Source of the DNA: a virus | Lineage: Duplodnaviria > Caudoviricetes | Strand: one strand, 5' to 3' | DNA: 64,000 bases | IMG/VR virus record: IMGVR_UViG_3300021387_000141 | Span: 26,191 to 90,190 of that record | Shown here: positions 1 through 64,000 of the stretch, piece by piece | Layout of the letters: each line of letters starts with the position of its first letter | How positions within the stretch are numbered: position 1 is the first letter of the stretch | Translations under genes and position numbers: made by a program | Notes under the pieces: generated by a model | What the model was told of the DNA's origin: nothing | The model's database searches: none | Seen by the model: only the letters and a program-made list of their open reading frames with translations

Positions 1-113
1 TCACCCTTTCCGGGCTGACTTATTTGTGTGTCAGCTGTATCAAAGAACTTTATCAGCGCATAAGAAAACTGGAAGAACGGAACGAACCGACCGAAAAGAA
101 TGATGAGGCCTGA
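1..113 (+). CDS. 3' end of a hypothetical protein (partial)
   Basis: Open frame from base 3 (TLSGLTYLCVSCIKELYQRIRKLEE...DEA*) whose TGA overlaps the ATG at 113. Confidence 0.6.
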   Translation, partial: TLSGLTYLCVSCIKELYQRIRKLEERNEPTEKNDEA

Positions 114-3100
114 TGGATTTTTTAGAGATCACCGAATCTGAAACAAAAAAAGGTACGGAGATCTATCCAAGCTTCATTGTCAACAACAAAACAACTGATC
201 TGATGGTTCGCGGTAAAGATTTTTATGCCGTGTGGGTCGAAGAAAAAGGAATGTGGTCCACGGACGAACAGGACCTGATCGAACTGGTCGACAGCGAACT
301 GGACCAATATTACGAAGCAAACAAGGGCAAATGGGAACGGCGTCCGAAAATTCTTCATCTTCGCCGTGGAAACACAAAGATGATCGATGTTTTTCATCAT
401 TACTGCAAAGATCAGATGCGTGAAAACTTTCATCCGCTGGATGAAAAATTGATATTTGCAAACCAGAAAACGAAAAAGAAGGACTATGCCAGTAAAAGAT
501 TGAACTATCCTTTGGAAAAAGGTCCGATCACCGCATGGGACCATATCCTGTCCGTTTTATATTCTGATGAAGAACGTCATAAGATCGAATGGTCCATTGG
601 TTCGATCATCAGCGGAGATTCGAAAACGAATCAGAAGTTCGCGGTATTTTACGGACCCCCGGGTTCCGGTAAATCCACCATTCTGGACGTTATTGAGAAA
701 CTGTTCAAAGGATATTATTGTGTGTTCGATGCAAAATCGTTAGGCTCTTCCAACAGCCGTTTTGCATTGGAACCGTTCAAGATCAATCCGCTGGTCGCGA
801 TCCAGCATGACGGTGATCTATCCAAAATTGAAGATAACCATTTGCTGAATTCGATCGTTTCTCATGATGAAATCCAAATCGAAGAAAAATTCAAAAGCCA
901 ATACCCGATGCGCTTTAAATGTTTTCTCTTTATGGGGACAAACAAGCCGGTGCGGATCACAGATGCAAAGTCCGGTCTGCTGCGGCGTCTGATTGATATT
1001 TCCCCGAAAGGGAAAGAAAAAATTCCCCGAAAAGAGTACAACGCACTGATCAAAATGATCGACTTTGAACTTGGTGCGATCGCGTGGCACTGCAAACAGG
1101 TCTATCTGGAAGACCCGCAGTATTACGACGACTATGTACCTTTGAAGATGTTGAACGCGTCAAATGATTTCTTTAATTTTGTCGCGGACAACTATTTTGT
1201 ATTTAAAAATGAAGACGGAATTACCCGGAATGCCGCTTATGAAAAGTATAAGGCTTATTGTGATGAAGCCAAGGTGACCTATCCGCTTTCCAGGCGCGCT
1301 TTCGGGGAAGAACTGACAAACTATTTTGATAATTTTGCGGACCGTGTTGTTCTGGAAGACGGGACCCGTGTACGAAGCTGGTACAGCGGTTTCCGTTCTG
1401 ATAAATTTGAACAGCAATGGAAAAAGAAGGATGAACCGGCAGAAAAGGATCCGAAAGAAAGATCCTGGCTGGAATTCAACAGCAAAGTAAGCCTGTTGGA
1501 TGAAATGTTGAAAGATTGCCCTGCGCAATATGCAAACAGTGAAGGAACACCTCAGAAAGCATGGGACAGCTGTTTTACCAAACTTTCCGGGATCGATACG
1601 CATAAACTGCATTATGTGAAAGTTCCGCTGCAGCATATTGTTATTGACTTTGATATTCCGGATGAAAACGGAAATAAGTGCTTTGAAAAAAATCTGGAAG
1701 CAGCTTCAAAATGGCCACCGACTTATGCCGAACTCAGCAAAAGCGGAGCCGGGATCCACCTTCATTATATTTATCAGGGGGATCCGCTGGAACTGCGGAT
1801 GAATTATGATGACCACATTGAGATCAAGGTTTTTAATGGCGGCAGCAGCCTGCGAAGAATGCTGACACTGTGTAATACGATTGCCGTAGCCGTGATCAGT
1901 TCCGGTCTCCCCTTGAAGGAGAAAAAGAAAGTGGTAAATTTCAAGTCGTTCATCAACGACAAAGCGCTGATCAAAGCCATTGAACGAAACCTGAACAAAG
2001 AAAATGTGAACGGCACATACAACAGCGTCAATCTGATCTATAAGGATCTGGAACGGGCTTATGCGGACGGCCTCCGTTATGACGTGCGGAAAATGAAGGA
2101 CTCAATCCATGATTTCGCCGCCAATTCGACGCATCATGACAAAGAAGCGATCAAGCTGGTCAACAAAATGAAGCTCTGTTCGGATGATTTTCTGGAACCT
2201 GAACCGATCCCTGAAGAGCAACCACAGACGAACTTCCCATTGATATTTTTCGATGTGGAAGTTTTTATTAATCTGCTGCTGATCTGCTGGAAGTATCCGG
2301 GTCCGGATAAAAAAGTCATACGGATGTTCAACCCCAGTCCCGAAGAGGTCTACTCACTGATGACCAATTACCGGCTGGTCGGGTTCAACTGCCGCAGATA
2401 TGACAACCATATTCTGTATGCAAGAGCGCTCGGAAAAAACCTGAAACAGATCTATGAAGTTTCTCAGGGCATTATCAATAAAGATAAAAATGCATTTTTC
2501 CGGGAAGCGTATGATGTTTCCTATACGGATATTTATGACTTCAGCAGTGTGAAACAATCTCTGAAAAAATTTGAGATCGATCTCGGGATCCATCATAAGG
2601 AATTGCCGATCCCATGGGATCAGCCCTGTCCGGAGGAACGATGGAATGAAGTAGCGGAATATTGTGATAATGATGTGATCGCTACGGAAGCGGTGTTCAA
2701 CGCCCGTCAGGATGATTTTCTGGCAAGGGAAATTCTGGCAGACATTGCCGGAATGAACGTAAACACCACGACCAACACGCTGACCACGCGGATCATTTTC
2801 GGAACAGACCGCGCGCCGCAGAACCAGTTCAATTATCGGAACCTTGCGGAACCGGTCGGTGCGGATCAGTATCAGAAGTATCGTGAACTTTTTGGAGCGG
2901 ATTATGAATTTCGAGTATTTGACGAACGGGGATTGCCGCTGTACGAAACCTATCAGGGAGGACAGCTCTCGGCTGGATACTCTATCCTTCCGTTCTTCCC
3001 CGGATATGAATTCGATGCCGGCAAATCCACCTATCTTGGTGATGAGATCGGAGAAGGCGGACGTGTATATGCTGAACCCGGCATGTATGCAGATGTGGAT

Positions 3101-4132
3101 GCGGAAGACGTGACCTCCATGCACCCGCATTCGATCTGGGCGGAACGCTTGTTCGGTCCGAAATACAGCAAAAAGTTCTATGACCTGGTTGAGATCCGTG
3201 TAGCGATCAAAAAGGCGATCAAAACCGGAAATTATGACGATGCTTCCATGCTGATGGAAGGCAAGCTGACGAAATGGCTGACCAACGAAGACCAGGCAAA
3301 AGGCCTCGCGAACGCTTTGAAGATCGCGATCAACTCCGTATACGGTCTGACCAGCGCCCGGTTTGAAAACCCGTTCCGTGATATTCGGAACAAGGACAAC
3401 ATCGTTGCCAAACGCGGCGCTTTATTTATGACACTGCTGAAGCAGGAAGTCCAAAAGAGGGGTTTTCAGGTCTGCCATATTAAGACCGACTGTATCAAGA
3501 TCCCGAATGCCACCCCGGAGATCATTGATTTCGTAAGGACATTCGGTAAAGAATTCGGTTACAGTTTCGAATGTGAAGCGCTTTATGACCGGTTCTGTCT
3601 GGTTAACGACGCCGTTTATATTGCTCATGATAAAAACTGGCGCAAAGCGGTCGAAAAAGAAAAGGACCCGGTGAAAAAAGCAAAACTGGAACTGCTGAAA
3701 GGCTGGACCGCGACCGGGACCCAATTCCAGATCCCGTATGTGTTCAAAACCTTATTCACCCGGGAGCCGATCGAATTTGAAGATATGTGCGAAACCAAGC
3801 AGGTTACCACCTGTTTATATCTGGATAAAGATGAAAATCTTCCGGAAGGTGAGCATGATTATCAATTCGTCGGACGCGTCGGCCAGTTTTGTCCGGTGAA
3901 ATCCGGGCGGAACGGCGGACGGCTCGTTCGGGAAGCGACCGATAAAAACGGAAACGTCAAATACGATTCCGCCACCGGTGCGAAAGATTACCGCTGGATG
4001 GAATCGGAAGATATCCGTGACTTCGGAAACGCAGATTATTGGATCGACCGCGGATATTATGACCGTCTGGTGGATGAAGCAGTCAATGATATTTCACAGT
4101 ATGGCAATATCGATTGGTTCCGTGATGTGTAA
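113..4132 (+). CDS. Fused SF3-type helicase / primase / 3'-5' exonuclease / family B DNA polymerase
   Basis: Walker A GPPGSGKS; AEP-like IVIDFD...SKSGAGIHLHY; Exo motifs FFDVEVF, GFNCRRYDN, YCDNDV; PolB motifs DVTSMHP, KIAINSVYG, HIKTDCI. Confidence 0.85.
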   Translation: MDFLEITESETKKGTEIYPSFIVNNKTTDLMVRGKDFYAVWVEEKGMWSTDEQDLIELVDSELDQYYEANKGKWERRPKILHLRRGNTKMIDVFHHYCKDQMRENFHPLDEKLIFANQKTKKKDYASKRLNYPLEKGPITAWDHILSVLYSDEERHKIEWSIGSIISGDSKTNQKFAVFYGPPGSGKSTILDVIEKLFKGYYCVFDAKSLGSSNSRFALEPFKINPLVAIQHDGDLSKIEDNHLLNSIVSHDEIQIEEKFKSQYPMRFKCFLFMGTNKPVRITDAKSGLLRRLIDISPKGKEKIPRKEYNALIKMIDFELGAIAWHCKQVYLEDPQYYDDYVPLKMLNASNDFFNFVADNYFVFKNEDGITRNAAYEKYKAYCDEAKVTYPLSRRAFGEELTNYFDNFADRVVLEDGTRVRSWYSGFRSDKFEQQWKKKDEPAEKDPKERSWLEFNSKVSLLDEMLKDCPAQYANSEGTPQKAWDSCFTKLSGIDTHKLHYVKVPLQHIVIDFDIPDENGNKCFEKNLEAASKWPPTYAELSKSGAGIHLHYIYQGDPLELRMNYDDHIEIKVFNGGSSLRRMLTLCNTIAVAVISSGLPLKEKKKVVNFKSFINDKALIKAIERNLNKENVNGTYNSVNLIYKDLERAYADGLRYDVRKMKDSIHDFAANSTHHDKEAIKLVNKMKLCSDDFLEPEPIPEEQPQTNFPLIFFDVEVFINLLLICWKYPGPDKKVIRMFNPSPEEVYSLMTNYRLVGFNCRRYDNHILYARALGKNLKQIYEVSQGIINKDKNAFFREAYDVSYTDIYDFSSVKQSLKKFEIDLGIHHKELPIPWDQPCPEERWNEVAEYCDNDVIATEAVFNARQDDFLAREILADIAGMNVNTTTNTLTTRIIFGTDRAPQNQFNYRNLAEPVGADQYQKYRELFGADYEFRVFDERGLPLYETYQGGQLSAGYSILPFFPGYEFDAGKSTYLGDEIGEGGRVYAEPGMYADVDAEDVTSMHPHSIWAERLFGPKYSKKFYDLVEIRVAIKKAIKTGNYDDASMLMEGKLTKWLTNEDQAKGLANALKIAINSVYGLTSARFENPFRDIRNKDNIVAKRGALFMTLLKQEVQKRGFQVCHIKTDCIKIPNATPEIIDFVRTFGKEFGYSFECEALYDRFCLVNDAVYIAHDKNWRKAVEKEKDPVKKAKLELLKGWTATGTQFQIPYVFKTLFTREPIEFEDMCETKQVTTCLYLDKDENLPEGEHDYQFVGRVGQFCPVKSGRNGGRLVREATDKNGNVKYDSATGAKDYRWMESEDIRDFGNADYWIDRGYYDRLVDEAVNDISQYGNIDWFRDV

Positions 4133-4146
4133 AGGAGAAAGAAATT

Positions 4147-4416
4147 GTGAGAAAAATTGTATTGTTTTTATTGAATAAGATCGTAACGACTCTGACGGTC
4201 GTATGGACGGTCCTGGCATTCATTCCGCTGCTGCTCGGCGGATTCATGATTGATATTTTGCTTCGCATTATGGGGGTCGAAAAGATGTTCATGATGCTGA
4301 CGAACCTGGCAAACTGGTGCGAATTGGTCAGCATTTATCTGAAGACCCGTAAAAGTAAAAATAATTTAGAAAAAAATAATAATGAACCTTTAGGAGAAAA
4401 TAAAGAATATGTCTGA
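4147..4416 (+). CDS. Small membrane protein
   Basis: RBS AAGGAG before GTG; hydrophobic N-terminal half; overlaps next start. Confidence 0.6.
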   Translation: MRKIVLFLLNKIVTTLTVVWTVLAFIPLLLGGFMIDILLRIMGVEKMFMMLTNLANWCELVSIYLKTRKSKNNLEKNNNEPLGENKEYV

Positions 4417-4975
4417 TATGAGATTTATTGTCAATGATCATGGTAAAGAACAGTTGGTGATTGAAGATGCGGTTATCCGTTTTCATAATTATTCCGGTCT
4501 GCAGACTGAATTCAACAACCCGGGAAACCGGAATTTTGATGTGATCCTGCCGAACAATGATATGGCCGTTGAAATGGGTGAAAAAGGCTGGAATGTCAAG
4601 ATCCGCAAACCGCGCGATCCGGAAGAAGAGCCGTATTATACCCTGAACGTGAAGATCAACATGGACAGCAAATGGCCTCCGACGATCGAAGAAGTCTGCC
4701 GCAATAAGCATATTACTTATGATAAGGAAATGGTCGGCCAGTTTGATCCGAAACACCCGGACAAATACCTAGATAATAATAAGGGCATGGATGGTATTCC
4801 GATGACGGATATCGGCCTGGTCATCAACGGTTCCGAGTGGGATTCCAAATTTGGACATGGCATCAAGGCCTACCTGGACCAGTTCTATTTCCGCACGAAG
4901 CCTTCGATCTTCGGCAATAAATATGATGTCGAAGAAACCGCTGCACCCGTTGAAGAAGACGACATTCCGTTCTAA
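4409..4975 (+). CDS. Phage single-stranded DNA-binding protein
   Basis: Acidic tail EEDDIPF; beta-rich body (FHNYSG...GNRNFDVIL); follows the polymerase. Confidence 0.75.
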   Translation: MSDMRFIVNDHGKEQLVIEDAVIRFHNYSGLQTEFNNPGNRNFDVILPNNDMAVEMGEKGWNVKIRKPRDPEEEPYYTLNVKINMDSKWPPTIEEVCRNKHITYDKEMVGQFDPKHPDKYLDNNKGMDGIPMTDIGLVINGSEWDSKFGHGIKAYLDQFYFRTKPSIFGNKYDVEETAAPVEEDDIPF

Positions 4976-4989
4976 CGAACCGTAACACA

Positions 4990-5025
4990 AAGGAGCAGGA
5001 TTAATATTCTGCTCCTTCACTTTTT
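4990..5025 (+). terminator. Intrinsic terminator-like hairpin
   Basis: AAGGAGCAG/CTGCTCCTT stem followed by a T-run. Confidence 0.6.
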
Positions 5026-5039
5026 AAAAAGGAAATGAA

Positions 5040-5195
5040 ATGGCGCTGGTTCTATTGATATTTGCTTTGGAACTATTGCTCAGCGGGCTGATCTTCCGGG
5101 TTCTCGGCGAATTAACGCTCGGACTTCTCGGAGGCGTCCTGCTGCTTGACGGGGTCTTCCTGCTGCTCGGGGCGATCCTGGCATTGATATTTTAA
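5040..5195 (+). CDS. 51-aa hydrophobic peptide (not in ORF track)
   Basis: AAAGGA RBS; MALVLLIFALELLLSGLIFRVLGELTLGLLGGVLLLDGVFLLLGAILALIF*. Confidence 0.6.
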   Translation: MALVLLIFALELLLSGLIFRVLGELTLGLLGGVLLLDGVFLLLGAILALIF

Positions 5196-5207
5196 AGGCA
5201 GGGAAAC

Positions 5208-5651
5208 ATGTTCCTTACCAGTAACCATGAGCGCTGGATGGCTTATCTGAAACATAAAAAGACCGTCTATGAGCTCATGCATGAAGAATTAAATGAATTT
5301 ATGGAGAAAAAAATTATGGCAAAAAAAGTTGAAAAACAGGAAGGCGTTGAACTCGCTAATACATATATGCTGAAAAAAATCGCGGCGTTTCTGGCCGGCA
5401 AGAAATTCTATGGAAAAGAGCTGCCTGATGCGGAACAGATGAAAAAAGCGGCGTTTGATATTTCCAAACGCGGAAAGCTTTACAAGATGCTGGCTGCTGC
5501 CGGTATCCAAACGCACTTCGATCTTGCCATGGGTACAGAAAAGACCAACATCAATGAAGCCTCTTTCGGTATTTATGCAAAGATCATTCAGCAGTATCGT
5601 GCACAGGTGATCAAAAAGTCTTTTGCGCATCGTAAGGACGAATGCAAATGA
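5208..5651 (+). CDS. Hypothetical protein (start uncertain)
   Basis: Open frame coupled to next gene. Confidence 0.65.
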   Translation: MFLTSNHERWMAYLKHKKTVYELMHEELNEFMEKKIMAKKVEKQEGVELANTYMLKKIAAFLAGKKFYGKELPDAEQMKKAAFDISKRGKLYKMLAAAGIQTHFDLAMGTEKTNINEASFGIYAKIIQQYRAQVIKKSFAHRKDECK

Positions 5652-6325
5652 TAAGCATTTCCGATTGGTCTGTTTATGGCTGGCAGGAAGCGATCCGCGG
5701 AGCACGAAACAGCTGGCATTCACATGAAAGATGCGACAGCGAATTTGATACTCACGGTAATCTGCTGTCGCTGGGGAATAATGACTACAGCTTGCTGAAA
5801 ATGCTTTCGGAAGCCGGCGGCTCTCATGCAAAATACCGCAGAATGATCGCGGTTTACTGTGATATTACCGCACCGCTTTACTGGTGGAAGGAATTTGATA
5901 CCTATAAAGTCGGAACTGTGGCAAATTCCGAAAGCACGATGCACACCCTTCTGGATAAACCGCTTGATATTTCCCGGTTCAGTGTGGATCAACTTTTCAT
6001 CAAACCGTGGGAAGATAAAAATCAGACGAAATCTTCAATGGACACCATGACAGTGGTCATTAATCAGATGAATTTCTGGCGGGATCTTTATCTGGATGAA
6101 CCGGATCCAAAGGTTAAAAAAGATATTTGGTACCAGATCATCCAGCTGCTGCCTTCTTCTTTCAACCAGAAACGGACGGTCATGCTGAACTACGAAGTCC
6201 TGGCAAACATTTATAAAGACCGGAAGAACCATAAACTGGAAGAATGGCAGGAATTCTGTAAATGGATCAAATTCTTTATACCGTATTCTTATCTGATCAC
6301 CGGTGAAGAAACACATGGTATTTAA
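5642..6325 (+). CDS. Divergent ThyX-like (flavin-dependent thymidylate synthase-related) protein
   Basis: DITAPLYWWKEFDTYKVGTVANSESTMH, LLPSSFNQKRTV..NYEVL, H+LEEW pattern; sits beside dut/nrd genes; lacks RHR motif. Confidence 0.6.
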   Translation: MQMISISDWSVYGWQEAIRGARNSWHSHERCDSEFDTHGNLLSLGNNDYSLLKMLSEAGGSHAKYRRMIAVYCDITAPLYWWKEFDTYKVGTVANSESTMHTLLDKPLDISRFSVDQLFIKPWEDKNQTKSSMDTMTVVINQMNFWRDLYLDEPDPKVKKDIWYQIIQLLPSSFNQKRTVMLNYEVLANIYKDRKNHKLEEWQEFCKWIKFFIPYSYLITGEETHGI

Positions 6326-6346
6326 TTTGAAACGAAAGGGAAACAA

Positions 6347-6865
6347 ATGATTCGATTTTTCAGAGTAAGCGACGAACAGTTGAAACGCGATTGGGAAAAA
6401 TTGCACTGGCCGATGACCGACGAAAACAGTCTGGAAGATGCGGTCTTCCGGATGCCGACACGAGCCACGATGGACAGCGCCGGGTATGATATTTTCGCCC
6501 CGATCAACCTGCTGCTGCGGGCCGGAGAATCCATGACCATCCCTACCGGATGGAAAGTGGCTTTGCCGACCGGATCATTTTTGATGCTGGTCCCGCGGTC
6601 GGGGCTGGGGTTCAAATATCAGATCGGTCTGGCAAACACCGTCGGGATCATTGATGCTGATTATTATGATAATCCCGACAACGAAGGCCACATCATGGTG
6701 AAACTGGTCAACCGCGGAGATAAAGACTGCCGGATCTATGCCGGAAAAAACGCGATCTGCCAGGGGATCATTCTGGATTATTTGATCACAGATGATGATT
6801 TCCCCGGAAAAGATATTCGCGCCGGCGGATTCGGTTCGACGGATGTGATTAAGGAGAACTTATGA
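6347..6865 (+). CDS. dut: Trimeric dUTPase
   Basis: SAGYD, PRSG, GIIDADY, GGFGST motifs. Confidence 0.95.
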   Translation: MIRFFRVSDEQLKRDWEKLHWPMTDENSLEDAVFRMPTRATMDSAGYDIFAPINLLLRAGESMTIPTGWKVALPTGSFLMLVPRSGLGFKYQIGLANTVGIIDADYYDNPDNEGHIMVKLVNRGDKDCRIYAGKNAICQGIILDYLITDDDFPGKDIRAGGFGSTDVIKENL

Positions 6866-7128
6866 TCGTTTTATATTCAACCGGATGCCCGCTTTGTAAA
6901 ACTCTTGAAATGAAGTTAAACCAGGCGGGCGTCTCTTATACCAAAATTACGGATACCGAAGAGATGGAAAAGCTTGGTTTGCAATCTGTGCCGGTGCTTT
7001 CCGTGAATGGTGAACTGATGTATTTTTCAGATGCGATGAAATACGTATCCGGTAACCTTTCAGGAAGCATCCACATGGCTAACGAGGAGAACCGAATAAA
7101 TGAAGATCAACATCAAACTGGATCCTGA
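6862..7128 (+). CDS. Glutaredoxin/NrdH-like redoxin
   Basis: CPLC near N-terminus, SVPVL cis-Pro motif; adjacent to nrdD. Confidence 0.85.
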   Translation: MIVLYSTGCPLCKTLEMKLNQAGVSYTKITDTEEMEKLGLQSVPVLSVNGELMYFSDAMKYVSGNLSGSIHMANEENRINEDQHQTGS

Positions 7129-9019
7129 TTTTTCTTATGAATTTACAAAATTGAAAAGCATTTATGGTGAAGATCTGGCTGCGCTGAACGGACTTTCGGA
7201 CAGCCAACTGGATTACACCGATTTTATTGATAACTTTATTGATACCGAAACGGTGGCGGACGCTTCCGTGGATGCAAATGCCAACGTTTCCAACAAATCC
7301 GTAGTCACGCTGCTGAATGAAATGGCAAAACCGCATCAGAAGCTGCTGGCTTTCAATAAGATATTTTATGAAATGAAAAAGAAATATGGCCTCGAAACTG
7401 CCAGACACTGGCTGGAAACGGAATGGATCGGTGCGCTTTATATGCATGATGCGCATCATGCCTCTTACCTGCATTACTGCTGGGCATCCAGCCTGCAGGA
7501 CCTGGCGGAAAAAGGCCTGTACTTCATTGATAATTTCAATGCGGAACCCCCGAAACATTTGGGGACTTTTGTTGATTTTGTCAAGGAGTTCATCAGCTTC
7601 TGCGCAAACAGCTCCTCCGGTGCGGTCGGGCTCCCGGATCTGATCATCTATATGTATTATTTCTGGGATCGGGATATCCAAAAAGACTATTACACCGAAA
7701 CACCGGTGAAGTACGCTAAACAGCAGATCCAGCGGCTGATCTATGCTTTGAACCAGCCGTTCCTGCGCGGAAACATTCAATCCGCTTTTACCAATACTTC
7801 TATTTTTGACCATCCTTATCTGGAAGCGCTGTTCGGCGGGATGACTTTTCCGGATGGAAAGCTCATGTATGACGAGATCGAAGAGATCATGAATTTCCAG
7901 AAACTTTTTATGGAAACCATGCATGAAATTCGGGAAAAGAACATGATGACTTATCCGGTCAACACGATCAGTCTGCTGAAAGATGAAAACGGAAACTTTG
8001 TGGATGAGCCTTTTGCTGAATGGGCCTGCGAACAGAACATGAAGTGGTGCGACAGCAATTTCTTCATTGATGACTCGGTCACCAGCCTCAGTTCCTGCTG
8101 CCGGCTTTCCAACAACGTGAAAGACCTTTACATGAACTCGATCGGCGGCACCGCGCTGAAGGTCGGTTCGGAAAAGGTGAACACGATCAATCTGGCGATG
8201 ATCGCTTATGAATCCAAAGGTGAAAAGGACAAATACTTTGATATTCTGAAAGATCGTGTTGAGATCTGCCTGAAGGCTTTGGATGTCGTCCGTCATATCA
8301 TCCAGCGGAATATCGAAAAAGGGCTGATGAAGAACTTTGATAAAGGCATCGTGGAAATGGATAAACTGTATTCCACGATCGGGATCATCGGGATCTATGA
8401 AACACTGGAAAAATTCGGCTATGTAAAAAAAGACGATTTCGGCTACACCACCTATACGGAAGAAGGATTGACATTTGCCGAAGAGATCCTGAAGTTCATC
8501 CATAAAATGAAAGATGAATTTAAAAAGGATCAGGCCGTTGACTACATGATCAACATCGAAGCCGTCCCGGCGGAAAGCGCCGCGGCAAAGCTGATGCAGA
8601 AAAACAAGATTCTGTTCCCGGATGAAAAGTATGACCTTCCGCTTTACGCGAACCAGTGGATTCCGCTGGCGGTTCGCACTTCGATCCAGAACAAGATTGA
8701 TATTTCCGCACGGCTGGATGAAGCCTGTACCGGCGGGTCGATCTGCCATATTAATATTGACAGCCCATTCCAGAGCTTTGATATTGCCTGGGACCTGCTG
8801 CGGGATCTGGCGAAATCCGGCGTGAAGTATTTCGCTTTCTGCACCCGGATCAGCGCCTGTAAACACAACCATGGTTTTTACGGCGAAACCTGTCCGGTCT
8901 GCGGAGAAAAGAAAGTGACGACTTACCAGCGGATCGTCGGATTTCTGACACCCGTACGGAGCTACAGTGAGCCGCGTAAGGAGGAATTCTATATGCGGGA
9001 TTGGATGAAAGTCGAATGA
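7100..9019 (+). CDS. nrdD: Anaerobic (class III) ribonucleotide reductase, no ATP cone
   Basis: YMHD, SSCCRL, NSIGG, GGSICHI, CKHNH/CPVC Zn site, glycyl-radical loop RIVGFL. Confidence 0.92.
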   Translation: MKINIKLDPDFSYEFTKLKSIYGEDLAALNGLSDSQLDYTDFIDNFIDTETVADASVDANANVSNKSVVTLLNEMAKPHQKLLAFNKIFYEMKKKYGLETARHWLETEWIGALYMHDAHHASYLHYCWASSLQDLAEKGLYFIDNFNAEPPKHLGTFVDFVKEFISFCANSSSGAVGLPDLIIYMYYFWDRDIQKDYYTETPVKYAKQQIQRLIYALNQPFLRGNIQSAFTNTSIFDHPYLEALFGGMTFPDGKLMYDEIEEIMNFQKLFMETMHEIREKNMMTYPVNTISLLKDENGNFVDEPFAEWACEQNMKWCDSNFFIDDSVTSLSSCCRLSNNVKDLYMNSIGGTALKVGSEKVNTINLAMIAYESKGEKDKYFDILKDRVEICLKALDVVRHIIQRNIEKGLMKNFDKGIVEMDKLYSTIGIIGIYETLEKFGYVKKDDFGYTTYTEEGLTFAEEILKFIHKMKDEFKKDQAVDYMINIEAVPAESAAAKLMQKNKILFPDEKYDLPLYANQWIPLAVRTSIQNKIDISARLDEACTGGSICHINIDSPFQSFDIAWDLLRDLAKSGVKYFAFCTRISACKHNHGFYGETCPVCGEKKVTTYQRIVGFLTPVRSYSEPRKEEFYMRDWMKVE

Positions 9020-9204
9020 GCCTGGATAAAGCGATCGAGCATAAAAAGGAACATCGGAAGCCTTACCGCGGTGCCAAAGCCATCGACAGCACCTGCCGGA
9101 ATCACGGGTCCTGTCCCTGGTGCCGCAGCAACCGGCTGCATAAATTCAGGAAAAAAGAGCCAGAGGATGAGATTGATATTTCTGAAACGGAGGAAGAGCG
9201 TTGA
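9016..9204 (+). CDS. Small basic Cys/His protein
   Basis: MSLDKAIEHKKEHRKPY...CRNHGSCPWCRSNRLHK; overlaps nrdD stop. Confidence 0.75.
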   Translation: MSLDKAIEHKKEHRKPYRGAKAIDSTCRNHGSCPWCRSNRLHKFRKKEPEDEIDISETEEER

Positions 9205-9449
9205 AAAATTTACCGCTTACATGGGAAGAAATCCAAGAAATGAATAACTGTCCGGTCTGGATCAAGATCGGCTATAGTGGTTTTTGGGCGGTCATTGAAG
9301 CTCATTCGTATAACAACTTCATGTATGATTGCATTGATTTTTATACCAATCCGAAATTATTCGACAAACGCGGTTTGACGGCCAGCGTTCTTCATCGATT
9401 CCAGATGGGTGAATTTTGGGAAGCTTATCGGGACGATCCTCATGGATAG
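9201..9449 (+). CDS. Hypothetical protein with PLTWEEIQ..CPVW motif
   Basis: RBS GGAAGAG with TTG start; motif shared with 20966-21433. Confidence 0.65.
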   Translation: MKNLPLTWEEIQEMNNCPVWIKIGYSGFWAVIEAHSYNNFMYDCIDFYTNPKLFDKRGLTASVLHRFQMGEFWEAYRDDPHG

Positions 9450-9714
9450 TTATATGCTTAGATTAATGTATGCTGACAAAAGCTATCGGGATTACGGCAT
9501 GATATTTGAAGAATCCGTCAGTACTGCGGAATCTCAGCATTTTGTTGAACAGTTTTTAGAAGGAAATGACTTCAAAAAATGCTCGGAAAACTTATGGATA
9601 AATCAAAATACCGGAACTCAGGTTTTTGTCATGTATAAAAAAATTGAGAAAGAGGAAATAAATGGAAAAAATGATTCACTGCCGTCTGGAAGCGCCGACG
9701 GAAATATTGAATAA
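9442..9714 (+). CDS. Hypothetical protein
   Basis: Open frame overlapping neighbours; start moved to ATG 9442. Confidence 0.55.
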   Translation: MDSYMLRLMYADKSYRDYGMIFEESVSTAESQHFVEQFLEGNDFKKCSENLWINQNTGTQVFVMYKKIEKEEINGKNDSLPSGSADGNIE

Positions 9715-10309
9715 ATACATTATTAATGAAGAGTTCAACTTCCATGAAGTGATCCCGAGACCGGGGATTTATGACGATCCGGAACTGTCGGAGGACAATG
9801 ACCCGAACGCCTGCATCTACTGGTATCTCAGCCGGCGCGGAAAACTAAGCATTGCCGAGGTTTTGGAGCAGTATCCTGATTCTAAATATTTCAAAACACC
9901 GTCCGCAGGTGCTTTAATTCAGGAATTGGTTGACTCTATTGATGAATTAAAACAGGGCTCCGATTGGTTTTATCATCTCGGTGAAAAATTCGTGGATGCC
10001 ATTCAGCGTTACGGATACCGCAGCTGGTATTACTGGGATCTGGCAAATTGGGGAACAAAATATAACGCGCTGAATACCGATTATGACTGGGAATTACCGG
10101 ACTTTCATTATGTGGAATTTGATGCTGCCTATACTCCGCCCATGGATGTCATCTATAAGATATTTAAATGCCATCCGGATGATTTTCTTCACTTTGAATG
10201 GTGGGAAGCAAATAAATATGACAGCGATCATTATGGTCTTATAAAAGATGAATGCGGAGAATGGACCCAGATCCATAGCTGGAAGGAAATCCCGGATGCA
10301 GCTGTTTGA
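9662..10309 (+). CDS. YubB/DUF1281-like ferredoxin-fold protein
   Basis: WYYWDLANWGTKYNA and FDAAYTPP (FxTAWxPP-like) motifs. Confidence 0.6.
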   Translation: MEKMIHCRLEAPTEILNKYIINEEFNFHEVIPRPGIYDDPELSEDNDPNACIYWYLSRRGKLSIAEVLEQYPDSKYFKTPSAGALIQELVDSIDELKQGSDWFYHLGEKFVDAIQRYGYRSWYYWDLANWGTKYNALNTDYDWELPDFHYVEFDAAYTPPMDVIYKIFKCHPDDFLHFEWWEANKYDSDHYGLIKDECGEWTQIHSWKEIPDAAV

Positions 10310-10541
10310 TATTTTCCCGAAACCGCAAGTAGTTTATACAAAATGGGTCCGTATCTGTAAAGTTACCGGATGCGGGCTAGATTGTATAGAATGTCCTTAT
10401 GGCAAAACAGTTCGTGAAAACACCTGCTTTGATATTTGCCTGAAGGGCGATTGGGACTTATGGATGCACTACTACGATATGTCCAAGCCTTTGCTGCGCC
10501 GGTACATCGGACCGTATGAATGGGAGAAAGACGAATGCTGA
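10296..10541 (+). CDS. Cys-rich hypothetical protein
   Basis: CKVTGCGLDCIECPYG...C; RBS GGAAGG. Confidence 0.6.
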   Translation: MQLFDIFPKPQVVYTKWVRICKVTGCGLDCIECPYGKTVRENTCFDICLKGDWDLWMHYYDMSKPLLRRYIGPYEWEKDEC

Positions 10542-10702
10542 TGCGGACATTACAAATATTGATGGAAATCAATTTAATGCTTTTTCTCATGACTTCTTTT
10601 GGCGCATACGTATTGAAAAGCGATGAATTCAAAGGCGCGACGATCATTCTGCTGATAGAGATGATCATTCTCGGCGGATGTTTATATTACGGAGGTGCAT
10701 GA
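10535..10702 (+). CDS. Small two-helix membrane protein
   Basis: Two hydrophobic segments; coupled start. Confidence 0.6.
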   Translation: MLMRTLQILMEINLMLFLMTSFGAYVLKSDEFKGATIILLIEMIILGGCLYYGGA

Positions 10703-10703
10703 C

Positions 10704-10739
10704 ATGAAGCTTGTAAACCTGATTGAAGAGGTAAAATGA
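10704..10739 (+). pseudogene. 5' remnant of nrdG (MKLVNLIEEVK*)
   Basis: RBS GGAGGT; first 9 aa identical to the protein at 11533. Confidence 0.7.
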
Positions 10740-11314
10740 GTTACTTGACAACAATGTGGAAACATTTTAAAACTGTATGCCGGCATAAGATATATGTTTT
10801 TCAGGAATGCCGGGCCTGCGGAATAACCTGGCAGGGGATAACACACGATCTATCCAAGTTCAGCTGGGTCGAGTTCGGTCCGGCCGCAAGATATTTTCAG
10901 GGGAACCGGAGTCCGATCGAGGCGGAAAAAGAAGATCTGGGATATTCCTTTGCCTGGCTGCATCACAAAGGCATCAATCCGCATCACTGGGAATTCTGGA
11001 CTGATTTTGCGGAAGAAGACGGAAGCATCATCACCAACAAGATCCCGTTCAACTATGTTGTTGAGATGGTCTGTGATTGGGTCGGCGCCGGGAAAGCCTA
11101 CCAGAAAGAACAGTGGACCACAGATTCTCCGATGAATTATTTCATAAAGACGCGGAAAGGCCGCCATTTTCATCCGGACACGGAAGACCTGATTGTGCTG
11201 TTTTTGGACGGCATCAAATTTAAAGGTCTGGCTGAATTCCATAAAATGGCTAAATGTGAATCCCCTTATTCGTATTTGCGTGTTGATTACGAAGGGAAGT
11301 ATTATATACCATGA
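10736..11314 (+). CDS. HD-like protein (DUF5662-type by recollection)
   Basis: HDLSKF, WLHHKGINPHHWEFW, EMVCDW motifs. Confidence 0.7.
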   Translation: MSYLTTMWKHFKTVCRHKIYVFQECRACGITWQGITHDLSKFSWVEFGPAARYFQGNRSPIEAEKEDLGYSFAWLHHKGINPHHWEFWTDFAEEDGSIITNKIPFNYVVEMVCDWVGAGKAYQKEQWTTDSPMNYFIKTRKGRHFHPDTEDLIVLFLDGIKFKGLAEFHKMAKCESPYSYLRVDYEGKYYIP

Positions 11315-11529
11315 TATTTCTATATAATAAAGCAGCTAAGAAAAACGGAAAACTCTATTTAGGTACACAAAAGACTTTTTATTATCCAGAAGAATGCTAT
11401 GATGCATTACTGAAAGATATGAAAGATGGTGAAACCGTATACATTATCGAAAAACTACAGGAGTCATCCATTATTCATGATGTATGGGATGAAAAACAAC
11501 AGGCAGAAGTTCGGGGAAAATTTGGATAA
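11311..11529 (+). CDS. Hypothetical protein
   Basis: ATGA overlap with upstream gene. Confidence 0.6.
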   Translation: MIFLYNKAAKKNGKLYLGTQKTFYYPEECYDALLKDMKDGETVYIIEKLQESSIIHDVWDEKQQAEVRGKFG

Positions 11530-11532
11530 GTT

Positions 11533-12096
11533 ATGAAATTAGTTAACTTAATTGAAGAAGATTTTACAAACTTTAAAAAGCCGGGGATGTTCCTCGGCTT
11601 TCCTTATTGTTCCGGTAAATGTAACAGCCCGGGAATGACCGTCTGTCAGAATGAGGAACTCCGCCATGTTCCGGAACGGGATCTGATTGATATTTCAGCA
11701 GAAGAAATCGTCGAACGATATGCTAAAAACCCGATCACAAAGTGTTTGATCATCGGCGGTTTAGAGCCTTTTGACAGTTTTGATGATCTTTGTGAAATTG
11801 TAAAAGCACTGCGACTTGCATGTTGGCGTAATATCGCAGACGAAAAAAATGGCCGCCTTTGGTGGTTGGATCCTATCGTGATCTATACCGGGTATTATCC
11901 ATTTGAAATTAAAGATAAGATCAAAAAACTTTTAGAAAACAACCGATACAGAACGATGATCATTAAGTTCGGAAGATATATTCCCGGACATCAGCCGCAT
12001 TATGATGAAGTTTTGGGAGTAAATCTCGCTTCTGATAATCAGTATGCATTAATGTATGCGGCATTCGACGGTGAGGAATGGGGCACTTTTATATGA
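11533..12096 (+). CDS. nrdG: NrdG-like radical-SAM RNR activase
   Basis: CSGKC...CQN, IGGLEPF, IYTGY, IIKFGRY, LASDNQYA. Confidence 0.8.
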   Translation: MKLVNLIEEDFTNFKKPGMFLGFPYCSGKCNSPGMTVCQNEELRHVPERDLIDISAEEIVERYAKNPITKCLIIGGLEPFDSFDDLCEIVKALRLACWRNIADEKNGRLWWLDPIVIYTGYYPFEIKDKIKKLLENNRYRTMIIKFGRYIPGHQPHYDEVLGVNLASDNQYALMYAAFDGEEWGTFI

Positions 12097-12112
12097 CAGG
12101 GATTGATATTTC

Positions 12113-13291
12113 ATGATTGAACTTTACGACTACCAGGCGGATGCGGTTCGGCGCATGAAAAACGGCTGCATCCTCTGCGGTGGAGTCGGAAGCGGAAAAT
12201 CCAGAACGGCATTGGCCTATTATTTTACACAATACGGCGGAGATCTGAAAAAGCCCAAAAAGCTGAAAGGAGCTCCGCCTCTTTTTATTATCACAACGGC
12301 CCGCAAACGGGACACACAGGAGTGGGAGAAGGAACTGGAACCGTTTAATATTTCGGCGAAGGTGATCGATTCCTGGAATAAGATCAAAGATTACCGTGAG
12401 GTGGAAAATGGGTTCTTTATATTTGATGAGCAGCGTGTCGTGGGATATGGCACCTGGGCAAAAAGTTTCATCCGTATCGCCAGACATAACCGATGGATAC
12501 TTCTTTCGGCCACGCCGGGAGACACCTGGTCTGACTATATACCTGTCTTCATCGCCAACGGATTTTACAAAAACAAATCTGAGTTTGTATCAAGACATGT
12601 TATATGGAGTCACTTCGCCAAGTTTCCAAAGATCGACCATTATGTCGGACAGGCCGTTCTGAACCGTTACCGGAAAGATATTCTGGTGACAATGGACTTT
12701 CATCGGGAAGCGGTGCAGCACCATGAAGATATCTGGTGCGAGTATGACCCACTGATTTATAAAAGTCTGATCAAGACACGCTGGGATCTTTTCAAAGAGA
12801 AACCGATGGAAAACGCCGGAGAGCTTTGTTATTGTCTCAGAAGGGTCGTAAATACGGACGACACCCGTGCACAGGAGATCCAACGCCTGACTAAACAGCA
12901 CCCGAAGGTGATCATTTTCTACAACTTTGACTATGAGCTGGAGCTGCTGAAAGATATTTCGTATACCCAAGGGACTACAGTCGCGGAATGGAACGGGCAT
13001 AAGCATGAGCCGATTCCGGAGACGGACCGCTGGGTCTACCTGGTGCAGTATACCGCCGGATGCGAAGGCTGGAACTGCACGGAAACGGATACGATCATAT
13101 TTTTCAGCCAGAATTATTCTTATAAAGTCATGCTGCAGGCGTCGGGACGCATCGACCGCCTGAACACGCCATTTAAAGATCTTTATTATTATCACCTGAA
13201 GTCGCACAGCAGCATCGACCTGGCGATCCTCAAAGCGCTGAAGCTGAAAAAGAATTTTAACGAAAAAAGTTTCGTCGAAGGATCGCAATAA
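12113..13291 (+). CDS. SF2 (SNF2-like) helicase
   Basis: GVGSGKS, IFDE, LSATP, EGWN, QASGRIDR. Confidence 0.9.
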   Translation: MIELYDYQADAVRRMKNGCILCGGVGSGKSRTALAYYFTQYGGDLKKPKKLKGAPPLFIITTARKRDTQEWEKELEPFNISAKVIDSWNKIKDYREVENGFFIFDEQRVVGYGTWAKSFIRIARHNRWILLSATPGDTWSDYIPVFIANGFYKNKSEFVSRHVIWSHFAKFPKIDHYVGQAVLNRYRKDILVTMDFHREAVQHHEDIWCEYDPLIYKSLIKTRWDLFKEKPMENAGELCYCLRRVVNTDDTRAQEIQRLTKQHPKVIIFYNFDYELELLKDISYTQGTTVAEWNGHKHEPIPETDRWVYLVQYTAGCEGWNCTETDTIIFFSQNYSYKVMLQASGRIDRLNTPFKDLYYYHLKSHSSIDLAILKALKLKKNFNEKSFVEGSQ

Positions 13292-13308
13292 GAACATCTC
13301 CTCATATG
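13283..13308 (+). promoter_or_regulatory. Phage promoter motif copy 1
   Basis: TCGCAATAAGAACATCTCCTCATATG. Confidence 0.7.
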
Positions 13309-13322
13309 AAAGGAGATTAAAA

Positions 13323-13442
13323 ATGAAAAATTTTATAATTGATGCTATCATCGTGATGGCATTTTTATACTTTTTATTGTTGTGCTCCGGTTTATTGCCG
13401 GAGACTTTAAATTGGTTTAATTTAAACCCCAGCCTTTGGTAA
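13323..13442 (+). CDS. 39-aa hydrophobic peptide (not in ORF track)
   Basis: RBS AAAGGAG; MKNFIIDAIIVMAFLYFLLLCSGLLPETLNWFNLNPSLW*; bracketed by promoter and terminator. Confidence 0.7.
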   Translation: MKNFIIDAIIVMAFLYFLLLCSGLLPETLNWFNLNPSLW

Positions 13443-13443
13443 A

Positions 13444-13459
13444 AAGAGCTGGGGCTCTT
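13444..13459 (+). terminator. Hairpin terminator
   Basis: AAGAGC/GCTCTT stem. Confidence 0.55.
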
Positions 13460-13465
13460 AAATTT

Positions 13466-13491
13466 TCGCATAAATAACATATGCTAATATG
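13466..13491 (+). promoter_or_regulatory. Phage promoter motif copy 2
   Basis: TCGCATAAATAACATATGCTAATATG. Confidence 0.7.
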
Positions 13492-13700
13492 GAAAACTAA
13501 TTTGTAGTTTTTTGTAAATATGAGCCGAGTAGCAAGCTGCTGTGAAAGGCTGGAAGTATAGTATGCAGCGGTTTATTTTGTAAATTCCGGTACAAAATAA
13601 ATGCGAATTATCCCGGAATAGTACTGTAATTTATGTGGTTTTAGCAGTACTGGATATATAAACCACAAATGAATAAGAGCCCTTCATGGGCTCTTAAAAT
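13492..13700 (+). ncRNA. Candidate tandem-pseudoknot ncRNA
   Basis: No RBS or usable ORF; promoter upstream, terminator downstream; two clear H-type pseudoknot pairings (see findings). Confidence 0.65.
13675..13695 (+). terminator. Hairpin terminator
   Basis: AAGAGCCC/GGGCTCTT stem. Confidence 0.65.
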
Positions 13701-13701
13701 T

Positions 13702-13727
13702 TCGCAGGATTTGCATCTCCTAAAATG
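13702..13727 (+). promoter_or_regulatory. Phage promoter motif copy 3
   Basis: TCGCAGGATTTGCATCTCCTAAAATG followed by GAGGAC/GTCCTC hairpin. Confidence 0.75.
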
Positions 13728-13767
13728 GAGGACAAAAGTCCTCTAAAAATTTTTTAGGAGAAAAAAA

Positions 13768-14214
13768 ATGGAAAAAATTCAAAATATTGTTGTTTTGATC
13801 GCTGCGGTGATCATTGTGCTGTTTGCGATCTATAAGGTCGCGGAAAACATTGCAGGTTTTATTGCCCGCAAAATTGTAGAAAAGCGTTCACAAAATGAAC
13901 GCATTAACAAAAAGCTTGATTGTCAATGGACGACGATCAAAGAAATAAAAAAAGAAATCCTTGCTCTCCAACAGGAGAATAAGAAACATTGGTCTGTAGT
14001 TAACGGTGTGAATGCCACCGTTCTGCGAACAGAAAAAGCTTTGAAAGAAGCTTATGATCCCGATAATTTTTATACTTATCGGATGAATAAAACAGAATTT
14101 GGAACCTTTCTCGCGAAATGCGAGGAATGGCTCAACCGTCTTGAAAAAGACGGAACAATTGATTTGGAAGATATTAAAGAAAATCTTTCAAAGGAAGAAA
14201 AACCCGCTGAATAA
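13768..14214 (+). CDS. Membrane-anchored coiled-coil protein
   Basis: RBS AGGAG; N-terminal hydrophobic helix. Confidence 0.8.
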   Translation: MEKIQNIVVLIAAVIIVLFAIYKVAENIAGFIARKIVEKRSQNERINKKLDCQWTTIKEIKKEILALQQENKKHWSVVNGVNATVLRTEKALKEAYDPDNFYTYRMNKTEFGTFLAKCEEWLNRLEKDGTIDLEDIKENLSKEEKPAE

Positions 14215-14224
14215 GCAGGTAAAA

Positions 14225-14244
14225 AAGAGTCCGCAAGGACTCTT
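14225..14244 (+). terminator. Repeated terminator AGAGTCCGCAAGG(A/G)CTCT
   Basis: Near-identical copies at 14529-14548 and 19174-19191. Confidence 0.7.
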
Positions 14245-14250
14245 AAATTT

Positions 14251-14276
14251 TCGCGTAAATTACAGCTCCTGTAATG
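14251..14276 (+). promoter_or_regulatory. Phage promoter motif copy 4
   Basis: TCGCGTAAATTACAGCTCCTGTAATG. Confidence 0.8.
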
Positions 14277-14319
14277 AGAGGACATGGATGATCCTCTTAT
14301 TAATTTATAGGAGTAAATT

Positions 14320-14520
14320 ATGAGAAATATTTTAGGTATAATCGCAGGCGCGATTGGATTATTAATAGCTATTTATAATATAAAAAGTTATTATAATGAA
14401 ATTAAAAAGATTCAGGAAACTGATAAATCAATAAAAGATATGGATTTGCAATTAGAAATGTTGCTTAAATCATGTACATTATATGATTATAAAAAAGATA
14501 CGGCAGTATCTGATAAATAA
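14320..14520 (+). CDS. Small membrane protein
   Basis: RBS AGGAG; N-terminal hydrophobic helix. Confidence 0.75.
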   Translation: MRNILGIIAGAIGLLIAIYNIKSYYNEIKKIQETDKSIKDMDLQLEMLLKSCTLYDYKKDTAVSDK

Positions 14521-14553
14521 TTAATAAAAAGAGTCCGCAAGGGCTCTTATTTT

Positions 14554-14579
14554 TCGCATAAATTACAACTCCTATAATG
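14554..14579 (+). promoter_or_regulatory. Phage promoter motif copy 5
   Basis: TCGCATAAATTACAACTCCTATAATG. Confidence 0.8.
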
Positions 14580-14626
14580 AGAGGACACGGATGATCCTCT
14601 TATTATTTTTAAAAAAGGAGATAATT

Positions 14627-15166
14627 GTGGGAATTTGGACTCACACTAATAATATTGTTAAAGTCGATTGCAAAAATAAAATCGATGATTTTTCCGAATA
14701 CTTTGGAAAAGAAATTGTATATATGGTACATTCAGAGAATTACAGGAATAAAAAAACATGGAAAATTGATTGGGATCGATATGATCTCGCTAAGAAAAAA
14801 GAATTTGAAAGCCATAAAAAACTATGGGATGAATATAAAGTGCATCCCGAATTGTTTCTGCCTATGGGCAGTGAAGGAAGTCTGCATTTAAAAAGCAGGC
14901 TGCTAACAAGAGTGAAAAATTCTTTATACCCTTACCGGTATAAAGTTGAAATTTATGGTGATCTTCGCGATCACTATGATGTAGAGGAAGTTATTGACTG
15001 CATCCGAAATGGAGTCAATAAATTAAAAGCGCGGCATGACTGTTGTATATCAACAGAGGCCAACGTTCGTAATTATTTGGACGGAATGGCATCGTATAAA
15101 TTTGAAGATGCTTATTTTCGTAATAAAGATTTCTATAAAATCAGGGAGCCTTATAAAGGATCCTGA
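14627..15166 (+). CDS. Hypothetical phage protein
   Basis: RBS AAAGGAG with GTG; WTH, PMGSEGSL and IYGDLRD segments. Confidence 0.75.
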   Translation: MGIWTHTNNIVKVDCKNKIDDFSEYFGKEIVYMVHSENYRNKKTWKIDWDRYDLAKKKEFESHKKLWDEYKVHPELFLPMGSEGSLHLKSRLLTRVKNSLYPYRYKVEIYGDLRDHYDVEEVIDCIRNGVNKLKARHDCCISTEANVRNYLDGMASYKFEDAYFRNKDFYKIREPYKGS

Positions 15167-15212
15167 TTATGAAAGCCCTAACAAGGGCTATTTATTTTTT
15201 TCTGAGGAGCCA

Positions 15213-15416
15213 ATGAAGAGAGTTTATTTGGTATTGTACAGTCCGTTTTGGAATGGAATGATTGCACCGGAATGTATTGAAAAAGCATTCGCATCTAAAC
15301 ATATGGCAGAAGAATATATTCATGATCAGTGTATTAAATGTGGCTGCGACAGATCCTCTTATGAAATTTACAGTATTAATGTAGAAAATTCATCGCGATA
15401 TGAACAAAGCCTTTAA
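15213..15416 (+). CDS. Hypothetical protein
   Basis: RBS GAGGAG; start moved from 15036. Confidence 0.7.
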   Translation: MKRVYLVLYSPFWNGMIAPECIEKAFASKHMAEEYIHDQCIKCGCDRSSYEIYSINVENSSRYEQSL

Positions 15417-15418
15417 TA
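15393..15418 (+). promoter_or_regulatory. Phage promoter motif copy 6
   Basis: TCGCGATATGAACAAAGCCTTTAATA, inside the end of the upstream gene. Confidence 0.7.
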
Positions 15419-15552
15419 GAGAAAGAGAAAGGTCGTAAGGACGCATCAAAGGACTGAACACCCATTGATGAACGGATCACTGTCAAAGTTCAGGGCAGTA
15501 TTCGTACAAGAGGGAATTACGGCCCCTTGAGTATCAGGTACTTTTATTTTTT
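15418..15552 (+). ncRNA. Candidate kissing-loop ncRNA
   Basis: ORF-less stretch between promoter copies 6 and 7; three hairpins with complementary loops. Confidence 0.5.
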
Positions 15553-15555
15553 CAA

Positions 15556-15581
15556 TCGCGATTTAAACAGCTCCTTTAATG
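15556..15581 (+). promoter_or_regulatory. Phage promoter motif copy 7
   Basis: TCGCGATTTAAACAGCTCCTTTAATG plus AGAGAGAC/GTCTCTCT hairpin. Confidence 0.8.
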
Positions 15582-15625
15582 AAGAGAGACAAGCAGTCTC
15601 TCTAATTTTTTAAAGGAGATAAAAA

Positions 15626-15862
15626 ATGAAAAAGATTAATTTAATTTATGGATGCATTCTGCATCCAGAAAAAAATGTCGTAAAAATTATTGCCGGCAAA
15701 ATTCTGTCGGCTTTGATTGGATACAAAATTTGGGGCGTTTTTGCCTCAAACAAACGGTGCTATGCATTTGGCACCAAAAAACAGGCGATTAATTTCGCCA
15801 AAGCAATCTGGGATTGTAATGGACACAATCCTGTAATAGTAGTGGAACAACACTACTATTAA
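15626..15862 (+). CDS. Hypothetical protein
   Basis: RBS AAAGGAG. Confidence 0.75.
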   Translation: MKKINLIYGCILHPEKNVVKIIAGKILSALIGYKIWGVFASNKRCYAFGTKKQAINFAKAIWDCNGHNPVIVVEQHYY

Positions 15863-15876
15863 ATAAAAATTTAAAA

Positions 15877-15897
15877 AGGAGTCTTACAAAGACTCCT
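15877..15897 (+). terminator. Repeated terminator AGGAGTCTTACAAAGACTCCT
   Basis: Identical copy at 16172-16192. Confidence 0.65.
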
Positions 15898-15912
15898 GAA
15901 TTTCGTGTAGAT

Positions 15913-15938
15913 TCGCAAAATTTACAGCTCCTTTAATG
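15913..15938 (+). promoter_or_regulatory. Phage promoter motif copy 8
   Basis: TCGCAAAATTTACAGCTCCTTTAATG; downstream leader near-identical to copy 7. Confidence 0.8.
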
Positions 15939-15980
15939 AAGAGAGACAAGCAGTCTCTCTAAATTTTTAAGGAGATAAAA

Positions 15981-16166
15981 ATGGAAGTTTTAAAAACAGA
16001 ACAGCTCCCTGATGGGAGCAAAAAGTATTATTTTGTGGATGGTACATCGACCATCCTGTCTAAGGAATTTCTCGCACGTTGCGAGAAAATTAGTCGGAAA
16101 AACCCGTCCGTTGGACGGAAGAACGCGAATTGCCCCAGAATGAGGGCAATAGTTGTAAATAAATAA
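15981..16166 (+). CDS. Hypothetical protein
   Basis: RBS AAGGAG. Confidence 0.7.
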   Translation: MEVLKTEQLPDGSKKYYFVDGTSTILSKEFLARCEKISRKNPSVGRKNANCPRMRAIVVNK

Positions 16167-16200
16167 AAATAAGGAGTCTTACAAAGACTCCTAAAATTTT

Positions 16201-16209
16201 TGTTATACT
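16201..16209 (+). promoter_or_regulatory. Extended -10 host-type promoter element
   Basis: TGTTATACT (TGn-TATACT) upstream of an RBS. Confidence 0.45.
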
Positions 16210-16241
16210 TGTTTCATAGAAAAGGAGCAAAAGATGTAGAA

Positions 16242-16523
16242 ATGATTAATAAATGGCTATGTTGTTTACTTGTTTTAATTGCATTTGGGTTAGGAGCATT
16301 GCTTGTTGCAATATATCATAAAAAAGCATATGAAAAAGGCGTTCAGGATGGAAAGAATCTTGTCATGAATGAATGGGTTCAATATATGACCCCGGAAGAA
16401 GTGATAGATATTTGCCATGAATTTTTGGAAGATGATGATCATTGTCCTTTACTATTAATTCGACCGGATAAATACGATTATATTGATGGTCATGGTGAAG
16501 GCATACAAAAGATATTTCAATAA
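16242..16523 (+). CDS. Membrane-anchored hypothetical protein
   Basis: N-terminal hydrophobic helix; start uncertain. Confidence 0.65.
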   Translation: MINKWLCCLLVLIAFGLGALLVAIYHKKAYEKGVQDGKNLVMNEWVQYMTPEEVIDICHEFLEDDDHCPLLLIRPDKYDYIDGHGEGIQKIFQ

Positions 16524-16593
16524 ACCTCATACTCACTGATCTTTAGAACAGCTCGCATTACGCGGGCTTTTTTATTTAATCGAAAGGAAACAA

Positions 16594-17448
16594 ATGACTA
16601 GTTTTATCTCTATGCTGGGCGGCGCGGATGCCAAATCGATCGAAGCCAAATTCAATGATATTTCTGAGAATCTGAACGTGCTTTCTTCCAGAATTGCTGA
16701 GCTGGATGCAGTTGTGACTAAGCTGGACAAATACACGATGAATCTGGAAGCCGGTATTCGCAATAACGAGATCTGCTGCACTGAACTGAAGCAAAAATAC
16801 AGCAGCGAAGGCCTGACCAAGCGGGTTGATGACGTCGATCGCATGGTCCGGTATTTCCAATCCTCTCACGGCAAGGTACTGAATGATATTCGGGACCTGA
16901 AAAAGGAACTCCATGGTTTGTACGGACGCCAGTGCCCGCCCCCACAGGAAGAACTGGATAAATCCATCGCGAAGGACAACAGCGAGATCCTGCTGAGTGA
17001 TATTATTACGAACCTGATTCCGGAATACCATGAACGCGGATGTGTATTAAAAGCCATGAAACGAAATGGTTGGAAGACCGTTTCCGATCTGCTGGCGGTT
17101 CCTTATTCTCAGCTTCCGGACAGGCCATGGCTCGGTAAGAAAGTCCTTGCAGTTTTTCAGTGCATTTACGAACAATACGGGAAGATCGACCCGAAGGCCG
17201 TATCGGATGATATTCCGGACACGGATCTGAAAAAGGCAATCTTTGACATGGAAGGCAGCACCAAGACCAAATCCAGGGTCTATAACATGCTGAAAAAAGA
17301 GGGCATTTTTACGCTTGAACAGCTGGCGCAGAAATCCTTGCTGCAGTTATGCACGGATCATCCCGATTTTCGTAAAGGCCGTGCAGGCGATCTTTTGTCG
17401 GCTGTTTATACCAAATACATCTGGACCGAAGGAGAAAAGGATGCGTAA
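16594..17448 (+). CDS. Coiled-coil protein with two RNAP alpha-CTD-like domains
   Basis: RGCVLKAMKRNGWKTVSDLLAVPYSQL...LGKKVL and SRVYNMLKKEGIFTLEQLAQKS. Confidence 0.6.
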   Translation: MTSFISMLGGADAKSIEAKFNDISENLNVLSSRIAELDAVVTKLDKYTMNLEAGIRNNEICCTELKQKYSSEGLTKRVDDVDRMVRYFQSSHGKVLNDIRDLKKELHGLYGRQCPPPQEELDKSIAKDNSEILLSDIITNLIPEYHERGCVLKAMKRNGWKTVSDLLAVPYSQLPDRPWLGKKVLAVFQCIYEQYGKIDPKAVSDDIPDTDLKKAIFDMEGSTKTKSRVYNMLKKEGIFTLEQLAQKSLLQLCTDHPDFRKGRAGDLLSAVYTKYIWTEGEKDA

Positions 17449-17689
17449 TTTTTTCAAAGGCTTTTGGGAATATCTCAAAAACTGGGCATGGTCTTTGTTT
17501 GCCATGGCTTTATGGATGTTCGTCGGGATCGTGATCAGCTTGTTTTGTGTCTGGTACGGAATTATCGGCACCGGACCGGTGTTTATGATTGACCCCAAAT
17601 TCATTGATTTTCTCCGGGAAGCTGCCGACAAAAGTGAGGAGCTCCGAAAGAAACGTTTAGAAGAGGAAATTGAAAATGAAGAAAATTAA
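17441..17689 (+). CDS. Membrane protein
   Basis: RBS GGAG; long hydrophobic segment; start moved to 17441. Confidence 0.7.
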   Translation: MRNFFKGFWEYLKNWAWSLFAMALWMFVGIVISLFCVWYGIIGTGPVFMIDPKFIDFLREAADKSEELRKKRLEEEIENEEN

Positions 17690-17900
17690 AAGCTATTTAA
17701 GAAACTGGATGGATTTTCTGACTATGAGCTTTCTATTGTTTGTCCTAAGTTTCATGGACTTCATCACTGGATTTTTTGCTGCACTTACCAACAATCAGGG
17801 CTGGTGGTATCGTATAGTTCATATTTATAAAAATATGGGTGATCGTATGTATGCGGTTATGGAAAAGGAGAAGGAAGATGGAAACGATGAAACCATTTGA
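17676..17900 (+). CDS. Membrane protein
   Basis: RBS GAGG; hydrophobic segment. Confidence 0.7.
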   Translation: MKKIKSYLRNWMDFLTMSFLLFVLSFMDFITGFFAALTNNQGWWYRIVHIYKNMGDRMYAVMEKEKEDGNDETI

Positions 17901-18285
17901 TTTTTGGGTCGAATACGGTCCTGAAGGCAAACTTCAGACAATCAGCTTTATGGATATTTCATTGACCGATGCTTTATCGGCGCTCCTTTTTTTGAAAAAC
18001 ACGGAACCCTGTGATTCAGAACCCAACCCGGAAGCCCGTCCGAAATCGATTTTTGAAAACCCGATGGTGGCGGTTAAAGACTACATCGGAAAGTATCCCG
18101 TTTGCTATTTTACGCCGCAGGGTCAGTATTTTGAAGTCAAGACTTATTTACCGAAAGATAAAGGCTGGATCTGCCATTTGATGACCTATACCGGAAACGA
18201 TAACGACGGTTATCGCTGGTACCATGCCGATGACAGCATTTATATTTACGATGCTTATCTCACATTGGTTCGTAAGGAGGGGTAA
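17878..18285 (+). CDS. Hypothetical protein
   Basis: RBS AAGGAG; coupled. Confidence 0.7.
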   Translation: METMKPFDFWVEYGPEGKLQTISFMDISLTDALSALLFLKNTEPCDSEPNPEARPKSIFENPMVAVKDYIGKYPVCYFTPQGQYFEVKTYLPKDKGWICHLMTYTGNDNDGYRWYHADDSIYIYDAYLTLVRKEG

Positions 18286-18569
18286 TGGAACCTACAATGA
18301 TTGCTGTATCCGGCGAGGAATCCCGGATCATTTCGATCGAAGATCAATATTATGTGATCACCGATTACAAAACTGCCGCGGACATGGAAGAAGAAAACTG
18401 GCACGCATTCAAAGTCGTGCGCTTTAATAATTCCTGGTGGCAGCCGCAGCTGAACGAGCGGTATTTGATCAACCGGGAAACGCTGGAGATCACGGACGAT
18501 CCCCGGGAATATTATGAAGAGCCGGTTATTCCGGATGAACCTGTTGAAGAAGAGGAGCCCAATGAATAG
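18285..18569 (+). CDS. Acidic hypothetical protein
   Basis: RBS AAGGAGG; TAATG overlap. Confidence 0.75.
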   Translation: MEPTMIAVSGEESRIISIEDQYYVITDYKTAADMEEENWHAFKVVRFNNSWWQPQLNERYLINRETLEITDDPREYYEEPVIPDEPVEEEEPNE

Positions 18570-18873
18570 TTATCTGATCGCAGCCTGTGTTCCGTTAGCT
18601 GTTTTGGTATTAGAACTGTTAAGTGAACAATACAACCTTCGGAAAAAGAATCGTGAAATATCGGAAGATATTTTTAATATCAGTTCTGAAATGACAGATT
18701 TGAGAATGTTTTATGACCGGCAGCAGAAAGAGCTGACGAAATTGCGCGCAGAGCTGGAAAAAGTCAGCAATGAACTCGTTGGGACGAAAGAGATGATCAC
18801 CCAGATGCAGGAGAACTACGGCCGGTTTTTCGGCGACGCGCAGATCGAAGGACAGTATAAACTTCACTTTTAA
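18562..18873 (+). CDS. Membrane-anchored coiled-coil protein
   Basis: RBS GAGGAG; hydrophobic N-terminus then heptad pattern. Confidence 0.7.
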   Translation: MNSYLIAACVPLAVLVLELLSEQYNLRKKNREISEDIFNISSEMTDLRMFYDRQQKELTKLRAELEKVSNELVGTKEMITQMQENYGRFFGDAQIEGQYKLHF

Positions 18874-18874
18874 T

Positions 18875-18900
18875 TCGCAGGATTTACAAAGCCTATATTG
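18875..18900 (+). promoter_or_regulatory. Phage promoter motif copy 9
   Basis: TCGCAGGATTTACAAAGCCTATATTG plus GAGCAGA/TCTGCTC hairpin. Confidence 0.75.
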
Positions 18901-18946
18901 AGCAGACATGGATGATCTGCTCTTTATTTTTAAATAGGAGAAAAAA

Positions 18947-19165
18947 GTGGAAACTATTGTTGTAGTTTGTGCTGTTGTCGCTACTGCGACATTTGTTGTT
19001 AAAACAATCGTTTCCTGGATTAAATCCGGGAAATACGAAAAGGAAGCGGCTTTGCGCCGCAAAGAAAATGAAACGCGAAGGGCGACCTTCGCAGAAGCCA
19101 GGCTGAACCGCCTGGAAGAAAAACTGAAAGAAAAAGAAAATGTCAATGAGGACATTGATTGGTAA
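18947..19165 (+). CDS. Small membrane-anchored protein
   Basis: RBS AGGAG with GTG; hydrophobic N-terminus. Confidence 0.75.
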   Translation: METIVVVCAVVATATFVVKTIVSWIKSGKYEKEAALRRKENETRRATFAEARLNRLEEKLKEKENVNEDIDW

Positions 19166-19247
19166 ATGAAAAGAGAGTCCGCAAGGGCTCTTATTTTTTT
19201 CAATCGCTGGCTGACCACAAGTCACCAGCCACTAAAGGAGAAATCTT

Positions 19248-19409
19248 ATGTCTAAAACTTTGAAAACTGTATTGTTCGGCATTTTTGGCCTGGTCGTTGT
19301 CGGTGTGTTGGGTTATGGGATCTACAGCTACGCCACCCATACCGGATATTTTGCTCCGGCAGAAACGGAAGTAACGGAAACGGTCGAAGAAGTAGAAATC
19401 AGCGAATAA
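19248..19409 (+). CDS. 53-aa membrane peptide (not in ORF track)
   Basis: RBS AAAGGAG; MSKTLKTVLFGIFGLVVVGVLGYGIYSYATHTGYFAPAETEVTETVEEVEISE*. Confidence 0.75.
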   Translation: MSKTLKTVLFGIFGLVVVGVLGYGIYSYATHTGYFAPAETEVTETVEEVEISE

Positions 19410-19412
19410 AGA

Positions 19413-19438
19413 TCGCGATATGCGCATGGCCTCTAATG
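19413..19438 (+). promoter_or_regulatory. Phage promoter motif copy 10
   Basis: TCGCGATATGCGCATGGCCTCTAATG plus GAGGAGAG/CTCTCCTC hairpin. Confidence 0.7.
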
Positions 19439-19480
19439 AGGAGAGATAAACTATATTACAACTCTCCTCTGGAGGAAAAA

Positions 19481-19876
19481 ATGACATCAATGTATAAAGT
19501 AGTTGTATCCACTATTGGATACAATCCAAATAATGAATGCCCAGAAAATCTCTGGGTAAATGTGAGCGATCCTAAACGGATCGTATCAAATAAAGCGCTT
19601 GGGCGTTTAAATGCCCAAGTGATAAAATTGAACAATGAAGTCGAAAGACTTCAATCTACTAATGGGTATTATGTACCCAGAAGAGACTACTTTTTCTACG
19701 TCGAAAAAGACGTAGAACATATAGGTAGGATTCAAATCCGCTATGAAGATAATGGCGGATACACTTACGAACCAGAGTACGAGTTGGTTATTACTGCCAA
19801 CTCGGCTAGACAGGCCCGAAGATGGGCCTTGAAGTGGACATTATTTAAAGTCCATAAATGGGAGATAGAGGATTAA
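19481..19876 (+). CDS. Hypothetical protein
   Basis: RBS GGAGG; start moved to 19481. Confidence 0.75.
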   Translation: MTSMYKVVVSTIGYNPNNECPENLWVNVSDPKRIVSNKALGRLNAQVIKLNNEVERLQSTNGYYVPRRDYFFYVEKDVEHIGRIQIRYEDNGGYTYEPEYELVITANSARQARRWALKWTLFKVHKWEIED

Positions 19877-20050
19877 TTTCCTCACTCCCTATTTTTTTTT
19901 CAACTTCACCTCTCATTAAAAGCACATACAGCAAGTCGTTATTTTGGAAGAGATGGCCGGGGAACTCCCGGCGATGCTTTGTCCGGAGAGGTGAGCATTG
20001 AGGAGCATGAAACATTGCTCCTCTTTTTTTTCTTAGTGAAAGGAAACAAA

Positions 20051-20530
20051 GTGGAATATTCTAAAAAAGAGATCACAGCAAAAGATAAGATCAAAAAATT
20101 AATGGACTATGTACAAGCTGCGCAGGAGTTTACAAACCAATTGATCAATTATTTAAAGGGGATCGACTGCATGACTCACAACAGCGAAGGCGTTTACGCG
20201 GATGAGATTGAAGAAAGCGAACTGCACGGTTTTGACTGGGATGACGGTCACGCTTATTTAGCTACGGATTTTACCATTGATGAACTTCCGGAAGCTTTAG
20301 CCTCTATCAGCAATGACATGGATGAAAAAATACGGGATCTTGAAGAAAAAGATCGAATGAATGACGCATATCGAAAGATCTATACTTATTTTAAAAATGA
20401 TCCGTCCTTATGTTTCAGTTCTGTTTCAGAAACAAAACTGAAGGAATTTTATCATGTCTGCCTGAACATTGCCGAAATGTCGGAAAGCAAATTCATTGAA
20501 AATGTTTTTGAAGCGCAGAAAGGAAAATAA
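20051..20530 (+). CDS. Hypothetical protein
   Basis: RBS AAAGGA with GTG; start moved from 19979. Confidence 0.7.
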   Translation: MEYSKKEITAKDKIKKLMDYVQAAQEFTNQLINYLKGIDCMTHNSEGVYADEIEESELHGFDWDDGHAYLATDFTIDELPEALASISNDMDEKIRDLEEKDRMNDAYRKIYTYFKNDPSLCFSSVSETKLKEFYHVCLNIAEMSESKFIENVFEAQKGK

Positions 20531-20532
20531 GT

Positions 20533-20964
20533 ATGTCCATGTTTTTTGTAGTGCAGTGCAACGGCAAATTCGATAAAAAAGATCACCTCTGGGATGACGG
20601 CATTACTTTATTCCAGGAACCTGATCATATGACCAAAAGAGAGGTCCTTGAATTCATTGATATTCTCAAAGCAGACATGCCGAACCTGGATAAGTCAACC
20701 TGCCCGGACGTGCAGGAGCTGCAGTGCCGGGAACCGGACACCGGGATGCGTCTGGTGATTTTACTGGTGAAAGCCAAGGGCTATCAGCAGGCGGCGGAAA
20801 AAGCGCGGAAATTCTGTGATATTTGGTATAAGCCGAAAAAGACCCCGCGTAAAAAGCAGTTCACGGCCAAAGAACTGCTCAATGCTATTCCGAAAGGGAT
20901 CCGGCAGGCTTCGCAAGGGCAATATGATTTTCCCTATTATTCCAAACGCCTGAACTGGAGATGA
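20533..20964 (+). CDS. Hypothetical protein
   Basis: Operonic, RBS AAAGGA. Confidence 0.75.
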   Translation: MSMFFVVQCNGKFDKKDHLWDDGITLFQEPDHMTKREVLEFIDILKADMPNLDKSTCPDVQELQCREPDTGMRLVILLVKAKGYQQAAEKARKFCDIWYKPKKTPRKKQFTAKELLNAIPKGIRQASQGQYDFPYYSKRLNWR

Positions 20965-20965
20965 A

Positions 20966-21433
20966 ATGAACCTTGATAAACTGAATGAATTATTTCCGAT
21001 AAACGATGAGACGGTCAATATTGACTGGACTCACAAATCAACTTCGACCGCTCCCGAGGGTTATTCCAAAACAAATGGTAATGTCTATTCTCCGTCTGAT
21101 AAATGGACAGCTGAACCGATTTCGGAAAAAAACTTTGAAATCTGTCATCCGGTCCAGGTTATGTCCGGAGAACAAAATACTGAAGTATTGAATAATCCGC
21201 TGACCTGGGAAGAGATCCAGAATTATGTCGGCTGTCCGGTTTGGACGGTGCCGGATAACAGTAAAGAATTACCGGCATGGAGTTTACTTGTCAGAACGCA
21301 GAACATTTTTGATGCCGGCAGCTGGGATACAAAGAAAACGGTCGTGATCACTTCGATAATTTCGTTCGATCGGGTCGTTGATTTTTGCAAGTATCGGTTT
21401 TACAAAGAACCACAGCCGGTCGATAAAAGGTGA
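20966..21433 (+). CDS. Hypothetical protein with internal PLTWEEIQ..CPVW motif
   Basis: RBS GGAG; motif shared with 9201-9449. Confidence 0.7.
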   Translation: MNLDKLNELFPINDETVNIDWTHKSTSTAPEGYSKTNGNVYSPSDKWTAEPISEKNFEICHPVQVMSGEQNTEVLNNPLTWEEIQNYVGCPVWTVPDNSKELPAWSLLVRTQNIFDAGSWDTKKTVVITSIISFDRVVDFCKYRFYKEPQPVDKR

Positions 21434-22002
21434 TCAACATGAATGAAGAGATAAATTGGAATGTTCCGTACGCGTCATTTTTTAATGCCGGTGAATGGAA
21501 CGCGACGATCGAAATAGACGAACTCAATGAAAATGCAATAAAGGATATTTTTGATATGAACAATAATGATGTGAAATCTTACACTTTTAAATTGGTTTAC
21601 CCATGGTGTAAACAGGATGAAGAAAAAACGACTGAACCCCTTGGGAAAGTCAAACTTGAAAATGCGAATCAGGCGATGCTCCGATTTTTACAGAGCAACG
21701 GCTTTGTGATCTACAAAGATATTTACGACGCTTTCGGCATGAAGTACAAAAAAGCAGACCCGGAAGTCTTTCGTTTTTACTGCGGGGATTACAAAGCTTA
21801 CCAGCTTTATCTTCGGAAACTGATCGCCGTCGGGAAAGAACGTGTGACCGGCGCGGAAGCGAATGCTGACGGCCTGCACCGGGACGCTGAACGTTATCTT
21901 AACCTTGAGCAGCGCGAACGGGAAAAAGCGAAACGATGGAACGAAGACGCGAACCGGCTGCAGGATTTTCTGGATTTTACTTATGAAAAGGAAGAGGATT
22001 AA
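21430..22002 (+). CDS. Hypothetical protein, YCGD paralog 1
   Basis: FRFYCGDYKAYQLYL. Confidence 0.7.
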   Translation: MINMNEEINWNVPYASFFNAGEWNATIEIDELNENAIKDIFDMNNNDVKSYTFKLVYPWCKQDEEKTTEPLGKVKLENANQAMLRFLQSNGFVIYKDIYDAFGMKYKKADPEVFRFYCGDYKAYQLYLRKLIAVGKERVTGAEANADGLHRDAERYLNLEQREREKAKRWNEDANRLQDFLDFTYEKEED

Positions 22003-22373
22003 TGATAGAAAAAGATATTTACATCAAGCTGACGCTTCAGATCGAAGATGAATCAAAAGATGAGCAAAATCTGCGCGAAGCATTTTCCGAACTGATCAAA
22101 CGCCGGAAGCGCTGCGGATTTTTGATCGCCCATGACCTGGATGCTCTGTTGGATCTGGAATCGGAGAATCCTTATATTCTCTACTGCGGTGATAAGAAGC
22201 TTTACCGCGAATGGATCGATTTACAAATTAAACTTTGTTCAATACGAAAATCATATTTTAGGGATTATTATAAACAATACCCATGGCTTTTGGAAAACAC
22301 GATAAAAGAAATTTCCGATGAAGAAACACAGATGAGAATGGCTTTAAAAGAACTGGATAAGGACGAAGAATGA
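22002..22373 (+). CDS. Hypothetical protein, YCGD paralog 2
   Basis: ENPYILYCGDKKLYREW. Confidence 0.75.
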   Translation: MIEKDIYIKLTLQIEDESKDEQNLREAFSELIKRRKRCGFLIAHDLDALLDLESENPYILYCGDKKLYREWIDLQIKLCSIRKSYFRDYYKQYPWLLENTIKEISDEETQMRMALKELDKDEE

Positions 22374-22765
22374 TCGAAAAAACTTTTACCTTTGATAACA
22401 ATACCATGCCGATGGTAAACATCAAGATCGATTTTGACATTGTGGGCTATGATCCTGCCGATGACAAACTTTGTGAAGGTTTTTCAAAATTGATGCAGCT
22501 CCGCAATAACAGAAAGTTTTTGATCATGAAGGATCTGAAAGACTGTCTTAATCTGAAATCTATTGAAAATCCTTATATTTTCTACTGCGGTGATAAAAAA
22601 ATTTATCGCCAATGGGCCGATAATGAACTGCAGATGCTTTTAGTTGAACTTAGAATGAATGGTGTTAATCATTGGAATTCCTGTTTTAAAGATTATGAAA
22701 TGAGAAAAAAACTCGATCTTATTCGATCAGCTATAATAGCTGATGAATTGGACAAGGAGAACTGA
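22370..22765 (+). CDS. Hypothetical protein, YCGD paralog 3
   Basis: ENPYIFYCGDKKIYRQW. Confidence 0.75.
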   Translation: MIEKTFTFDNNTMPMVNIKIDFDIVGYDPADDKLCEGFSKLMQLRNNRKFLIMKDLKDCLNLKSIENPYIFYCGDKKIYRQWADNELQMLLVELRMNGVNHWNSCFKDYEMRKKLDLIRSAIIADELDKEN

Positions 22766-23304
22766 TGAAAAAAGCATATATTGTTCTGCTGTTTATCATT
22801 TTTGTGATGCTCCTGACCGGATGTGATAGCTTTTACACGCCCAGTGAAAAGGAAGTCAAAAGTCAGATGAATATTGCGGACCGCATGGTCGAAGCTCAGC
22901 CAATCCCTCAGGATATCGAATACTCGCTGGAACGCTATAACCTGATCCGGCGGGCTTATTGGGTGAACGGACAGCGGGAGAAGGCTAACTCCTTCCCCTG
23001 TATCGTTTCCAAACCGCTGGGTTATATTCTGCTCTTCACCGAATCCGGTTCCATCGTCGGGAATTTCATCGTTGACGGAAAAGTATCTTCCCTGAATGCA
23101 TATTTAACACCGGACAGTGAATACTATTCCACCACCAGCAGTTTTAATGCCTGGCTGGCAGATGTGGATGGAAGCTACGGCCAAAACGACTCCGGCATTT
23201 TCTTCTTCACGCCGGACGGTAAATACATCGAATGGACCGGGATCTATTTATATTCCGATATCCCGTTCGAAGTCGAAACGACTTTGTTGACCATAGGAAA
23301 GTGA
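22765..23304 (+). CDS. Lipoprotein
   Basis: Signal MKKAYIVLLFIIFVMLLTG-C with lipobox LTGC. Confidence 0.8.
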   Translation: MKKAYIVLLFIIFVMLLTGCDSFYTPSEKEVKSQMNIADRMVEAQPIPQDIEYSLERYNLIRRAYWVNGQREKANSFPCIVSKPLGYILLFTESGSIVGNFIVDGKVSSLNAYLTPDSEYYSTTSSFNAWLADVDGSYGQNDSGIFFFTPDGKYIEWTGIYLYSDIPFEVETTLLTIGK

Positions 23305-23305
23305 T

Positions 23306-23698
23306 ATGAATAAATTCTTGTATACTTTACTGCTCGTTATTCTGGTGCTTGCCCTCGCGGCAGGCTTTTATTTTACCTGTTTCCCTCAGGGACGTGCTAT
23401 GTGGAACACCTACCAAAACTCTCTTCATAAAATCGACGACCGGACCACGTATGAACAGCGCAAGCTGGTCGAAGACACCTGCCGTTCGATGATCGCATCC
23501 TGGAATGCGGATATTCTGATCTATAAACAATATCGTAAGTCCGACTCGCCCGAAAAGCAGAGTTGGGCGGAAGAAGCCCTGATGCGTGCCAACAAAACGG
23601 CCGTGACTTACAACGAGTATATTCTCAAGAACAGCTATGTCTTCCAGGGCAACATCCCTTCTGATATTTATGCTGTCATCACTCCGATCACGGATTAA
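23306..23698 (+). CDS. Membrane-anchored protein paired with the lipoprotein
   Basis: N-terminal hydrophobic helix; starts right after the lipoprotein stop. Confidence 0.75.
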   Translation: MNKFLYTLLLVILVLALAAGFYFTCFPQGRAMWNTYQNSLHKIDDRTTYEQRKLVEDTCRSMIASWNADILIYKQYRKSDSPEKQSWAEEALMRANKTAVTYNEYILKNSYVFQGNIPSDIYAVITPITD

Positions 23699-23707
23699 GG
23701 AGAAACA

Positions 23708-24082
23708 ATGAAAGCGACTGACTTGCAAGGTATTGAACTGTCTTATAACGAAAACGGTGAGATCGAATTTCTGGTGTCCTATGGTTACGGCGCCGGTTGG
23801 CTGACCTGGAACGGTTATGATTACCGCCTGATATTTGACAAGCGTATCATCGATTATCTGCGTGAGCATCAGGGCAATATTAATCGAATAAATGATGATG
23901 AAGTCAAAGCATTTTTCAAGCAGCTCGGCTACTATGACGATGACCACTATTTATATTTCGGCGGCTTTTGGAAATGTCAAATCGAATCTCTTCCGAAAGG
24001 AACCATATTTCGGCTTGACGAGTATGATGGATCGGAAAGCGTTGAAATTTATGATCCCGATTATTCTTTTATGGAAGTTTAA
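23708..24082 (+). CDS. Hypothetical phage protein (VSYGYGAGW motif)
   Basis: RBS AAGGAG. Confidence 0.75.
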   Translation: MKATDLQGIELSYNENGEIEFLVSYGYGAGWLTWNGYDYRLIFDKRIIDYLREHQGNINRINDDEVKAFFKQLGYYDDDHYLYFGGFWKCQIESLPKGTIFRLDEYDGSESVEIYDPDYSFMEV

Positions 24083-24100
24083 TATGAATAAGGAAGGTAC

Positions 24101-24580
24101 ATGGAATACACACTGCAGAATTGTATTTTAAACGCAAGCAGACTGAAACGCCGTGAACATGTTCTCAGCGTCCTGACGGACAATGATATTCTGAACTTCA
24201 CCGACCTTGTGAACCGGCCGCTCCCGACCAAAGGCCTCTGGAAATCGGAGTTCGCATATTTGCGGGATCTTCGGCAGAAAGAAGCCGCGCTTCAATCCAT
24301 GTTCCACCACAGCGAGATCGAATTGAAACGGACGCTGGATGGATATTTTACCAAACATGAGGCCAGCCGGGTATTCCACGTTTTGACGGCAAATAAAATC
24401 TCGTCGGTACGCTTACTGGCCAGTGCCAGCATCAGCAGACTCCGGGATATTTACGGCATCGGCCCCAAGTCGATTGATATTTTGATGAAACTCAAAACCG
24501 ATCTCTGGAATCGGGCGGAAGAAGACGCAAAGTATAAAGCGCAGTACACGCAAACTGCCGTGTCTTTGACCGCCTTCTGA
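24101..24580 (+). CDS. Protein with alpha-CTD/HhH-like domains
   Basis: ASRVFHVLTANKISSVRLLASASISRLRDIYGIGPKSIDIL. Confidence 0.6.
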   Translation: MEYTLQNCILNASRLKRREHVLSVLTDNDILNFTDLVNRPLPTKGLWKSEFAYLRDLRQKEAALQSMFHHSEIELKRTLDGYFTKHEASRVFHVLTANKISSVRLLASASISRLRDIYGIGPKSIDILMKLKTDLWNRAEEDAKYKAQYTQTAVSLTAF

Positions 24581-24662
24581 GCTTCATACTCACTGATATT
24601 TCAAACCAAGGCCCGTGAGATTTGCACGGGCTTTTATTTTTTAAAGGAGAACAACAAATACT

Positions 24663-24845
24663 ATGCCGGGAGATCCCTATCGCAAAGAACAACTGGTATT
24701 AAAAATTTACAAGTATCTGGATGAAGGATATTTGGTCAGCGAGATCGCTGAAATTCTGGACATGCCGGAAGAAAAGATCTGGCAGATCATTGAGTCCGTT
24801 GAAAAGGAAGACGAACCGAAAGGTTATGAATATTATCGAAGGTAA
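24663..24845 (+). CDS. Small HTH DNA-binding protein
   Basis: LDEGYLVSEIAEILDMPEEKIWQII (sigma region 4-like). Confidence 0.7.
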   Translation: MPGDPYRKEQLVLKIYKYLDEGYLVSEIAEILDMPEEKIWQIIESVEKEDEPKGYEYYRR

Positions 24846-24848
24846 GCC

Positions 24849-25118
24849 ATGAACACATGCTACTGGAACTGCCTCAGCTGGAACAAGCTCACTTCTCCTG
24901 AAATGATCGACAAAGATATTCTGATCATTTACCGCGGACCGGACTTTGATGATATTCATCTGGCCCCGCAGAAAGTCGTTCAGATCATCGGGACCGATCA
25001 TGTGGAGAACGAGCGGGTCCTCATTGTTTATGATCACGATGAGGATGATATTTTTCTGATCACCCGGGAGGGCAAAGGCCGTCTCTGGGAGACCTATCAG
25101 ATCATGGAAGGGTTTTGA
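24849..25118 (+). CDS. Hypothetical protein
   Basis: Operonic. Confidence 0.7.
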   Translation: MNTCYWNCLSWNKLTSPEMIDKDILIIYRGPDFDDIHLAPQKVVQIIGTDHVENERVLIVYDHDEDDIFLITREGKGRLWETYQIMEGF

Positions 25119-25121
25119 TTT

Positions 25122-25322
25122 ATGACACAGCCGATCAGTAATGTTATTTCCGGTGTGAAATGCTGCATCAGTGATTGCGGGACCGCTTCCCACTGCAAGA
25201 GTTGTCCGTACGACTCTTTAGATCCCGAAAAGGAATCCTGCGAGGATGCGCTGGCCCGTGACATTTTAGTATATTTAACAAACTATGAAGAACTTTTAGA
25301 AAAAGTTCCTTGTACGGAGTAA
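25122..25322 (+). CDS. Cys-rich protein, paralog A
   Basis: CCISDC..CKSCPY..C..LARDIL. Confidence 0.7.
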   Translation: MTQPISNVISGVKCCISDCGTASHCKSCPYDSLDPEKESCEDALARDILVYLTNYEELLEKVPCTE

Positions 25323-25324
25323 GA

Positions 25325-25606
25325 ATGGCAATCAGAAAAGATCTTGATCAAGTGATCGAAGGATTTTTACAATGTGAATATCGAGACTGCACCTGTACCG
25401 CCTGTCCTTATAACGAATCAGACGATTGTACGGCCGAACTGCGGGATGATATTTGGTATTACCTGCATCAGTTATATTTGCAGGAACAACCGACGACGAT
25501 CGAACAGCCGCCGCTTCCGGGTCTGGAAGCAGAACCCGAGACGTTTGAAGACAAGCTGGAACGGATCGCGGATATTTTGAAAGAGAAACAACATGAACGA
25601 AGATGA
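25325..25606 (+). CDS. Cys-rich protein, paralog B
   Basis: CEYRDCTCTACPY..C..LRDDIW; RBS GGAG. Confidence 0.7.
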   Translation: MAIRKDLDQVIEGFLQCEYRDCTCTACPYNESDDCTAELRDDIWYYLHQLYLQEQPTTIEQPPLPGLEAEPETFEDKLERIADILKEKQHERR

Positions 25607-25772
25607 TGAACTGGATCCGCTGGTCCGACAATATTTTGATGCACTTCGGAAGATTGGTGCGCTGTTCATAGAAGCCGCCGATAATTTTCAGAATGACTGT
25701 CCTGAACCTGACGATGTTGTCGAAGTTTATGAAGTGAAACGGGAGCTTCCGGAGGGTAAAAAAGAATCGTAA
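25593..25772 (+). CDS. 59-aa acidic protein (not in ORF track)
   Basis: MNEDDELDPLVRQYFDALRKIG...ELPEGKKES*. Confidence 0.55.
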   Translation: MNEDDELDPLVRQYFDALRKIGALFIEAADNFQNDCPEPDDVVEVYEVKRELPEGKKES

Positions 25773-25779
25773 GGACGCG

Positions 25780-26070
25780 ATTTTCTGTGCCCACTTTTGT
25801 GGCCAGAAAGAAGCCAATGCCCACTTTTTTTGAAAACTTGATGATTTTCAGCCTTGGCCAAAATGCAAAATGGCCAGAAAAAGTGGGCACGTGGCCAGTT
25901 TTTTTTAAAAAGTGGGCACGGATTTTTTAGCAATTTCCCGAGTAAAATCGGGCAAAAAAGGGCTTTCTGCCCACTTGCCCACTTTTTTTTCTTATTTAAT
26001 GCGCAAAGTAAAAAAATTAAAATATATAATAAATAGAGAAAAAAACTGGCCATCTGGCCACAGCCCATTT
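25780..26070. repeat. TGCCCACTT/TGGCCA repeat field, putative replication origin
   Basis: Six TGCCCACTT (4 forward, 2 reverse), six TGGCCA, A/T tracts, non-coding. Confidence 0.6.
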
Positions 26071-26106
26071 TTTTACTGATAAAAGGCCCCTCCTTCTGAT
26101 TTTTCA

Positions 26107-26115
26107 TGCTATACT
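26107..26115 (+). promoter_or_regulatory. Extended -10 host-type promoter element
   Basis: TGCTATACT upstream of RBS AGGAGG. Confidence 0.5.
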
Positions 26116-26142
26116 TTGAAAACAGAAAGGAGGTCGAATTCA

Positions 26143-26439
26143 TTGCCCGGTTATTTTTACGATCCTGATTACGGAGCCCGTTTTATGGATCAGTTGGAAG
26201 AAGTGTATGATCACCACGGAAACTGTATTTTAACAGAATGCTGCGGCGTCTATTGGATGTGGGATCCGTATCATGAAAACTATATTTGTCCGAAGTGCGG
26301 AAGAACGGTGTCACGCAGCTCATTTTTGAAAAACTACGTTCCGGCATACGGCCCGGAATGTTTCAGCTGTCGGACCAACTTTCCGCAGTGTGTTATTTGT
26401 CATAAGAACCATCAGAAAGAGTTAGATGATAGGGAATAG
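26143..26439 (+). CDS. Cys-rich zinc-finger protein
   Basis: TECCG, CPKCG, CFSC, CVIC; RBS AGGAGG with TTG start. Confidence 0.7.
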   Translation: MPGYFYDPDYGARFMDQLEEVYDHHGNCILTECCGVYWMWDPYHENYICPKCGRTVSRSSFLKNYVPAYGPECFSCRTNFPQCVICHKNHQKELDDRE

Positions 26440-26525
26440 GTCATAGGGACTGGGGAATAGTTTTAATAAGATGACAGCGAAGCTGTCTTCCTATTTTTAA
26501 CTAGCCCCTAATCCCTAACCCCTAA
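26430..26525. repeat. Inverted heptamer-array element (STRR-like)
   Basis: TAGGGAA TAGGTCA TAGGGAC TGGGGAA ... GACAGC/GCTGTC hairpin ... TAGCCCC TAATCCC TAACCCC. Confidence 0.6.
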
Positions 26526-26532
26526 AAAGCTC

Positions 26533-26558
26533 TCGCGAAATTTACATCCCCTCTTATA
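26533..26558 (+). promoter_or_regulatory. Phage promoter motif copy 11 (RNAP operon)
   Basis: TCGCGAAATTTACATCCCCTCTTATA. Confidence 0.7.
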
Positions 26559-26640
26559 GAGAGAAGTAGATATTACATCGACTTTTCGGTTTTGTCTTAC
26601 AAGACTTTTTGAGACCATGAACACATGGCCTCTTCTTTTT

Positions 26641-26808
26641 TAAGAACAGCGTTTGTCCGCTTTCCACTTTTCAGCCCACTTCCAATGTTTGGCTTAATCG
26701 TGCTAACGACCTTTTTCATTTTTACTCCTTTCAAATAGATGAATCCTTCTAAATAATCAACATTTTCCGCTCCGGACGTAAGTGGAAGGCGGATGAGCGC
26801 TGTTCTTA
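26641..26808 (+). ncRNA. Structured leader or sRNA closed by a 29-bp helix
   Basis: 26641-26669 pairs with 26780-26808: 25 Watson-Crick plus 4 G-U pairs, no mismatch on the + strand. Confidence 0.6.
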
Positions 26809-26830
26809 TTTTTTAACAGGAGGAGCTATA

Positions 26831-27121
26831 ATGCTCGAACGAAAGTTTCAATCCAAAGTTATTTCTGAATTGAAAGAGCTCTTTCCCGGCTGCGTTATTT
26901 TAAAGAATGACGCGAACTATCTTCAGGGGATCCCTGATATTTTGATCCTCTATGAAGATCGCTGGGCTATGCTCGAAACAAAAAAATCTGCAAAAGAACA
27001 TAAACAACCTAATCAGGAATATTACGTCGACAAGCTGAATCGCATGTCCTTTTCAAAATTTATTTATCCGGAGAACAAGGAGGAAGTTTTTTATGAACTT
27101 CAACGTGCATTCAAATCTTGA
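26831..27121 (+). CDS. VRR-NUC family nuclease
   Basis: LERKFQSKVISEL, GIPDILIL, LETKK, NQEYYV. Confidence 0.85.
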   Translation: MLERKFQSKVISELKELFPGCVILKNDANYLQGIPDILILYEDRWAMLETKKSAKEHKQPNQEYYVDKLNRMSFSKFIYPENKEEVFYELQRAFKS

Positions 27122-27656
27122 AGGCCGCCATGCATTTTTAGGTGCGAGCAAATACCATTGGATCAACTATGACGAAAGCAAGATCGCTGAAGCATACCGA
27201 AATGACCTGGCAAAAGAACGCGGAACCATATTGCATGATTTTGCTTCCCAGTGTATTCGGCTGAACCAGCGTCTGCCGAAATCCTCGCAGACATTGAACA
27301 TGTTTGTGAATGACGCGATCGGCTATAAGATGCGTTCCGAACAGCCGCTATATTTCAGCGAGAACTGTTTCGGGACCGCGGATGCGATCTGTTTTCGGAA
27401 GAACCTGCTGCGCATCCATGACCTGAAGACCGGTTTCACACCGGCGCATATGGAGCAGCTCTATATTTACAATGCGCTATTTTGCCTTGAGTACCATTTC
27501 GATCCGCATGAGATCGAGACCGAACTTCGTATTTATCAGTCGAATGAGGTCTTATGTGAAGAACCGGATCCGGACAATATTTCTGAAATTATGGAAAAGA
27601 TCAAAGCTTTTGACAAAATTTTACGAGATATTCAGCTGAAGGAGAGTGAAGCCTGA
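27093..27656 (+). CDS. PD-(D/E)XK nuclease-like protein
   Basis: RGTILH, FGTADAI, IHDLKTG, QLYIY. Confidence 0.75.
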   Translation: MNFNVHSNLEGRHAFLGASKYHWINYDESKIAEAYRNDLAKERGTILHDFASQCIRLNQRLPKSSQTLNMFVNDAIGYKMRSEQPLYFSENCFGTADAICFRKNLLRIHDLKTGFTPAHMEQLYIYNALFCLEYHFDPHEIETELRIYQSNEVLCEEPDPDNISEIMEKIKAFDKILRDIQLKESEA

Positions 27657-27657
27657 T

Positions 27658-30465
27658 ATGAGCAATAGTACAGCAATTAATATTTTAATTACCATGGCTA
27701 AGAAAGCCAAAAACCCGACGGTCAAGGATATTTTGCTTAGCGCAGCGGACATGAGCGATTCCGATTTTATTATGCATTACGGAACAAAGCGTCACTCCGG
27801 ACGATATCCCTGGGGTTCAGGCGACAATCCATATCAGCATGAAATCGATTTTTTGAATCGTGTCCGCAAGATGCGGAACAAGGGATATTCCGAACTGACC
27901 ATTGCAAAGAAGTGCGGATATTCTACGACCAGCGAACTGCGTTCCGCAGTCCGTTCGGCCAATAATGACATTTCTCAATATCGTATCCAGTGGGCCAACC
28001 AGTTATTAAAAGATGGCTTGACCCAGACCGAAGCCGCCCGGCGCATGGATATTCCGGAATCGACATTTCGTTCGATCATGGACAAACAGCGACAGGCCCG
28101 CGCTAATAAAGCGCAGTCGACTGCTAATTTTCTGAAATCCGTTGTTGACGAACGCGGCCCGATCGATATTGGTGCCGAAGTCAACCGTGAATTGAATATT
28201 TCCAACGAGAAACTGACACAGGCAGTCGATATTTTAAAGAAGCAGGGTTATGAAGTCCGTGTCGGTTCCATGCCTCAGGTAACGAATGAGCATGGCCAGC
28301 GGACGACCCTTAAAATTTTATGTCCTCCCGGATCTCCGAAGAACCAGGCATATTTGTATGACGATATTTCTCCGTTATTTGACTATGCCAAAGAATATTC
28401 TTCTTCCGATGGAGGCAAAACTTTCGATAAATTCGAATATCCTGCATCCATGGACTCCAAAAGAATATTTGTCCGATATTTGGAAGACGGCGGTGCGGAC
28501 CGTGACGGATTAATTGAACTCCGCCGCGGTGTTGAGGATTTATCGCTCGGCGGTTCCCGATATTCTCAAGTCCGAATATTAGTGGACGGGAATAAATATA
28601 TGAAAGGAATGGCCGTATATTCCGACAATATTCCGGATGGCTACGATGTTATTTACAACAGCCGTAAGTCCAGGGAAAAGGGCGAAGACCCGTTTAAGGA
28701 TATTAAAAAAGATGACCCGACGAACCCCTTCGGTTCCTATATTTCACCAAGGGGTCAGAGCCATTATATTGACTCGAAGACCGGAGAACGAAAATTATCT
28801 CTGATCAATAAACGTGCCGACGAAGGCGACTGGAACGACTGGTCCAAGTCCCTGCCTTCCCAATTTTTGTCCAAGCAGAACAAGAAGCTGATCGAGAATC
28901 AGTTAAATTTGTCCATTGCTGACAAGATGGCCGAGTACGAGGATATTTGCAACCTGACCAACCCGACCGTAAAGCGCCGATTATTAGAGACCTTTGCTGA
29001 GGATTGTGACGCGACTTCCGTCCATCTGGACGCGGCTGCCCTTCCCAGACAGCGCTATCAGGTTATTATTCCGCTGCCCTCCCTAAAGAAGGATCAAATT
29101 TATGCTCCGAATTTTAAGGATGGCGAGAAAGTGGCTTTGGTCCGCTACCCTCATGGCGGGATTTTTGAGATCCCCGTCCTTACCGTAAATAACAAAAATC
29201 GGGAAGGGATTTCTATATTATCTAAAAATCCGACCGACGCCGTAGGCATCAATATTGAGGCCGCCAAACAGCTGTCCGGCGCGGACTTTGACGGTGACAC
29301 GGTCATGGTGATCCCGTTATCCTCTAAGGTGCAGGTCTCTCACAGACCATATTTGGACGCCCTGAAAGGCTTCGACCCTGAAGTCGAATATCCGAAACGT
29401 GAAGGCATGAAGCCCATGCAGCGTACGGATATTGAGATGGGCAAGATCACCAATCTTATTATGGACATGACTCTTGCAGGCGCCCCTGAAGACGAGGTTG
29501 CCCGTGCCGTCAAGCACTCCATGGTTGTTATTGACGCCAAGAAGCACGAGCTTGACTGGCAGCTCTCTGAAGAACAGAACAAGATCAAGGAGCTGAAGGA
29601 CAAGTATCAGGGCCACTATGATGAGAACGGCCGCTGGCGCCATGGTTCGGGTACCATCGTGACCCGTGCCAAGAGCCCGGAACGCGTCACCAAACGCCGT
29701 GGTGAGTTCGACATCGATCCCGAGACAGGCAAGAAGATCTGGAAGGAAGCCTTCGATGCTCACTACGAAGACGCAAAGGGCAAGCCCAAGACGCGTACTC
29801 AGGAAAGCTACCGAATGCTCGAGACCGATGACCCTTACAGTCTTGTCTCCGGCATGAACACGCAGACCGAACAGCTTTACGCCCGCTATGCGGCGCAGCT
29901 GAAAGCGCTGGCCAATCAGGCACGTAAAGAGTACAAGTACAACACGCCGAACCTGGAATACAGCCCTTCGGCTCACAAAGTGTACAAGAAGGAAGTCGAT
30001 TCCCTCACTGAAAAGCTGCGCCAAAGCCGCTTGAACGCTCCCCGTGAACGTGAAGCGCAGCGCCGCGCCAATGTGCAGCTGGAACGGCTTTTTAAAGAAA
30101 ATCCGGAACTCCGGGACGATAAAAAACAAAGAGGCAAATACGCTCAGCAATATTTGACCGCTGCCCGTGTGGCAGTAGGCGCTCAGCGCTATAAGATTGA
30201 GATCACGCCGGCCGAATGGACCGCGATCCAGGCCGGAGCAATATCTGACAGCCTGCTGAAGCAAATATTAGACGCAACGGACACCAATACGGTGCGCGAA
30301 TACGCGACTCCGCGCAATTCAGACACCATGTCCAATGCTAAAAAAGCCAGATTATTTTCTCTTCGTCGTTCCGGTTACAGTAATGCGGAGATCGCAGACG
30401 CGCTCAATGTGCCTGTCTCGACGATCCTTTATTACGTACGCCAGGAAAAAGAAGGCAAACTCTAG
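27658..30465 (+). CDS. Single-subunit double-psi-barrel (YonO-like) DNA-dependent RNA polymerase
   Basis: Catalytic GADFDGD; RYPHGG; MGKITN, HSMVVIDAKKH; three HTH-like segments. Confidence 0.85.
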   Translation: MSNSTAINILITMAKKAKNPTVKDILLSAADMSDSDFIMHYGTKRHSGRYPWGSGDNPYQHEIDFLNRVRKMRNKGYSELTIAKKCGYSTTSELRSAVRSANNDISQYRIQWANQLLKDGLTQTEAARRMDIPESTFRSIMDKQRQARANKAQSTANFLKSVVDERGPIDIGAEVNRELNISNEKLTQAVDILKKQGYEVRVGSMPQVTNEHGQRTTLKILCPPGSPKNQAYLYDDISPLFDYAKEYSSSDGGKTFDKFEYPASMDSKRIFVRYLEDGGADRDGLIELRRGVEDLSLGGSRYSQVRILVDGNKYMKGMAVYSDNIPDGYDVIYNSRKSREKGEDPFKDIKKDDPTNPFGSYISPRGQSHYIDSKTGERKLSLINKRADEGDWNDWSKSLPSQFLSKQNKKLIENQLNLSIADKMAEYEDICNLTNPTVKRRLLETFAEDCDATSVHLDAAALPRQRYQVIIPLPSLKKDQIYAPNFKDGEKVALVRYPHGGIFEIPVLTVNNKNREGISILSKNPTDAVGINIEAAKQLSGADFDGDTVMVIPLSSKVQVSHRPYLDALKGFDPEVEYPKREGMKPMQRTDIEMGKITNLIMDMTLAGAPEDEVARAVKHSMVVIDAKKHELDWQLSEEQNKIKELKDKYQGHYDENGRWRHGSGTIVTRAKSPERVTKRRGEFDIDPETGKKIWKEAFDAHYEDAKGKPKTRTQESYRMLETDDPYSLVSGMNTQTEQLYARYAAQLKALANQARKEYKYNTPNLEYSPSAHKVYKKEVDSLTEKLRQSRLNAPREREAQRRANVQLERLFKENPELRDDKKQRGKYAQQYLTAARVAVGAQRYKIEITPAEWTAIQAGAISDSLLKQILDATDTNTVREYATPRNSDTMSNAKKARLFSLRRSGYSNAEIADALNVPVSTILYYVRQEKEGKL

Positions 30466-30479
30466 AAAGGAGCTCAATC

Positions 30480-30797
30480 ATGGAGAAAGATCAGACCTGT
30501 TACCTGACAACGTTCGACAATCCGTTCAATCCTGACACACAGTTCGATCTATGGTTGGACTTCGACATCGATCACGGCTATTACAGCTGCGCTTACCTGG
30601 ATCGGATCGCCAAGATCAGTCCCGCAATGAGCGAGATCGAGAAGGAACTGGAGATTGAACGCGCGATTGACGAGATCATCAAATATGACTTCCGAAATAT
30701 ATACACAAAAATATACGTAAAAAAACAAAATGACACCCCCGTTGTTGATGACGACGAGGATTTTGACAAATTAATTGACCGCAGCCATTACGCATAA
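30480..30797 (+). CDS. Acidic protein downstream of RNAP
   Basis: RBS GAAAGGAG; YLTTFDNPFNP..QFDLW. Confidence 0.8.
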   Translation: MEKDQTCYLTTFDNPFNPDTQFDLWLDFDIDHGYYSCAYLDRIAKISPAMSEIEKELEIERAIDEIIKYDFRNIYTKIYVKKQNDTPVVDDDEDFDKLIDRSHYA

Positions 30798-30799
30798 AA

Positions 30800-30880
30800 T
30801 AGACACACCCCGGGGGGATAGGCGAAAATCCCACCCCCTCCCCCAATCGCGGGGGTCTCCAAAAATTCTCCGGGGGAGTT
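30800..30880. other. G/C-run cluster, putative cos/packaging site
   Basis: CCCCGGGGGG, CCCCCTCCCCC, CGCGGGGG, CTCCGGGGG in the gap upstream of small terminase and HNH. Confidence 0.45.
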
Positions 30881-31161
30881 TTTTAGGACGCGTTTTATAT
30901 TTTAGCGTGGTGTTAATAACTTTAGTAAAAAATTTATATTTGTAATAGCCCTTTGAAGAGTGATTCAAAGGGCTTTGTTTAATGAAAGAAAAGACAAATG
31001 GATATTTTAGAAGGATTTAGAAAGTACTTTCAGGGGCTCAAGGTTTCCATTTGTTTCCTTTCGTTCCTAACATTATTCGTCTTATGATATGTGCTTGGTT
31101 TTTTCGTTGCTTTGAGCCTCTGAAAGTACTTTCTAACAAAGGAAAAGAATGAGGTAAGCGT

Positions 31162-31506
31162 ATGAGAAAGAAAGAGAAAGACCTTGAAACTCCGGTAAAG
31201 CGAAAACAAAGGCCGGGAATGTCGGTCGAAGCTCGTGAAAATCAGCTCATTTCGCTTGCCGTTGATCTTGCTGAAAAACAATTATTGGAAGGAACAGCTT
31301 CGTCACAAGTAATTACACATTATTTGAAGCTTGGTTCTACAAAAGAACGATTAGAAAAAGAAATTTTAAAACAACAAAAAGAATTAATTGAAGCGAAGAC
31401 TGAAGCTTTGCATTCATCGAAACGAATAGAAGAATTATATTCAAACGCATTGAATGCTATGCGGAATTATCGCGGTGACATTAATTCTGATGAAGATGAA
31501 GACTAA
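31162..31506 (+). CDS. Probable terminase small subunit
   Basis: First gene of the packaging module, helical; positional call. Confidence 0.5.
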   Translation: MRKKEKDLETPVKRKQRPGMSVEARENQLISLAVDLAEKQLLEGTASSQVITHYLKLGSTKERLEKEILKQQKELIEAKTEALHSSKRIEELYSNALNAMRNYRGDINSDEDED

Positions 31507-31929
31507 ATGGATACTCTGCGAACATATACAGAATTAATAAAACGTTCAACTTTTATGGATCGTTTTAATTATCTAAAACTGGATGGAAAAATCGGTGAAG
31601 ATACTTTTGGATTCGATCGATATTTGAATCAAATATTATATCGTTCTCCAGAATGGCGAAAAGTTCGGGACATTGTAATTGTCAGAGATAATGGAAATGA
31701 TTTAGGATTGGAAGGTTTTCAGATCGGTAAAAAGAATCTGATTGTCCATCATATGAATCCGATCACGTATCATGATATTGTCCAAAAGAATGATGAGATC
31801 ATGAACCCTGAATTTTTAATATGTGTATCCCGACTGACGCATCAAGCGATCCATTATGGTAATTTGGATCTTTTGCCAAAAGAACCAATAGAAAGATCAT
31901 TGAATGATACCTGCCCCTGGCGGCATTAA
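31507..31929 (+). CDS. HNH endonuclease (packaging-associated)
   Basis: RDNGNDLG, IVHHMNP, THQAIH. Confidence 0.85.
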   Translation: MDTLRTYTELIKRSTFMDRFNYLKLDGKIGEDTFGFDRYLNQILYRSPEWRKVRDIVIVRDNGNDLGLEGFQIGKKNLIVHHMNPITYHDIVQKNDEIMNPEFLICVSRLTHQAIHYGNLDLLPKEPIERSLNDTCPWRH

Positions 31930-31951
31930 ATATTATTAGGAGAAAATCAAA

Positions 31952-32170
31952 ATGAAAACCAGTAATCCGCTTTATGCGGTTGTTGTAAATTGCTTATGGG
32001 CTCCGGTTCATGAAAAACCGAATAATCAATCAGATGTTATTTGCGAGCTGGCGTGTTTAAGCGAAGTTGAAGTTCTTGAAGAAAAGTCAATTGACGTTTT
32101 CTATTATATTTGTGCGCCTTCGGGAGATGAGGGATACTGTTTAAAAGAGTATCTGGTTTTAAGAAAATAA
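31952..32170 (+). CDS. SH3b-like small protein
   Basis: PVHEKPNNQSDVI..L..V....GDEGY pattern. Confidence 0.55.
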   Translation: MKTSNPLYAVVVNCLWAPVHEKPNNQSDVICELACLSEVEVLEEKSIDVFYYICAPSGDEGYCLKEYLVLRK

Positions 32171-32199
32171 TTAAATAATTCAGCGATAGGAGAAACATT

Positions 32200-32544
32200 A
32201 TGGATGAAAGTATATTGAACTCGATAAAAAAATTGCTCGGTATCGCTGAATTTGATACCAGTTTTGATCAGGATATTATTATTCACATAAATACAATATT
32301 AGTAATTTTATGGCAGATGGGGGTGGGTCCTACATCCCCTCTTCGAATTTCGGGTCCTGAGGAAAAATGGAGTGATTTTGCGGAAGATTTATCAAAAATT
32401 GAGATGGTGAAGTCTTATATTCACCTAAGAGTGGCACAATTGTTTGATCCGACAACCAGTACAGCGGTAGATGAAAGTCGAAATAATTTAATTAAAGAAC
32501 TGGAATGGCGGTTATATGTAAGCGGAGATAGTGATATTTTATAA
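32200..32544 (+). CDS. Head-tail connector (gp6/gp15-like)
   Basis: SILNSIKKLLG..FDQDIIIHIN..VKSYIHLRV..FDP..ELEWRL. Confidence 0.75.
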   Translation: MDESILNSIKKLLGIAEFDTSFDQDIIIHINTILVILWQMGVGPTSPLRISGPEEKWSDFAEDLSKIEMVKSYIHLRVAQLFDPTTSTAVDESRNNLIKELEWRLYVSGDSDIL

Positions 32545-32859
32545 TTTAATTGCAATTGCAGATAAAAAAAGTACTGACAGCACTATTATTATAAGCAAAG
32601 CGATAATTATTTTAAATTCAAAAGAATCTTTATTTGATCGGTATTTAAAATATTTACTTATTTGTTTCGTTTTTTCTTTTTCTTTTTTTAAATAATTTAA
32701 AGATTGTTTAGAGCGTTCTTTTTCTGATAAAAGATGCTCCAAATTGTTTATATCTAAAAATAACTTAGAGCCACAATATTGGCAATATGCTTGTAAATGA
32801 TCTAAATCCAAAACTAAATCAGCACCGCATTTTTTACATTTCATTTCGATAGTTTTCAT
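32539..32859 (-). CDS. Antisense moron: zinc ribbon, coiled coil, C-terminal TM helix
   Basis: CKKCG/CQYCG; AT-rich; hydrophobic C-terminus. Confidence 0.7.
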   Translation of the reverse strand: MKTIEMKCKKCGADLVLDLDHLQAYCQYCGSKLFLDINNLEHLLSEKERSKQSLNYLKKEKEKTKQISKYFKYRSNKDSFEFKIIIALLIIIVLSVLFLSAIAIKL

Positions 32860-32892
32860 ATTATCAATTTTACTACAAAATAAGGAGGTCCC

Positions 32893-33456
32893 ATGGATTT
32901 TGACGAATTAAAACATTGGGGAATCTTTGGTATGAAATGGGGCGTCCGTCGTTATCAAAATGAAGACGGCTCTTTGACAGATGAAGGGCGGGAACATTAT
33001 AATGTCGGCCCTGCTAGAACCAAAGGCTATGAACGAGCAGAAGGCAATTTTAATAGAAATCGTTCTGATAATTATAACATTTCTAAAAAAAATAAGAGCT
33101 CTATATTTGATTCTAAAAACAAAAAACAAAAATTGCCGGAATTAATGTCAGATGATGAATTGTTTAAGATGACAAAAAGATTTAAAAGCCAGGCAAATTT
33201 TTATAATGCGCAAAATGACTATATAAAAAGTAAAGCATATAATGCTGAACTCACCAAAAAGAAAAGCAAATTAGGACAATTTTTAAATAAAATATTAGTC
33301 CAACCCGCAGAAAATGTATTATCAAGAAGTGTTGAATTTGGATTATCTGTAAGTACTGCGGCCTTTCTGGATTCTATAGATTCAAAATATGCAGATGATT
33401 ATACAAAATTTGTTCTAAAAAGTGGTAATAAAAATAAAAAGAAAGATGATGATTAA
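32893..33456 (+). CDS. His-motif protein 1 (putative internal head protein)
   Basis: ELKHWGIFGMKWGVRRYQNEDGSLT; Lys-rich. Confidence 0.75.
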   Translation: MDFDELKHWGIFGMKWGVRRYQNEDGSLTDEGREHYNVGPARTKGYERAEGNFNRNRSDNYNISKKNKSSIFDSKNKKQKLPELMSDDELFKMTKRFKSQANFYNAQNDYIKSKAYNAELTKKKSKLGQFLNKILVQPAENVLSRSVEFGLSVSTAAFLDSIDSKYADDYTKFVLKSGNKNKKKDDD

Positions 33457-33461
33457 TTATT

Positions 33462-35192
33462 ATGCTTTCAAATACCGCTACACCACGTTATTACGGCGAA
33501 TTTCGTCAGAAAGTTTTGCGGGGTGAAATACCGGTTCCAAAAACCATAGAAATGGAAATGAATCGGATCGATGATCTGATTCGAAACCGTGGAATTTATT
33601 ATGATGATCAAGCCGTAGAAGGATTTATTCGTTATTGTGAAAATGAATTGACATTAACGGATGGATCTGATCTGAAATTATTAGACACTTTTAAACTTTG
33701 GGCAGAACAAATTTTTGGTTGGTATTATTTCGAAGAGCATTCTATTTACGATCCCAAAAAGAAAAGATATGTAAACCGCCGAATAAAGAAACGCCTTGTA
33801 AATAAGCAATATTTAATCATTGCCCGTTCGGCTGCTAAATCTTTATATGCATCCTCAATCCAAAGTTATTTTTTAACGGTTGATACGACAACTACGCACC
33901 AAATTACGACCGCTCCAACGATGAAACAGGCAGAAGAAGTTCTTTCGCCGATTCGTACTGCGATCAGCAGATCCAGAGGGCCTTTATTTTCATTTTTAAC
34001 AGAAGGCTCTATTCAAAATACGACCGGATCCAAAATGGACCGGGTGAAATTGGCGGCAACAAAAAAGGGTGTCGAGAATTTTTTGACCGGATCCCTACTT
34101 GAAGTTCGTCCGATGAGCATTTCGAAACTTCAAGGACTTCGCTGTAAAATCGCGACGGTTGATGAATGGCTTTCCGGTGATATTCGTGAGGATGTGATCG
34201 GTGCAATCGAACAGGGTGCTGCAAAAGTAGATGATTATTTGATCCTGGCAGTATCTTCAGAAGGAACTGTCCGAAATGGTGCCGGTGATACGATCAAGAT
34301 GGAATTGATGGATATTCTCAAAGGAGAATATATTAATCCGCATGTTTCCATTTGGTATTATAAGCTTGACTCAATCGATGAAGTAAATCAACCGGAAATG
34401 TGGCCGAAAGCGAACCCGAATCTTGGCTATACCGTTAGTTACGAAACTTATCAGTTGGATAAAGAACGGGCTGAAAAAGCTCCGGCAGCCAGAAATGATA
34501 TTTTGGCAAAACGTTTTGGTATTCCGATGGAAGGATATACCTATTATTTTACTTATGAAGAAACACTTCCGCATCGTAAACGAGATTATTGGAATATGCC
34601 CTGCGCTATGGGTTGCGATCTGTCTCAGGGGGATGATTTTTGCGCTTTTACATTTTTATTCCCCTTACGCGGAGGAGCTTTTGGCATTAAAACCAGAAAT
34701 TATATTTCTTCTACAACTTTAAATAAACTTCCTGCAGCTATGCGTATTAAATACGATAGCTTTATGAATGAAGGGTCTTTGATCGTATTAAATGGTCCGG
34801 TCTTAAATATGATGGAAGTTTATGAAGACCTGGATGCGCATATTAATCGCTGTGGCTATGATATTCGCTGTGTTGGCTACGATCCCTATAATGCCCGGGA
34901 TTTTATTGAACGCTGGGCATCTGAAAATGGTCCTTATGGAATTGAGAAAGTAAAACAGGGCTCACGGACAGAATCTGTACCTTTGGGAGAATTAAAGAAA
35001 CTTTCGGAAGAGCGAATGCTTTTGTTTGATGAAGACCTGATGACTTTTACTATGGGTAATTGTATTACGCTTGAAGATTCCAATGGTAATCGTAAATTAT
35101 ATAAGAAACGCTATGACCAGAAAATCGATGCTGTTGCGGCTATGATGGATGCTTATATAGCATTTAAACTGAATCGAGAATCTTTTGAATAA
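33462..35192 (+). CDS. terL: Terminase large subunit
   Basis: ARSAAKS Walker A variant, TVDE, nuclease GCDLSQGDD and KIDAVAAMMD. Confidence 0.92.
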   Translation: MLSNTATPRYYGEFRQKVLRGEIPVPKTIEMEMNRIDDLIRNRGIYYDDQAVEGFIRYCENELTLTDGSDLKLLDTFKLWAEQIFGWYYFEEHSIYDPKKKRYVNRRIKKRLVNKQYLIIARSAAKSLYASSIQSYFLTVDTTTTHQITTAPTMKQAEEVLSPIRTAISRSRGPLFSFLTEGSIQNTTGSKMDRVKLAATKKGVENFLTGSLLEVRPMSISKLQGLRCKIATVDEWLSGDIREDVIGAIEQGAAKVDDYLILAVSSEGTVRNGAGDTIKMELMDILKGEYINPHVSIWYYKLDSIDEVNQPEMWPKANPNLGYTVSYETYQLDKERAEKAPAARNDILAKRFGIPMEGYTYYFTYEETLPHRKRDYWNMPCAMGCDLSQGDDFCAFTFLFPLRGGAFGIKTRNYISSTTLNKLPAAMRIKYDSFMNEGSLIVLNGPVLNMMEVYEDLDAHINRCGYDIRCVGYDPYNARDFIERWASENGPYGIEKVKQGSRTESVPLGELKKLSEERMLLFDEDLMTFTMGNCITLEDSNGNRKLYKKRYDQKIDAVAAMMDAYIAFKLNRESFE

Positions 35193-35201
35193 GGAGTTTT
35201 T

Positions 35202-35843
35202 ATGAATGACTATGAATTGAAACATTATAGAACTCCGGGTTCAAAAAACGGAGTTCGCAAGTATCAAAATTATGATGGGACTTTGACGCCATTGGGTTAT
35301 ATACATTATGGTATAGAAAAAAACGGAAAAAGCTACAGCGGAAATAAAACATTAGAGAAAAAAAGCGGATGGAATACTGTTAAAACTATAAATAAATATA
35401 ACCCAAGCCGTTTGCTTAGAGAACCTATTGATATAGCTATAAATATGCATGATGGTTCTAATATAAGAAAACGTAAAAATGTTACGGGCGGAGTATCTAT
35501 TTCTAAAAAAGAAAATGATCAAACTGTACAAAATATACAGGAATCTTATAAACCCGTAGAGCAGCAATTAGAGAAAGCTGCACAAGAACATTATGACGGT
35601 GTTTATTTGTCAGATTTAATGAGTAATGCAAACCGTCAAATATTGGCAGCCGGTGATCAATTTGTTCATAGTCCTATCGTTAAAGAAAAAATGATACGAG
35701 GTGGTTTTACTGAGTCATTGATTAGAGTAATTCAATATTTATCTAAAAATCCGGACGACTATTCTAAAAATAGATCCATTATAAAATCTCCGGCCTATTG
35801 GATGAACTTTGGTGGTAGACCAAGAATTAATCAAACACGATAA
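35202..35843 (+). CDS. His-motif protein 2
   Basis: ELKHYRTPGSKNGVRKYQNYDGTLT. Confidence 0.75.
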   Translation: MNDYELKHYRTPGSKNGVRKYQNYDGTLTPLGYIHYGIEKNGKSYSGNKTLEKKSGWNTVKTINKYNPSRLLREPIDIAINMHDGSNIRKRKNVTGGVSISKKENDQTVQNIQESYKPVEQQLEKAAQEHYDGVYLSDLMSNANRQILAAGDQFVHSPIVKEKMIRGGFTESLIRVIQYLSKNPDDYSKNRSIIKSPAYWMNFGGRPRINQTR

Positions 35844-35853
35844 AGGAGGTTAT

Positions 35854-36768
35854 ATGCTGGATTTAGTACATACAGATATTTATCCCAATGATGAATTGAA
35901 ACATTGGGGTGTTTTAGGAATGAAATGGGGCATCCGGCGTTTTCAAAATCCAGATGGATCATTAACTCCTGAAGGAAGAGAAAGATATGGAGTTAAATCT
36001 GCTCATGAAGCCAGAAAATTATCTTATGCTAAAGAATATTTAGTATTAAAACAAAAGAAAAATAGAACAGAAAAAGAAAATGAACGACTTAAAATCCTTG
36101 AAAAAGGAAAAAAACATTTTGAAAGAAGTATTAATGATGCTGATTATTGGGAAAAAATGAAAGATAATTATAGCTTAGATGAATATGAAGACGCTTCACA
36201 GGCTTATCAACAATATTTTAATTCTACTAATTATGGTAAAGGCATGAATGAAGCTAAAGCTTTAATGAGCATTCCTACGACTATAATTGGGGCTGCAATA
36301 GATGCCGGTGCTATTTATGCACAATTTAATCTCGGTTCGCCGGTCGCTTTTTATGGTATTCCAACTGCTTTAGGACTTGGAATAGGTGCTAATATTGGTG
36401 AATCAAAATATGAAGAAAAGCATTTAGAAGAATTAAAGAAAGAATTAAATAGCAATAATACTAAAAATAAAAATTATGAGTTTGAAAAGCATATTGTTAA
36501 AAATCCTAAAAAAGAATTAAATGACTATCACAATAGGCTTGAAAAACGGAGAAAAAATTCAAATTCATCTTATTATCGTGATGCAACAGCTGTTAATTCA
36601 GCTGCTAAAAAGGCAATTGAAATAATAAATGAAGATAAAGCGTATTCAATGGTATTTTCAAACCCTAATTATTATTTAAATAACGGCCAATGGACATTTG
36701 AAGGTAAAACATATGGATCTGTAGATGGCCTTGTGAACGCTTTAATAAAAAGTGATGTTATAAAATAA
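35854..36768 (+). CDS. His-motif protein 3
   Basis: RBS AAGGAGG; ELKHWGVLGMKWGIRRFQNPDGSLT; central hydrophobic Gly-rich hairpin. Confidence 0.75.
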   Translation: MLDLVHTDIYPNDELKHWGVLGMKWGIRRFQNPDGSLTPEGRERYGVKSAHEARKLSYAKEYLVLKQKKNRTEKENERLKILEKGKKHFERSINDADYWEKMKDNYSLDEYEDASQAYQQYFNSTNYGKGMNEAKALMSIPTTIIGAAIDAGAIYAQFNLGSPVAFYGIPTALGLGIGANIGESKYEEKHLEELKKELNSNNTKNKNYEFEKHIVKNPKKELNDYHNRLEKRRKNSNSSYYRDATAVNSAAKKAIEIINEDKAYSMVFSNPNYYLNNGQWTFEGKTYGSVDGLVNALIKSDVIK

Positions 36769-36784
36769 ATCGGAGGAAATTCAT

Positions 36785-37609
36785 ATGTATAGTAATTATA
36801 TGTATAGTAATGCACCTGCATCCAGCCGCAGAGGTGGTGGATCCTGGGTTTATGTAAATGGAGAACTTTATCATTTTGGTATTAAAGGTATGAAATGGGG
36901 TGAACATCTTCCATTTACTGATTATTGGAAAGTTGGCAAGAATGCTTATGGCAATTATATGAAAAAAAACACAACAGTAGGATTTAATAAAGATGCTAAC
37001 GGTGTAATGACAACTTATAATAAAAAGCCTAGCAAGCTTAAAGCTTTTGGATATGCAGTCAATGCAGCTGGTACTTATGCTCGCAATCGAGCTCGTAATG
37101 ATATTCGTCGTGCTAAAGACGCCGCTATAAATAAACGTAATGCTATTAACCAGAACATTCGATATAAAACCACAGACCGATATTATAGTAATTTAAATAA
37201 TTTTTCAGAGGGCATGAAAAATATGCCGACGTCACATTTGGAAGAACGAATGGGGAAATTGCTAAATAGAGGCAATGATTATATTGAAGCTCTCAAACAG
37301 AATCCAAATAGCGGCATTGCAGTATTGAATTTGGCTATTAAAAATGCACAATTTAATGTACTGAATGGCATTAATAGTTTTCTTAAAAAAACAGGACTTG
37401 ATAAAAAAGTAGATAAATTCTTAAGCAAATTCTTGGGTGAATCCAATGCTGTTAAAAGTGCTCGCTTAGCTGAAAAATCTGCTAATTTACCAAAGATTGG
37501 ACCTACCAACACTCGGGGCTATGATCGTGCCGAAGCTGCTTCGCCAAGTTATACATTTGACACAAGAGTTAAACGAGCTGCTAAAAAACCTAAAGGTGTT
37601 TTAGTATAA
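36785..37609 (+). CDS. His-motif protein 4
   Basis: ELYHFGIKGMKWG; very basic. Confidence 0.75.
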   Translation: MYSNYMYSNAPASSRRGGGSWVYVNGELYHFGIKGMKWGEHLPFTDYWKVGKNAYGNYMKKNTTVGFNKDANGVMTTYNKKPSKLKAFGYAVNAAGTYARNRARNDIRRAKDAAINKRNAINQNIRYKTTDRYYSNLNNFSEGMKNMPTSHLEERMGKLLNRGNDYIEALKQNPNSGIAVLNLAIKNAQFNVLNGINSFLKKTGLDKKVDKFLSKFLGESNAVKSARLAEKSANLPKIGPTNTRGYDRAEAASPSYTFDTRVKRAAKKPKGVLV

Positions 37610-37632
37610 AAGATTAGGAAGAATAATTCAAA

Positions 37633-38901
37633 ATGGAGCTAACATTCACAGCCAGGCTGAAACAGGCCTGGAATGCTTTTTTAAATAACAAGGATCCGAC
37701 AATACCGGAGTACCGCGATATTGGAACATCATATGCAATTCGTCCAGATCGGCCCCGGCTGACTCCGGGGAATGAGCGCTCCATTATTACTTCGGTATTT
37801 AATCGGATTGCACTGGATGTGGCTTCGGTAAGAATCCGCCACATTCGTCAGGATGAAGAAGAACGCTATATTGAAACGATCGATTCCGGATTGAATAACT
37901 GCCTTTCACTGGAAGCAAATGTTGACCAGACCGGCAGGGCATTTATTCAGGATATTGTAATGTCCATGCTGGATGAAGGTGTTGTTGCAATTGTCCCGGT
38001 AGATACAACAATTGATCCGAGAAAAAACAATTCCTATGATATTCGTACCATGCGAACCGGAAAAATCATTGAATGGTATCCGCAGCATGTAAAAGTTCGT
38101 GTATATAATGACCGTCTTGGGCGTAAAGAAGAACTGATTCTTTCCAAGACGGTTGTTGGAATTGTTGAAAATCCGTTGTATGCGGTTATTAATGAACGAA
38201 ATTCAACCCTTCAGCGGTTGATCCGAAAACTGAACATTCTGGATGTTATTGATGAACAAAGCGGATCCGGAAAACTGGATCTGATTATTTCACTTCCTTA
38301 TACTGTAAAAACAGAAGCGCGGAAAGAGCAGGCCGAAAAGCGCCGGAAAGATATTGAAAAACAGCTTTCTGGTTCAAAATACGGCATTGCTTATACGGAT
38401 GGAACTGAAAAAATTACACAGTTAAATCGCACTGTAGAAAATAATCTGATGGGGCAGATCGAATACTTGACGAGTATGCTATACAGCCAGTTAGGGATAA
38501 ATCAGGCCGTATTGGATGGTTCTGCAGATCCGATGTCGCTGCAAAATTATAATAATCGTACCATCGAACCGATCCTTTCTGCAATTACCGATGAAATGAA
38601 GCGAAAGTTTTTAACAAAGACCGCCCGTACGCAAGGGCAGTCCATCAAATTCTTTGTTGATCCTTTCCGGTACGTGACCGTTACAGATTTAGCAAACAGC
38701 GCAGATGCGCTTGCCAGAAACGGTATTGTTGCGCCGAATGAATTCCGTCAGATCATTGGAATGAAGCCTTCGGAAGATCCAGATGCGGATATGCTGTACA
38801 ACCGGAATATGCCGCAGGAAGATCGTGAAATACCGGAAGAATATAGTGATGAATACGAAGAAATTCCGGAGCAGGAAGTTTCGGAAGAATCTTATCAATA
38901 A
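37633..38901 (+). CDS. Portal protein
   Basis: RIALDVAS, GKLDLII, TIEPI, NEFR..IG; position before protease-capsid. Confidence 0.9.
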   Translation: MELTFTARLKQAWNAFLNNKDPTIPEYRDIGTSYAIRPDRPRLTPGNERSIITSVFNRIALDVASVRIRHIRQDEEERYIETIDSGLNNCLSLEANVDQTGRAFIQDIVMSMLDEGVVAIVPVDTTIDPRKNNSYDIRTMRTGKIIEWYPQHVKVRVYNDRLGRKEELILSKTVVGIVENPLYAVINERNSTLQRLIRKLNILDVIDEQSGSGKLDLIISLPYTVKTEARKEQAEKRRKDIEKQLSGSKYGIAYTDGTEKITQLNRTVENNLMGQIEYLTSMLYSQLGINQAVLDGSADPMSLQNYNNRTIEPILSAITDEMKRKFLTKTARTQGQSIKFFVDPFRYVTVTDLANSADALARNGIVAPNEFRQIIGMKPSEDPDADMLYNRNMPQEDREIPEEYSDEYEEIPEQEVSEESYQ

Positions 38902-38951
38902 TTTTTTTAATTTCAAAATAGAACAAAAATTTTAAATACGAGGTGACGAGT

Positions 38952-41183
38952 ATGTCAGAAACCTATGATTTTTCAGGGTGGGCTACTCGGAACAATCTTC
39001 GTTGTTCAGATGGCCGCGTGATTATGCGCGATGCCTTCCGTGATAACGACGGAATGACCGTTCCGCTGGTATGGAACCACCAGCATAATGACCCGGATAA
39101 TGTTCTTGGGCATGCATTGCTTGAGAACCGTGATCAGGGTGTTTATGCCTATTGCAAATTTAATGATACCGAATCCGGAAGAAACGCCAAAATGCTGGTT
39201 GAGCATGGCGATGTTTCCGCGCTTTCGATTTACGCCAATAAGTTGAAACAGCAGGGATCCAATGTTCTTCATGGAGCGATCCGTGAAGTTTCTTTGGTCC
39301 TTGCCGGGGCCAATCCCGGTGCTTTTATTGATACCGTGATGGCTCACAATGATGGTGAAGATGAAGAAGCCATTATTTATAGTGGCGAAGAAATCGATTT
39401 TGCTCATGCCGACAAATCTTCAAATGATAGCGATGAAGAAGAAACGGTCGGTGATGTTTTTAATACCCTAAACGAAAAACAGAAAGCTGTTGTTTACGCA
39501 ATGATCGGGGAAGCTCTTCGTGATGGCGCTACTTCTCAGGAAGACGATGACGAAGAAGAGGATGAACCCGAGGAAGAAAACGTAAAGCACAGTGACGACG
39601 AAGGAGAAGAAGATATGGCTGGAGACGCTACTGTCCAGGATGTTCTGGACTCAATGAATGAAGAACAAAAAGCAGTAATGTATGCATTAATCGGTCAGGC
39701 TTTGAGCGATGCCGAGGGAGATGATGAAGTGAAGCATAATGTTTTTGATAATGATTATGACTATGGTTATGATGAATATGATGATGTTCTTTCCCATAGC
39801 GATATGGAAGAGATCTTTGAAGACGCCCGCCGTAGCGGAAGCCTGAAAGATGCTTTCCTGGCTCATGGTATTGACAATATTGATTATCTGTTCCCGGATG
39901 ATCAGAACGCCACAAACGAACCTATTTTCATTAAACGTGAAGATAGCTGGGTTCAGAAAGTTATGGGAGGTGTTCATCACACCCCGTTCAGCCGTGTGAA
40001 GTCTTTGTTTGCTGATATTACTGCAGATGAAGCCCGTGCCCGGGGTTATATGAAGGGGAACCTGAAGAAGGATGAAGTCTTCAGTCTGCTCCGCCGTTCT
40101 ACCGGCCCGACAACTGTTTATAAGAAACAGAAGATCGATCGTGATGATCAGATTGATATTACTGATTTTAATGTGGTTGCCTGGATGAAGAAAGAAATGC
40201 GCCAGATGCTGGACGAGGAACTTGCCCGTGCTTACCTGATCGGTGACGGCCGTATTTCCTCTTCCGATGACAAGATCAATGAAGACTGCATCCGCCCGAT
40301 CTGGAAAGACGCTGATCTTTTCACCGTGAAATACCCGATCGCGATCCCTGCGAACGCCACGGATGATCAGAAGGCGAAAGCTTTCATTAAGGGCTGTGTC
40401 AAGTCCCGAAAGCTGTATAAGGGTTCCGGTAATCCGACAATGTTTACCACTGAAGATATGCTGACTGCTATGCTGATGCTGGAAGACCTGAATGGCCGTT
40501 TCATCTATGAATCTGTTGACAAACTCGCTCAGGTCCTGCGCTGCAAGGAAATCGTTACCGTTCCGGTTATGGAAGGTAAGTCCCGCTATGATAAGTCCAA
40601 TAATGAACTGATCCTTGCCGGTATTTACGTTAACCTGGAAGACTACAATGTTGGTGCTGATCAGGGCGGTTCTGTCAATATGTTCGACGATTTCGATATT
40701 GACTTCAACGCTCAGAAGTACCTGATCGAAACCCGCTGCTCCGGTGCGATGACCGTTCCTTTCGGCGCCGTTGCGCTTGAATTCTATGTCGGCAATGGCC
40801 TGACCCTGTCCGTTGAAGGCGCTGATCCTGAAGATGAATATCTCGGTAAGGCTGTTTCCGATCTTCAGTCCAACATAAATGTAAATGATGATTATATTTC
40901 CGGTACCCTGCATTATGTTGACAACTATACCGGTTTCAGTGATGTAGTCCGTGAACAGTCCGGTAACTATATTGCCTTGTCATTCGAAGCCGAAACCGGT
41001 TCCACGACCACGGTTGAACTTGTCGGCAGCAAGGCGGGTCCTGTCACCCTTGATTCTGATATGACCTGGGTCGGCCGTATTACGAATCCGGAAACTCAGA
41101 CAATTCGTGTGATCACGACCAAGAACGGCGCGAAGGTCACTAAGGTCTTTGGCTTGAATCGTCTGGTTTGCGAACGGGAATAA
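38952..41183 (+). CDS. Prohead protease - acidic scaffold - major capsid - Ig-like fusion
   Basis: Protease PLVWNH, LSIYA, EVSLVLAGANPGA; acidic linker; HK97-like capsid segment (DEELARAYLIGDGR); beta-rich C-terminus. Confidence 0.85.
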   Translation: MSETYDFSGWATRNNLRCSDGRVIMRDAFRDNDGMTVPLVWNHQHNDPDNVLGHALLENRDQGVYAYCKFNDTESGRNAKMLVEHGDVSALSIYANKLKQQGSNVLHGAIREVSLVLAGANPGAFIDTVMAHNDGEDEEAIIYSGEEIDFAHADKSSNDSDEEETVGDVFNTLNEKQKAVVYAMIGEALRDGATSQEDDDEEEDEPEEENVKHSDDEGEEDMAGDATVQDVLDSMNEEQKAVMYALIGQALSDAEGDDEVKHNVFDNDYDYGYDEYDDVLSHSDMEEIFEDARRSGSLKDAFLAHGIDNIDYLFPDDQNATNEPIFIKREDSWVQKVMGGVHHTPFSRVKSLFADITADEARARGYMKGNLKKDEVFSLLRRSTGPTTVYKKQKIDRDDQIDITDFNVVAWMKKEMRQMLDEELARAYLIGDGRISSSDDKINEDCIRPIWKDADLFTVKYPIAIPANATDDQKAKAFIKGCVKSRKLYKGSGNPTMFTTEDMLTAMLMLEDLNGRFIYESVDKLAQVLRCKEIVTVPVMEGKSRYDKSNNELILAGIYVNLEDYNVGADQGGSVNMFDDFDIDFNAQKYLIETRCSGAMTVPFGAVALEFYVGNGLTLSVEGADPEDEYLGKAVSDLQSNINVNDDYISGTLHYVDNYTGFSDVVREQSGNYIALSFEAETGSTTTVELVGSKAGPVTLDSDMTWVGRITNPETQTIRVITTKNGAKVTKVFGLNRLVCERE

Positions 41184-41202
41184 TCAACAATAATTTTTCA
41201 AA

Positions 41203-41517
41203 ATGGCAAGATACTGTGGAAAAATAGGTTTTGCCGTTCAGAAAAATACAGATCCCGGTGTTTGGGTCGATGATATCACAGAACGTACATATTACGGAGA
41301 TGTGATTCATAACAGCCGCCGTTTACAGACTTCGGGAAATCTGAATGATGATGTTGAGATTTCAAATCGTTTGAGCATTATTGGAAACCCCTATGCTTAT
41401 GAAAATTTTCATAATATGCGTTATGCAGTGTATATGGGATCCAAATGGAAGGTCACAGAAGTCGAGGTGCAATATCCTCGACTTATTTTATCTTTAGGAG
41501 GGCTCTATAATGGATGA
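41203..41517 (+). CDS. Head closure/adaptor protein
   Basis: PGVWVD..YYGD..KWKV..VEVQYPRLIL; position. Confidence 0.7.
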   Translation: MARYCGKIGFAVQKNTDPGVWVDDITERTYYGDVIHNSRRLQTSGNLNDDVEISNRLSIIGNPYAYENFHNMRYAVYMGSKWKVTEVEVQYPRLILSLGGLYNG

Positions 41518-41839
41518 CTCAAAAGATATTTACAAAGAGCGAAGAATAGAACTGAACCGGATATTTGAAAAAATCCTGGGCAGCAGTAATGTCTATTTTC
41601 AGCCGCCTTCCAATGTTCGAATGAGATACCCGGCAATTGTATATACCCGCATTGGCATCGAACCGATCCGTGCGGATAACGGAGTTTATAAAATGACTCC
41701 AGAATACGAAGTGGTTGTGATTGATCCTGATCCGGACAGTGCTTATGTTTTTCAAGTAGCACAACTGCCGTTATGCCGGCATACCCGGCATTATGAACAG
41801 GACAATCTCAACCATGATGCTTTTCAAATTTATTACTAA
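41510..41839 (+). CDS. Tail terminator/completion protein
   Basis: NVYFQPP..MRYPAIVY; position before the major tail gene. Confidence 0.7.
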   Translation: MDDSKDIYKERRIELNRIFEKILGSSNVYFQPPSNVRMRYPAIVYTRIGIEPIRADNGVYKMTPEYEVVVIDPDPDSAYVFQVAQLPLCRHTRHYEQDNLNHDAFQIYY

Positions 41840-41877
41840 CTATGGATGAAATATCCAATATATAAGGAGAACTGAAT

Positions 41878-42549
41878 ATGTCTAAACTTGTATGGGATAC
41901 TACTGGTGATCGTACTTATGAAACTGGTTTGAACCATGGGGTTCTCTACCCCATTAATGCCTCCGGCGCTTATACTCCGGGCGTTGCCTGGAACGGTCTT
42001 TCTTCTGTCAGCGAAAGTCCGTCCGGTGCTGAAGCGAATGCTATCTATGCGGATAACATTAAATATCTGAACCTCTATTCTGCTGAGGAATTTGGTGCAA
42101 CGATCGAAGCTTACACTTACCCGGATGAATGGGCTCAGTGTGATGGTTCCGCTAACCTGGCTGATGGCGTCATTCTTGGCCAGCAGGACCGTAAGACCTT
42201 TGGTCTTTGCTATCGTACCGTTCTGGGTAATGATACTGAAGGTGATTCTCATGGTTATAAGCTGCATCTGATCTATGGTGCTAAGGCTTCTCCGTCCGAA
42301 CGTCAGTATCAGACGATCAATGACTCCCCTGAAGCAATTACCTTCAGCTGGGAAATTTCTACCACCCCGATCAATGTCACCGGTCATAAGCCTGTTTCCT
42401 GTATCACGATCGATAGCACCAAAGCGAATGCGACGAAGCTCGCCGCTCTTGAAGCGATCCTTTATGGTTCTGACGGCACTGAAGGCGGTACCGGTACTGA
42501 TCCTCGTCTGCCTCTTCCGGATGAAATCGCTACCATTTTTTCTGAATAA
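41878..42549 (+). CDS. Major tail tube protein
   Basis: MSKLVWD..YETG..GV, YADNIKY, YKLHLIYGA, FSWE. Confidence 0.88.
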   Translation: MSKLVWDTTGDRTYETGLNHGVLYPINASGAYTPGVAWNGLSSVSESPSGAEANAIYADNIKYLNLYSAEEFGATIEAYTYPDEWAQCDGSANLADGVILGQQDRKTFGLCYRTVLGNDTEGDSHGYKLHLIYGAKASPSERQYQTINDSPEAITFSWEISTTPINVTGHKPVSCITIDSTKANATKLAALEAILYGSDGTEGGTGTDPRLPLPDEIATIFSE

Positions 42550-42563
42550 TTAAGTCAAAAAAT

Positions 42564-42600
42564 AAGGAGCCTCAATAAAAGGGGCTCCTTTTTTATTTTT
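42564..42600 (+). terminator. Intrinsic terminator
   Basis: AAGGAGCC/GGCTCCTT stem plus T-run. Confidence 0.75.
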
Positions 42601-42626
42601 ATATAACGAAAGGAACAAAAAAACCT

Positions 42627-43040
42627 ATGCTTAAGAAACGTATTAAATATATTGACTATAACGGAAATTCTCGTGAAGAAGATTTTTATTTCAACCTTTC
42701 CAAGGCTGAAATCATGGAAATGGAAATGAGCACCACCGGCGGACTTACGGAAATGATCACCCGTATTGTTGAAACTCAGGACGCTCCGTCGATTATTAAA
42801 GTCTTCAAAGAGATCATCATGAAGGCTTATGGTGAGAAAAGTCCTGATGGCAAACGGTTTATTAAGAGCCAGGAATTGTCTGAATCTTTTGCTCAGACAG
42901 AAGCTTATTCTGAACTGTTTATGGAGCTTGCTTCGGATTCCGATGCTGCTTCTAAATTCGTAAACGGTATTATCCCCGCCGATATGGCTCGTGAAGTTGA
43001 AAAGCAGCAGCAACAGGCTTCACTTCCTACCGCCGGGTAA
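42627..43040 (+). CDS. Tail assembly chaperone
   Basis: FYFNLSKAE, AYGEKSPDGKRFIKS; position. Confidence 0.75.
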   Translation: MLKKRIKYIDYNGNSREEDFYFNLSKAEIMEMEMSTTGGLTEMITRIVETQDAPSIIKVFKEIIMKAYGEKSPDGKRFIKSQELSESFAQTEAYSELFMELASDSDAASKFVNGIIPADMAREVEKQQQQASLPTAG

Positions 43041-43057
43041 GAAAGCAGAGAGAATAA

Positions 43058-43597
43058 ATGCTTCAATTGATTATAAAACCTCGTGAAGAATGGAATGAAA
43101 GACGTCAGGAATTTATTTACACAAAGGGTCATACACTTCAACTGGAGCATTCACTTGTCTCTATTTCAAAATGGGAAGCAAAATGGTGCAAACCTTTTTT
43201 GTCAAAAGATCAAAAAACTTATGATGAAACTATGGATTATATCCGCTGCATGACTTTGACACAAAATGTGGATCCGAGTGTTTATAAACTTTTGACAAGA
43301 GAAAATATTGAAAGCGTTAATCAGTATATAGAAGCTCCGATGACGGCTACTTTCGTTCGGGAAACACCCGGACCGAAAAGCCATGAAGTGATCACGTCGG
43401 AGCTTATCTATTATTGGATGATTTCTTATCAGATTCCATTTGAATGCCAAAAGTGGCATTTAAATCGTTTACTGACTTTGATTCGTGTTTGCTCCATAAA
43501 GAATCAGCCTCCCAAAAAGCAGAGTAAGCGAGACATAATGAGCCGGAATGCCGCATTAAACGCAGCACGAAGACAACAATTGAACACGAAAGGGTGA
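43058..43597 (+). CDS. Second tail assembly chaperone-like protein
   Basis: LEHSLVSISKWE, ITSELIYYWM, WHLNRLLTLI. Confidence 0.7.
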   Translation: MLQLIIKPREEWNERRQEFIYTKGHTLQLEHSLVSISKWEAKWCKPFLSKDQKTYDETMDYIRCMTLTQNVDPSVYKLLTRENIESVNQYIEAPMTATFVRETPGPKSHEVITSELIYYWMISYQIPFECQKWHLNRLLTLIRVCSIKNQPPKKQSKRDIMSRNAALNAARRQQLNTKG

Positions 43598-43607
43598 TTC
43601 CGGAATT

Positions 43608-43958
43608 ATGGATATTACAGCTATAGATAACAGGGTGGTTTTATTTATCGGTGCGGCAGCAATTGCCTGCATTCTGTGGTTTTTGAAATGGTTTATACAA
43701 AAAACCCTTACCGTACAGTTTGATAAAATGTCAGCAGTTAATGCTGAACGTCAAAAGGAACGTGAGCAGGATCAGTTTCTTGCTTTTCGGGGGCAGCAGG
43801 TCACAAACGACTGTCTGCATGAATTGATATATGCTGTACTGAACGGGACTCATAACGGAGGCCTCGAAAAAGCAAATGTGGAGCTTGAAAAGTTCCGAAC
43901 GCTTACAAATAAAAATATTGCAGAAAAAGCCGCCAAATGGAATATTAATATTGATTAG
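43608..43958 (+). CDS. Membrane protein of the lysis cassette
   Basis: One N-terminal TM helix; precedes the holin. Confidence 0.65.
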   Translation: MDITAIDNRVVLFIGAAAIACILWFLKWFIQKTLTVQFDKMSAVNAERQKEREQDQFLAFRGQQVTNDCLHELIYAVLNGTHNGGLEKANVELEKFRTLTNKNIAEKAAKWNINID

Positions 43959-43973
43959 CTAAGGAGGGGATTT

Positions 43974-44354
43974 ATGGAACTTTTTAGCAAAATTTTACAG
44001 GCTATTCTTGAAGTAGCGCTTCCGATCCTGGTTACATCCGCTGCAGGATGGATGATCGGAAAATGTATTGAGATTTTTAAAAAAGTAAAGGATAAAAATC
44101 CGGAACTTTATGAAATCATGAATGTGATTTCGAAAAAAGCAGTTGAAGCCGCTGAACAGATTTTTGGCGGTGGAAAAGGCGATGCCAAGCTGGATTATGC
44201 AAAAAAGATTGTTCAGAAATATCTTGAAGCTAAAGGCATCACACTGGATCTGGATGTGATTCAGGCTTATATTGAAGCTGCTGTAAAAGAGCTGAAATAT
44301 GAAGGCAAAGAACTCCCGGTCTATTCTGAAAATAATTCATCGGCGGTAAAATGA
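43974..44354 (+). CDS. Holin (LL-H-like)
   Basis: N-terminal TM; AVEAAEQ..GKGDAKLDYA..IEAAV. Confidence 0.8.
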   Translation: MELFSKILQAILEVALPILVTSAAGWMIGKCIEIFKKVKDKNPELYEIMNVISKKAVEAAEQIFGGGKGDAKLDYAKKIVQKYLEAKGITLDLDVIQAYIEAAVKELKYEGKELPVYSENNSSAVK

Positions 44355-45013
44355 CTTACAGGCAGCCTTTTTCAGGAGAATGGCCTATCAGTCAGTTTTA
44401 TGGAGAAACCATTACTTCTTCTTTTCATACAGGAATTGATTACGCGTGTCCTCTCGGAACCGCTATTCTGGCGTCTTCTGATGGTGTAATTCGGTATTCC
44501 GCATTTGATCAAACGGGATATGGATATTGTGTGATTATTGAGCATGATCTGACCCATTCTACTTTATATGCTCATTTGAGCGCTTTACGTTTTATGACTG
44601 TAGGAAAGAAAGTGGAACAGGGGGAAGTGATCGGTTACTCCGGTAATTCCGGCAACTCGACCGGCCCGCATCTTCATTTCGAAGCCCGATCAGTTTGGAA
44701 TGATTATCGTTCGCATTTTAATCCGATGAATCTTCCCTTGATGAGTGTGGATGATACTGCCGGTTTTTATAATCCGCCAAAATCTTTAAAGGGAGCTGAG
44801 GATCTGAAATCTTCGGTTTATGTGTCTGCTCCGGCAGGTGTTTTTGGGCATAATCGGGATTTTACTTCCAAAAAAGTGTTTTTGTATGGAACGCCTTTGA
44901 CTTTTACCGGAAAAACGATCGAAAAGAACGGTTTGATATTCTGTGAATGTCAGGATACTGTTTGGATTGCGGTAAATGATGGTGAAACTCAGCTTCTGGA
45001 TAATCTTGAATAG
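44351..45013 (+). CDS. M23 peptidase endolysin with C-terminal binding domain
   Basis: HTGID, TLYAHL, GNSTGPHLHFE. Confidence 0.88.
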   Translation: MTYRQPFSGEWPISQFYGETITSSFHTGIDYACPLGTAILASSDGVIRYSAFDQTGYGYCVIIEHDLTHSTLYAHLSALRFMTVGKKVEQGEVIGYSGNSGNSTGPHLHFEARSVWNDYRSHFNPMNLPLMSVDDTAGFYNPPKSLKGAEDLKSSVYVSAPAGVFGHNRDFTSKKVFLYGTPLTFTGKTIEKNGLIFCECQDTVWIAVNDGETQLLDNLE

Positions 45014-45017
45014 TAAT

Positions 45018-45075
45018 TAAAAACGGCTTGTGAACTTCATAAAATCGTGAAATTTACAAGTCGTTTTAATTTTTT
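45018..45075. terminator. Long hairpin after the endolysin
   Basis: AAAACGGCTTGTGAA ... TTTACAAGTCGTTTT. Confidence 0.55.
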
Positions 45076-45116
45076 AAAATTTTCATATAGATAAAGTTAT
45101 GTGTTGTTGAGGTCAT

Positions 45117-45494
45117 ATGATTAAATTTCGGCAAAAAGGTAATTTTTTAAAGCTGACGAATTATTTTGAGAAAGTTAAAGAAAAAGTAAATTTTGGAATT
45201 TTAGACAAATACGGGCAAAAAGGGGTTGAAGCTTTAAAGTCCGTTACACCGGTGCGTACCGGAAAGACCCGGGATTCATGGTATTACCAGATTGAGCATG
45301 AAAAAGATTCTGTAACGATCCGGTTTTTAAACTCAAATATTCAAAATGGTCAGAATATCGCGATTATTCTGGATACCGGGCATGGTACCCGTGGCGGCGG
45401 ATGGGTCGCCGGGCTTCATTATATTGAACCGACGATTCGCCCGATATTTGAAGAAATGGCCGAAGAATCCTGGAAAGAAATAAAAGATTTATGA
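45117..45494 (+). CDS. HK97 gp10-like neck/tail protein
   Basis: TPVRTGKT..SW, GHGT..GG...G..YIEP. Confidence 0.8.
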   Translation: MIKFRQKGNFLKLTNYFEKVKEKVNFGILDKYGQKGVEALKSVTPVRTGKTRDSWYYQIEHEKDSVTIRFLNSNIQNGQNIAIILDTGHGTRGGGWVAGLHYIEPTIRPIFEEMAEESWKEIKDL

Positions 45495-45508
45495 TAAATC
45501 ACGATCTG

Positions 45509-45883
45509 TTATTTTTTAATCAAAATAACCATAAAAATAAACATAATAACGCAGATAAAAATAGTAAGTAGGGCCCATACAAATTCTTGTTTAAAATCAG
45601 TTTCGTCTTTTTCTTTATCCTTTTCTTGCATCTGCTGTTTATTTTTTTTAATTTGGATTTGATTCTGTTTTTCTATAAATTTTTTATATTCGTTTTTAGC
45701 CCGTTTGGTATTTGCTTCTAAATCCTGAATATTTGAATCCCAAAACAGCATGGAATTGCAATGTGGGCAACCGAAGCCATAACTATAATCAGGATGATGA
45801 ATTTCTACCGGTTCAAAACAATAAGGGCAGGGTCTCCAGACAATATATTTATTTCCTTGTTTATTATTAGAAAAAATTGTCAT
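45509..45883 (-). CDS. Antisense moron: zinc ribbon, coiled coil, C-terminal TM helix
   Basis: CPYC/CPHC; AT-rich; start moved to ATG 45883. Confidence 0.7.
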   Translation of the reverse strand: MTIFSNNKQGNKYIVWRPCPYCFEPVEIHHPDYSYGFGCPHCNSMLFWDSNIQDLEANTKRAKNEYKKFIEKQNQIQIKKNKQQMQEKDKEKDETDFKQEFVWALLTIFICVIMFIFMVILIKK

Positions 45884-45917
45884 CCTGTATGAAACCTTAA
45901 TTCTTAAATTTTTAAAT

Positions 45918-45926
45918 ATTATAACA
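45918..45926 (-). promoter_or_regulatory. Extended -10 promoter for the moron
   Basis: TGTTATAAT on the minus strand, about 35 nt before the ATG. Confidence 0.6.
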
Positions 45927-46007
45927 TCAAAACTTAAATATCGGTGCATATAGAAGTCTGGTCATTCAGATTAGCACCTTTTTATTTTTTAATATGGAGG
46001 CATATCT

Positions 46008-49000
46008 ATGTCAGAACTTCTTGATGAACGTGTAGTAGAGATGCGTTTTGATAATGCTGATTTTGAGCAGAATGTGAATCAGAGTATCAAAACCATTAAT
46101 AAATTAAAAGATTCTCTGGATTTTGATAATGCCGGAGAAAGTTTTGAAAATATTTCAGCTGCAGCAGCGAAATGTGATATGAAACCGCTGGAAGATTCGA
46201 TCGAATCGATTTCAGTGAAATTTAATATGCTGGAACTCGTTGCTGCGAACGTGCTGAGTAATATTGTCAATAAAGTAGCGGATGCTGCTGTAAATATGAC
46301 AAAGTCATTAACTATTGATCAGGTAACCGCGGGCTGGTCCAAATATGAACAGAAGACGCAATCGGTTCAGACAATTATGGCTGCTACCGGAGAGTCCATT
46401 GACGTGGTTAACAACAAATTGGAAAAACTGATCTGGTTTGCGGATGAAACTTCTTATGATTTTGTCGATATGGTGAACAATATCGGTAAGTTCACTTCCG
46501 CAGGAGTTGATCTGGACACTGCTGTAAATTCAATGATGGGTATTTCCAACTGGGCCGCCATATCCGGTGCAGGTATTCAACAGGCCAGCCGGGCGATGTA
46601 TAACCTTTCTCAGGCAATCGGTATGGGATATGTTGGTATTCAGGACTGGAAATCGATTGAACTTGCCAATATGGCGACTATTGAATTTAAAGAAACAGTA
46701 CTTGAGACTGCCCTGGCTTTTGGAACTTTAAAACAGGAAGCTGATGGAACGATCAAAACTCTGGATGGAAAAGATATCGTTACCGCTGAAACAATGCGTA
46801 ATTCTTTAAAAAAGCAATGGTTTACCAGTGATGTATTAAATGCCGCTTTGGATCAGTATTCTGAATTTGCTAATGAGGTTTATGCATATCAAAATGATTT
46901 TGAGAAAAAGCATGGATACGCTATCACAGTGAATAACGCCATGCGGTTGATGGAAAAAGATGGTTATGTTATGGATTCGCTCGGCGCTAAAGCTTTTGCT
47001 AAAGCTCAGGAGGCGGTCACATTAACACAAGCTGTTAATGCTACAGCAGACGCAGTGTCTTCCGGATGGATGCGTACTTTTGAAACTATATTTGGCAATT
47101 ACGAAAAAGCGAAAAAGTTATGGACGAATCTTGCAAATGATATGTGGGATATCTTTGCCTGGCCCGGTGAAACTCGTAATAATACGCTGTATTCCGTAAT
47201 GGAATCAAATTATCAGAAAATGCTGGATGAGATGCCGGATGGAAGTGACTTTAACGAACGTTTGCAGGTAAAAATCACAGAAATTGCTCGTTCTAACGGT
47301 AAGACCGAAAAAGAAATTAAAGAACTTTGGCGGAATTTTGATTCTGTTGAAGAACTGCTTACCAGAGGGGATCTCAGTGATTTTTCTTTGGATCAGGCTT
47401 TCAGTGAGTTATTGGAAGAATATCACCGGGAAGGAGATCTTGCCGGAAAACTTTCAGCTGATCTAAAAAGTGGTGATAAATCGTTAAAGTCTATTATTAC
47501 TGCTTTGGCTTATGGCTATGGCCCATATAGTAAAGATGCTGAAAAAGCCAGAAAAGAAATTGAAAAAATCGGGTTGGATTATGACTGGGCCATGGAGATG
47601 GCTAATGCAGTATTGAATGGAGCCCAGATTGATTGGAATGCAATAACCAAAGATCTGGTAACCGAACTGGATTCACAAAAAAGTATATGCGATGAATTCG
47701 TTGCATATTTGAGTGAAAGTTTATCCTGGGGATATGATGGATTTTTTGGAAGGATCAAAGAACTTGGCGGCCGGGATAAATTAATGGGCGCTCTTGATAA
47801 TATCCTCAAAACATTTAAAAATATATATCGTTTGGTATTGACGACAAGCAATGCAATTTCTGAAAAATTTGGCGGAAATTCATTAATATTGAGTATATTG
47901 GATGGCTTTAATAAATTAACCGGTGTTTTTGCAATTACCGATGAAAAATTTGAAGCTATGGAACAAAGTATTAACGATTTCTTTTTTAATGGCGGATTTG
48001 AGACAAAACTTGTTGAATTTGTTGAAAAATTAGGTAAAGTAAAGAAATCGATTGTTGATTTTTTTCTTGGAAAAGAAACTTTATATAAAGGCAATTATTA
48101 TGACAAAACGCTGCAGCGTACCGTGAGTATTTATGAACGGGAAGGCGGTCTGTTTCAAAAAATTTATAATTTATATCAAACTTATATCGGTCGTTTACCG
48201 GAAAATGTTCGGGATAGTATTGAAAAAATCAGAACATCGATCAGCGGATTTTTGGGGGATGTTCCGAAAAAGTTTGAAGAATTAAAAACAAAAATCACTG
48301 AAATATGGACAAAAGTTTTTGGAGAAGAAACCGGAATCGGAACATATTTCAATCCTATTACAAAAAAGATTGGCACTTACACAAAACGCGCTGGCGGACT
48401 GATCGATGAATTTAAGCAAAAGATATTGTCTTTTGGTAATGGCGCTGTTGGAAAAGCAATTGAATGGCTTGCAGCCGGATTAAAGAAAATCGGTGACCTA
48501 TTATTCGGATATAAAAAAGATGGTGAAGATGTTCAGGGAATCATTACCATTATTTATGATAAAATGGCTGCCTTTTGGCAGATGCTGAAAGATATTGGGA
48601 AGGCAGTTGAAGATATTTTTGAAAGATTCAAATCCTGGTTGGGATTAGATTTTGAAAAAGTAGGTAACAGCAGCTTTTTTGATATTCTTTTAGGCAAAAA
48701 AGTTTATAAAACAAATGTGTATGATGAAAAACTTCAGCGTACAGTAAGTGTTTATGAACGAACCGGTGGCATTTTAGGTAAAGTAAAAGAAGCTTATTCA
48801 TCATTCGAAAAAGAAATTTTAAAGATCGCCGAATCTGCGGCATTTATTGCGATCAAGAATTTTATATTTGGTGATGAAGAATCAAAAATTCCAAATATCT
48901 TTGGCCGAATAAAAGAACCGTTACAAGATATCACTGAATTCTTTATTGGAAAGAAAATTCATAAAGGAACTACCTGGTCGGACGAATTAAACAGCTATAT

Positions 49001-52000
49001 TCCACTTTATGAACGCCAGGGTGGTTTAATCAATAAGTTAAAAGAAACAATACAAGATGTAACAGATTCAAATGCATTTAAAGCAATACGTAATTTTATA
49101 TTTGGCGATGAAGAATCAAAAACTCCGAATATCTTTGGTCGAATTCAATCTGTTATAGATTCTATTGCGAAATCAACAGCATTTATTGCAATCAAGAATT
49201 TTATATTTGGCGATGAAAAAGCTAATATTCCGAATATCTTTGGTCGAATTCAATCAGTTATAGATTCTATTGCGAAATCAACAGCATTTATTGCGATCAA
49301 GAATTTTATATTTGGTGATGAAGAATCAAAAACCCCGAATATCTTTGGTCGAATTCAATCTGTTATAGATTCTATTGCGAAATCAACAGCATTTATTGCG
49401 ATCAAGAATTTTATATTTGGCGATGAAAAAGCTAATATTCCGAATATTTTTGGCCGAATTCAATCTGTTATAGATTCTATTGCGAAATCAACAGCATTTA
49501 TTGCAATCAAGAATTTTATATTTGGCAATGAAAAAGCTAATATTCCGAATATTTTTGGTCGGATAAAAGAAACAATACAGAGTATAACCGATTCGACTGC
49601 ATTTAAAGCAGTTCGTAATTTTATATTTGGTGATGAAGAATCTAAAACCCCGAACATTTTTGGTCGGATAAAAGAAATAATACAAAGTATAACCGATTCA
49701 ACCGCATTTAAAACAGTTCGTAATTTTATATTTGGCGATAATGAGGGAAATACTAACGGATCCATTGGCATTTTAGAAAGAATCCAAAATTTTCTTCAAT
49801 CTATTTACGAATCCACACCTTTTAAAGCAATTTGGAGATTCTTTTTTGGTGATGAAGAATTAAATGATGGACTGAAAGAAGGTACTGAGACTTTAGATAA
49901 GACTGCTTCAAAAAGTAAAAGTACACTTCATGAAGCTTCACTTGGCGAAAAACGGGATCTATATCAAATCAAAGATGACAGCGGAAGAATGATACCATTT
50001 GAAGAAATTTCTTCTTCGAATAGTAAGTTAACCGGCTTTCAAAAATTATTATTGGGTATTAAAGAAAAATTCGAAGCTATTACTTCATCAAAAGCATATA
50101 ACGATATCAAAGAATTTTTCTTTGGATCAAAAAGAGCTGTCTATAATGAGAAATTCGAAATTGTTGGTTATGTACAGGATGCTCCGAATATCATTCAAAG
50201 AATAACGGGAGCTATTGAAAAATTACCGGAATCTATTCGGACGGCTAAAGATGCAATTTTAAATTTCTTTCTCGGTCCCGTAAATGAAGAAGGAAAACGA
50301 ACAGAAAACATTTTCAAACGGCTTCCGACTTATATTTCAGCAGCAAAAGATAATATCGCTGATTTTTTCATCGGAAAGAAAATTCATAAAGGAACTACAT
50401 GGTCAGATGAATTAAACAGCTATATTCCGCTTTATGAACGTGAAGGCGGTTTGATCAATAAGTTAAAAGAAACTTTTGAAAAGTTAAAATCAGAGCATCC
50501 CTGGTTTGCCTCATTTTGTTCATTCATTGAAACCCAGATACAAAATATCCGAAAGATATTCTCTGAAGCCGGCGGAGATATTTCATTGGCTTTTGAAAAT
50601 CTGAATACTTATTTAAATGGTGGGCATTTCAAACACAAAAATGAACTGGGGGAGATCGAAACAGATCTTGAAGAAACTGATGGTGTAATCACGAATATAC
50701 GTAAAAATATCGAAAAATTATTTAATGGCGGAAAAGAAAAATCAGAAAAATCGGTTTTGGAAAGAATACTTGAATATCTGGGAATTGGCAGAAATCGAGG
50801 ATTTTTAACACAATTACGAGATTTTATTGCTACTTTAACAGGTATGAATATCTTTATGATGACCGCCAATTTAAAATTTGGTGATTTTTTAGGTATACAA
50901 GTTCAAACTGGCTTAGAAGCATTTATTGATAGTTTAAAGGCATTAGCTATCTCTGTAGCTATAATTGCCGCGACGCTTGCAGGCATGACCATTTTTATAA
51001 ACTATTTGCAGACAAAAGGTTATGCCACTTTAGCTGCTGCTTTTGGGGTTATTACATTAATATTCGCACTGTTAGTTGGTGTATCATATTTTATGCAGAA
51101 AAAGCAAGCGGAATTAAATGCAAAAACAGCAGTTGTTCTATTGGTAGCATCAGGAATGATTTCTGTAATAAGTGGACTGCTGATAATATTAACCGGACTG
51201 TTTTTCGGTATTGTAGCGATACTTGCAAAATTTAATTTAATTGAAAATCATAAAAAAGAATTACTTGTTGCTGGCGGAGTACTCGCCGGTTTATTGACTT
51301 TTATTACATTAATAACTGCTTTCAGTGTAAAAGTCGCTAAAAAAGATGAAAAAATAAAATCTTCATCCGGCGTTTGGTTTGGTCTTGCAGCTGTGTTATT
51401 TGGACTTAGCCATTTTATAACAACGATCGCTATTTTATTAGGCGCTTTTTATTTATTCCCTAAAAATATGGATAAATTAAAAGAAGCCGGAAAAATTCTT
51501 GGAGGCTTAATCGGGCTGGCAGTAGCTATGGTAGCTGCAACTGCGATTTTAGCCAGAATTGCTACCGGAGGAAGAGGAACTGATAAAACGACTTTTGCAA
51601 TTATCGTAGCTTTGTTGGTTTCATTAAATAGTTTTCTTATTTCAGTTTCTGCTATAGTTGCCGGAATTTATTTCTTTATGAAAGACAAAACATTGTCTGA
51701 TTTAAAAACTCCGGCATTAGTGCTTGGCGGTATTATATTATCGGTGGCTGCATTAATTGGCTTGGTGCTTTTAGCTGTTAATAAATTCAGCAAAATAAAG
51801 TTACAGGAAAGTGATGATAAAAAAGTCGCAACGATCGACAAATCAGTATTTGGTTTATTGATTGGTATAGTTATTCTTGTCGAAAGAATAAAAACTCTTG
51901 TTGCTTTGATAGCTGGTATTGGTGCAGTTACTGGTTGGGAAAATATAGCAGTTGCTTTTGGCGGTATATCAATTCTTTTATTAGCTATTGCTGGAACAGC

Positions 52001-55000
52001 GGCAATATTAGGTTCAATAAAAAAAGTTGATGGCTCTGTTATAAAAAATCTGGCATTAGTTTCGTCATTAATTATTTCAATCGGTGTAATGGTATCCGCG
52101 ATTGTTTCATTAGTTGACGCCAATCCTGAAGTATCAAACATACATACATATGTATTACCTATTGTTTTAGCAATAGGAGAAATACTTTTATTAATAACTG
52201 CTGTATCAGGGATGCTTCAGTTTATAAAAAATGCTAAATTAAGTGAAATTAATAATGCAGATACCGTCTTTTTGATGATTTTGGGAACGTTAACGGTCTT
52301 GACTATTTTGATCGGGGCTATTTATGGCATTGCAAAATCCAGAAATTTAAGTGATTTGCATACAACGATTTTTCCAATCGTTGCTGCTATAGCAGCAATG
52401 GAAGTATTGGTCGCCGGTATTGTATTGCTTTTAAAATTTATTGCTAATAATAAAATTGATCCAAACCATGTTGGCACATTAGACCTGGCAGCAATAAGTA
52501 TTGTTTTAATTTTGGGTTTATTAGTTGCATTAGCAGCCGGAGTTTCAGCGTTTTTAGATCAGGCAAAGGCAAATAAAAAAGATTTTAATGGAAAATGGAA
52601 AGAACTGCTTCCATTATTTGAAGTAGTGGGCGAACTGATTATTCTAATGATTCCGTTATCCATGATGCTTTCTTCGTTAGGAAAAGCTAAAGTAAATGCA
52701 GAAACGATTGTCGCTTTTATGGCGATGACTGTTGTTATAGGAGCATTAATAATAGGTGCTAAAGAACTGATAAATTATGCAGACGGGTATGGTGATATAA
52801 AAACCGCCTGGAAGACTTTAGTTCCAATGCTTGAAGTTATCAGTGAAATCATAGCCATTACGTCATTGCTTGTAGTTCCTTTGGCCTTAATAAAGCATTT
52901 TGAGATTGACATAGCCGCTATAGGAAAATTTATATCAATGGCGGTGATTGTCGGCATTTTAGGTGCGGCTGCAGTGTTGCTTATTCAAAATATTGAAAAG
53001 TTCGATGTCGGTGATATGGAAACAGCATGGAAAACGCTGCTTCCTTTAATTGAAGTGATTAGTGAACTAATTGCTGTTGCAACTTTATTATTAGTTCCAT
53101 TGGGATTATTAAAACTTATAAAAATCGATTGGAAAACAGTATTTCAATTAGGGGCATTAATTCTATATTTATATGCATTAGTTGGTGCAGTAGCTATTTT
53201 GTCCACTATAGCAGTTGAGCATCCAAATATTGATAAATGGGATTCATTACTTCCATTATTAACTGGTATATTAGGAATGGTTATAGCTATTGGTGCTATG
53301 GTAGCTGTACTTATGGCTATGAATGCTGCGATTCAGCATTGGGGCGATAAAGTTGACTTTATAAAAAATTTTGGAAAAACATTCTTAACATTTCTCGGGG
53401 CGCTAGGCTCATTAATGGTACTTGTTATAGCCATGACAGCTCTCGGTGCTGTACTATATGCAGTTCAAAAAGGACTTTCTGATGCATTAGGAAATGGCTG
53501 GATGCTTGAAAGTATTAAGTTATTGAGTGATATGCTTCGTTCAATGCTTGATATTTTTGTGACACTCGGACTTGTATTATTGGGTATAGGTTTAATATAT
53601 AAGGTTGCGCCCGACTTAAAAAAGAAAGATTTTGGTTTTAAATCAGTTGCGAAAAATATTGCTGTAGCAATGGTCGCTATACTTGAAATAATAGCGGGAA
53701 TGGTGCTTTTAGGCGCTTTATTACGTTTGGCTCAAAAAGGACTTTCTGATGCATTAGGTGCTAGCGACGATTGGATGTTTGATTCAATTGATTTTATTGT
53801 AGAAATAATGGATCGTTTTTCAGGAGCATTGATCAAATTTTCAATTGCAATAGCGTTGATTCAGATTGTATTTGGCTTTTTGGATGGGATCATGGGAAAA
53901 TTAAAGGTGACTAAAACGCCATCCAAAGGTCTTAATATGGCAAGCATAATAGGCGGCATTCTTAAAGCTGTCGCAATAATAGGAGTGATTATTGCTGCTG
54001 CAGTAACATTGGGCGCCGCTTTCATGGGCGTTCAATGGTTAGGCAAAAAGCTTTTTAAAAACGCCGACGATAATTGGCTGTTTGATGCAATTGACCTGAT
54101 AGGTAATTTAATTGGGGCTATTCTTGGAAAATTGGTAGATGGCATTAAAAATCTGGTTACAAAATTCAAAGGAAATGAATCCGAGCAGTCGGTAAGTATC
54201 GGCGAAAAATTAAGCGGTTTTATGAAAGCCCTTGGTCCATTCCTGGAACAGATTCGCAGCCTTTCTTTATCTGATATCAATCAGGTTGCTATTCTTGGCA
54301 TGATTATGGCTGGGCTGTTTGCAACGGAATTATTCCAGTCCGCTGCATTATGGGCTGCTTCATTGCAACCGGACGGTGATATTGCTACCTTAGTTAATGG
54401 CTTATCGGATTTGTTTGGAGAAGATGGAGCAATTACCGGTTTTCTTACTGCGATCCAAACAATCAGTTGGCATGATGTTGACCAGGTAAATCTTTTAGCC
54501 GATATCATGAAAGCGTTGTTTGTCAGTGAATTATTCTCGTCAGCAGCTGCTTGGGCACAATCACTTCAGACTGGCGGTGATATTTCAGAAGTTGCAAAAG
54601 GTCTTTCAAGTCTTCTTGGTGAAAATGGATCGCTTACCGGATTTTTAAATGCTGTAAAAGATATTACATTAGGGCAGGTTGCCGGTGCACAAGCCTTAGC
54701 CGCAGTGATGGGCGGTATATTTACAGCAACATTGTTGGAAAAAGGTGCGGAATGGGCCAGCACAATTAAAACTGGTGGAAATATTGATACGGTTGTTAAA
54801 GGCCTCAGCGGTTTACTTGGCGAAAAAGGTTCATTGACCGGATATATTAATGCTGTTTCTAATTTGGATGGAAATTCGGTAAAAGGTGCAACTTATTTAT
54901 CATTAATCATGGGTGCTGTTTTTACAGCAACATTATTAAAAGGTGTAACCGAATGGGCCAGTACGATTAAAACAGGCGGCGACTTCAATACCGTTGTCAA

Positions 55001-58000
55001 TGGTTTGAGCGGGTTGCTTGGTGAAGGCGGTACTTTGACTGCATTTTTAGAAGCAGTTAAAAATATTGGTGAAACCGAAGTCAAAGGTGCTGGTAATTTG
55101 TCATTAGTTATCGGTTCAATTATGGCCGACGAATTAATGTCTAAAATAGCAGAATATTTTAGTACTTTTAATACAGGCGGTAATTTTGAAACCGTTGTTG
55201 CTGGTTTATCAAATCTTTTAGGAACTAACGGTACATTAACTCAATTTTTAAATAATGTCTCCGCAATTGGCGATGATAAAGTAAAAGGCGCTGAAAACCT
55301 TGCATCCGTAATGAATGCGATTATGCTTGCTGAATTTTTACAGCAAATGGCTACTTATGCGTCAACATTTAATACCGGCGGAAGTTTTGATCAGGTAGCG
55401 ACCGGTTTATCCAGCTTATTAGGTGAAAATGGGAAATTGACGGCTTTTCTCGATGCTGTTAAAGACCTGGATGAAAATGATGCCACAAGGGCTGGATATT
55501 TAACGGATATCATGGCCGCGATTTTTGTATCCGAAGTATTTGATACTTTAATCGGTTTTGCTTCTCAATTTAGCAGTGATGGCGGTCAGTTAGCTACAAT
55601 TGCAACTGGTCTTGGACAAATGGTTGCTGATTTGCAGCCATTTTTGACTGCAGTACAGGATCTTGAAAAAGATGATGTTACACGTGCTGGATATTTGCCT
55701 CAAATTTTAGGTGCGGTTGTTAATACTCAGTTGCTTACTGCTGCTGAAAAAATAACATCTTTTATATCCGGATCTAATGATACCAATTATGTTGAAATGT
55801 TTGGAAAGCTTACAAAAGAAAACGGCTTGGTTGATGGCGTTATAATGCTGGCTAATGATCTTCGTGAAAAGAAAGCAAATCTTTCCGGTGTTTCTGAAGC
55901 GGCAGATGCGATCGGATCCGTTTTTGAACTTCTTCATATTTTAAGTGATATGGCAGAAGTGAAAGACAGCACAACATTAATTGACCGATTAAAGTTTTGG
56001 AAAGATACTGTTGCATTGGACGATGCCGCAACGGCTATTCAAAAAATAGATGAAAAAATCGTAACGGAAATAGTTAAATTCCAGACAGATCTGCAGACAT
56101 CCGGTATTGATGCAGAATATATAAAGAATACTGTAGGTTTATATTTAGACATAATCAATACAGTCATGAATTTGGCTAATGCCAGCGAATCTGATATAGA
56201 TTTTATCAATTTTGAACAACTCGGTAAAAACATTATTGACGGATTGATATTATCGTTCAGTAATATGGATGACCGAAACCGTGTATATGAATCTGCATTG
56301 AAACTGGGTCAATACATTGCCGAGGGTCTGATCACTGGCGTGAATGGCAGTACTGACGCATTGGATACTGCCGGTACGGATATGGCGGATACAGTTACTG
56401 AAGCAACAGCTGATGAATTGGAAGTTGCATCTCCTTCCCGAGTGATGTATGAAATTGGTCAGTTTGTAGTTCAGGGTTTGATCAATGGTATTCACGCCGG
56501 ATCTTACGAAGCCAAAAAAGAAGCAGAACGTCTCAGTGCGGTTATTGAAGATGGTGTTTCCAAGCATGATATTAACATGGCCGGTGTCAATATCGAAATG
56601 GATTGGGAACTGGCTTATGGTAATCTGGATAATTTAAAAGACAGTGTTGGTAATATTGATTTTGAAAAGATTCGTGAATTTTTGCATGGGCAATATGATG
56701 AACTTCTCGGTACGGAATACATAGATGCTTTTATTAATTCGTGGGCGGGAAAGTGGAAACAAATTCCGCAGATTCTGGATGAAACTCAGTCGAAAATTGT
56801 TAAAGGCATTGCCAATAATGAATATGGTTATACTCAGGAAGAAATCCTGACAAATCTTGAAAAAGAACTGGGTTCGGCAGAAGATGCTCAGAAAGCATGG
56901 CAGAATTATAACGATGTTCTTGCAGATAATATTAAGCTTAATCAGGAAAATGCTAAAGAACAGGTCGCCAGTGCTCAGATGACCAAAGAGGAATACGCTG
57001 AGATCGAGCGTCTGTTTAACGAAGCACATTCCGGAAAGTACGATGCTCAAAATGGTGATACCCGGGTTGACCGTCTGGTCAAAGAAGCCGGCGCCACTAG
57101 AGAACAGGCTGAACTTGTTCAGCGTATGCTGAATGATCAATATGAATACGGCCTTAGTCCATCTTATGTCAGAGCCGAAAAGCAATTGAAGGAACTGCGT
57201 GAAGAGGAAGAAGCTCGGAGAAAAACTGCTGCAGAAACAAGTAAAGCCGCTGAAACTACTGCAGAAAGCATGACTGATGCTACTGACGGAATTGATGCTG
57301 CAACAGAAAGTCTTGATAATTTGAAAACAACAGAAGAAGCTGTTGCAGAAGCTGCAGACGATGCTTCTAAAAGTATAGTCAAGATCAAAGATTCCGCAAA
57401 AGAAGTTCTTAAAAATGTAGATAAAAAGACTTTGCAGGAAGGCTATGCTGCCTGGAAGGCCGGCAGGGATATGACTGCTGAGCAGGCCGAACAATTTAAT
57501 TATATTCGGAAACAAAATAGATTACAAAATCTTGGTTCCCGTGGGCAAAGAGATGCTTTTTATAAAGAACTCGGGTTCGATCCTAAAGACGCAAATGATT
57601 TCTTTAATAATGCAGATCCGTATCAGAATGCCCGCAGACGCATGGAAGGCAATGCTGAGTCCTATTCTCGTGTTGTAGAAAAAGAAACGGAAGCTGCAAA
57701 AAAAGCTGCCGAAGCTAAAGGCTCGATTAAAGACACACTGGATTATATTGAAGAAAATGAAAGCTCTGATCTGGAAAAGAATAAGAAAATGTATCAGGAA
57801 GCTTTCAAAGATACAGATGATTTATTGAATGCTGCTTTTGATCGGATGCGTAAGGGAGAAAAATTGACTGAAGATCAGGTAGATTTTCTCTATGAATTCC
57901 AGAAAGCAATTGGTACAGACATTTTTGGATCAGGTAAAGATCGGCGAAAAGAATTCAAATCACTTGGTATTTCAGAAGAAAATCTGGATATGGCCATGCG

Positions 58001-61000
58001 TATTTATGGCTGGAATCTTGAAAAATATAATCAGACCGCCAAAGAAGCATCTAACTCTACAACAGATCTGACAAAGAAGATCACTCAAAATGGTACCGAA
58101 GCGGAAATGATGTCCATGGTCTATGAAGCTCTTCCGGAAGAAATAAAGGGATATGCTGATGGTTTCAGTGACATATTTACGGCTGCTTTTGATGAAAAGA
58201 CCGGAAATATCAAAATTACCGATGATATTTATAAAAAGGTGTTCAAGGTCAATGATGTTAATAAATTGACCGGCATTGGTAAAACTGTTTATGACACGAT
58301 CGGCACCGGTTTTGAGATGGGCAAGGGCACGCTTGAAAATCTGCTGAAAGAAAATGGCCTGGAATTAAACGGTAAAAGTGTCAGTTCTTTCTTCTCAAAG
58401 GAAACTTTTGCAAAAATGTTCCAGTCTGATAGTGGGATTTTTGATCTTGCCGGTACCATAAAAGAAAACATTGATCCTTTGCAAATGTTCGGCGATTTTA
58501 TTGGCGGTTTGTTTAGCGGAAAAGGTGTAAAAGGCTCCGCATCTGCTGCGCTGGTAAATGGTTTGTCAAGCGCGTTTAAGTTAAGCCAGAATGTTGTTGA
58601 AAATGTTGAGGAAATTTCTAACACAGTACTTGATCCGGAAGCTGATCTCACAGATTTAGACTATTTTAATGCTTATCTTGAAAAGATCAAAGAAAATTAT
58701 GCATTGATAACCGATTCCGAAGGAAAAGCATTTATCGCTATAAAAGGTTATCAGAATTTAATTGAAGGTAAAGATCTTACAACATCTCAGGCTCAGGAAT
58801 TGACCAAATTATATGATGCCGTTGTTCAGGGCTTTTACGGTAAAGACCATGATGAAATTCAGCAGAATCTTATGGAGATGTTTAATATTGACTGGGATGT
58901 TCTCCGTGGAAATGGCCGTAATTTTGAACAGTACGCAAACCAATATCTGGAATATGCAGATAAAGTGACTGCTAAACGCGATGCCGGTGAAAAATATACG
59001 GCCGAAGATTTTGTACGTGATGTAAACGCCGGCAAATTCGGTCTGGATGCAGAAACCCGGAAAAAGGTGTTTGAAGCTGCAGATATCGATGTCCAACGGG
59101 GTGAAGAACTTTATCAGAATTGGCTGAAAGATGGTAATAAAGCGCTTGAACAGATCGGTGACGATCATATATTTCTTACGAAACAAGAAAAAGAAGCTGC
59201 TGAAACAGTAAAACAAACCAATGAAATTCTTGCTTCAACTCCGGAAGGCGCTTTCCAGGCAGTGGCTAATTTCCTGGATGGTGTTGAGAAAGCTATTACC
59301 AATAAGAATGCCGCGAAAGATTTTCGTACTTTTATGGACGATATCAAAGATATCTTCAGTAAAGATAATATGAAAATCGAGGGCGCTTCCGATTTCGGTC
59401 AGATCGCTGACTTTATCAAAATGGTTGATACCACTTCAAATAATTCAAACGGTTTGAAAGACAGCTTTTCAACTTTAATGAACGGGATCAGCCAAACGAT
59501 CAACGGCTTATCTATTGATGAAACAAAACTCGATCCTATTACGAATTTCCTGGATAAACTGGATGCTTCTTCTGAAGTATTTACGAATGGTGACAGCAGT
59601 GGTATTCAGAAATTTGTGGATAATTTATATTCTGCAATGGAAAACAGTGGAGGAGATGCCTCAGCTGCCGCGAATACGATTGCCGAAGTGATCAACGTCA
59701 CGTTGCTGGAAAAGCAGGATAAATTTGTTGAAATTGGTCAATTCATTGTTATTTGGATTGCTGCAGGGATGATCGCCTATCAAAATGTCGTCCGTGAAGC
59801 TGCAAACCAGACGGCGACAACGCTGACTACAGCATTTAATCAGCAGGCGGTTGACAAAGCGCCGCAGTCCGGTAAAGATTTTATTACTGAGTTCACAAAA
59901 GGAATTGTTTCTGAAGAATCGGTTTCCGCATTGGATACTGCTTTAAATACTTTATTCAGCAGTTTAAATGAAGCAACAGCTGCTGCCGGTGAAACAACAG
60001 AAGAATCTTCTGCACTTGGCGGTGGATCGGCAGGTACTCGCTTCGGTCAGCAATTCGTTCATGACATGGCTCAGAGCATTACGGAAGGCTCCATTACTGC
60101 CTTCACCGGGCTGACTCAATCGATCGCCAATCTTCCACAGTCGATCAGCGAAGCTTTGGATGAAGATAAGCAGAAAGAACTGACAGCTGCCGTAGATGGC
60201 ATCAGCAGCATGCTGAGCGGCATCGTTCCGGATGGTTCCTCCATGGCAATGAATATGATTGAAGGGATCATCAGCACTTTAACGGCTAATGGTCCGCTGA
60301 TCGCTGACCTGATGGCCTGGATCGCAGCCGGTGCTCAGGGTGAATTTAATCGTGAAAATGAGTCTCATTCTCCTTCCCGGAAATATAAGAAGTTCGCTGG
60401 TTATATCACCGACGGTATTGTGATTGGACTTCAAAATGGTAGTCGGGATGTCAATAAGGCTTCTGCGGATGTCGCATTAGGCGCTTTGAATACTGCGAAA
60501 GACGTTTTAGGCATTCATTCTCCTGGTAAAGAACCTGAAGAGCAAATCGGTATACCATATGATCAAGGTGTTGCAAAAGGCATTGAAAACGGAGAACCCG
60601 CTGTTCAGGCAGCTGTAACAGATATGGCCGAAAATGCAGTTGAAACTGGTAATTCAGTTATTAGTAAAAACCTTGGTAAATCCATTGATACTGGCCTATT
60701 CAGAAATAATTTAATGAATAATTTAAATAATCTTTCGCCATATCCTGCTGGTACTAATAAGTATCTTCAGGATGTACAAAACGATATCAAAAATATCATG
60801 GGCGAGATTATTACTACAGAAGAAAATGGTTTAACCGTAGGTCAAACTTTAACTGAACGAGCAATTGAGCATTTCATGTCTGCCACAAGCGGTATAAAAA
60901 CAATGACCGAAGAAGAAGCCGCTGTAATTCAAGGCTTTTGGAGTCAAATTTTAAATGGCGATTTCGGTGTATTGGAAGGTGCGAATTCAGCAACCGGCCG

Positions 61001-61682
61001 AGAAGCTATGCTGAAAGATATGAAATTGACCTGGGAACAATTTGCAAGATTTTCTAATAACACCAGCACTTTGGATCTTTCTTCAATTACAAAGGGCATT
61101 AATGACTATAGTGATGCTGTAGGTGTTTTGACAAAAGACTCTTCTATGGAAGATGTTATTAACTCTATTTATTCGGGACTTCTTGGAAATGGCGAAAAAC
61201 GCAAGGAAGCTATTGAAGGGCTTGGTAAAGATTATGATTTCACACAATTCATATTGAAGAAAATGTGGAATCTGAAACCGGGTGAAAAGATTGATTATGA
61301 TTTTATTGATGCTAATTATGAAGCATTACTGAATTCATTCAATGATGCCGTCGCAGCTGGAAAAGACCTTCTTGGTGAAGAAATGGACGAAGCTGTTCCG
61401 ATTGTTATTTCACCGACAGTTGATGATACGGCATTAAATGCTGCCCGAGATAAAATCATCGAAGCCACTACCAGTCAACAGGAAGCACAAAAAGTAGCTA
61501 CTACAGAAAGAGGTAACGCTCCAAAAGTTGGTGATAATACTGAATCAACTGGCGGTTCAGCACCTTCTGTCGTATACAACCAATATAATACTTCACCGAA
61601 ACCGATTGACGCTTTAGAGGTCTATCGTCGTACGGCAAATCAATTTGCGCAAATGCGAGGCTTATTGCATGCAGACGATTAA
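46008..61682 (+). CDS. Giant tape measure protein (5,224 aa)
   Basis: N-terminus DERVVEMRFDN..FE, tape-measure segment FADETSYDF..; internal repeats; SPS(R/K) motifs; followed by Dit. Confidence 0.92.
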   Translation: MSELLDERVVEMRFDNADFEQNVNQSIKTINKLKDSLDFDNAGESFENISAAAAKCDMKPLEDSIESISVKFNMLELVAANVLSNIVNKVADAAVNMTKSLTIDQVTAGWSKYEQKTQSVQTIMAATGESIDVVNNKLEKLIWFADETSYDFVDMVNNIGKFTSAGVDLDTAVNSMMGISNWAAISGAGIQQASRAMYNLSQAIGMGYVGIQDWKSIELANMATIEFKETVLETALAFGTLKQEADGTIKTLDGKDIVTAETMRNSLKKQWFTSDVLNAALDQYSEFANEVYAYQNDFEKKHGYAITVNNAMRLMEKDGYVMDSLGAKAFAKAQEAVTLTQAVNATADAVSSGWMRTFETIFGNYEKAKKLWTNLANDMWDIFAWPGETRNNTLYSVMESNYQKMLDEMPDGSDFNERLQVKITEIARSNGKTEKEIKELWRNFDSVEELLTRGDLSDFSLDQAFSELLEEYHREGDLAGKLSADLKSGDKSLKSIITALAYGYGPYSKDAEKARKEIEKIGLDYDWAMEMANAVLNGAQIDWNAITKDLVTELDSQKSICDEFVAYLSESLSWGYDGFFGRIKELGGRDKLMGALDNILKTFKNIYRLVLTTSNAISEKFGGNSLILSILDGFNKLTGVFAITDEKFEAMEQSINDFFFNGGFETKLVEFVEKLGKVKKSIVDFFLGKETLYKGNYYDKTLQRTVSIYEREGGLFQKIYNLYQTYIGRLPENVRDSIEKIRTSISGFLGDVPKKFEELKTKITEIWTKVFGEETGIGTYFNPITKKIGTYTKRAGGLIDEFKQKILSFGNGAVGKAIEWLAAGLKKIGDLLFGYKKDGEDVQGIITIIYDKMAAFWQMLKDIGKAVEDIFERFKSWLGLDFEKVGNSSFFDILLGKKVYKTNVYDEKLQRTVSVYERTGGILGKVKEAYSSFEKEILKIAESAAFIAIKNFIFGDEESKIPNIFGRIKEPLQDITEFFIGKKIHKGTTWSDELNSYIPLYERQGGLINKLKETIQDVTDSNAFKAIRNFIFGDEESKTPNIFGRIQSVIDSIAKSTAFIAIKNFIFGDEKANIPNIFGRIQSVIDSIAKSTAFIAIKNFIFGDEESKTPNIFGRIQSVIDSIAKSTAFIAIKNFIFGDEKANIPNIFGRIQSVIDSIAKSTAFIAIKNFIFGNEKANIPNIFGRIKETIQSITDSTAFKAVRNFIFGDEESKTPNIFGRIKEIIQSITDSTAFKTVRNFIFGDNEGNTNGSIGILERIQNFLQSIYESTPFKAIWRFFFGDEELNDGLKEGTETLDKTASKSKSTLHEASLGEKRDLYQIKDDSGRMIPFEEISSSNSKLTGFQKLLLGIKEKFEAITSSKAYNDIKEFFFGSKRAVYNEKFEIVGYVQDAPNIIQRITGAIEKLPESIRTAKDAILNFFLGPVNEEGKRTENIFKRLPTYISAAKDNIADFFIGKKIHKGTTWSDELNSYIPLYEREGGLINKLKETFEKLKSEHPWFASFCSFIETQIQNIRKIFSEAGGDISLAFENLNTYLNGGHFKHKNELGEIETDLEETDGVITNIRKNIEKLFNGGKEKSEKSVLERILEYLGIGRNRGFLTQLRDFIATLTGMNIFMMTANLKFGDFLGIQVQTGLEAFIDSLKALAISVAIIAATLAGMTIFINYLQTKGYATLAAAFGVITLIFALLVGVSYFMQKKQAELNAKTAVVLLVASGMISVISGLLIILTGLFFGIVAILAKFNLIENHKKELLVAGGVLAGLLTFITLITAFSVKVAKKDEKIKSSSGVWFGLAAVLFGLSHFITTIAILLGAFYLFPKNMDKLKEAGKILGGLIGLAVAMVAATAILARIATGGRGTDKTTFAIIVALLVSLNSFLISVSAIVAGIYFFMKDKTLSDLKTPALVLGGIILSVAALIGLVLLAVNKFSKIKLQESDDKKVATIDKSVFGLLIGIVILVERIKTLVALIAGIGAVTGWENIAVAFGGISILLLAIAGTAAILGSIKKVDGSVIKNLALVSSLIISIGVMVSAIVSLVDANPEVSNIHTYVLPIVLAIGEILLLITAVSGMLQFIKNAKLSEINNADTVFLMILGTLTVLTILIGAIYGIAKSRNLSDLHTTIFPIVAAIAAMEVLVAGIVLLLKFIANNKIDPNHVGTLDLAAISIVLILGLLVALAAGVSAFLDQAKANKKDFNGKWKELLPLFEVVGELIILMIPLSMMLSSLGKAKVNAETIVAFMAMTVVIGALIIGAKELINYADGYGDIKTAWKTLVPMLEVISEIIAITSLLVVPLALIKHFEIDIAAIGKFISMAVIVGILGAAAVLLIQNIEKFDVGDMETAWKTLLPLIEVISELIAVATLLLVPLGLLKLIKIDWKTVFQLGALILYLYALVGAVAILSTIAVEHPNIDKWDSLLPLLTGILGMVIAIGAMVAVLMAMNAAIQHWGDKVDFIKNFGKTFLTFLGALGSLMVLVIAMTALGAVLYAVQKGLSDALGNGWMLESIKLLSDMLRSMLDIFVTLGLVLLGIGLIYKVAPDLKKKDFGFKSVAKNIAVAMVAILEIIAGMVLLGALLRLAQKGLSDALGASDDWMFDSIDFIVEIMDRFSGALIKFSIAIALIQIVFGFLDGIMGKLKVTKTPSKGLNMASIIGGILKAVAIIGVIIAAAVTLGAAFMGVQWLGKKLFKNADDNWLFDAIDLIGNLIGAILGKLVDGIKNLVTKFKGNESEQSVSIGEKLSGFMKALGPFLEQIRSLSLSDINQVAILGMIMAGLFATELFQSAALWAASLQPDGDIATLVNGLSDLFGEDGAITGFLTAIQTISWHDVDQVNLLADIMKALFVSELFSSAAAWAQSLQTGGDISEVAKGLSSLLGENGSLTGFLNAVKDITLGQVAGAQALAAVMGGIFTATLLEKGAEWASTIKTGGNIDTVVKGLSGLLGEKGSLTGYINAVSNLDGNSVKGATYLSLIMGAVFTATLLKGVTEWASTIKTGGDFNTVVNGLSGLLGEGGTLTAFLEAVKNIGETEVKGAGNLSLVIGSIMADELMSKIAEYFSTFNTGGNFETVVAGLSNLLGTNGTLTQFLNNVSAIGDDKVKGAENLASVMNAIMLAEFLQQMATYASTFNTGGSFDQVATGLSSLLGENGKLTAFLDAVKDLDENDATRAGYLTDIMAAIFVSEVFDTLIGFASQFSSDGGQLATIATGLGQMVADLQPFLTAVQDLEKDDVTRAGYLPQILGAVVNTQLLTAAEKITSFISGSNDTNYVEMFGKLTKENGLVDGVIMLANDLREKKANLSGVSEAADAIGSVFELLHILSDMAEVKDSTTLIDRLKFWKDTVALDDAATAIQKIDEKIVTEIVKFQTDLQTSGIDAEYIKNTVGLYLDIINTVMNLANASESDIDFINFEQLGKNIIDGLILSFSNMDDRNRVYESALKLGQYIAEGLITGVNGSTDALDTAGTDMADTVTEATADELEVASPSRVMYEIGQFVVQGLINGIHAGSYEAKKEAERLSAVIEDGVSKHDINMAGVNIEMDWELAYGNLDNLKDSVGNIDFEKIREFLHGQYDELLGTEYIDAFINSWAGKWKQIPQILDETQSKIVKGIANNEYGYTQEEILTNLEKELGSAEDAQKAWQNYNDVLADNIKLNQENAKEQVASAQMTKEEYAEIERLFNEAHSGKYDAQNGDTRVDRLVKEAGATREQAELVQRMLNDQYEYGLSPSYVRAEKQLKELREEEEARRKTAAETSKAAETTAESMTDATDGIDAATESLDNLKTTEEAVAEAADDASKSIVKIKDSAKEVLKNVDKKTLQEGYAAWKAGRDMTAEQAEQFNYIRKQNRLQNLGSRGQRDAFYKELGFDPKDANDFFNNADPYQNARRRMEGNAESYSRVVEKETEAAKKAAEAKGSIKDTLDYIEENESSDLEKNKKMYQEAFKDTDDLLNAAFDRMRKGEKLTEDQVDFLYEFQKAIGTDIFGSGKDRRKEFKSLGISEENLDMAMRIYGWNLEKYNQTAKEASNSTTDLTKKITQNGTEAEMMSMVYEALPEEIKGYADGFSDIFTAAFDEKTGNIKITDDIYKKVFKVNDVNKLTGIGKTVYDTIGTGFEMGKGTLENLLKENGLELNGKSVSSFFSKETFAKMFQSDSGIFDLAGTIKENIDPLQMFGDFIGGLFSGKGVKGSASAALVNGLSSAFKLSQNVVENVEEISNTVLDPEADLTDLDYFNAYLEKIKENYALITDSEGKAFIAIKGYQNLIEGKDLTTSQAQELTKLYDAVVQGFYGKDHDEIQQNLMEMFNIDWDVLRGNGRNFEQYANQYLEYADKVTAKRDAGEKYTAEDFVRDVNAGKFGLDAETRKKVFEAADIDVQRGEELYQNWLKDGNKALEQIGDDHIFLTKQEKEAAETVKQTNEILASTPEGAFQAVANFLDGVEKAITNKNAAKDFRTFMDDIKDIFSKDNMKIEGASDFGQIADFIKMVDTTSNNSNGLKDSFSTLMNGISQTINGLSIDETKLDPITNFLDKLDASSEVFTNGDSSGIQKFVDNLYSAMENSGGDASAAANTIAEVINVTLLEKQDKFVEIGQFIVIWIAAGMIAYQNVVREAANQTATTLTTAFNQQAVDKAPQSGKDFITEFTKGIVSEESVSALDTALNTLFSSLNEATAAAGETTEESSALGGGSAGTRFGQQFVHDMAQSITEGSITAFTGLTQSIANLPQSISEALDEDKQKELTAAVDGISSMLSGIVPDGSSMAMNMIEGIISTLTANGPLIADLMAWIAAGAQGEFNRENESHSPSRKYKKFAGYITDGIVIGLQNGSRDVNKASADVALGALNTAKDVLGIHSPGKEPEEQIGIPYDQGVAKGIENGEPAVQAAVTDMAENAVETGNSVISKNLGKSIDTGLFRNNLMNNLNNLSPYPAGTNKYLQDVQNDIKNIMGEIITTEENGLTVGQTLTERAIEHFMSATSGIKTMTEEEAAVIQGFWSQILNGDFGVLEGANSATGREAMLKDMKLTWEQFARFSNNTSTLDLSSITKGINDYSDAVGVLTKDSSMEDVINSIYSGLLGNGEKRKEAIEGLGKDYDFTQFILKKMWNLKPGEKIDYDFIDANYEALLNSFNDAVAAGKDLLGEEMDEAVPIVISPTVDDTALNAARDKIIEATTSQQEAQKVATTERGNAPKVGDNTESTGGSAPSVVYNQYNTSPKPIDALEVYRRTANQFAQMRGLLHADD
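49060..49760 (+). repeat. 105-bp (35-aa) tandem repeat x7 within the TMP
   Basis: TTTGG anchors at 49101, 49206, 49311, 49416, 49521, 49626, 49731; an extra unit at 48867. Confidence 0.95.
54210..55780 (+). repeat. 201-bp (67-aa) repeat within the TMP
   Basis: L(L/F)GExG anchors at 54411, 54612, 54813, 55014, 55215, 55416, with degenerate flanks. Confidence 0.9.
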
Positions 61683-61696
61683 ATAAAAGGAAAATT

Positions 61697-62629
61697 ATGA
61701 TCAAATCATTCAAAATAACTACTTATTTGGGTGATAGCATCGAATTAGATATCAGGAAGCCGGAAGACACCGGCTTCTTGATTTCTTCTGTAACAGGCAT
61801 CACCCTGCCCGCGGCGACAATCTCGGCGACGGATGTTGCCACCATGGATGGCGCCGTATATTCCGGAGCTCGCTTGAGCAAACGGAACATTGTTTTTGCA
61901 ATTATATTTTATGAAGATAACAACATTTATGACCCGAACACCGGTGAACGCCGCCGGTATGATGTTGAAGAACTGCGTCATAAATGCTATAAATATTTTC
62001 CGATAAAAAAAGAGATTACGATTCATATTACAAATGATTCCGGAACATATCGGATTTCCGGTTATATTGAGTCTAATGAAAGTGCGGTCTTTACAAAACA
62101 GGAAGGCGCCGCAATTTCCGTAATTTGTCCGGATCCGTATTTTACAAAAGAAGAAACCTCTTCGATCCAGCTGCAGGATGTGATCGGGACCTTTCATTTT
62201 CCGGTCATGTTTCAGCCGACACAGCAGTTTGGTATGATCAAAACCTATCCGGCCACGGATATTAATTATGATGGCGCGGCCGATACCGGGTTGACGATCA
62301 GGATCTTTGCTACCGGAGCGATCACAAATCTGGTGATCAATGACCTGCTGAAGCATGAATATATGAAACTGGATTCTTCAAAGATTCAAAAGAAAACCGG
62401 CGCGGGGATCATCGCAAAAGATGAGATCCGGATCAATACCCGTCGTGGAAAAAAGAGCATTACCCTGATTCGTAACGGAAAAAGCATCAACATCTTAAAT
62501 TGTCTGGACAGAAATTCAAAATGGTTAACACTTTCCAATGGTGCGAATCGTTTTGGCTTTACTGCAGATTCCGGACGTTTGAATGCGCAGGTCACTTTTG
62601 AATATGAACCGCGCTATCTGGGGGTCTGA
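61697..62629 (+). CDS. Distal tail protein (Dit)
   Basis: Directly after the TMP; LSKRNIVF, CPDPYF, YEPRYLGV end. Confidence 0.85.
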   Translation: MIKSFKITTYLGDSIELDIRKPEDTGFLISSVTGITLPAATISATDVATMDGAVYSGARLSKRNIVFAIIFYEDNNIYDPNTGERRRYDVEELRHKCYKYFPIKKEITIHITNDSGTYRISGYIESNESAVFTKQEGAAISVICPDPYFTKEETSSIQLQDVIGTFHFPVMFQPTQQFGMIKTYPATDINYDGAADTGLTIRIFATGAITNLVINDLLKHEYMKLDSSKIQKKTGAGIIAKDEIRINTRRGKKSITLIRNGKSINILNCLDRNSKWLTLSNGANRFGFTADSGRLNAQVTFEYEPRYLGV

Positions 62630-62631
62630 TT

Positions 62632-64000
62632 ATGGGCAGCAATTATCCAAAGATTCCCGATTATTATCAGCAGGTCGAATACCTGCAGACAGATGGAACT
62701 GCTTATATTCGGACAGATTATAAACCGTATTACGACGGTTCTTCCGGTTCAAAAATATATGGCGTTTTTTCCGAAGAAAAAAAAGACGGGCCGGTTTTAG
62801 GATGCCGGTCGGATGAAGGGAAAAGGGTTTCTTTTCGGATCGAAAACGGGTCTGCTCTTACTGCCTATGGTGGAAACGAGCAAAAATTTTATAATGCTGA
62901 CCTGGAAGAAGATGAGAAATACTTAATTGATATTTCTCCGGATAATGCACTTCTTTTCCATTCTGGTATTCAGAATTACGCTCACTGGTCAACTATTCTT
63001 CCGGAAGGATATACTCAGGTAGAGTATATCGAAGGAACCGGTGAACAGTATATCAACACCGAACAGTTGGTTAATTCAAATCTTGGATTTGATATTTCAT
63101 TTTCTACGACTAACGATTTCGCAACCAGTGGTCATGGTACTATTTTGGGAGCAGAAAATAGGAATTCTGAAAAATTTTTTAAACTGACAACTTATTCGCC
63201 ATCATCTTCATATAAAGGAACTTTTGAAAGAAGAATTACAACTGCTGCGTCGACAACTCGTATTAATGCCAAAATGACTGCTGATACAAAATTACAATGT
63301 AAATTGGATCATCGTGTCTTTACGAATTGCGAAGGCACCGATACTACGATGGCTAATGTAAATATCAGTATTACAAATCCATTATATATTTTTGGTGTAT
63401 ATAATGATTCGCTTCAGTCTGCCAGTGAGTTTGCCAGTATGAAGCTGTATTCTCTAAAATTATATCAGTACGACATATCTGATACTGACCCTGTACATAT
63501 TTATTATCCATGTGTACGAAATATGGATAATAAACCCGGGCTGTATGATATTGTTGACAGCGCATTTCTTTCGAATGCCGGAACCGGCGAATTCATTCCC
63601 GGACCAAGTATATCAACGCTTGATCCATTTACGAATTCCGCAGATCTATTGATATTTGCAGAAAATAATAATGACGAAATCGTTCGTTCAGGCAAAATCA
63701 TTAAATGCTATTCTTTGCATATTTATAACGGAAACGAATTATATCGAAATTATATTCCCTGTTATGTAAAAGAAAATGGTCAGCCGGGATTTTATGAAAC
63801 GATTACAGATACGTTTATTCCGAATTCCGAAATCGATTTATTGTGCTCTTTAACCTGCGGACCGGATATCGAGGCGAACATAATAAAGGATATCCCGACT
63901 CGATACGGTGCGGTTGATACCAATCAGGTTTATGAAAATCTGCCGGAAGAGTACAAACAGGTGGAATATATCGAAAGTAATGCCAGTCAATATATTAATA
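62632..64000 (+). CDS. Tail/baseplate protein with repeated lectin-like (LamG-like) domains, truncated by window edge
   Basis: Open frame to the end; (I/L)PxxYxQVEY(L/I) three times and PC...PG(L/F)Y twice. Confidence 0.8.
   Translation, partial: MGSNYPKIPDYYQQVEYLQTDGTAYIRTDYKPYYDGSSGSKIYGVFSEEKKDGPVLGCRSDEGKRVSFRIENGSALTAYGGNEQKFYNADLEEDEKYLIDISPDNALLFHSGIQNYAHWSTILPEGYTQVEYIEGTGEQYINTEQLVNSNLGFDISFSTTNDFATSGHGTILGAENRNSEKFFKLTTYSPSSSYKGTFERRITTAASTTRINAKMTADTKLQCKLDHRVFTNCEGTDTTMANVNISITNPLYIFGVYNDSLQSASEFASMKLYSLKLYQYDISDTDPVHIYYPCVRNMDNKPGLYDIVDSAFLSNAGTGEFIPGPSISTLDPFTNSADLLIFAENNNDEIVRSGKIIKCYSLHIYNGNELYRNYIPCYVKENGQPGFYETITDTFIPNSEIDLLCSLTCGPDIEANIIKDIPTRYGAVDTNQVYENLPEEYKQVEYIESNASQYIN

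Follow-up and report, generated by a model that had tools for sequence, protein, structure and literature searches.

Only one enzyme similar to that considered here has been characterised from a temperate Firmicute phage, namely YonO of the Bacillus prophage SPbeta, which transcribes late genes, in one operon with a single start site (PMC5467207). Single-chain two-barrel RNA polymerases (RNAPs) are also found in the Thermus phages P23-45 (gp64 and gp96) and P74-26 (gp62), each with its own repeated promoter motif, and the promoters of the Thermus phage have been mapped by ONT-cappable-seq and ChIP-seq to 14 AT-rich and 7 GC-rich sites (PMC10770324). In Arthrobacter cluster AU phages, a 32-bp intergenic repeat has been read as a recombination boundary, with no link to a polymerase (bioRxiv 10.1101/2020.01.10.891226).

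Here we describe a 26-base signal with about 22 copies on a single strand of a 90-kb gut phage. We consider it probable, from sequence comparison, that this motif is a promoter read by the RNAP that the phage itself encodes, a single-chain two-barrel enzyme of 939 residues. Promoter recognition by this little-studied family of polymerases, with a signal common to relatives from Clostridia to Streptomyces, can now be tested directly.

A signal repeated on one strand

The window referred to below is the 64,000-nt stretch that was analysed, bases 26191-90190 of the 90,190-bp genome. An earlier note on the window had listed eleven copies of the motif TCGCR-N7-CA-N4-CT-N4-T, and all eleven are exact matches on the + strand (Table 1), whereas dinucleotide-preserving shuffles gave 0.23 on average and 2 at most. 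Allowing one mismatch in the window adds matches at chance level only. The whole genome holds 20 exact copies, 20 of 20 on the + strand, in all of which the positions called invariant in that note are indeed the same, and a weight matrix adds three near-exact + strand copies upstream of the window (genome positions 13942, 14098 and 22187). Position 26 is G in 16 of the 20 exact copies. A de novo search over both strands of the intergenic DNA returned the TCGCR signal as its top motif (∼21 bits), and found no second promoter-like class.

Table 1. Motif copies and polymerase operon in window coordinates; motif copies 1 to 11 are exact matches
Feature	Position	Strand	Remarks
Motif copy 1	13283-13308	+	overlaps final 9 nt of helicase ORF; unit with very short leader
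Motif copy 2	13466-13491	+	after terminator-like hairpin; no RBS or ORF next, unit apparently RNA-only
Motif copy 3	13702-13727	+	terminator just 5'; hairpin from position 25-26
ORF of copy 3 unit	13768-14214	+	ORF start is motif position 67
Motif copy 4	14251-14276	+	terminator 5'; 5' hairpin 14276-14299; ORF 14320-14520
Motif copy 5	14554-14579	+	terminator 14529-14548 upstream; then 5' hairpin; ORF end 15166
Motif copy 6	15393-15418	+	position 26 is A; no obvious ORF next
Motif copy 7	15556-15581	+	5' hairpin 15583-15603; ORF 15626-15862
Motif copy 8	15913-15938	+	closest to consensus; 5' hairpin 15940-15960; ORF 15981-16166
Motif copy 9	18875-18900	+	5' hairpin 18900-18923
Motif copy 10	19413-19438	+	heads long operon, 19436 to ∼26439
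Motif copy 11	26533-26558	+	heads endonuclease-exonuclease-RNAP operon; position kept in nearly all relatives
Operon behind copy 11	26831-30797	+	PHROG and Pfam matches
Endonuclease-like ORF	26831-27121	+	first gene of operon
Cas4-type exonuclease	27093-27656	+	second gene of operon
Single-chain two-barrel RNAP, 939 aa	27646-30465	+	proposed reader of motif
RNAP N-terminal HTH module	27982-28092	+	residues ∼113-149; Pfam HTH_23, HTH_28, Sigma70_r4; six-frame Sigma70_r4_2 match
RNAP catalytic loop GADFDGD	29278-29298	+	residues 545-551
RNAP C-terminal sigma-region-4-like HTH	30334-30450	+	residues ∼897-935; Pfam HTH_38
105-aa ORF	30480-30797	+	last gene of operon
Degenerate motif copy	45045-45070	+	inside tail-gene module; reads TCGTG, G at position 19

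Most copies lie between ORFs, and about half of all copies come directly after a terminator-like hairpin, which agrees with their earlier placement at unit starts. The motif, which is asymmetric, runs strictly in the direction of the genes and stands at a fixed distance upstream of ribosome binding sites and start codons. Small, fast-evolving ORFan genes are bracketed by motif copies, and a few neighbouring units have near-identical leaders (15556 with 15913, 14251 with 14554). Use for accessory genes, as first proposed, is supported, but the motif is not restricted to them: copies at genome positions 19625 and 22187, upstream of the window, head the replication module, and several RNA-only units are also headed by copies. 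That the motif heads the polymerase's own operon is confirmed. In agreement with the earlier note, no copy precedes the structural genes, and this holds with a core-only matrix, the sole exception being the degenerate copy at 45045, in which two invariants are broken and whose function is uncertain. The structural genes are without any recognisable promoter.

The motif occurs, with the same fixed geometry and on one strand only, in every tested phage or prophage of Firmicutes and Actinobacteria that carries the RNAP. FP_oengus has 16 copies, Lactococcus phage 1706 has 12, Arthrobacter phage Mudcat 7, Streptomyces phage Rima 13 (at 59% GC) and a 90-kb relative, G001, 21, all on the + strand; copy 6 has a conserved orthologue in G001 at 72915. 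At RNAP loci from IMG/VR there are 87 matches on the + strand and 9 on the – strand, and at 80 prophage loci from GTDB Clostridia 127 and 4, respectively, with a motif ∼950 nt upstream of the RNAP in 74 of the 80. Across relatives the conserved block comprises positions 2-36, with sharp edges and with variable positions between blocks. The invariance of TCGCR holds in this genome but not in the closest relative, where TCGCR is dispensable. The polymerases of motif-sharing genomes are only 33-50% identical, and the motif is kept while its flanks are not.

In five cultured host genomes (2.7-6.5 Mb), one-strand clusters of the motif lie in contigs with RNAP loci; there are two further clusters, which may be other prophages, and elsewhere matches occur at chance level only. 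The motif is thus a phage signal rather than a host signal, confined to prophages in these five genomes.

The polymerase and the proposed start site

The 939-residue enzyme is a two-barrel RNAP with helix-turn-helix (HTH) modules, its fold closest to QDE-1 and the Thermus phage polymerases; the same conclusion has been reached by HHpred (bioRxiv 10.1101/842583). It matches phrog_4291 at 1084 bits and, weakly, a Pfam RdRP family, while its AF2 model (pLDDT 74) has QDE-1, RDR2, P74 gp62 and P23-45 gp96 as best Foldseek matches. The GADFDGD loop is invariant across 17 homologues, and the C-terminal HTH, a three-helix bundle in the model, matches Pfam Sigma70_r4_2 at 28.3 bits (cut-off 25.7). Gene order in the operon is the same as that annotated in FP_oengus, Mudcat and Rima. 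The enzyme is the only polymerase-like gene detected in the genome; a search for a T7-like polymerase, the control for which was uninformative, found none. No sigma gene was detectable, given that Sigma70_r2 had no match in the genome and sigma-region-4-like matches fell only inside the RNAP ORF. Since the enzyme carries both an N-terminal HTH and a sigma-region-4-like HTH at its C-terminus, it would probably find its promoter without a separate sigma factor.

A stable hairpin starts at motif position 25-28 in 18 of 22 copies. In an aligned subset, 71 of 71 cells pair and four of nine pairs show compensatory changes; copy 10 has a long-loop hairpin with a compensatory change relative to G001. 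A tRNA-like gene of FP_oengus starts at motif position 27, and the tRNA-like RNA of this genome is 97% identical to that of G001 from position 27 onward, whereas its promoter is 50% identical and still fits the consensus. Because the covarying hairpin and the FP_oengus tRNA-like gene begin at position 26-27, we infer that transcription starts there. The hairpin and T-tract 3' of the motif resemble an intrinsic terminator, a feature that a phage RNAP promoter does not explain.

Taking G26 as +1 would place TCGCR at –25 to –21, ACA at –14 to –12 and CCT-nTAAT at –8 to –1, so that the three conserved blocks would follow each other at intervals of about one helical turn and face the same side of the DNA, where contacts with individual domains of the enzyme can be envisaged. 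The A/T-rich nTAAT just 5' of +1 would be where the DNA melts, as it is in T7-type promoters. RNA synthesis would begin at G26 with the purine-rich leader GARGAGA, which in most copies would immediately form a 5'-terminal hairpin that probably stabilises the mRNA. Such a promoter would drive about 22 units, comprising early accessory genes, several non-coding RNAs, the replication module and the RNAP operon, the last giving positive feedback.

With the RNAP gene behind its own promoter type, first synthesis would depend on an enzyme delivered by the virion or on some transcription by the host, and at prophage induction a virion protein cannot be the source. Virion delivery is hinted at only by Lactococcus 1706 orf75, which its depositors labelled 'structural protein'; the label in ReqiPoco6 was copied from it by similarity. 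The N-terminus of the RNAP resembles the DUF7211 tag found on head-module proteins, but without statistical significance.

Alternative readings

The strongest alternative, which we nevertheless regard as unlikely, is that host RNAP uses the motif as a promoter for early or middle genes, with TnTAAT as –10 and a phage factor, either encoded or virion-delivered, on TCGCR and ACA, much as MotA/AsiA of T4 appropriate sigma. The late structural genes would in that case be left to the phage RNAP, acting at one promoter or a few that are not repeated, in the way that YonO serves its single late operon (PMC5467207). This would avoid the chicken-and-egg problem at induction, and it fits the position of the RNAP gene, which comes immediately upstream of the structural module when the sequence is read across the genome end, the structural genes themselves lacking the motif. 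Positions 20-25 are TATAAT-like in Mudcat, 1706, Rima and G001, a –10 at these positions would put TCGCR near –30, and many relatives read TATAAT or TATTAT here, so that host holoenzyme could in principle use them.

Against this, the would-be –11 A at position 21 is missing in 12 of 20 copies here (A in only 8, as the earlier note had observed for most copies) and in 16 of 16 in FP_oengus; among 86 polymerase-operon promoters of relatives it is absent from 82, 74 having T. The motif has no TG extension, no –35 hexamer at workable spacing and no information at the –35 place. Its TnTAAT block is sigma-A-like (sigma-70-like) and its TTTACA-like block looks like a –35 hexamer, but the two are 5 bp apart rather than 16-18 bp, too short for sigma-A as had been argued. 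Sigma-70-type sites are not enriched (38 found, 42 expected). Neither a separate sigma nor a candidate factor was detected in the genome, and among the phams common to the whole group the RNAP is the only conserved transcription factor that has been reported (bioRxiv 10.1101/842583). With a start 6-7 nt past the hexamer, transcripts would begin within the conserved hairpin and within the FP_oengus tRNA-like gene. Finally, that phages of Streptomyces and of gut Clostridia have the identical motif points to a reader borne by the phage. The comparative results, confinement to prophage DNA in hosts and the lack of a detectable sigma gene thus support the original proposal of a non-sigma-A promoter used by the phage RNAP, to which we assign it by inference.

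We give very little credence to the motif being a protein-binding or recombination element instead of a promoter, whether a phage repressor's operator or a boundary that favours the shuffling of cassettes. An intergenic repeat does flank rearranged genes in related phages (Giantsbane preprint, bioRxiv 10.1101/2020.01.10.891226), and the bracketing of ORFan genes would suit such a role. However, the asymmetry, co-orientation and fixed spacing of the motif speak against it, as do its presence ahead of RNA-only units and a tRNA-like gene, and in virulent relatives without a lysogeny module. Position-specific conservation within 35 bp fits readout by a protein rather than homology-driven recombination, and there is no separate sigma-A promoter for an operator to control. 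That the repeats are a functionless by-product of recent cassette duplication, as the shared leaders noted above might suggest, is in practice refuted by the unrelated flanks and downstream genes of most units and by retention of the motif, and not its flanks, between such diverged polymerases.

Comparison with known systems

As a proposed promoter of the phage RNAP, the motif invites comparison with the YonO system. Both enzymes are single polypeptides of ∼100 kDa with the DxDGD loop of multisubunit RNAPs, and both are encoded by temperate Firmicute phages. YonO does serve late genes, as the earlier note said, but the likeness extends only to fold class and catalytic motif: BLAST found no Bacillus phage homologue of the 939-residue RNAP and no detectable similarity to YonO. 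The enzyme here has fused HTH modules, and the motif associated with it, at 7-23 copies per genome, precedes early and middle genes and the RNAP's own gene.

Phage P23-45 likewise has a giant tape-measure protein. It has two polymerases, one of them fused to the tape measure, whereas here there is a single RNAP, and the tape measure (5,224 aa) has no DxDxD motif and no polymerase among its solved-structure matches. The P23-45 and P74-26 promoter sequences are unrelated to our motif, and HTH modules are not mentioned for their enzymes (PMC10770324).

The N4 and crAss-like virion RNAPs offer a possible parallel, in that a phage polymerase may serve early genes independently of the host; virion delivery is putative here, the 1706 homologue being labelled a structural protein. 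In N4 the promoters are DNA hairpins that lie upstream of the start, whereas the hairpins here are downstream and variable in sequence. T7/SP6-type promoters share with the motif, as read here, a gap-free signal of ∼23-35 bp, an upstream specificity region, many co-oriented copies, an A/T-rich block before +1, a +1 G and a purine-rich start, although their polymerases have a right-hand fold unrelated to the two-barrel enzyme. The version of the motif in Lactococcus 1706, ACACTATAGTAGAA, may resemble the SP6 core. Finally, the cluster AU repeat lies in intergenic gaps of a small-gene region downstream of the genes for the tail, and from its description it is probably the same element as our motif.

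Motif copies and the units they head

Matching the 26-base pattern TCGCR-N7-CA-N4-CT-N4-T against the window recovers 11 exact copies, all on the + strand, each where an earlier note, made from the sequence by eye, had placed it. Shuffles of the window that preserve dinucleotides yield a mean of 0.23 exact matches and never more than 2, and allowing one mismatch adds matches at chance level only. The viral record is complete, with 90,190 bp and a terminal overlap, the window being its bases 26191-90190; the whole genome holds 20 exact copies, every one on the + strand, and a weight matrix finds three further near-copies, all upstream of the window and likewise on the + strand; neither kind of copy contains gaps. 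The positions that the note had called invariant are so in 20 of 20 genome copies, position 26 is G in 16 of the 20, and the consensus derived from column statistics is TCGCRaaAtttaCAnctCCTnTAATG, with ARGAGA after it. A de novo finder scoring raw match counts was swamped by A/T-rich windows, and log-odds scoring was used instead. Applied to intergenic DNA on both strands, the log-odds search ranks the motif first and the ribosome-binding region next, and returns no second promoter-like class. Megablast of the region against phage records gave no matches.

Genes in this genome lie nearly all on the + strand, and the motif copies fall into two stretches, standing upstream either of a ribosome-binding site and ORFs or of RNA genes; in a typical unit, 38-81 nt separate motif position 1 from the start codon. 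Many co-oriented, fixed-length copies at the starts of transcription units are what a promoter class specific to a phage RNA polymerase (RNAP) would look like. The earlier note had assigned such a promoter to accessory genes and to the operon of the polymerase itself. Copies do head small ORFan genes and the operon of endonuclease, exonuclease and RNAP genes, yet the restriction to accessory genes does not hold, since one copy heads a replication module (DNA polymerase-primase, NrdD and helicase) and others head units that lack ORFs. The further claim that no copy precedes the structural genes survives even a core-only matrix, with the exception of one degenerate copy.

Two motif-headed units contain neither a ribosome-binding site nor a usable ORF and end at terminators, and thus look like stand-alone phage RNAs. 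Scans of the window with Rfam (gathering threshold) and ARAGORN (tRNA) produced no match to these units. The region has more terminator-like hairpins than expected (65 against 20), and one lies directly before about half of the motif copies. Promoter-proximal hairpins followed by T-tracts are also seen, and a consensus scan rates them as intrinsic terminators; they may act in attenuation, in insulation against host read-through or in RNA stabilisation only.

Several other features of the genome were recorded. Separating the packaging genes from the polymerase operon is a G/C-rich stretch that contains C and G runs; it looks like a genome end (cos-like) and is followed by a strong hairpin. The tape-measure protein, at 5,224 aa, implies an extremely long tail; it carries a DUF2268 zinc-protease-like motif near residue 1010-1044 and some 3,000 residues without a family match. 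A 409-aa ORF occupies the place where FP_oengus, a Faecalibacterium phage, has its integrase, and the phage is probably temperate.

Positions of the motif copies and of other features discussed in the text
Feature	Sequence	Position	Strand
Exact motif copies	window	13283, 13466, 13702, 14251, 14554, 15393, 15556, 15913, 18875, 19413, 26533 (polymerase operon)	+
Stretches holding motif copies	genome	10973-22187; 39473-52723	
Units without ribosome-binding site or usable ORF	window	13466-13700; 15393-15555	
Promoter-proximal hairpins followed by T-tracts	window	13726-13745; 15583-15603; 15940-15960; others	
Degenerate motif copy	window	45045	
RNAP, 939 aa	window	27646-30465	+
G/C-rich stretch	window	30798-30900	
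Strong hairpin	window	30947-30974	
DUF7211 head-module proteins	window	32893-33456; 35809-36768; 36785-37609	
Tape-measure protein	window	46008-61682	
409-aa ORF	genome (before the window)	9312-10541	-
tRNA-like gene	FP_oengus	2909-3006	
Orthologous tRNA-like RNA	genome	14098 (12,092 nt before window start)	
Orthologous tRNA-like RNA	G001	47647	
Three copies of a ~35 bp repeat	Lactococcus phage 1706	~1640-2000	

Occurrence in relatives and in host genomes

Homologues of the RNAP are found in at least 199 prophage loci and in about 250 phage records, among them phages of Arthrobacter, Gordonia, Streptomyces, Curtobacterium, Microbacterium and Rhodococcus, the Lactococcus 1706 group and FP_oengus. 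For the comparative scan the weight matrix was transferred and then refined within each genome, a procedure that gives close to zero matches on shuffles. The motif was present in six of the six complete or near-complete relatives tested. There are 16 copies in FP_oengus, 12 in Lactococcus 1706, seven in Arthrobacter Mudcat, 13 in Streptomyces Rima (59% GC) and 21 in G001, a 90-kb IMG/VR relative; each of these sets lies on the + strand only and has identical geometry, save that CT is displaced by one base in FP_oengus. Positions 1 and 5 of the promoter are variable. The Rima motif has nearly the same sequence as that of this genome (TCGCA..TTACA..CCTATAGTGAGAC). A terminator T-tract often stands in for the TCGC block in G001, which makes ttACA-N4-CCTnTAATG the core and TCGCR an element upstream of it. 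In 1706 the polymerase gene is closely preceded by three copies of a repeat (CTATCACGAAAAAAC...), and the standard motif is absent at that site.

The strand bias extends to 25 IMG/VR loci (87 matches on + against 9 on -) and to 80 GTDB loci, mostly from Lachnospiraceae, Ruminococcus and Oscillospiraceae (127 against 4); a copy lies ~950 nt upstream of the polymerase in 74 of the 80 GTDB prophage loci. Aligning 86 distinct polymerase-operon promoters reveals a common block with sharp edges, from position 2 to ~36, in which C2-G3-C4, C13-A14, C19-T20, T22 and A24-T25-G26 hardly vary and 74 promoters have T at position 21. Given this position-specific conservation, the strict orientation of the copies and the units consisting of RNA genes, an operator or a recombination boundary, the latter being how the 32-bp repeat of cluster AU phages was read (bioRxiv 10.1101/2020.01.10.891226), fits the motif poorly.

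When five cultured host genomes were scanned with the family-level pattern, matches clustered on one strand in the contigs with RNAP loci and were otherwise at chance level, apart from two further clusters that may be other prophages. The motif thus accompanies the polymerase gene from genome to genome and, outside such clusters, does not exceed chance in host DNA, which argues against a host sigma regulon. Prophages carrying both polymerase and motif in cultured strains (loci L058, L075, L080, L119 and L127) were seen in Cuneatibacter caecimuris DSM 29486, [Ruminococcus] torques ATCC 27756, Enterocloster lavalensis KCTC 15153, Pseudoflavonifractor sp. 524-17 and Muriventricola aceti; two of these genomes have a second motif cluster, possibly a second prophage. 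The strains lend themselves directly to experiment.

Inferred start site and candidate polymerase

Three independent observations bear on where transcription begins. First, 18 of 22 copies have a stable hairpin whose 5' edge falls within motif positions 25-28, most often at 26. In the subset that can be aligned with the closest relative all cells pair, with compensatory changes in 4 of 9 pairs, a covariation reached by 0-1 of 500 shuffles. Second, a tRNA-like gene detected by ARAGORN in FP_oengus, with an odd anticodon loop, begins at motif position 27, one base past G26, so that the promoter seems to fire directly into the tRNA. Third, an orthologous tRNA-like RNA in this genome and G001 is 97% identical from position 27 onward, whereas the two promoters are 50% identical and both fit the consensus. 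From these we infer a start at G26 or immediately beside it. Elsewhere, the motif at orthologous sites is 69-88% conserved, against 43-67% for the 60 bp upstream.

The candidate reader of the motif is the RNAP, which matches phrog_4291 over its full length and the Pfam RdRP family weakly. It has helix-turn-helix (HTH) matches at residues ~113-149 and ~897-935, the C-terminal one scoring above the Sigma70_r4_2 cut-off, and a DxDGD metal-binding loop (GADFDGD, residues 545-551) that is invariant in 17 homologues. Foldseek searches with an AlphaFold (AF2) model (pLDDT 73.9) place it closest to QDE-1 (E 2.9e-6) and RDR2, followed by P74 gp62 (E 6.6e-4), with further matches to P23-45 gp96 and the largest subunits of cellular RNAPs; TM-scores are low (0.2-0.3), indicating that only the core is common to the model and the solved members. 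Loop and modelled fold together would place the enzyme in the two-barrel (double-psi beta-barrel) single-chain branch with YonO, QDE-1 and P23-45 gp64. The same assignment was made previously by HHpred in a study that noted the two HTH ends and did not mention a promoter (bioRxiv 10.1101/842583).

Searches for other transcription proteins were also made. A T7-like RNAP gave no match in the genome, in a search whose control was uninformative. P23-45 has a second polymerase fused to its tape measure (PMC10770324); the tape measure here lacks a DxDxD motif and matches no polymerase in Pfam, in PHROG or among solved structures, so a second, tape-fused polymerase is not supported, and the motif also occurs in relatives whose tape measures are ordinary.

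Could the motif instead be used by the host polymerase together with a phage factor, leaving the phage enzyme to serve late genes as YonO does (PMC5467207)? We consider this unlikely. A six-frame search of the genome for a separate sigma factor gave no Sigma70_r2 match, and its sigma-region-4-like matches lie inside the RNAP ORF only. Neither the core-only matrix nor the de novo search located a late promoter in the structural module; late transcripts could arise from the polymerase operon by read-through over the joined genome ends.

A bolder reading, which we hold as possible rather than probable, is that an RNAP with built-in sigma function by itself recognises a promoter of ~35 bp (-25 to +10), accompanies the DNA into the cell and, independently of the host enzyme, serves its own gene and the entire early and middle programme. 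The enzyme would join a minimal two-barrel catalytic core to a sigma-region-4-like HTH plus additional HTH modules, and the system would be common to many siphophages and prophages whose hosts are gut Clostridia, lactococci and Actinobacteria. In the mechanism proposed for the phage RNAP as reader of the motif, a role that we hold as probable, the HTH modules would bind one face of the DNA, with ~11 bp between the centres of the conserved blocks. TTTACA, which is -35-like, may be read by the sigma-4-like module; melting would occur at the nTAAT block, transcription would begin at G26, and the transcripts would probably be stabilised by their 5'-terminal hairpin. With the polymerase operon behind the same promoter, expression would feed back positively.

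Delivery with the virion would fit the depositors' label 'structural protein' on orf75, the 1706 homologue; the same label in ReqiPoco6 was copied from 1706 by similarity and was discarded as separate support. Prophage induction would need host transcription in any case. Three head-module proteins with unrelated bodies have in common the DUF7211 N-terminal peptide ELxHWGxxGMKWG. All polymerase homologues have a very conserved N-terminus, HYGxxRxSGRYPWGSG, which resembles that peptide only in the xHYG start. A capsid-targeting tag shared by the two is not statistically supported and stands as a lead only, the tag profile scoring RNAP N-termini at 6 bits or less, no better than shuffled sequence.

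Significance and comparison with known promoters

Forrest et al. (PMC5467207) left open the mode of promoter recognition by YonO-type single-chain two-barrel polymerases and their possible need for a factor, and the literature searched contains no published definition of a promoter either for YonO or for the HTH-bearing family. The promoter proposed here for the latter is a computational candidate, and directly testable. It offers a clear test case, pairing an enzyme with fused DNA-binding modules with a sharp-edged candidate that has near-invariant positions and 7-23 copies per genome in more than 100 genomes, and cultured systems exist (Lactococcus 1706, FP_oengus, the Arthrobacter, Streptomyces and Gordonia phages, and lysogens such as [Ruminococcus] torques ATCC 27756). 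If the self-sufficient polymerase is real, its promoter would be the first to be defined for any YonO-like enzyme, and the two would form a compact orthogonal transcription system. Confirmation of the candidate promoter would explain early-gene expression in hosts as unlike as Streptomyces and Clostridia, give new meaning to a repeat earlier read as a recombination boundary, inform models of how sigma-like recognition joined a two-barrel core, and supply a small orthogonal polymerase-promoter pair for Gram-positive bacteria.

As the earlier note had argued, the motif is not a sigma-A promoter. In sigma-A (sigma-70) promoters the -35 hexamer precedes the -10 by 16-18 bp. Here the gap between the only -35-like block, TTTACA (positions 9-14), and the -10-like block (positions 20-25) is just 5 bp, and the site expected for a genuine -35, 17 bp ahead of T20, has an information content of 0.0-0.5 bits. 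Sigma-A promoters also have TAnnnT with a conserved second A (the -11 A), which is indeed missing from most copies, position 21 being A in just 8 of 20; the FP_oengus copies read CTTTATGG. A start 6-7 nt past the -10-like hexamer would land inside the conserved hairpin. Consensus sigma-70 sites are not enriched (38 found, 42 expected), and none coincides with the motif.

Nor does the motif resemble N4-type promoters, in which the start site is preceded by a conserved DNA hairpin; motif positions 1-25 contain no inverted repeat, and the hairpins seen here, whose sequence varies from copy to copy, begin at position 25-28. Promoters specific to a phage polymerase are nevertheless a known kind, and P23-45 is a precedent among two-barrel enzymes.

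Follow-up and report, generated by a model that had tools for sequence, protein, structure and literature searches.

A strain-variable, ORF-less expression cassette in a Clostridia phage: a candidate small RNA gene with two predicted back-to-back pseudoknots

The window (the whole stretch of DNA analysed here, 64,000 nt) is taken from a complete virus record (90,190 bp, direct terminal repeats), of which it covers bases 26191-90190. The + strand carries all genes of this 90-kb phage, among them those for a primase/helicase-polymerase protein, NrdD, a helicase (12113-13291), terminase, portal, Dit, and a head protease-capsid fusion; a YonO-type single-subunit RNA polymerase is encoded at window positions 27646-30465. 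One ORF of 5224 residues (window 46008-61682) lies upstream of the Dit gene and, if it encodes the tape-measure protein, would imply an exceptionally long tail. Helicase relatives with 55-73% identity occur in genomes and MAGs of Roseburia, Lachnospiraceae, Oscillospiraceae, Butyrivibrio, and Faecalibacterium (Clostridia), and the phage DNA occurs in animal gut metagenome runs. The phage is siphovirus-like and probably infects gut Clostridia.

An array of small, early-type expression cassettes lies directly downstream of the replication gene block, and the unit described here, which runs from promoter to terminator with no gene in between, sits within it. It is flanked by genes for small membrane proteins (39 aa upstream, 66 aa further downstream) and is followed by the gene for a 148-aa protein, which has its own copy of the promoter motif at 13702. 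The 148-aa protein has an N-terminal hydrophobic helix, no Pfam family, no PADLOC match, and a weak spanin-like PHROG match only (E 0.0075). Strong AGGAG ribosome-binding sites precede the neighbouring genes. The cassettes are mosaic between strains (window 13323-13442 and 14320-14520): the 39-aa membrane-protein gene is swapped for an unrelated sequence of similar length in contig L082 and in run X4, identity in the region of this gene being 59.6% vs. 98.6% in the adjacent helicase, and one contig carrying P0003 is without the 66-aa cassette.

The cassettes share a 30-nt motif with the consensus TCGCrAAATTTACAnCTCCTnTAATGAGAG. Its exact skeleton is found 20 times in the 90-kb genome (11 copies in the window), always on the + strand, with 0 copies on the other strand; the copies span window 13283-26558 and, upstream of the window, genome bases 10973-19625, and the late structural region holds none. 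Each copy starts a cassette or an ORF-less unit; many have a terminator hairpin before them and a 5' hairpin, an AGGAG site, and a small ORF after them, and more distant relatives also carry the motif. The spacing does not fit sigma-70, and the motif may represent the promoter class of a phage-encoded or phage-modified polymerase. The promoter of YonO was left undefined in the YonO paper (PMC5467207), which thus offers none for comparison with the motif; we infer promoter status from position.

A promoter at 13466 and a terminator of its own had been assigned to the unit in an earlier, sequence-only reading, and both assignments hold at the level of sequence and position. The putative promoter is one of the 20 same-strand copies of the motif, a poor match to sigma-70, and the terminator is of the same hairpin family as those closing the neighbouring cassettes (terminators 13427-13455 and 14225-14245), a family that recurs at 13452, 13688, and 14237, with a similar copy at ~14529-14549; its U-tract on the + strand is weak. 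The features of the unit are collected in Table 1.

Table 1 Features of the ORF-less unit and its flanks. Positions are those of the window; S, stem; L, loop.
Feature	Position	Strand	Details
Left 19-nt direct repeat copy, GGGCTCTTAAATTTTCGCA	13452..13470	+	Upstream terminator 3' arm and start of promoter motif
Putative phage-specific promoter motif TCGCR-N7-CA-N4-CT-N4-T, slightly divergent copy	13466..13495	+	20 exact genome copies
236-nt block	13471..13706	+	Present or absent between otherwise collinear strains (strain comparison)
Candidate 5'-terminal hairpin AAAACTA/TAGTTTT	13494..13512	+	Same position as 5' hairpins of neighbouring cassettes
Weakly structured 5' domain	13513..13571	+	Includes 13-codon mini-frame and unsupported "third pseudoknot"
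Predicted pseudoknot A, 48 nt	13572..13619	+	S1 11 bp, S2 7 bp; L1/L2/L3 1/0/11 nt (L1 13583; L3 13602-13612)
S1A	13572-13582 with 13591-13601	+	11 bp, exact
S2A, ATTCCGG with CCGGAAT	13584-13590 with 13613-13619	+	7 bp, exact
Predicted pseudoknot B, 48 nt	13620..13667	+	S1 7 bp, S2 8 bp; L1/L2/L3 7/3/8 nt
S1B, AGTACTG (first strand)	13620-13626 with 13645-13651	+	7 bp; pairing given by palindromic core of two AGTACTG copies
S2B, TGTGGTTT with AAACCACA	13634-13641 with 13660-13667	+	8 bp, exact
Terminator hairpin, recurrent AAGAGnCC...GGnCTCTT family	13674..13696	+	9 bp (5 G-C); pair probability about 1.0
Right 19-nt direct repeat copy, one mismatch	13688..13706	+	Start of promoter of next cassette

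Other promoter-like signals were noted. Further motif copies lie at window 26533-26830 and, likewise, at genome bases 11297-11750 and 13827; none has both a ribosome-binding site and an ORF of 25 or more codons within 235 nt, and they may be further non-coding units or long leaders. TGTAAAT/TGTAATT, which is the promoter core AWTTACA in reverse complement, occurs 29 times on the + strand of the genome; three of these copies fall in the unit (13513, 13579, 13625; 0.06 expected; post-hoc P about 3e-5), and the L082 haplotype alters one of the three. On the minus strand, a sigma-70-like promoter (TTTACA-18-TATACT, 13584 to 13555) for an RNA antisense to the 39-aa gene was weak, and it was rejected because such matches are rarer than in shuffled sequence (4 found, 5.9 expected).

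The unit was described beforehand as having no ribosome-binding site and no usable ORF, and its coding capacity is indeed minimal. A Shine-Dalgarno sequence was not found in the unit, each of its forward frames holds 3-5 stops, and the longest + strand ATG frame, of 13 codons (13520-13561), is without a ribosome-binding site. A micro-peptide cassette built on this 13-residue frame is very doubtful. All three variant sites within it do preserve the frame (13543, synonymous Cys; 13557, Val to Ala in the last residue; 13561, TAG to TAA), but three such sites carry little weight (about 1 in 10 by chance, by our own estimate), the phage's other cassette genes all have AGGAG, and the 100-nt helix-rich part would be left unexplained.

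The unit might also be a relic, that is, a cassette that has lost its ribosome-binding site and ORF and kept its promoter and terminator, its RNA being functionless and its repeats partly due to chance. At 13514-13524, GTAAAT-ATGAG resembles the region in which the 66-aa gene cassette starts (14314-14325), a likeness that could reflect descent from a coding cassette. Against this stand the stops in every forward frame and a three-frame translated search for a decayed gene, which gave nothing at E below 0.2 among the phage proteins and 88 related loci. The strain comparison, the helices, and the divergence of the unit, all given below, bear on the relic as well.

The unit is present in contigs of the same phage species, at 100% identity in L088, L191, and L194 and at 97.8% in L082, and also in Logan contigs of three further runs (X4-X6). 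In two contigs from other samples (L089, L195), exactly 13471-13706 is missing, and the deletion junction falls within the 19-nt direct repeat GGGCTCTTAAAWTTTCGCA that flanks the unit; the left copy of the repeat is the left recombination boundary of the cassette. Both contigs have another small membrane-protein gene in place of the 39-aa gene, and the terminator of that gene is followed at once by the 148/155-aa gene's promoter. In a third contig, whose helicase is 99% identical, the two flanking genes are just 84 nt apart. Run X4 retains the unit where the upstream 39-aa gene is replaced. The unit thus behaves as an independent, dispensable module, exchanged via the repeated terminator-promoter joints like the surrounding protein cassettes. 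The proposal of a stand-alone RNA unit is thus well supported by context, namely the cassette frame and the 236-nt block that is gained or lost whole. Dispensability, together with a very narrow distribution, would also suit a relic.

All pairings proposed earlier are present at the positions given for them, those of pseudoknots A and B exactly as in Table 1. The four perfect helices share no nucleotides and tile 13572-13667 as two abutting 48-nt H-type topologies; in both, the hairpin loop pairs downstream and the loops are long enough for the grooves, so that all loops are sterically acceptable. Between 13497 and 13673, four perfect inverted repeats of at least 7 nt occur within 60 nt, where 0.52 would be expected (dinucleotide shuffles, P 0.001), and two H-type interleavings in the 177-nt cargo have a P of 0.002 against dinucleotide shuffles. 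Interleavings of this type number 13 in the 64-kb window and 84 in 784 kb of related phage DNA; two that abut are found, in the 784 kb, in this unit and its same-species copy in L082 only. Because so rare a tandem lies inside one of the genome's few ORF-less units, chance is an unattractive explanation. Nor would decay of a coding cassette be expected to leave four helices in two abutting H-type arrangements (P about 0.002; unique in 784 kb), which tells against the relic. The tandem of H-type pseudoknots put forward in the sequence-only reading therefore stands as statistically and thermodynamically plausible, except for its weaker third member at 13523-13569 (4 bp and 5 bp), which is indistinguishable from chance, its GCTGC/GCAGC helix having an ensemble probability of 0.01.

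For the whole transcript, the nested folding ensemble gives S1A a probability of 0.72, S1B one of 0.96, and the terminator one of about 1.0; apart from the 3' strand of S2B, the strands of the S2 helices are mostly unpaired, and the 5' hairpin is not favoured. With the S1 helices masked, the best second-layer fold consists of exactly S2A and S2B. Each of the four helices, taken singly as a hairpin, has an energy between -6.3 and -7.8 kcal/mol. For the core, the best nested fold reaches -21 kcal/mol, and a rough estimate for the double pseudoknot, made with a standard pseudoknot penalty, is of the same order; with nested fold and double pseudoknot so similar in stability, thermodynamics permits the pseudoknots and does not prove them. 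Since no nucleotide is claimed by two helices, pseudoknots account for the pairings more naturally than a two-state switch would. For the exact double-pseudoknot fold, as modelled, the odds are put somewhat short of even.

Three haplotypes of the cargo differ at eight substitution sites (13543, 13557, 13561, 13571, 13592, 13611, 13627, 13670), of which 13543 and 13571 both come from a single contig of depth 3.7. One of the eight, 13592, falls in the 66 stem positions, and none in S2; the avoidance of stems is not significant (P 0.13). The change at 13592 (A>G) turns U-A into U.G, a valid pair in the + strand RNA only, and G>A at 13571 would convert G.U to A-U and extend S1A. Compensatory double changes are absent (0) among the three haplotypes, which are 97-100% identical. 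Between the window and L082, 5 of 177 cargo positions differ (2.8%), compared with 20 of 315 synonymous sites of the helicase and 148-aa genes (6.3%; Poisson P 0.03, Fisher P 0.06); the two promoter/terminator modules differ at 0 of 145 positions (P 0.0004). The deficit against synonymous divergence is marginal and could be caused by recombination history, so these figures give at most a hint of constraint on the cargo. For the relic they cut both ways: the divergence of the unit is similar to that of whole neighbouring genes, but that of the cargo lies below the synonymous rate. With the evidence from coding capacity and helices, we consider a relic unlikely.

The inverted repeats might alternatively act in the DNA, as protein-binding sites, as a transcription-activated replication origin, or as a recombination site. 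The location directly downstream of the replication gene block, the density of inverted repeats, and the three TGTAAAT/TGTAATT copies would suit such an element. In a cruciform or on the other strand, however, the A>G change at 13592 sets C against A as a mismatch, and promoter and terminator frame the unit exactly as in an expression cassette; an essential origin is unlikely because the block is absent from near-identical strains. A DNA-level role is accordingly given very little credence, and a small RNA gene is the preferred reading.

Relatives of this candidate RNA gene are confined to the strain level: its known homologs are 97-100% identical. The Infernal/Rfam search that had been called for returned no family: Rfam 15 at the gathering score had no match in the whole window, and at E up to 10 the region 13400-13800 gave weak unrelated matches only. 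The best sub-threshold match, to freshwater-2 (26.6 bits; gathering score 49.9; window 13677-13770), lies outside the unit on the terminator-hairpin-RBS leader of the 148-aa gene and is probably due to no more than a common architecture. No tRNA or tmRNA was detected with ARAGORN. The unit was not matched in INPHARED phages (blastn), in 80 IMG/VR loci around helicase relatives of 60-64% amino acid identity (blastn and nhmmer), or in 80 genome_contigs loci; of seven closer contigs, only L082 and L088, which belong to the same species, carried it. Scans of viral_contigs with exact and with gapped patterns gave 0 matches, and a 20-mer scan of metagenome_contigs gave one chance match within an unrelated coding region. 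A covariance model of S1A and S1B (R1), run against 168 loci, found the window and L082 only, all other matches having E above 0.7. BLAST of the unit against 802 sampled Clostridia genomes (sets of 5, 401, and 401) gave single short chance matches (at most 40 bits) and no arrays; a 54-nt match at 79% identity was inspected and discarded as chance.

A second ORF-less, promoter-driven unit lies at window 15393-15556, with a homolog in another contig (L083:4778-4941) that occupies the slot right after a small membrane-protein gene, where the first unit sits here. Like the first, it has the same promoter motif, no ORF, and a helix-rich cargo; unlike in sequence, the two have no similarity to each other. 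Its distribution is narrow, with no further IMG/VR copies, and only one compensatory pair was found between its two copies.

Flanking genes for small membrane proteins and the weakly structured 5' domain (13513-13571) suggest a base-pairing sRNA, either a type I antitoxin-like regulator of the 39-aa/66-aa hydrophobic proteins or a regulator of host messages, in which the pseudoknots would form a stabilising 3' domain. A stretch of 9 nt (13545-13553) is complementary to the 3' end of the 39-aa gene, but there is no extended complementarity to a toxin message as in type I antitoxin-like antisense RNAs. The longest antisense match in the whole 90-kb phage is 13 nt, within the null range; with 128 translation-start regions, the best duplexes are no better than those of shuffled controls; and the unit is still there in run X4, where another sequence has taken the place of the 39-aa gene. 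With no significant complementarity to messages of the phage itself, the RNA is less likely to act by base pairing, and we regard such a role as improbable.

Type III antitoxins consist of tandem direct repeats of a single 34-49-nt unit, and the ToxN/CptN/TenpN-type endoribonuclease gene next downstream is co-transcribed with them through a leaky terminator; the two pseudoknot units, at 48 nt each, are within this size range. The sequence-only reading had pointed to these antitoxins and to an anti-defence decoy, and the unit would on this account mimic a type III antitoxin (pseudo-ToxI/CptI/TenpI) or copy another host RNA. Type III antitoxin families and phage pseudo-ToxI have been described (PMC3401426, PMC5086642); ToxI, CptI, and TenpI are likewise promoter-driven, protein-less RNAs of pseudoknotted units of about 35-50 nt, followed by a terminator and a gene, and pseudo-ToxI is a phage precedent for RNA counter-defence. 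The layout of promoter, pseudoknot RNA, terminator, and gene resembles toxIN-type loci, and the cassette lies in an accessory region. The two 48-nt units, however, are unrelated in sequence; only direct repeats of 7-10 nt are present, and Tandem Repeats Finder (minimum score 30) found none in 13466-13706. Pfam, PHROG, and PADLOC gave no match between the 148-aa neighbour and ToxN-type nucleases, and no endoribonuclease or other toxin or defence gene was recognised beside the unit. The gene of the 148-aa protein is read from a promoter copy of its own and is found in L089 and L195, which lack the unit. Nothing similar was found in Rfam or in the 802 sampled Clostridia genomes. The proposed ToxI-like array or decoy finds no support here, and a mimic of this kind is judged highly improbable.

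Other known RNAs resemble the unit in part. RNA anti-CRISPRs (Racrs, solitary repeat units; PMC10651486) are likewise small stand-alone non-coding RNA genes in phage accessory regions, and the unit, like them, would act through binding by a host protein. Racrs are recognisable by their similarity to CRISPR repeats, however, whereas the unit has no repeat-like, multi-copy match in the 802 sampled Clostridia genomes, is about 200 nt long, and has four helices instead of one repeat hairpin. A stretch of the unit, GTTTTAGCAGTACTG, is one that we take to resemble type II CRISPR repeats; a CRISPR-repeat reading of it was dropped, no array-like match being found in the sampled Clostridia genomes. Classical H-type pseudoknots with a long stem 1 include the frameshift signal of coronavirus IBV. 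Pseudoknot A is like these in its 11-bp S1, 7-bp S2, and L1/L2/L3 of 1/0/11 nt, with coaxial stacking possible; the fold type alone is alike, since the unit has no ORF, slippery site, or translation context. The put RNA of HK022 is a cis-acting RNA of processive antitermination and, like the unit, a structured RNA directly behind a phage promoter in a terminator-rich region, but it has no sequence or model similarity to the unit; unlike in put-type antitermination, read-through is not needed here because every downstream cassette has its own promoter.

We read the unit as, most likely, an accessory gene for a small non-coding RNA of about 205 nt that is transcribed on its own (roughly 13495 to 13700, + strand), and we give this reading a probability slightly better than even (roughly 0.55); the 3' half of the small RNA is probably two back-to-back pseudoknots. 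The phage promoter motif would drive the predicted RNA early in infection, both pseudoknots would form at once to give a compact 3' domain ahead of the terminator, and the RNA would then act in trans, bound by a host or phage protein. The strain-variable presence of the unit among hypervariable small genes fits a dispensable host-interaction role. It is a long shot that the unit encodes a phage RNA factor of a new kind, serving counter-defence or host takeover: an early double-pseudoknot RNA that sequesters a host RNA-binding defence or regulatory protein and is traded between strains as a self-contained promoter-RNA-terminator module, like protein anti-defence genes.

Searches of phage accessory regions are aimed at protein anti-defence genes, and cassettes without a protein are mostly ignored. 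Here, the plug-in expression frame used by the neighbouring small genes holds an RNA-only cargo, which is swapped between strains as a unit. Its present value is that of a well-delimited candidate, a block of 236 nt that some natural strains have and others lack, and not of an established system. If functional, it would offer a compact natural double pseudoknot for study, and the accessory gene pool of Clostridia phages would gain a structured RNA.

Follow-up and report, generated by a model that had tools for sequence, protein, structure and literature searches.

A covarying long-helix RNA with an anti-ribosome-binding-site loop in the leader of a phage RNA polymerase operon, a candidate paired-termini antisense element

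Why should the leader of a phage RNA polymerase operon contain a 29-bp helix whose loop carries the complement of a ribosome-binding site (RBS)? The locus belongs to a phage from ruminant gut samples, represented by a complete record of 90,190 bp with terminal repeats; the stretch analysed here, referred to as the window, is the final 64 kb of this record. The interval 26558-26830 makes up the entire leader of an operon for an endonuclease, a Cas4-like exonuclease and a single-chain RNA polymerase, and the helix, designated E1, lies inside it (Table 1). The gene order of this operon is kept in about 150 loci, and relatives of its polymerase were identified in the Faecalibacterium phage FP_oengus and in Arthrobacter, Gordonia and Streptomyces phages. 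Judging from the sequence of the locus and of its relatives, E1 is most likely a domain of structured RNA within the + strand leader of this operon. A description of the element, or of the promoters of this phage group, was not found in the literature.

Table 1. Position and basis of the features of the leader, the operon behind it and the sister element (window coordinates)
Feature	Coordinates	Strand	Basis	Remarks
Promoter-like motif TCGCR-N7-CA-N4-CT-N4-T	26533..26557	+	fixed-spacing exact match	phage-specific
5' stem-loop (hairpin 1)	26561..26587	+	MFE fold; kept in relatives directly 3' of the promoter motif	followed by a short U run
Terminator-like hairpin 2	26611..26640	+	terminator scan and fold	UUCUUUUUU tail; abuts the helix on its 5' side
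E1 left arm	26641..26669	+	repeat search, fold, covariation	29-bp helix
E1 loop	26670..26779	+	repeat search, fold	110 nt
Anti-RBS/anti-start core of the E1 loop	26711..26735	+	sequence and fold	CUUUUUCAU-UUUUA-CUCCUUUC-AAA
40-codon ORF	26719-26597	-	reading frame	strong RBS; basic hydrophilic peptide; probably not a conserved gene
E1 right arm	26780..26808	+	repeat search, fold, covariation	29-bp helix
Operon behind the leader	26831..30465	+	Pfam, PHROGs, tblastn	endonuclease, Cas4-like exonuclease, RNA polymerase
Endonuclease nuc96	26831-27121	+		96 aa; phrog_93
Cas4-like exonuclease	27093-27656	+		phrog_3953
YonO/RdRP-like single-chain RNA polymerase	27646-30465	+		939 aa; HTH domains at both ends; phrog_4291
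Sister element E2	31017..31136	+	repeat/fold, covariance model	27-28-bp helix; 64-nt loop with anti-RBS/anti-start tract; before the packaging operon

The promoter-like motif at the head of the leader occurs in 11 exact copies in the window, all of them on the + strand (0.23 expected), and in none on the minus strand. It is found 5' of the nuc96 gene in nearly all of the approximately 150 related loci, which were drawn from collections of viral and metagenome sequences, and the leader transcript presumably starts near 26560-26565. A purine-rich stem equivalent to hairpin 1, followed by CUCUCUUUU, is also present in nearly all relatives, and homologues of hairpin 2 were identified in L001, the closest complete relative, and in two more lineages, L085 and L088. 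A strain SNP (26629 C>T) converts an A-C mismatch in the stem of hairpin 2 to A-U. Two terminator-like hairpins are thus located between the promoter motif and the E1 helix, and may limit the amount of transcript that reaches the helix. The initial annotation had placed the helix in the leader of the RNA polymerase operon, which is borne out by the + strand promoter-like motif upstream of it, and had pointed to a terminator-like hairpin at 26611-26640, which is recovered by both the terminator scan and the fold. A sigma-70 promoter within the E1 loop (26730-26757) was considered as well and set aside, being conserved in neither L085 nor L088 and incompatible with the RNA helix.

In most relatives the leader is short, the RBS following within 45-100 nt, and the slot holds additional cargo where the leader is longer. 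Several lineages have a + strand tRNA gene there (tRNA-Met in L116 and L123, tRNA-Leu in L129), and therefore the slot is a transcribed region of the + strand able to host stable RNAs.

The two arms of E1, 29 nt each, pair without bulges and are 86% Watson-Crick (25 Watson-Crick and four G-U pairs on the + strand), and the right arm ends 22 nt before the ATG of the endonuclease gene. Repeat search confirmed the original description of the helix, including the point that all four non-Watson-Crick positions are G-U on the + strand and would be A-C on the minus strand. The + strand of 26540-26850 has a predicted folding energy of -96.0 kcal/mol (z = -6.9), which none of 100 shuffled sequences matched, and its MFE structure contains the full 29-bp helix; the minus strand of the same interval folds at -88.7 kcal/mol (z = -4.3). 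The helix is long enough for an RNase III site, which takes some 20 bp or more of almost unbroken duplex RNA, and in relatives it measures 26-40 bp. Its transcription on the + strand is probable, given its place downstream of the promoter-like motif and the + strand tRNA genes in the same slot of other relatives; assembled contigs of one RNA run cover only 26923-27120, a part of nuc96.

A homologous helix is located at the same place in L085 and L088, whose endonucleases are 81% and 73% identical to that of this phage, and the parts of the leader are arranged there in the same order: promoter motif, 5' stem-loop, terminator-like hairpin, long helix and RBS. In the three-way alignment of the window with L085 and L088, 94% of the cells are paired and 10 of the 29 pairs have changed on both sides; when, as a control, the 3' partner was slid by 1-3 columns, only 40-52% were paired and at most two pairs were double-changed. 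Transition mismatches over the three copies are G-U on the + strand in 11 cases and A-C in three. Strain variants from other samples (the identical L169 and L170, L172, L288-L290 and one contig of run X5) have no SNP at any of the 58 positions of the arms and carry five SNPs within the E1 loop. By this comparative evidence, E1 is a + strand helix of 29 bp at the level of RNA, kept by compensatory evolution. The initial annotation had named the absence of conserved pairing in relatives as the observation that would speak against it, and the pairing is in fact kept through double changes. Its preference for a + strand RNA gains further from the ratios of G-U to A-C, 11:3 for E1 and 83:20 for the element family described below.

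The E1 type is known from three lineages only. No further copy was found in the 90-kb genome, a degenerate 21-nt arm pattern had no match in 2.9 million viral contigs, and blastn of E1 against GenBank phages gave no match. A shorter pattern of 14 nt of the arm had at least 115 matches, which were judged to be due to chance; among the loci returned, none had the partner arm.

The window contains a sister element, E2, in front of the packaging operon, with two G-U pairs in its helix and a loop that opens with the complement of an RBS and ATG. Its family was gathered from viral contigs by taking the sequence that precedes the next gene (phrog_4259) and comprises 47 distinct sequences, each of which forms at least 22 pairs (about 56 at most) around a loop of 44-123 nt. 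The arms diverge widely in sequence, and RNAalifold predicts 28 consensus pairs, all 28 of them with compensatory changes. The + strand folds more stably than the minus strand in 43 of the 47 sequences. Among 26 cluster representatives, in which the repeats were detected in a strand-symmetric way, mismatches are G-U on the + strand in 83 cases vs 20 A-C (p = 3e-10); as the skew of T over A at third codon positions of the + strand (0.35 vs 0.25) could inflate the G-U counts, the excess was also set against a null of 0.6 that allows for this skew, giving p = 1e-5. CUCCUUUC is present in 22 of the 26 loops and in none of the 26 on the reverse strand (shuffled mean 0.1), and a start-codon complement at RBS spacing is present in 13 of the 26 vs 2.6 in shuffled loops.

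A covariance model (R1), built from 22 E2 representatives of alignment A2, recovered E2 in 38 further loci that had been fetched independently via the exonuclease gene. The + strand always scored better, and the matches lie 3.7-4.0 kb downstream of the start of the exonuclease gene wherever the position of that gene is known. True members score 50-93 bits and E2 of the window 60 bits. The score of E1 is 18.6 bits (E = 0.05, + strand), the best match outside the family in 135 kb. The design common to E2 elements was defined as a helix of at least 23 bp with G-U pairs on the + strand, a loop of 44-110 nt containing CUCCUUUC, a terminator-like hairpin on the 5' side and a position 25-87 nt before the first start codon of an operon. 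E1 agrees with this design: four of its 29 pairs are G-U, the loop of 110 nt contains ACUCCUUUC, hairpin 2 adjoins the helix on the 5' side, and the ATG of the operon lies 22 nt beyond its end, suggesting that it may be regarded as a second element of the E2 design, the kinship being one of design rather than proven homology. Rfam gave no match at the gathering score for the whole window, and for 26400-31300 with E up to 1 only sub-threshold chance matches were returned, such as a plant miRNA precursor (31 bits, cut-off 71).

As far as can be judged from the alignment, the conserved part of the E1 loop is the anti-RBS motif. The complement of an RBS that had been noticed in the loop is indeed there, and CAU-U5-(A/U)CUCC is common to the loops of the window, L085 and L088. 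The 25-nt core is predicted to form a small hairpin with CUCCUUUC exposed in its apical loop, and a small hairpin exposing the CUCC tract in this manner is predicted in L088 too. CUCCUUUC is identical to the anti-Shine-Dalgarno core of Firmicute 16S rRNA, and therefore any RBS can pair with the loop. The complementarity of the loops to some start regions, however, exceeds this pairing of CUCCUUUC with an RBS.

Over 56 nt, the reverse-complemented E1 loop matches at 75% (E = 8e-4) the leader and start region of a 121-aa gene (G000:12681), and 17 nt of it are identical to the start region of a small cassette at G000:13985, consisting of a promoter, an RBS, 11 codons and a terminator; it also resembles further leaders and start regions of early genes. 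Sixteen nt of the E2 loop in this phage are an exact complement of the region where the gene at window position 16594 starts. In other genomes the complementarity of the E2 loop lies elsewhere: in G001, 21 nt are complementary to the start region of a different gene (164 aa), which has no orthologue in this genome, so the identity of the E2 target is not conserved. In G002, the loop is perfectly complementary over 26 nt to the place where a 155-aa gene starts (E = 1e-8) and matches a second leader over 46 nt at 85%. The matches of the G004 loop are of 14-25 nt only, and for the G003 loop no extended match was found. Exact runs were counted from 16 nt upwards, since shuffled loops reach 10-15 nt through A/T runs. 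A genome scan of whole loops with RNAduplex proved too noisy, as long interior loops were allowed, and was replaced by BLAST, exact-run counts and duplexes of core segments.

By the last of these measures, the strongest predicted partners of the E1 core are small genes of the early region: G000:12681, with a duplex of -28.6 kcal/mol at its start region, and the genes at window positions 13323, 15626, 15981, 14320 and 17676. Genes of the early region have significantly better duplex energies than structural genes do (p = 0.002). With the RBS of its own operon the E1 core reaches -10.7 kcal/mol, rank 88 of 119, which argues against a simple sequestration of this RBS and for an action on other mRNAs. 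A search of PHROGs with the candidate target genes gave nothing beyond "unknown".

Start regions in this genome share sequence modules, 26 of the 119 having at least 12 nt in common with another one. The loops could thus be inverted copies of such modules with no targeting involved. This explanation does not account for the retention of the copies, in one orientation, inside a covarying helix.

Taken together, the preferred reading is that E1 is a + strand antisense RNA of the "paired-termini" type, located in an operon leader and likely to be a substrate of RNase III; we give it a probability of about 0.5. Both E1 and E2 have the sequence arrangement of such an RNA, terminal inverted repeats enclosing the complement of an RBS and start codon. 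Transcription would start at the promoter-like motif and read through the 5' stem-loop and the terminator-like hairpin, the latter being leaky. The 29-bp helix, with both arms in one RNA, would then form and present the 110-nt loop, whose functional core would be the pyrimidine tract CAU-U5-A-CUCCUUUC, the complement of a standard phage RBS and start codon. The long perfect helix would stabilise the RNA, and the host RNase III would probably cut within it and free a stable hairpin RNA. The loop would pair in trans with the starts of other phage genes, mainly the small ones of the early region, and possibly with host mRNAs, and by blocking ribosome binding it would silence the translation of these targets. 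Among the three alternatives offered by the initial annotation, a trans-acting antisense RNA appears to fit best, given the 16-26 nt perfect complements of other genes' starts in the loops.

It is also possible, although we hold it to be rather unlikely, that E1 is a purely cis-acting leader element, either a site of RNase III processing or mRNA stability or a put-like signal for processive antitermination. The role of the loop would in this case be the binding of a protein or the polymerase by CUCCUUUC, or a transient sequestration of the operon's own RBS. The position of the elements suits this explanation well: E1, E2 and all members of the E2 family have a terminator-like hairpin immediately on their 5' side and precede the opening gene of an operon by 25-87 nt. 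A near-perfect helix of 23-47 bp is an obvious RNase III substrate, and a long late operon would benefit from antitermination. For E2, the start region of its own operon ranks 15 of 119. The poor rank of E1 with its own RBS speaks against the cis-acting element, however, as does the mismatch between the loop motif and the own Shine-Dalgarno sequence (GAGGU) in the E2 group of the window, L298 and L299. Half of the representative loops have, moreover, a correctly spaced start-codon complement, and a signal for protein binding or antitermination would not need the long complements of other genes' starts. As for the attenuator of RNA polymerase expression that had been proposed earlier, it finds no support in that same rank of the own RBS or in the sequence behind the helix: UUAUUUUUU follows the right arm in this phage only, the U run being absent from L085 and L088, E2 members continue with A-rich sequence, and the loop measures 110 nt, where an intrinsic terminator would have a compact G+C-rich hairpin with a U tract right behind it.

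A further reading, which we consider doubtful, would make the hairpins natural mimics of the 3' end of 16S rRNA that are released from operon leaders, accumulate owing to the stability lent by their paired termini and soak up the Shine-Dalgarno sequences of early phage mRNAs and host mRNAs. If this were true, a family of gut and rumen phages would reprogramme translation globally by means of RNA and not protein, and the nucleotides flanking the invariant CUCCUUUC would tune the range of targets.

Read on the minus strand, the core of the E1 loop is an RBS followed by ATG (26719-26717), and a real gene for a 40-aa basic peptide might lie there, the inverted repeat being incidental or acting on an antisense transcript. 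The RBS is strong and correctly spaced, the 40-codon frame is intact in all close strains and was called by gene callers in at least six contigs, and each of the three strain SNPs that fall within codons 1-16 affects a synonymous third position (p ~0.04). The three SNPs in the C-terminal part, on the other hand, are all non-synonymous, and a search of 5.8 billion proteins gave no homologue of the peptide beyond its own 90% cluster, nor was a paralogue found in the genome. The equivalent frame collapses to MKK-stop in L088 and to M-stop, with a 6-aa frame besides, in L085, while the RBS-ATG complement stays; L001 has an unrelated frame of 21 aa at another position. Most loops of the E2 family are without a start codon after the minus-strand RBS, neither a phage promoter motif on the minus strand nor a minus-strand terminator after the ORF was found, and the G-U pattern disfavours a helix on this strand. 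The conserved frame, homologues and hydrophobic peptide by which a minus-strand small gene or a type I toxin would be recognised were not seen. We therefore regard such a gene as very unlikely: the frame and the well-spaced RBS reported in the initial annotation are present, but the frame is not conserved, and the suggestion of a cis antisense pair is not supported.

L001 lacks the 168-bp element at the exact site, which has a T run on either side and looks like an empty site, and in many related contigs the sequence breaks off no more than about 350 nt before the gene behind E2, so a DNA-level feature might be considered as well (inverted repeats of a mobile element, an invertible switch, a protein-binding palindrome or a + ssDNA hairpin, and for E2 a palindrome within a packaging site); gene conversion between inverted repeats would mimic covariation too. 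The orientation of E1 is identical in every contig seen, with no inversion or skipping joints in the assembled contigs of four sequencing runs, and one contig from another study spans 26630-26974 with the orientation unchanged. A DNA-level feature is the least probable of the explanations, since E1 has none of the several copies, both orientations and adjacent recombinase of a mobile element or invertible switch (no recombinase gene was found among the neighbouring genes scanned, nor a second copy in the genome, the viral contigs or GenBank phages), and since neither the strand-specific bias of G-T over A-C (83:20), which is not expected of a duplex protein site, nor the conservation of the loop motif in a single orientation agrees with it.

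E1 and E2 most likely represent a type of phage RNA that was previously uncurated, to go by the comparisons above, and the E2 family is widespread in the phage group, being conserved in dozens of uncultivated gut and rumen phages with a YonO-like single-chain RNA polymerase. To our knowledge, regulatory RNAs of phages are known from a handful of model phages. Should the antisense reading be true, the elements would form a structurally distinct class, in which a long paired-termini helix holds out an invariant anti-Shine-Dalgarno loop, and would be the natural counterpart of a synthetic antisense design that was invented independently. The reading also offers a concrete hypothesis of how such phages might time or shut off the translation of many small early genes. 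The covarying alignment A2 and the model R1 can be used to seed an RNA family.

Several known systems share some of these properties. RNase III sites of the T7 type are, like E1, long intercistronic helices in phage mRNA just upstream of the RBS of a gene; they consist of about 2 x 10 bp, interrupted by an internal loop and closed by a small apical one, and have no conserved anti-RBS loop. The C-rich or UCCC-loop sRNAs of Firmicutes, such as RNAIII and the Rsa RNAs of Staphylococcus aureus and RoxS/RsaE, use pyrimidine-rich apical loops to pair with Shine-Dalgarno sequences, and the resulting duplexes are RNase III substrates. In contrast to E1, which has no Rfam match, they are encoded by the host, have short stems and different motifs and are represented in Rfam. 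The c4 RNA of phages P1 and P7 is a 77-nt antisense RNA that is processed by RNase P and acts within its own transcript in immunity. E1, as proposed here, would resemble c4 in being a phage regulatory RNA from an operon leader, on the same strand as its targets, that is processed out and blocks an RBS with its loops. It differs in its 29-bp helix and 110-nt loop, has no similarity to c4 in sequence or structure, and its best predicted targets are located elsewhere in the genome. DicF of the Qin prophage and OOP of phage lambda are antisense RNAs whose action on mRNAs or their start regions involves RNase III (PMC12197685). They are short RNAs of enterobacterial phages with no homology to E1, and OOP is encoded in cis on the opposite strand.

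The closest likeness in form is found in the synthetic paired-termini antisense RNAs (PTasRNA; Nakashima, Tamura and Good 2006), in which inverted repeats of 21-38 nt flank an insert directed against the RBS and start codon and pair into a long stem at the ends, by which the antisense RNA is stabilised (PMC3694883). In geometry, E1 and E2 are exactly of this kind. These constructs are engineered and have a promoter of their own, whereas E1 and E2 are natural, lie within operon leaders and are candidate silencers.

The leader slot between the promoter-like motif or 5' stem-loop and the RBS of the endonuclease gene, which is occupied in this phage by E1 (the 29-bp helix with a 110-nt anti-RBS loop), contains a plus-strand tRNA gene in other relatives (Table). 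In the endonuclease gene leader of one related locus (L007:3570-3740), a 14-bp helix encloses a 32-nt loop that holds the complement of GGAGGG-N8-ATG; this hairpin is the same idea as E1, reduced in size. Complements of an RBS and ATG are also found in the endonuclease leaders of L094, L095, L110 and L001.

On the 5' side of E1, the terminator-like hairpin 2 (26611-26640) carries an A-C mismatch that becomes an A-U pair in strain L172 by a C>T change at window position 26629. This change suggests that hairpin 2 is likewise maintained as a structure of the plus-strand RNA. Further upstream, TAGGG-like and CCCTAA-like units form an imperfect inverted repeat (26422-26525) around a bidirectional terminator hairpin (26473-26487), and strains L288-L290 have a 7-nt insertion at 26504.

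The promoter-like motif TCGCR-N7-CA-N4-CT-N4-T occurs in 11 exact copies in the window, all 11 on the plus strand, against 0.23 expected. The -10-like portion of many copies reads TnTAAT, and the upstream portion does not fit the sigma-A -35 box. The motif may be a promoter for the phage's own HTH-bearing polymerase, or for a phage factor.

The E1 loop finds its best exact complements in the start regions of two plus-strand "empty" cassettes located upstream of the window (L166:1218-1492, equivalent to G000:13826-14100 of the whole phage genome). Each is composed of a promoter motif, a leader, a strong RBS, ATG-AAA-TAA or an 11-codon frame, and a terminator; they could be small RNAs or leftovers of cargo genes. 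A third promoter copy is followed by a tRNA-like stretch, in which ARAGORN called no tRNA.

A second long hairpin, E2, lies upstream of the packaging operon. It is the founding member of a family in related phages that comprises at least 47 distinct, covarying sequences and has CUCCUUUC as its invariant loop motif; there was no match in Rfam. Within the structural region, a single uninterrupted open frame of 5224 codons extends over 46008-61682 on the plus strand.

Of 80 related contigs (loci L298-L374), more than 40 break off upstream of the gene at 31162, no farther from it than about 350 nt. The contig of a related phage, G001, begins at the position corresponding to window ~30856, within a tract of G runs and C runs. 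The region looks like the physical end of the genome, of the cos type, and an HNH endonuclease gene (31507-31929) adjoins it. In that case, E2 would be the leftmost element of the genome.

Table. Coordinates of features in the window and in related loci
Feature	Location	Strand	Remark
tRNA gene, Met	L116:1342-1416	+	leader slot
tRNA gene, Met	L123:1426-1502	+	leader slot
tRNA gene, Leu	L129:2383-2457	+	leader slot
tRNA gene, odd anticodon loop	L137:2385-2457	+	leader slot
E2, second long hairpin	window 31017-31136	+	27-28 bp, 64-nt loop with anti-RBS/anti-start tract
Promoter-like motif copies	window 13283, 13466, 13702, 14251, 14554, 15393, 15556, 15913, 18875, 19413, 26533	+	exact match
Candidate genome-end region	window 30800-30890		contig ends of related loci

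Follow-up and report, generated by a model that had tools for sequence, protein, structure and literature searches.

A His-centred N-terminal tag on an RNA polymerase and unrelated head-module proteins as a candidate head-cargo signal in a siphophage lineage

Why should a phage RNA polymerase and four head-module proteins with unrelated bodies begin with the same short peptide, and why do sites of a similar kind recur in the spacer of the capsid polyprotein? We addressed this question in a 64,000-nucleotide stretch of IMG/VR record IMGVR_UViG_3300021387_000141 (the window), the source of which was a gut phage. The presence of the tag on four small proteins and the polymerase, together with Leu-x-His in the capsid spacer, suggests that it probably marks proteins that are loaded into the head, trimmed by the head protease, and delivered to the next host. 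From sequences and structure models we lean towards reading the tag as the address-and-cut signal of a head-cargo system in one large lineage of Gram-positive siphophages. This lineage comprises 1706, ReqiPepy6, FP_oengus, and the actinophage AM/AU/BI/DJ group, in which protease, scaffold-like spacer, and capsid form one chain.

The shared tag and its carriers

The original prediction described five proteins with unrelated bodies that share an N-terminal signature, and this description held. Four head-module proteins (starts 32893, 35202, 35854, and 36785) and a two-barrel RNA polymerase (27646-30465) had in common a leader with [L/I]-x-His at its end and a conserved module after it. All five signatures were present on the + strand where they had been placed, and BLASTP among the tagged bodies showed no relatedness. 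The tag His codons were at 27775 in the polymerase (F-I-M-H, then Y-G-T-K), at 32914, 35223, and 35902 (E-L-K-H), and at 36872 (E-L-Y-H). An RxYQNxDG(S/T)LT-like continuation, claimed for three of the proteins, was confirmed in 32893, 35202, and 35854 as R-x-[YF]-Q-N-x-D-G-[ST]-L-T after the tag. The GMKWG motif had been tentatively assigned to DUF7211, and the Pfam HMM agreed: PF23847 (DUF7211; gathering cutoff 27 bits) gave 34.9 bits for 32893 and 30.6 bits for 35854, and 36785 was slightly under the cutoff with 26.4 bits. PF23847 reported neither the degenerate copy in 35202 (G-S-K-N-G for G-M-K-W-G) nor the polymerase variant. A whole-genome DUF7211 scan returned the identical three loci (32893, 35854, and 36785).

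The first tagged cargo candidate (32893..33456, +; 187 aa, pI 9.5), recognized by DUF7211, motif scan, and composition, lies directly upstream of the gene for the terminase large subunit (TerL; 33462..35192, +; Pfam TerL_nuclease and TerL_ATPase, phrog_9), which anchors the cargo gene slots, and sits at the genome position of phage 1706 orf7. The motif scan placed its E-L-K-H at 32905-32916 and its module at 32917-32979, both on the + strand. A role as terminase small subunit was considered unlikely for this protein on two grounds: the protein bears the tag, and next to an HNH gene there is another small basic gene (31162-31506), itself without a Pfam match. The second candidate (35202..35843, +; 213 aa, pI 9.7) has its E-L-K-H at 35214-35225 and matched phrog_32444 (E = 5e-5) but no Pfam family. 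In the third candidate (35854..36768, +; 304 aa, pI 8.9) E-L-K-H is at 35893-35904; ATG 35854 is the more likely start of this 319-aa ORF, in agreement with the start given originally. This protein showed a Gly-zipper-like hydrophobic stretch, with the hydrophobic maximum at residue 136, and its only atlas matches were weak look-alikes, DUF7211 and Gly-zipper clusters. The fourth candidate (36785..37609, +; 274 aa, pI 10.1) has a 29-residue leader before E-L-Y-H (36863-36874) and precedes the portal gene (37633..38901, +; Pfam Phage_portal, phrog_12). Pfam detected no domain besides the tag on the tagged bodies. The giant tape measure gene of this phage holds a DUF2268 Zn-protease-like motif.

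As predicted, the tagged small proteins were basic (pI 8.9-10.1) and their genes AT-rich, with a GC of 0.30-0.35 compared with 0.39-0.50 in the TerL, portal, capsid, and polymerase genes. Among the other His residues in the long ORFs of the window, 30% have L/I/V/M/F at position -2 and 18% have L/I/M. The chance of the observed -2 residues was about 2e-4 for five of five tag His and about 7e-4 for six of six capsid-linker His, p-values that overstate independence because the tag copies are related by descent. A chance motif as the origin of the tag was excluded by the motif scans and this -2 background check.

The tag followed the lineage closely. In 50,697 phage records, the capsid fusion matched 244 and the polymerase 250, with nearly identical counts per host genus. 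A 46-residue tag query retrieved 148 records, whose named hosts were only genera with both the polymerase and the fused capsid gene. Among cultured phages, one set of host genera accounted for tag, polymerase, and fused capsid gene alike (1706, ReqiPepy6, FP_oengus, and the Arthrobacter, Gordonia, and Streptomyces clusters). Many members of the lineage are available in culture and harmless, namely Lactococcus phage 1706 and the SEA-PHAGES isolates from Arthrobacter, Gordonia, and Streptomyces; Arthrobacter Circum and Mudcat, Gordonia Kenosha, Rhodococcus ReqiPepy6, and Faecalibacterium FP_oengus are cultured members as well. At least one tag was present in 64 of the 66 IMG/VR loci holding TerL, portal, and capsid. 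The 167 tag positions in IMG/VR loci fell mostly between TerL and portal (87) or upstream of TerL (79), with one between portal and capsid and none downstream; in ReqiPepy6 the tag starts all seven genes that separate TerL and portal. His was found at -5 in 175 of 178 occurrences of G-x-[KRHQ]-W-G and Leu at -2 in 147 of 154 unique tag copies, and the tag lay at a median of 11 residues from the first Met.

A survey of what is fused to the tag had been proposed. The tag was widespread, with 50,827 cluster representatives carrying it in the profile search; a longer-protein search for bodies yielded mostly tag-only matches plus one GNAT and one CW_7 body. Two to five tags, polyprotein-like and with a median spacing of 210 residues, were carried by 160 of 184 inspected proteins (the 150 best-scoring representatives and the matches of the longer-protein search), a list biased towards multi-tag proteins because scores add up over copies. 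Internal copies kept Leu at -2 in 246 of 260 cases. These results support the view that the GMKWG motif (DUF7211) is a genuine portable tag of the whole lineage, borne by head-module proteins that are unrelated and evolve fast and, in a variant form, by the RNA polymerase.

The polymerase variant and the capsid-linker sites

The largest candidate cargo is an RNA polymerase (27646..30465, +) of the single-chain two-barrel type (YonO/QDE-1-like), with an HTH domain at either terminus; it matched phrog_4291 with E = 0 over residues 34-932. Its catalytic loop D-F-D-G-D (residues 543-547) was invariant in the aligned relatives. The best Foldseek matches of its AF2 model were QDE-1 (E = 1e-6), RDR2, and the RNA polymerases P32 gp64 and P23-45 gp96 of phages. 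With the DxDGD loop in its sequence and double-psi barrels in its model, the gene product is assigned to the two-barrel single-chain RNA polymerases of the YonO, QDE-1, and crAss gp66 kind.

The polymerase tag (27766..27822, +) consists of the F-I-M-H site and a Y-G-T-K-R-H-S-G-R-Y-P-W-G-S-G module. H40, Y41, G42, R45, S47-Y50, and G53-G55 were invariant in 17 aligned relatives (about 50% identity), and the block was also present in phage 1706, Arthrobacter Mudcat, and Curtobacterium Pippin15. Residues 31-56 were modelled as coil with pLDDT < 50; such invariance in a segment modelled as disordered is what one would expect of a short linear motif that a partner recognizes. The polymerase-type module was sought on other proteins and found only on polymerases. 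A 76%-identical relative has a homologous N-terminal leader, so the start is probably 27646 or 27658 and the leader about 40 residues long; Met36 was dropped as a start because the leader upstream of it is conserved in the relative. The gene had been placed behind its own promoter, and a promoter-like repeated element, located at 13.3-19.4 kb and at 26533, was found upstream of the polymerase operon.

The protease-capsid fusion ORF spans 38943-41183, with ATG 38952 a more likely start than 38943. Its prohead serine protease domain (S78, HK97 type; 38952..39338, +) matched PF04586 with 24.9 bits against a 21-bit cutoff, and residues 1-129 were modelled as beta-rich with pLDDT 71-89. In the scaffold-like linker (39339..39866, +) six hydrophobic-x-His sites had been claimed, and all six were found (His codons 39345, 39405, 39588, 39735, 39795, and 39864). 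The stretch that separates protease and capsid domain contains these six His and no others, and their -2 residues are M, F, V, V, L, and L. In the structure model, four of the six lay in segments of pLDDT < 50 between helical modules and two at the edges of the last helical module. H132, H152, and H305 were invariant in 33 relatives, and H262 and H282 were conserved in at least 90%. Across 65 unique fusions, 358 of 367 linker His had L/I/V/M/F at -2, and the consensus was [DEN]-x-x-[LMI]-[KAS]-H followed by [GSAN]-[DE].

The HK97-fold major capsid domain (39867..40793, +) has the predicted mature N-terminus G-I-D-N, and residues 303-614 aligned to the GTA and HK97 capsids with VIA-align Z of 15-16. 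By the alignment ranges, HK97 Ser104 corresponds to about model residue 304 and residue 160 of T5 to about 297, both close to His305; judged from the model, the last linker His lies about where the HK97 and T5 capsid proteins are cut. An extra beta-rich C-terminal domain (40884..41156, +; phrog_31690 at residues 641-744, beta strands 649-734) was absent from most relatives, which end at about residue 612. The fusion matched phrog_3270 (E = 1e-220), and its relatives carry the annotation 'major capsid and protease fusion protein'. Sequence and model together thus identify an S78 prohead protease, a spacer, and an HK97-fold capsid in one chain. A PDB sequence search with the fusion returned no relative, so its mature N-terminus is not readable from a close structure.

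The cargo sites had been described as similar to the capsid sites, and this was true of the non-prime side. With a matrix made from the six residues before the capsid-linker His and a background of 2,431 other His, the cargo His scored far above the background (AUC 0.93), and the difference persisted with position -2 omitted. In the window ranking by this matrix, the five tag His took places 7, 8, 9, 22, and 25 of 319. In statistical terms, the non-prime side of the tag, [D/E/N]..[L/I]-x-H, is similar to the His sites in the linker of the capsid polyprotein. The prime side differed: cargo has Y/H/F/W-G after the His, compared with G/S/A/N-[D/E] in the capsid, and cargo scored below background with the prime-side matrix. 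The best-conserved part of the tag lies past the proposed cut and would remain on the mature protein. Further capsid-type His sites were not enriched in the cargo bodies (2 of 382 His, with a control set that included some capsid fusions).

A proposed head-cargo system and its alternatives

Presence of the tagged proteins and the polymerase in the virion is suggested indirectly, by analogy with the depositors' labels for the 1706 homologues. In GenBank EU081845, phage 1706 orf7 and orf75 are both named 'structural protein'. The former carries two tags and occupies the slot before TerL, as in the window; the latter is the polymerase homologue, with an identical tag core. The label is not specific, as it also covers the untagged small proteins orf62 and orf71. 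Other papers citing phage 1706 gave no proteomic detail, and a literature search for the tag gave no relevant paper.

In the address-and-cut system that we favour, the procapsid would, during assembly, capture proteins with a short variable leader, [D/E/N]-x-x-[L/I]-x-His, and a flexible G-M-K-W-G module, and the RNA polymerase would be captured likewise through its S-G-R-Y-P-W-G-S-G variant. The S78-type protease domain would cut the spacer at Leu-x-His sites and free the capsid domain at G-I-D-N, and it would also trim the cargo behind sites of this kind. The cargo would then begin with Y-G-T-K (polymerase), W-G-I-F (32893), Y-R-T-P (35202), W-G-V-L (35854), and F-G-I-K (36785). When the next cell is infected, the trimmed polymerase and the small basic, partly membrane-active proteins would exit with the DNA; the delivered polymerase could then start phage transcription, and the variable proteins could act on the host. 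The cut behind His, tag-dependent loading, and injection are steps that we infer, and the overall interpretation of the original prediction is partly supported. We know of no HK97-type protease with cleavage after His. A broader form of the claim, to which we give a little short of an even chance, is that this His-centred peptide of 25 residues serves a very large lineage of Gram-positive phages, with about 50,000 protein clusters, as a general 'load and cut' code. In this form, a capsid-fused HK97-type protease would cut after His, a specificity not known from any phage head protease, and the code would load the polymerase and polymorphic effectors, sometimes as polyproteins, for injection.

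The tag might instead be a docking peptide only, which stays uncut and, in the manner of encapsulin peptides, loads cargo by binding to part of the procapsid, be it the capsid interior, the scaffold-like spacer, or the portal; the invariant His would then be part of the binding motif, and its likeness to the capsid-linker sites a partial convergence. A conserved block running about 20 residues beyond the His, a prime side unlike the capsid sites, and the modelled disorder of the tag would suit such a peptide, and the gene positions and 1706 virion labels fit it equally well. We nevertheless consider this unlikely, because the acidic-x-x-Leu-x-His is kept in internal copies too and its match to the linker sites goes well beyond the Leu, because tags repeated at about 210-residue spacing resemble unit boundaries, and because it is not obvious what a variable leader would do ahead of a docking peptide.

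A role outside the virion, in which the tag is a shared assembly-chaperone, membrane-targeting, or turnover signal and the proteins and polymerase act only in the producing cell, appears quite improbable. It would agree with the hydrophobic or Gly-zipper segments of several bodies, with the 'structural' label on untagged 1706 proteins, and with YonO of SPbeta, a distant relative that works as an intracellular late polymerase (PMC5467207). However, the tagged genes are strictly limited to the TerL/portal slots, the tag occurs only in host genera whose phages have the fused protease-capsid gene, and both tagged classes are labelled structural in 1706. Cutting by a host protease, another phage protease, or a self-cleaving module, with loading independent of it, is very improbable: the tape measure gene offers its DUF2268 motif and the cargo/capsid prime-side difference would suit two enzymes, but cargo and capsid sites agree on the non-prime side, no protease other than the S78 domain is conserved throughout the lineage, and nothing favours self-cleavage of a disordered 20-residue peptide.

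If the address-and-cut reading is true, the tag would be the first loading and processing code for internal proteins beyond the T4 and phiKZ groups, and P1 His a new protease specificity in the HK97-type family. It would account for how phages of this lineage could use a polymerase of their own to start transcription. Head-module genes that now lack annotation would, in their tens of thousands, become candidate injected effectors and a pool for anti-defence functions, and the tag itself would be a short, portable means of packing foreign proteins into phage heads.

Comparison with known systems

The window tags share the 25-position motif of PF23847 (DUF7211), with two proteins above its cutoff, and differ from it in the polymerase variant and the degenerate copy, which the model misses. 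The Pfam entry gives no function and, as far as visible, no link to capsid-linker His sites.

N4 vRNAP and gp66 of the crAss-like phage phi14:2 are phage-encoded polymerases that are carried in the particle and start transcription, and the crAss enzyme is a two-barrel, RdRP-like single chain. The present enzyme differs in its size of about 100 kDa and in its HTH domains at both ends, and its virion presence is suggested by one depositor's label on a homologue. We know of no loading tag described for the N4 or crAss polymerases. With YonO (PMC5467207) and the 1706-type branch (PMC2919709; bioRxiv 10.1101/842583) it shares the DxDGD two-barrel catalytic core, and earlier work already counted the 1706-type protein among the YonO-like proteins and took it as a signature of the lineage. 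Keyword searches of passages in these three sources found no mention of an N-terminal tag or of virion loading.

Encapsulin cargo-loading peptides and the HK97 delta domain with its protease resemble the present system in the HK97-fold shell, in short disordered peptides by which cargo is directed inside, and in a spacer that an S78 protease digests. Encapsulin peptides, however, are usually C-terminal and uncut, and the HK97 protease is a separate protein. The known cut that frees the mature HK97 capsid protein is after Lys. The MuF-fused polymorphic toxins of temperate phages place variable effector bodies on a conserved head-associated handle, and their genes, as here, are neighbours of those for portal and terminase; in place of a folded MuF domain, the present handle is a peptide of 25 residues.

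In T4, a capsid-targeting sequence on IPI-III and Alt is removed by the prohead protease gp21 at [L/I]-x-Glu. Both systems have a short N-terminal signal on unrelated, fast-evolving proteins, a hydrophobic-x-P1 site common to cargo and scaffold/capsid precursors (here alike on the non-prime side, with cleavage predicted), and cargo delivered with the DNA (here as proposed). In contrast to T4, the candidate P1 residue is His and not Glu, and the protease is of the S78 family (HK97 type, PF04586), fused to the capsid protein, and not S77. The T4 targeting sequence is removed, whereas the conserved portion of the present tag follows the proposed cut site and would stay on the protein; the tag also occurs internally and in tandem. 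With an S78 protease and a candidate P1 His in place of S77 and Glu, the proposed system would be an analogue of the T4-type system and not a member of it.

Tag anatomy and gene order

The N-terminal signature claimed for five window proteins was observed in all of them, as an [L/I]-x-His near each N-terminus followed by an aromatic residue and then, except in the 35202 copy, by Gly. The module behind it was G-M-K-W-G in three proteins, a degenerate G-S-K-N-G in one, and an expanded S-G-R-Y-P-W-G-S-G in the RNA polymerase. Its assignment to DUF7211 (PF23847) held in part, with two proteins above the Pfam cutoff and a third just below it. The cargo bodies proved to be without similarity to one another and basic, and their genes AT-rich (GC 0.30-0.35 vs 0.39-0.50 in neighbours), as the original prediction had stated.

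The window covers the last 64 kb of an IMG/VR virus record that is 90,190 bp long and carries terminal repeats, and the plus strand holds nearly all genes of the window. The head module contained a connector gene (32200-32544), followed on the plus strand by a tagged gene (32893-33456), TerL (33462-35192), three tagged genes (35202-35843, 35854-36768, and 36785-37609), the portal gene (37633-38901), and the protease-spacer-capsid fusion (38943/38952-41183). The polymerase gene (27646-30465, plus strand) preceded the first tagged gene by about 2.4 kb. It followed a nuclease-like gene, whose counterpart in related phages is annotated as a Cas4-family exonuclease. A minus-strand ORF (32539-32859; 106 aa, zinc-ribbon N-terminus, C-terminal hydrophobic helix) sits between the connector gene and the first tagged gene and may be a moron; this ORF and ORF 45509-45949 were the only likely minus-strand genes noticed in or near the structural module.

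Two large ORFs were also observed. ORF 46008-61682 (5,224 codons) matched the tape-measure family TMP_3 near its start. At about residue 1010 it showed a Zn-protease-like motif (DUF2268), and at about 48.8-49.9 kb a 105-nt unit (35 residues) was present in nine tandem copies. In length it exceeds the tape measure genes of phages 1706, FP_oengus, and ReqiPepy6 two- to threefold. At 113-4132, a 1,339-aa ORF matched DUF5906 and D5-like helicases; in phage 1706 its counterpart may be GP55, the 'four-in-one' replicase (PMC12205980).

Across 80 IMG/VR loci and four cultured phages, 175 of 178 G-x-[KRHQ]-W-G strings had a His five residues upstream, all on the capsid strand; the three others were in tape measure genes. 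The 154 unique tag copies showed Leu at position -2 in 147 cases and Ile or Met in the remaining seven, with E, N/D, and N/S/D at positions -3 to -5 and Y/H/F/W at +1. The median distance from first Met to tag was 11 residues, and eight copies were internal. Tagged genes were located in the TerL-portal interval (87), upstream of TerL (79), and in the portal-capsid interval (1), with none downstream across the surveyed loci. At least one tag was present in 64 of 66 complete loci, and in ReqiPepy6 seven tagged genes occupied the entire TerL-portal gap.

One ReqiPepy6 protein (L005, 564-2159) carried an internal tag after a domain with two H-x-T motifs, which we take to be 2H-phosphoesterase-like; 'RNA ligase' is the annotation of a related protein in a Streptomyces phage. 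Acetyltransferase bodies occurred on other tagged proteins, and Streptomyces phages CricKo and Bilo also showed enzyme-bodied tagged proteins. Both enzyme types are of a sort known from anti-defence proteins. A second leader pattern, M-W-x-Y-[NRKL], was observed about 10 residues ahead of Leu-x-His at cargo N-termini (loci L015, L022, L032, L042, L050, L052, L053, L060, L065, L079, and L085). Because it recurs on many unrelated cargo proteins, the leader comes in recurrent types.

Putative cargo sites and capsid spacer sites

In the proposed cargo system, tagged proteins would be loaded into the head and trimmed after His by the HK97-type protease fused to the capsid protein. The six similar capsid-linker sites of the original prediction were confirmed: the spacer contains six His, and the residue at -2 is hydrophobic in every case. 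The chance of the pattern was <1e-3 for the tag His and for the spacer His against the window's own background. L/I/V/M/F stood at -2 for 358 of the 367 spacer His from 65 unique fusions, and the site consensus was [DEN]-x-x-[LMI]-[KAS]-His then [GSAN]-[DE]. A 33-sequence alignment showed three invariant site His and two conserved at ≥90%, with the rest of the spacer poorly conserved.

The AF2 model of the fusion (mean pLDDT 68) showed, in order, the protease domain (1-129), a strand, three helical modules, and the capsid domain. Four spacer His were in joints with pLDDT <50, and the other two bordered the last helical module. VIA-align gave the capsid model Z scores of 15-16 against GTA and HK97 capsids. 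The mature residues, which we take to be Ser104 in HK97 and 160 in T5, fell, by the aligned ranges, at about model residues 304 and 297; both adjoin His305 (codon 39864), so the mature capsid N-terminus is likely G-I-D-N in this model. A C-terminal beta-rich extra domain (40884-41156, phrog_31690), absent from most relatives, may be a built-in decoration domain.

A position matrix from the six residues before the spacer His scored cargo His far above 2,431 other His of the same loci (AUC 0.93), although such site-likeness statistics overstate independence because tag copies are related by descent. The gap persisted when position -2 was left out and only His preceded by L/I/M at -2 served as controls. 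Among the 319 His ranked in the window, those of the five tags came 7, 8, 9, 22, and 25. Cargo and capsid sites thus appear to be partly the same kind of site. Their prime sides differ, with an aromatic residue or His then Gly in cargo, and a small then an acidic residue in the capsid. Processing of the cargo by another enzyme is one main rival here, to be weighed against the non-prime likeness.

Another main rival is that the tag is a docking peptide that stays uncut. A profile built from 52 tag sequences matched 50,827 cluster representatives at E ≤1e-3 and 17,035 at E ≤1e-10, out of 1.84 billion. We inspected 184 proteins, comprising the 150 best-scoring of the 50,827 representatives and the matches of a separate search. 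Two to five tags were present in 160 of the 184, although the top of the list is biased to multi-copy proteins because scores add up. Median spacing was 210 residues, close to the length of one cargo protein. Of 260 internal tags, 246 had Leu at -2, and the acidic residues ahead of it were retained. The multi-tag proteins (P0044-P0049 and about 155 others; 300-1,570 aa) carried 2-5 complete tags, each with its own acidic-x-Leu-x-His. By sequence they look like natural polyproteins in which the tag links cargo units, an arrangement that would be predicted for a tag marking a cleavage site. Pfam assigned no domain to most tagged bodies; a single GNAT body and a single CW_7 body were noted.

The tagged polymerase and its lineage

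All 25 unique IMG/VR polymerase N-termini showed acidic-acidic-x-[L/I]-x-His, then Y-G...S-G-R-Y-x-[W/Y]-G-S-G as in the window; one further IMG/VR polymerase locus had a divergent N-terminus. The same pattern was observed in 1706, FP_oengus, Mudcat, and Pippin15. In an alignment of sequences about 50% identical, no other invariant block was as long as the tag segment. In the polymerase model (mean pLDDT 78), residues 31-56, which contain Leu-x-His and the entire module, were coil and one of four segments with pLDDT <50. The tag behaves like a short linear motif, invariant yet modelled as disordered. The remaining model showed a two-barrel polymerase fold, with QDE-1, RDR2, phage P32 gp64, and P23-45 gp96 as best matches.

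A 25-nt element, T-C-G-C-R (7 nt) C-A (3 nt) C-C-T-N-T-A-A-T, occurred in 10 copies, all on the plus strand, vs about one expected. Nine lie at 13283-19437 and one at 26533-26557, upstream of the operon whose last gene encodes the RNA polymerase. Several copies were preceded by a terminator-like hairpin with a T run, and most were directly followed by a stable hairpin of varying stem sequence, then a ribosome-binding site. These elements are candidate phage promoters with a 5' stem-loop.

Of 50,697 phage records, 244 were matched by the capsid fusion and 250 by the polymerase. Broken down by host genus (Arthrobacter, Gordonia, Streptomyces, Lactococcus, Curtobacterium, Rhodococcus, Microbacterium, and Faecalibacterium), the two tallies were nearly the same. 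A 46-residue tag query matched 148 records, whose named hosts were only these genera. The tag is a lineage trait, seen in the same genera as the capsid fusion and the polymerase. This lineage is the Actinobacteria/Firmicutes phage group for which bioRxiv 10.1101/842583 gave the polymerase as signature; the 1706 protein was already listed as YonO-like in PMC2919709. The searched passages of these two sources make no mention of the tag, and a full-text literature search for the tag's names found nothing.

Virion presence and known systems

The third main rival gives the tag a role outside the virion. In the GenBank record of Lactococcus phage 1706 (EU081845), orf7 and orf75 are both labelled 'structural protein'. 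The orf7 product, in the slot before TerL, has two tags at about residues 38 and 188 and more Leu-x-His sites with a small residue next; orf75 encodes the homologue of the polymerase, and its Y-G-T-K-R-H-S-G-R-Y-P-W-G-S-G core is identical. These labels are suggestive of virion presence for a tagged protein and the polymerase, but are not specific, because orf62 and orf71, two small untagged proteins, carry them too.

For the proposed cargo system, we consider it probable that tagged proteins are present in the particle. Their trimming after His by the head protease is slightly favoured, whereas we rate it as slightly less likely than not that loading needs the tag and nothing else. The most economical explanation would be a cargo system that parallels the T4 capsid-targeting sequence with gp21 but relies on a capsid-fused HK97-type protease, which would cut after His. 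The window system falls outside the T4 family, because its protease family (HK97-type) and P1 residue (putatively His) differ; by analogy, it may work like the T4 system.
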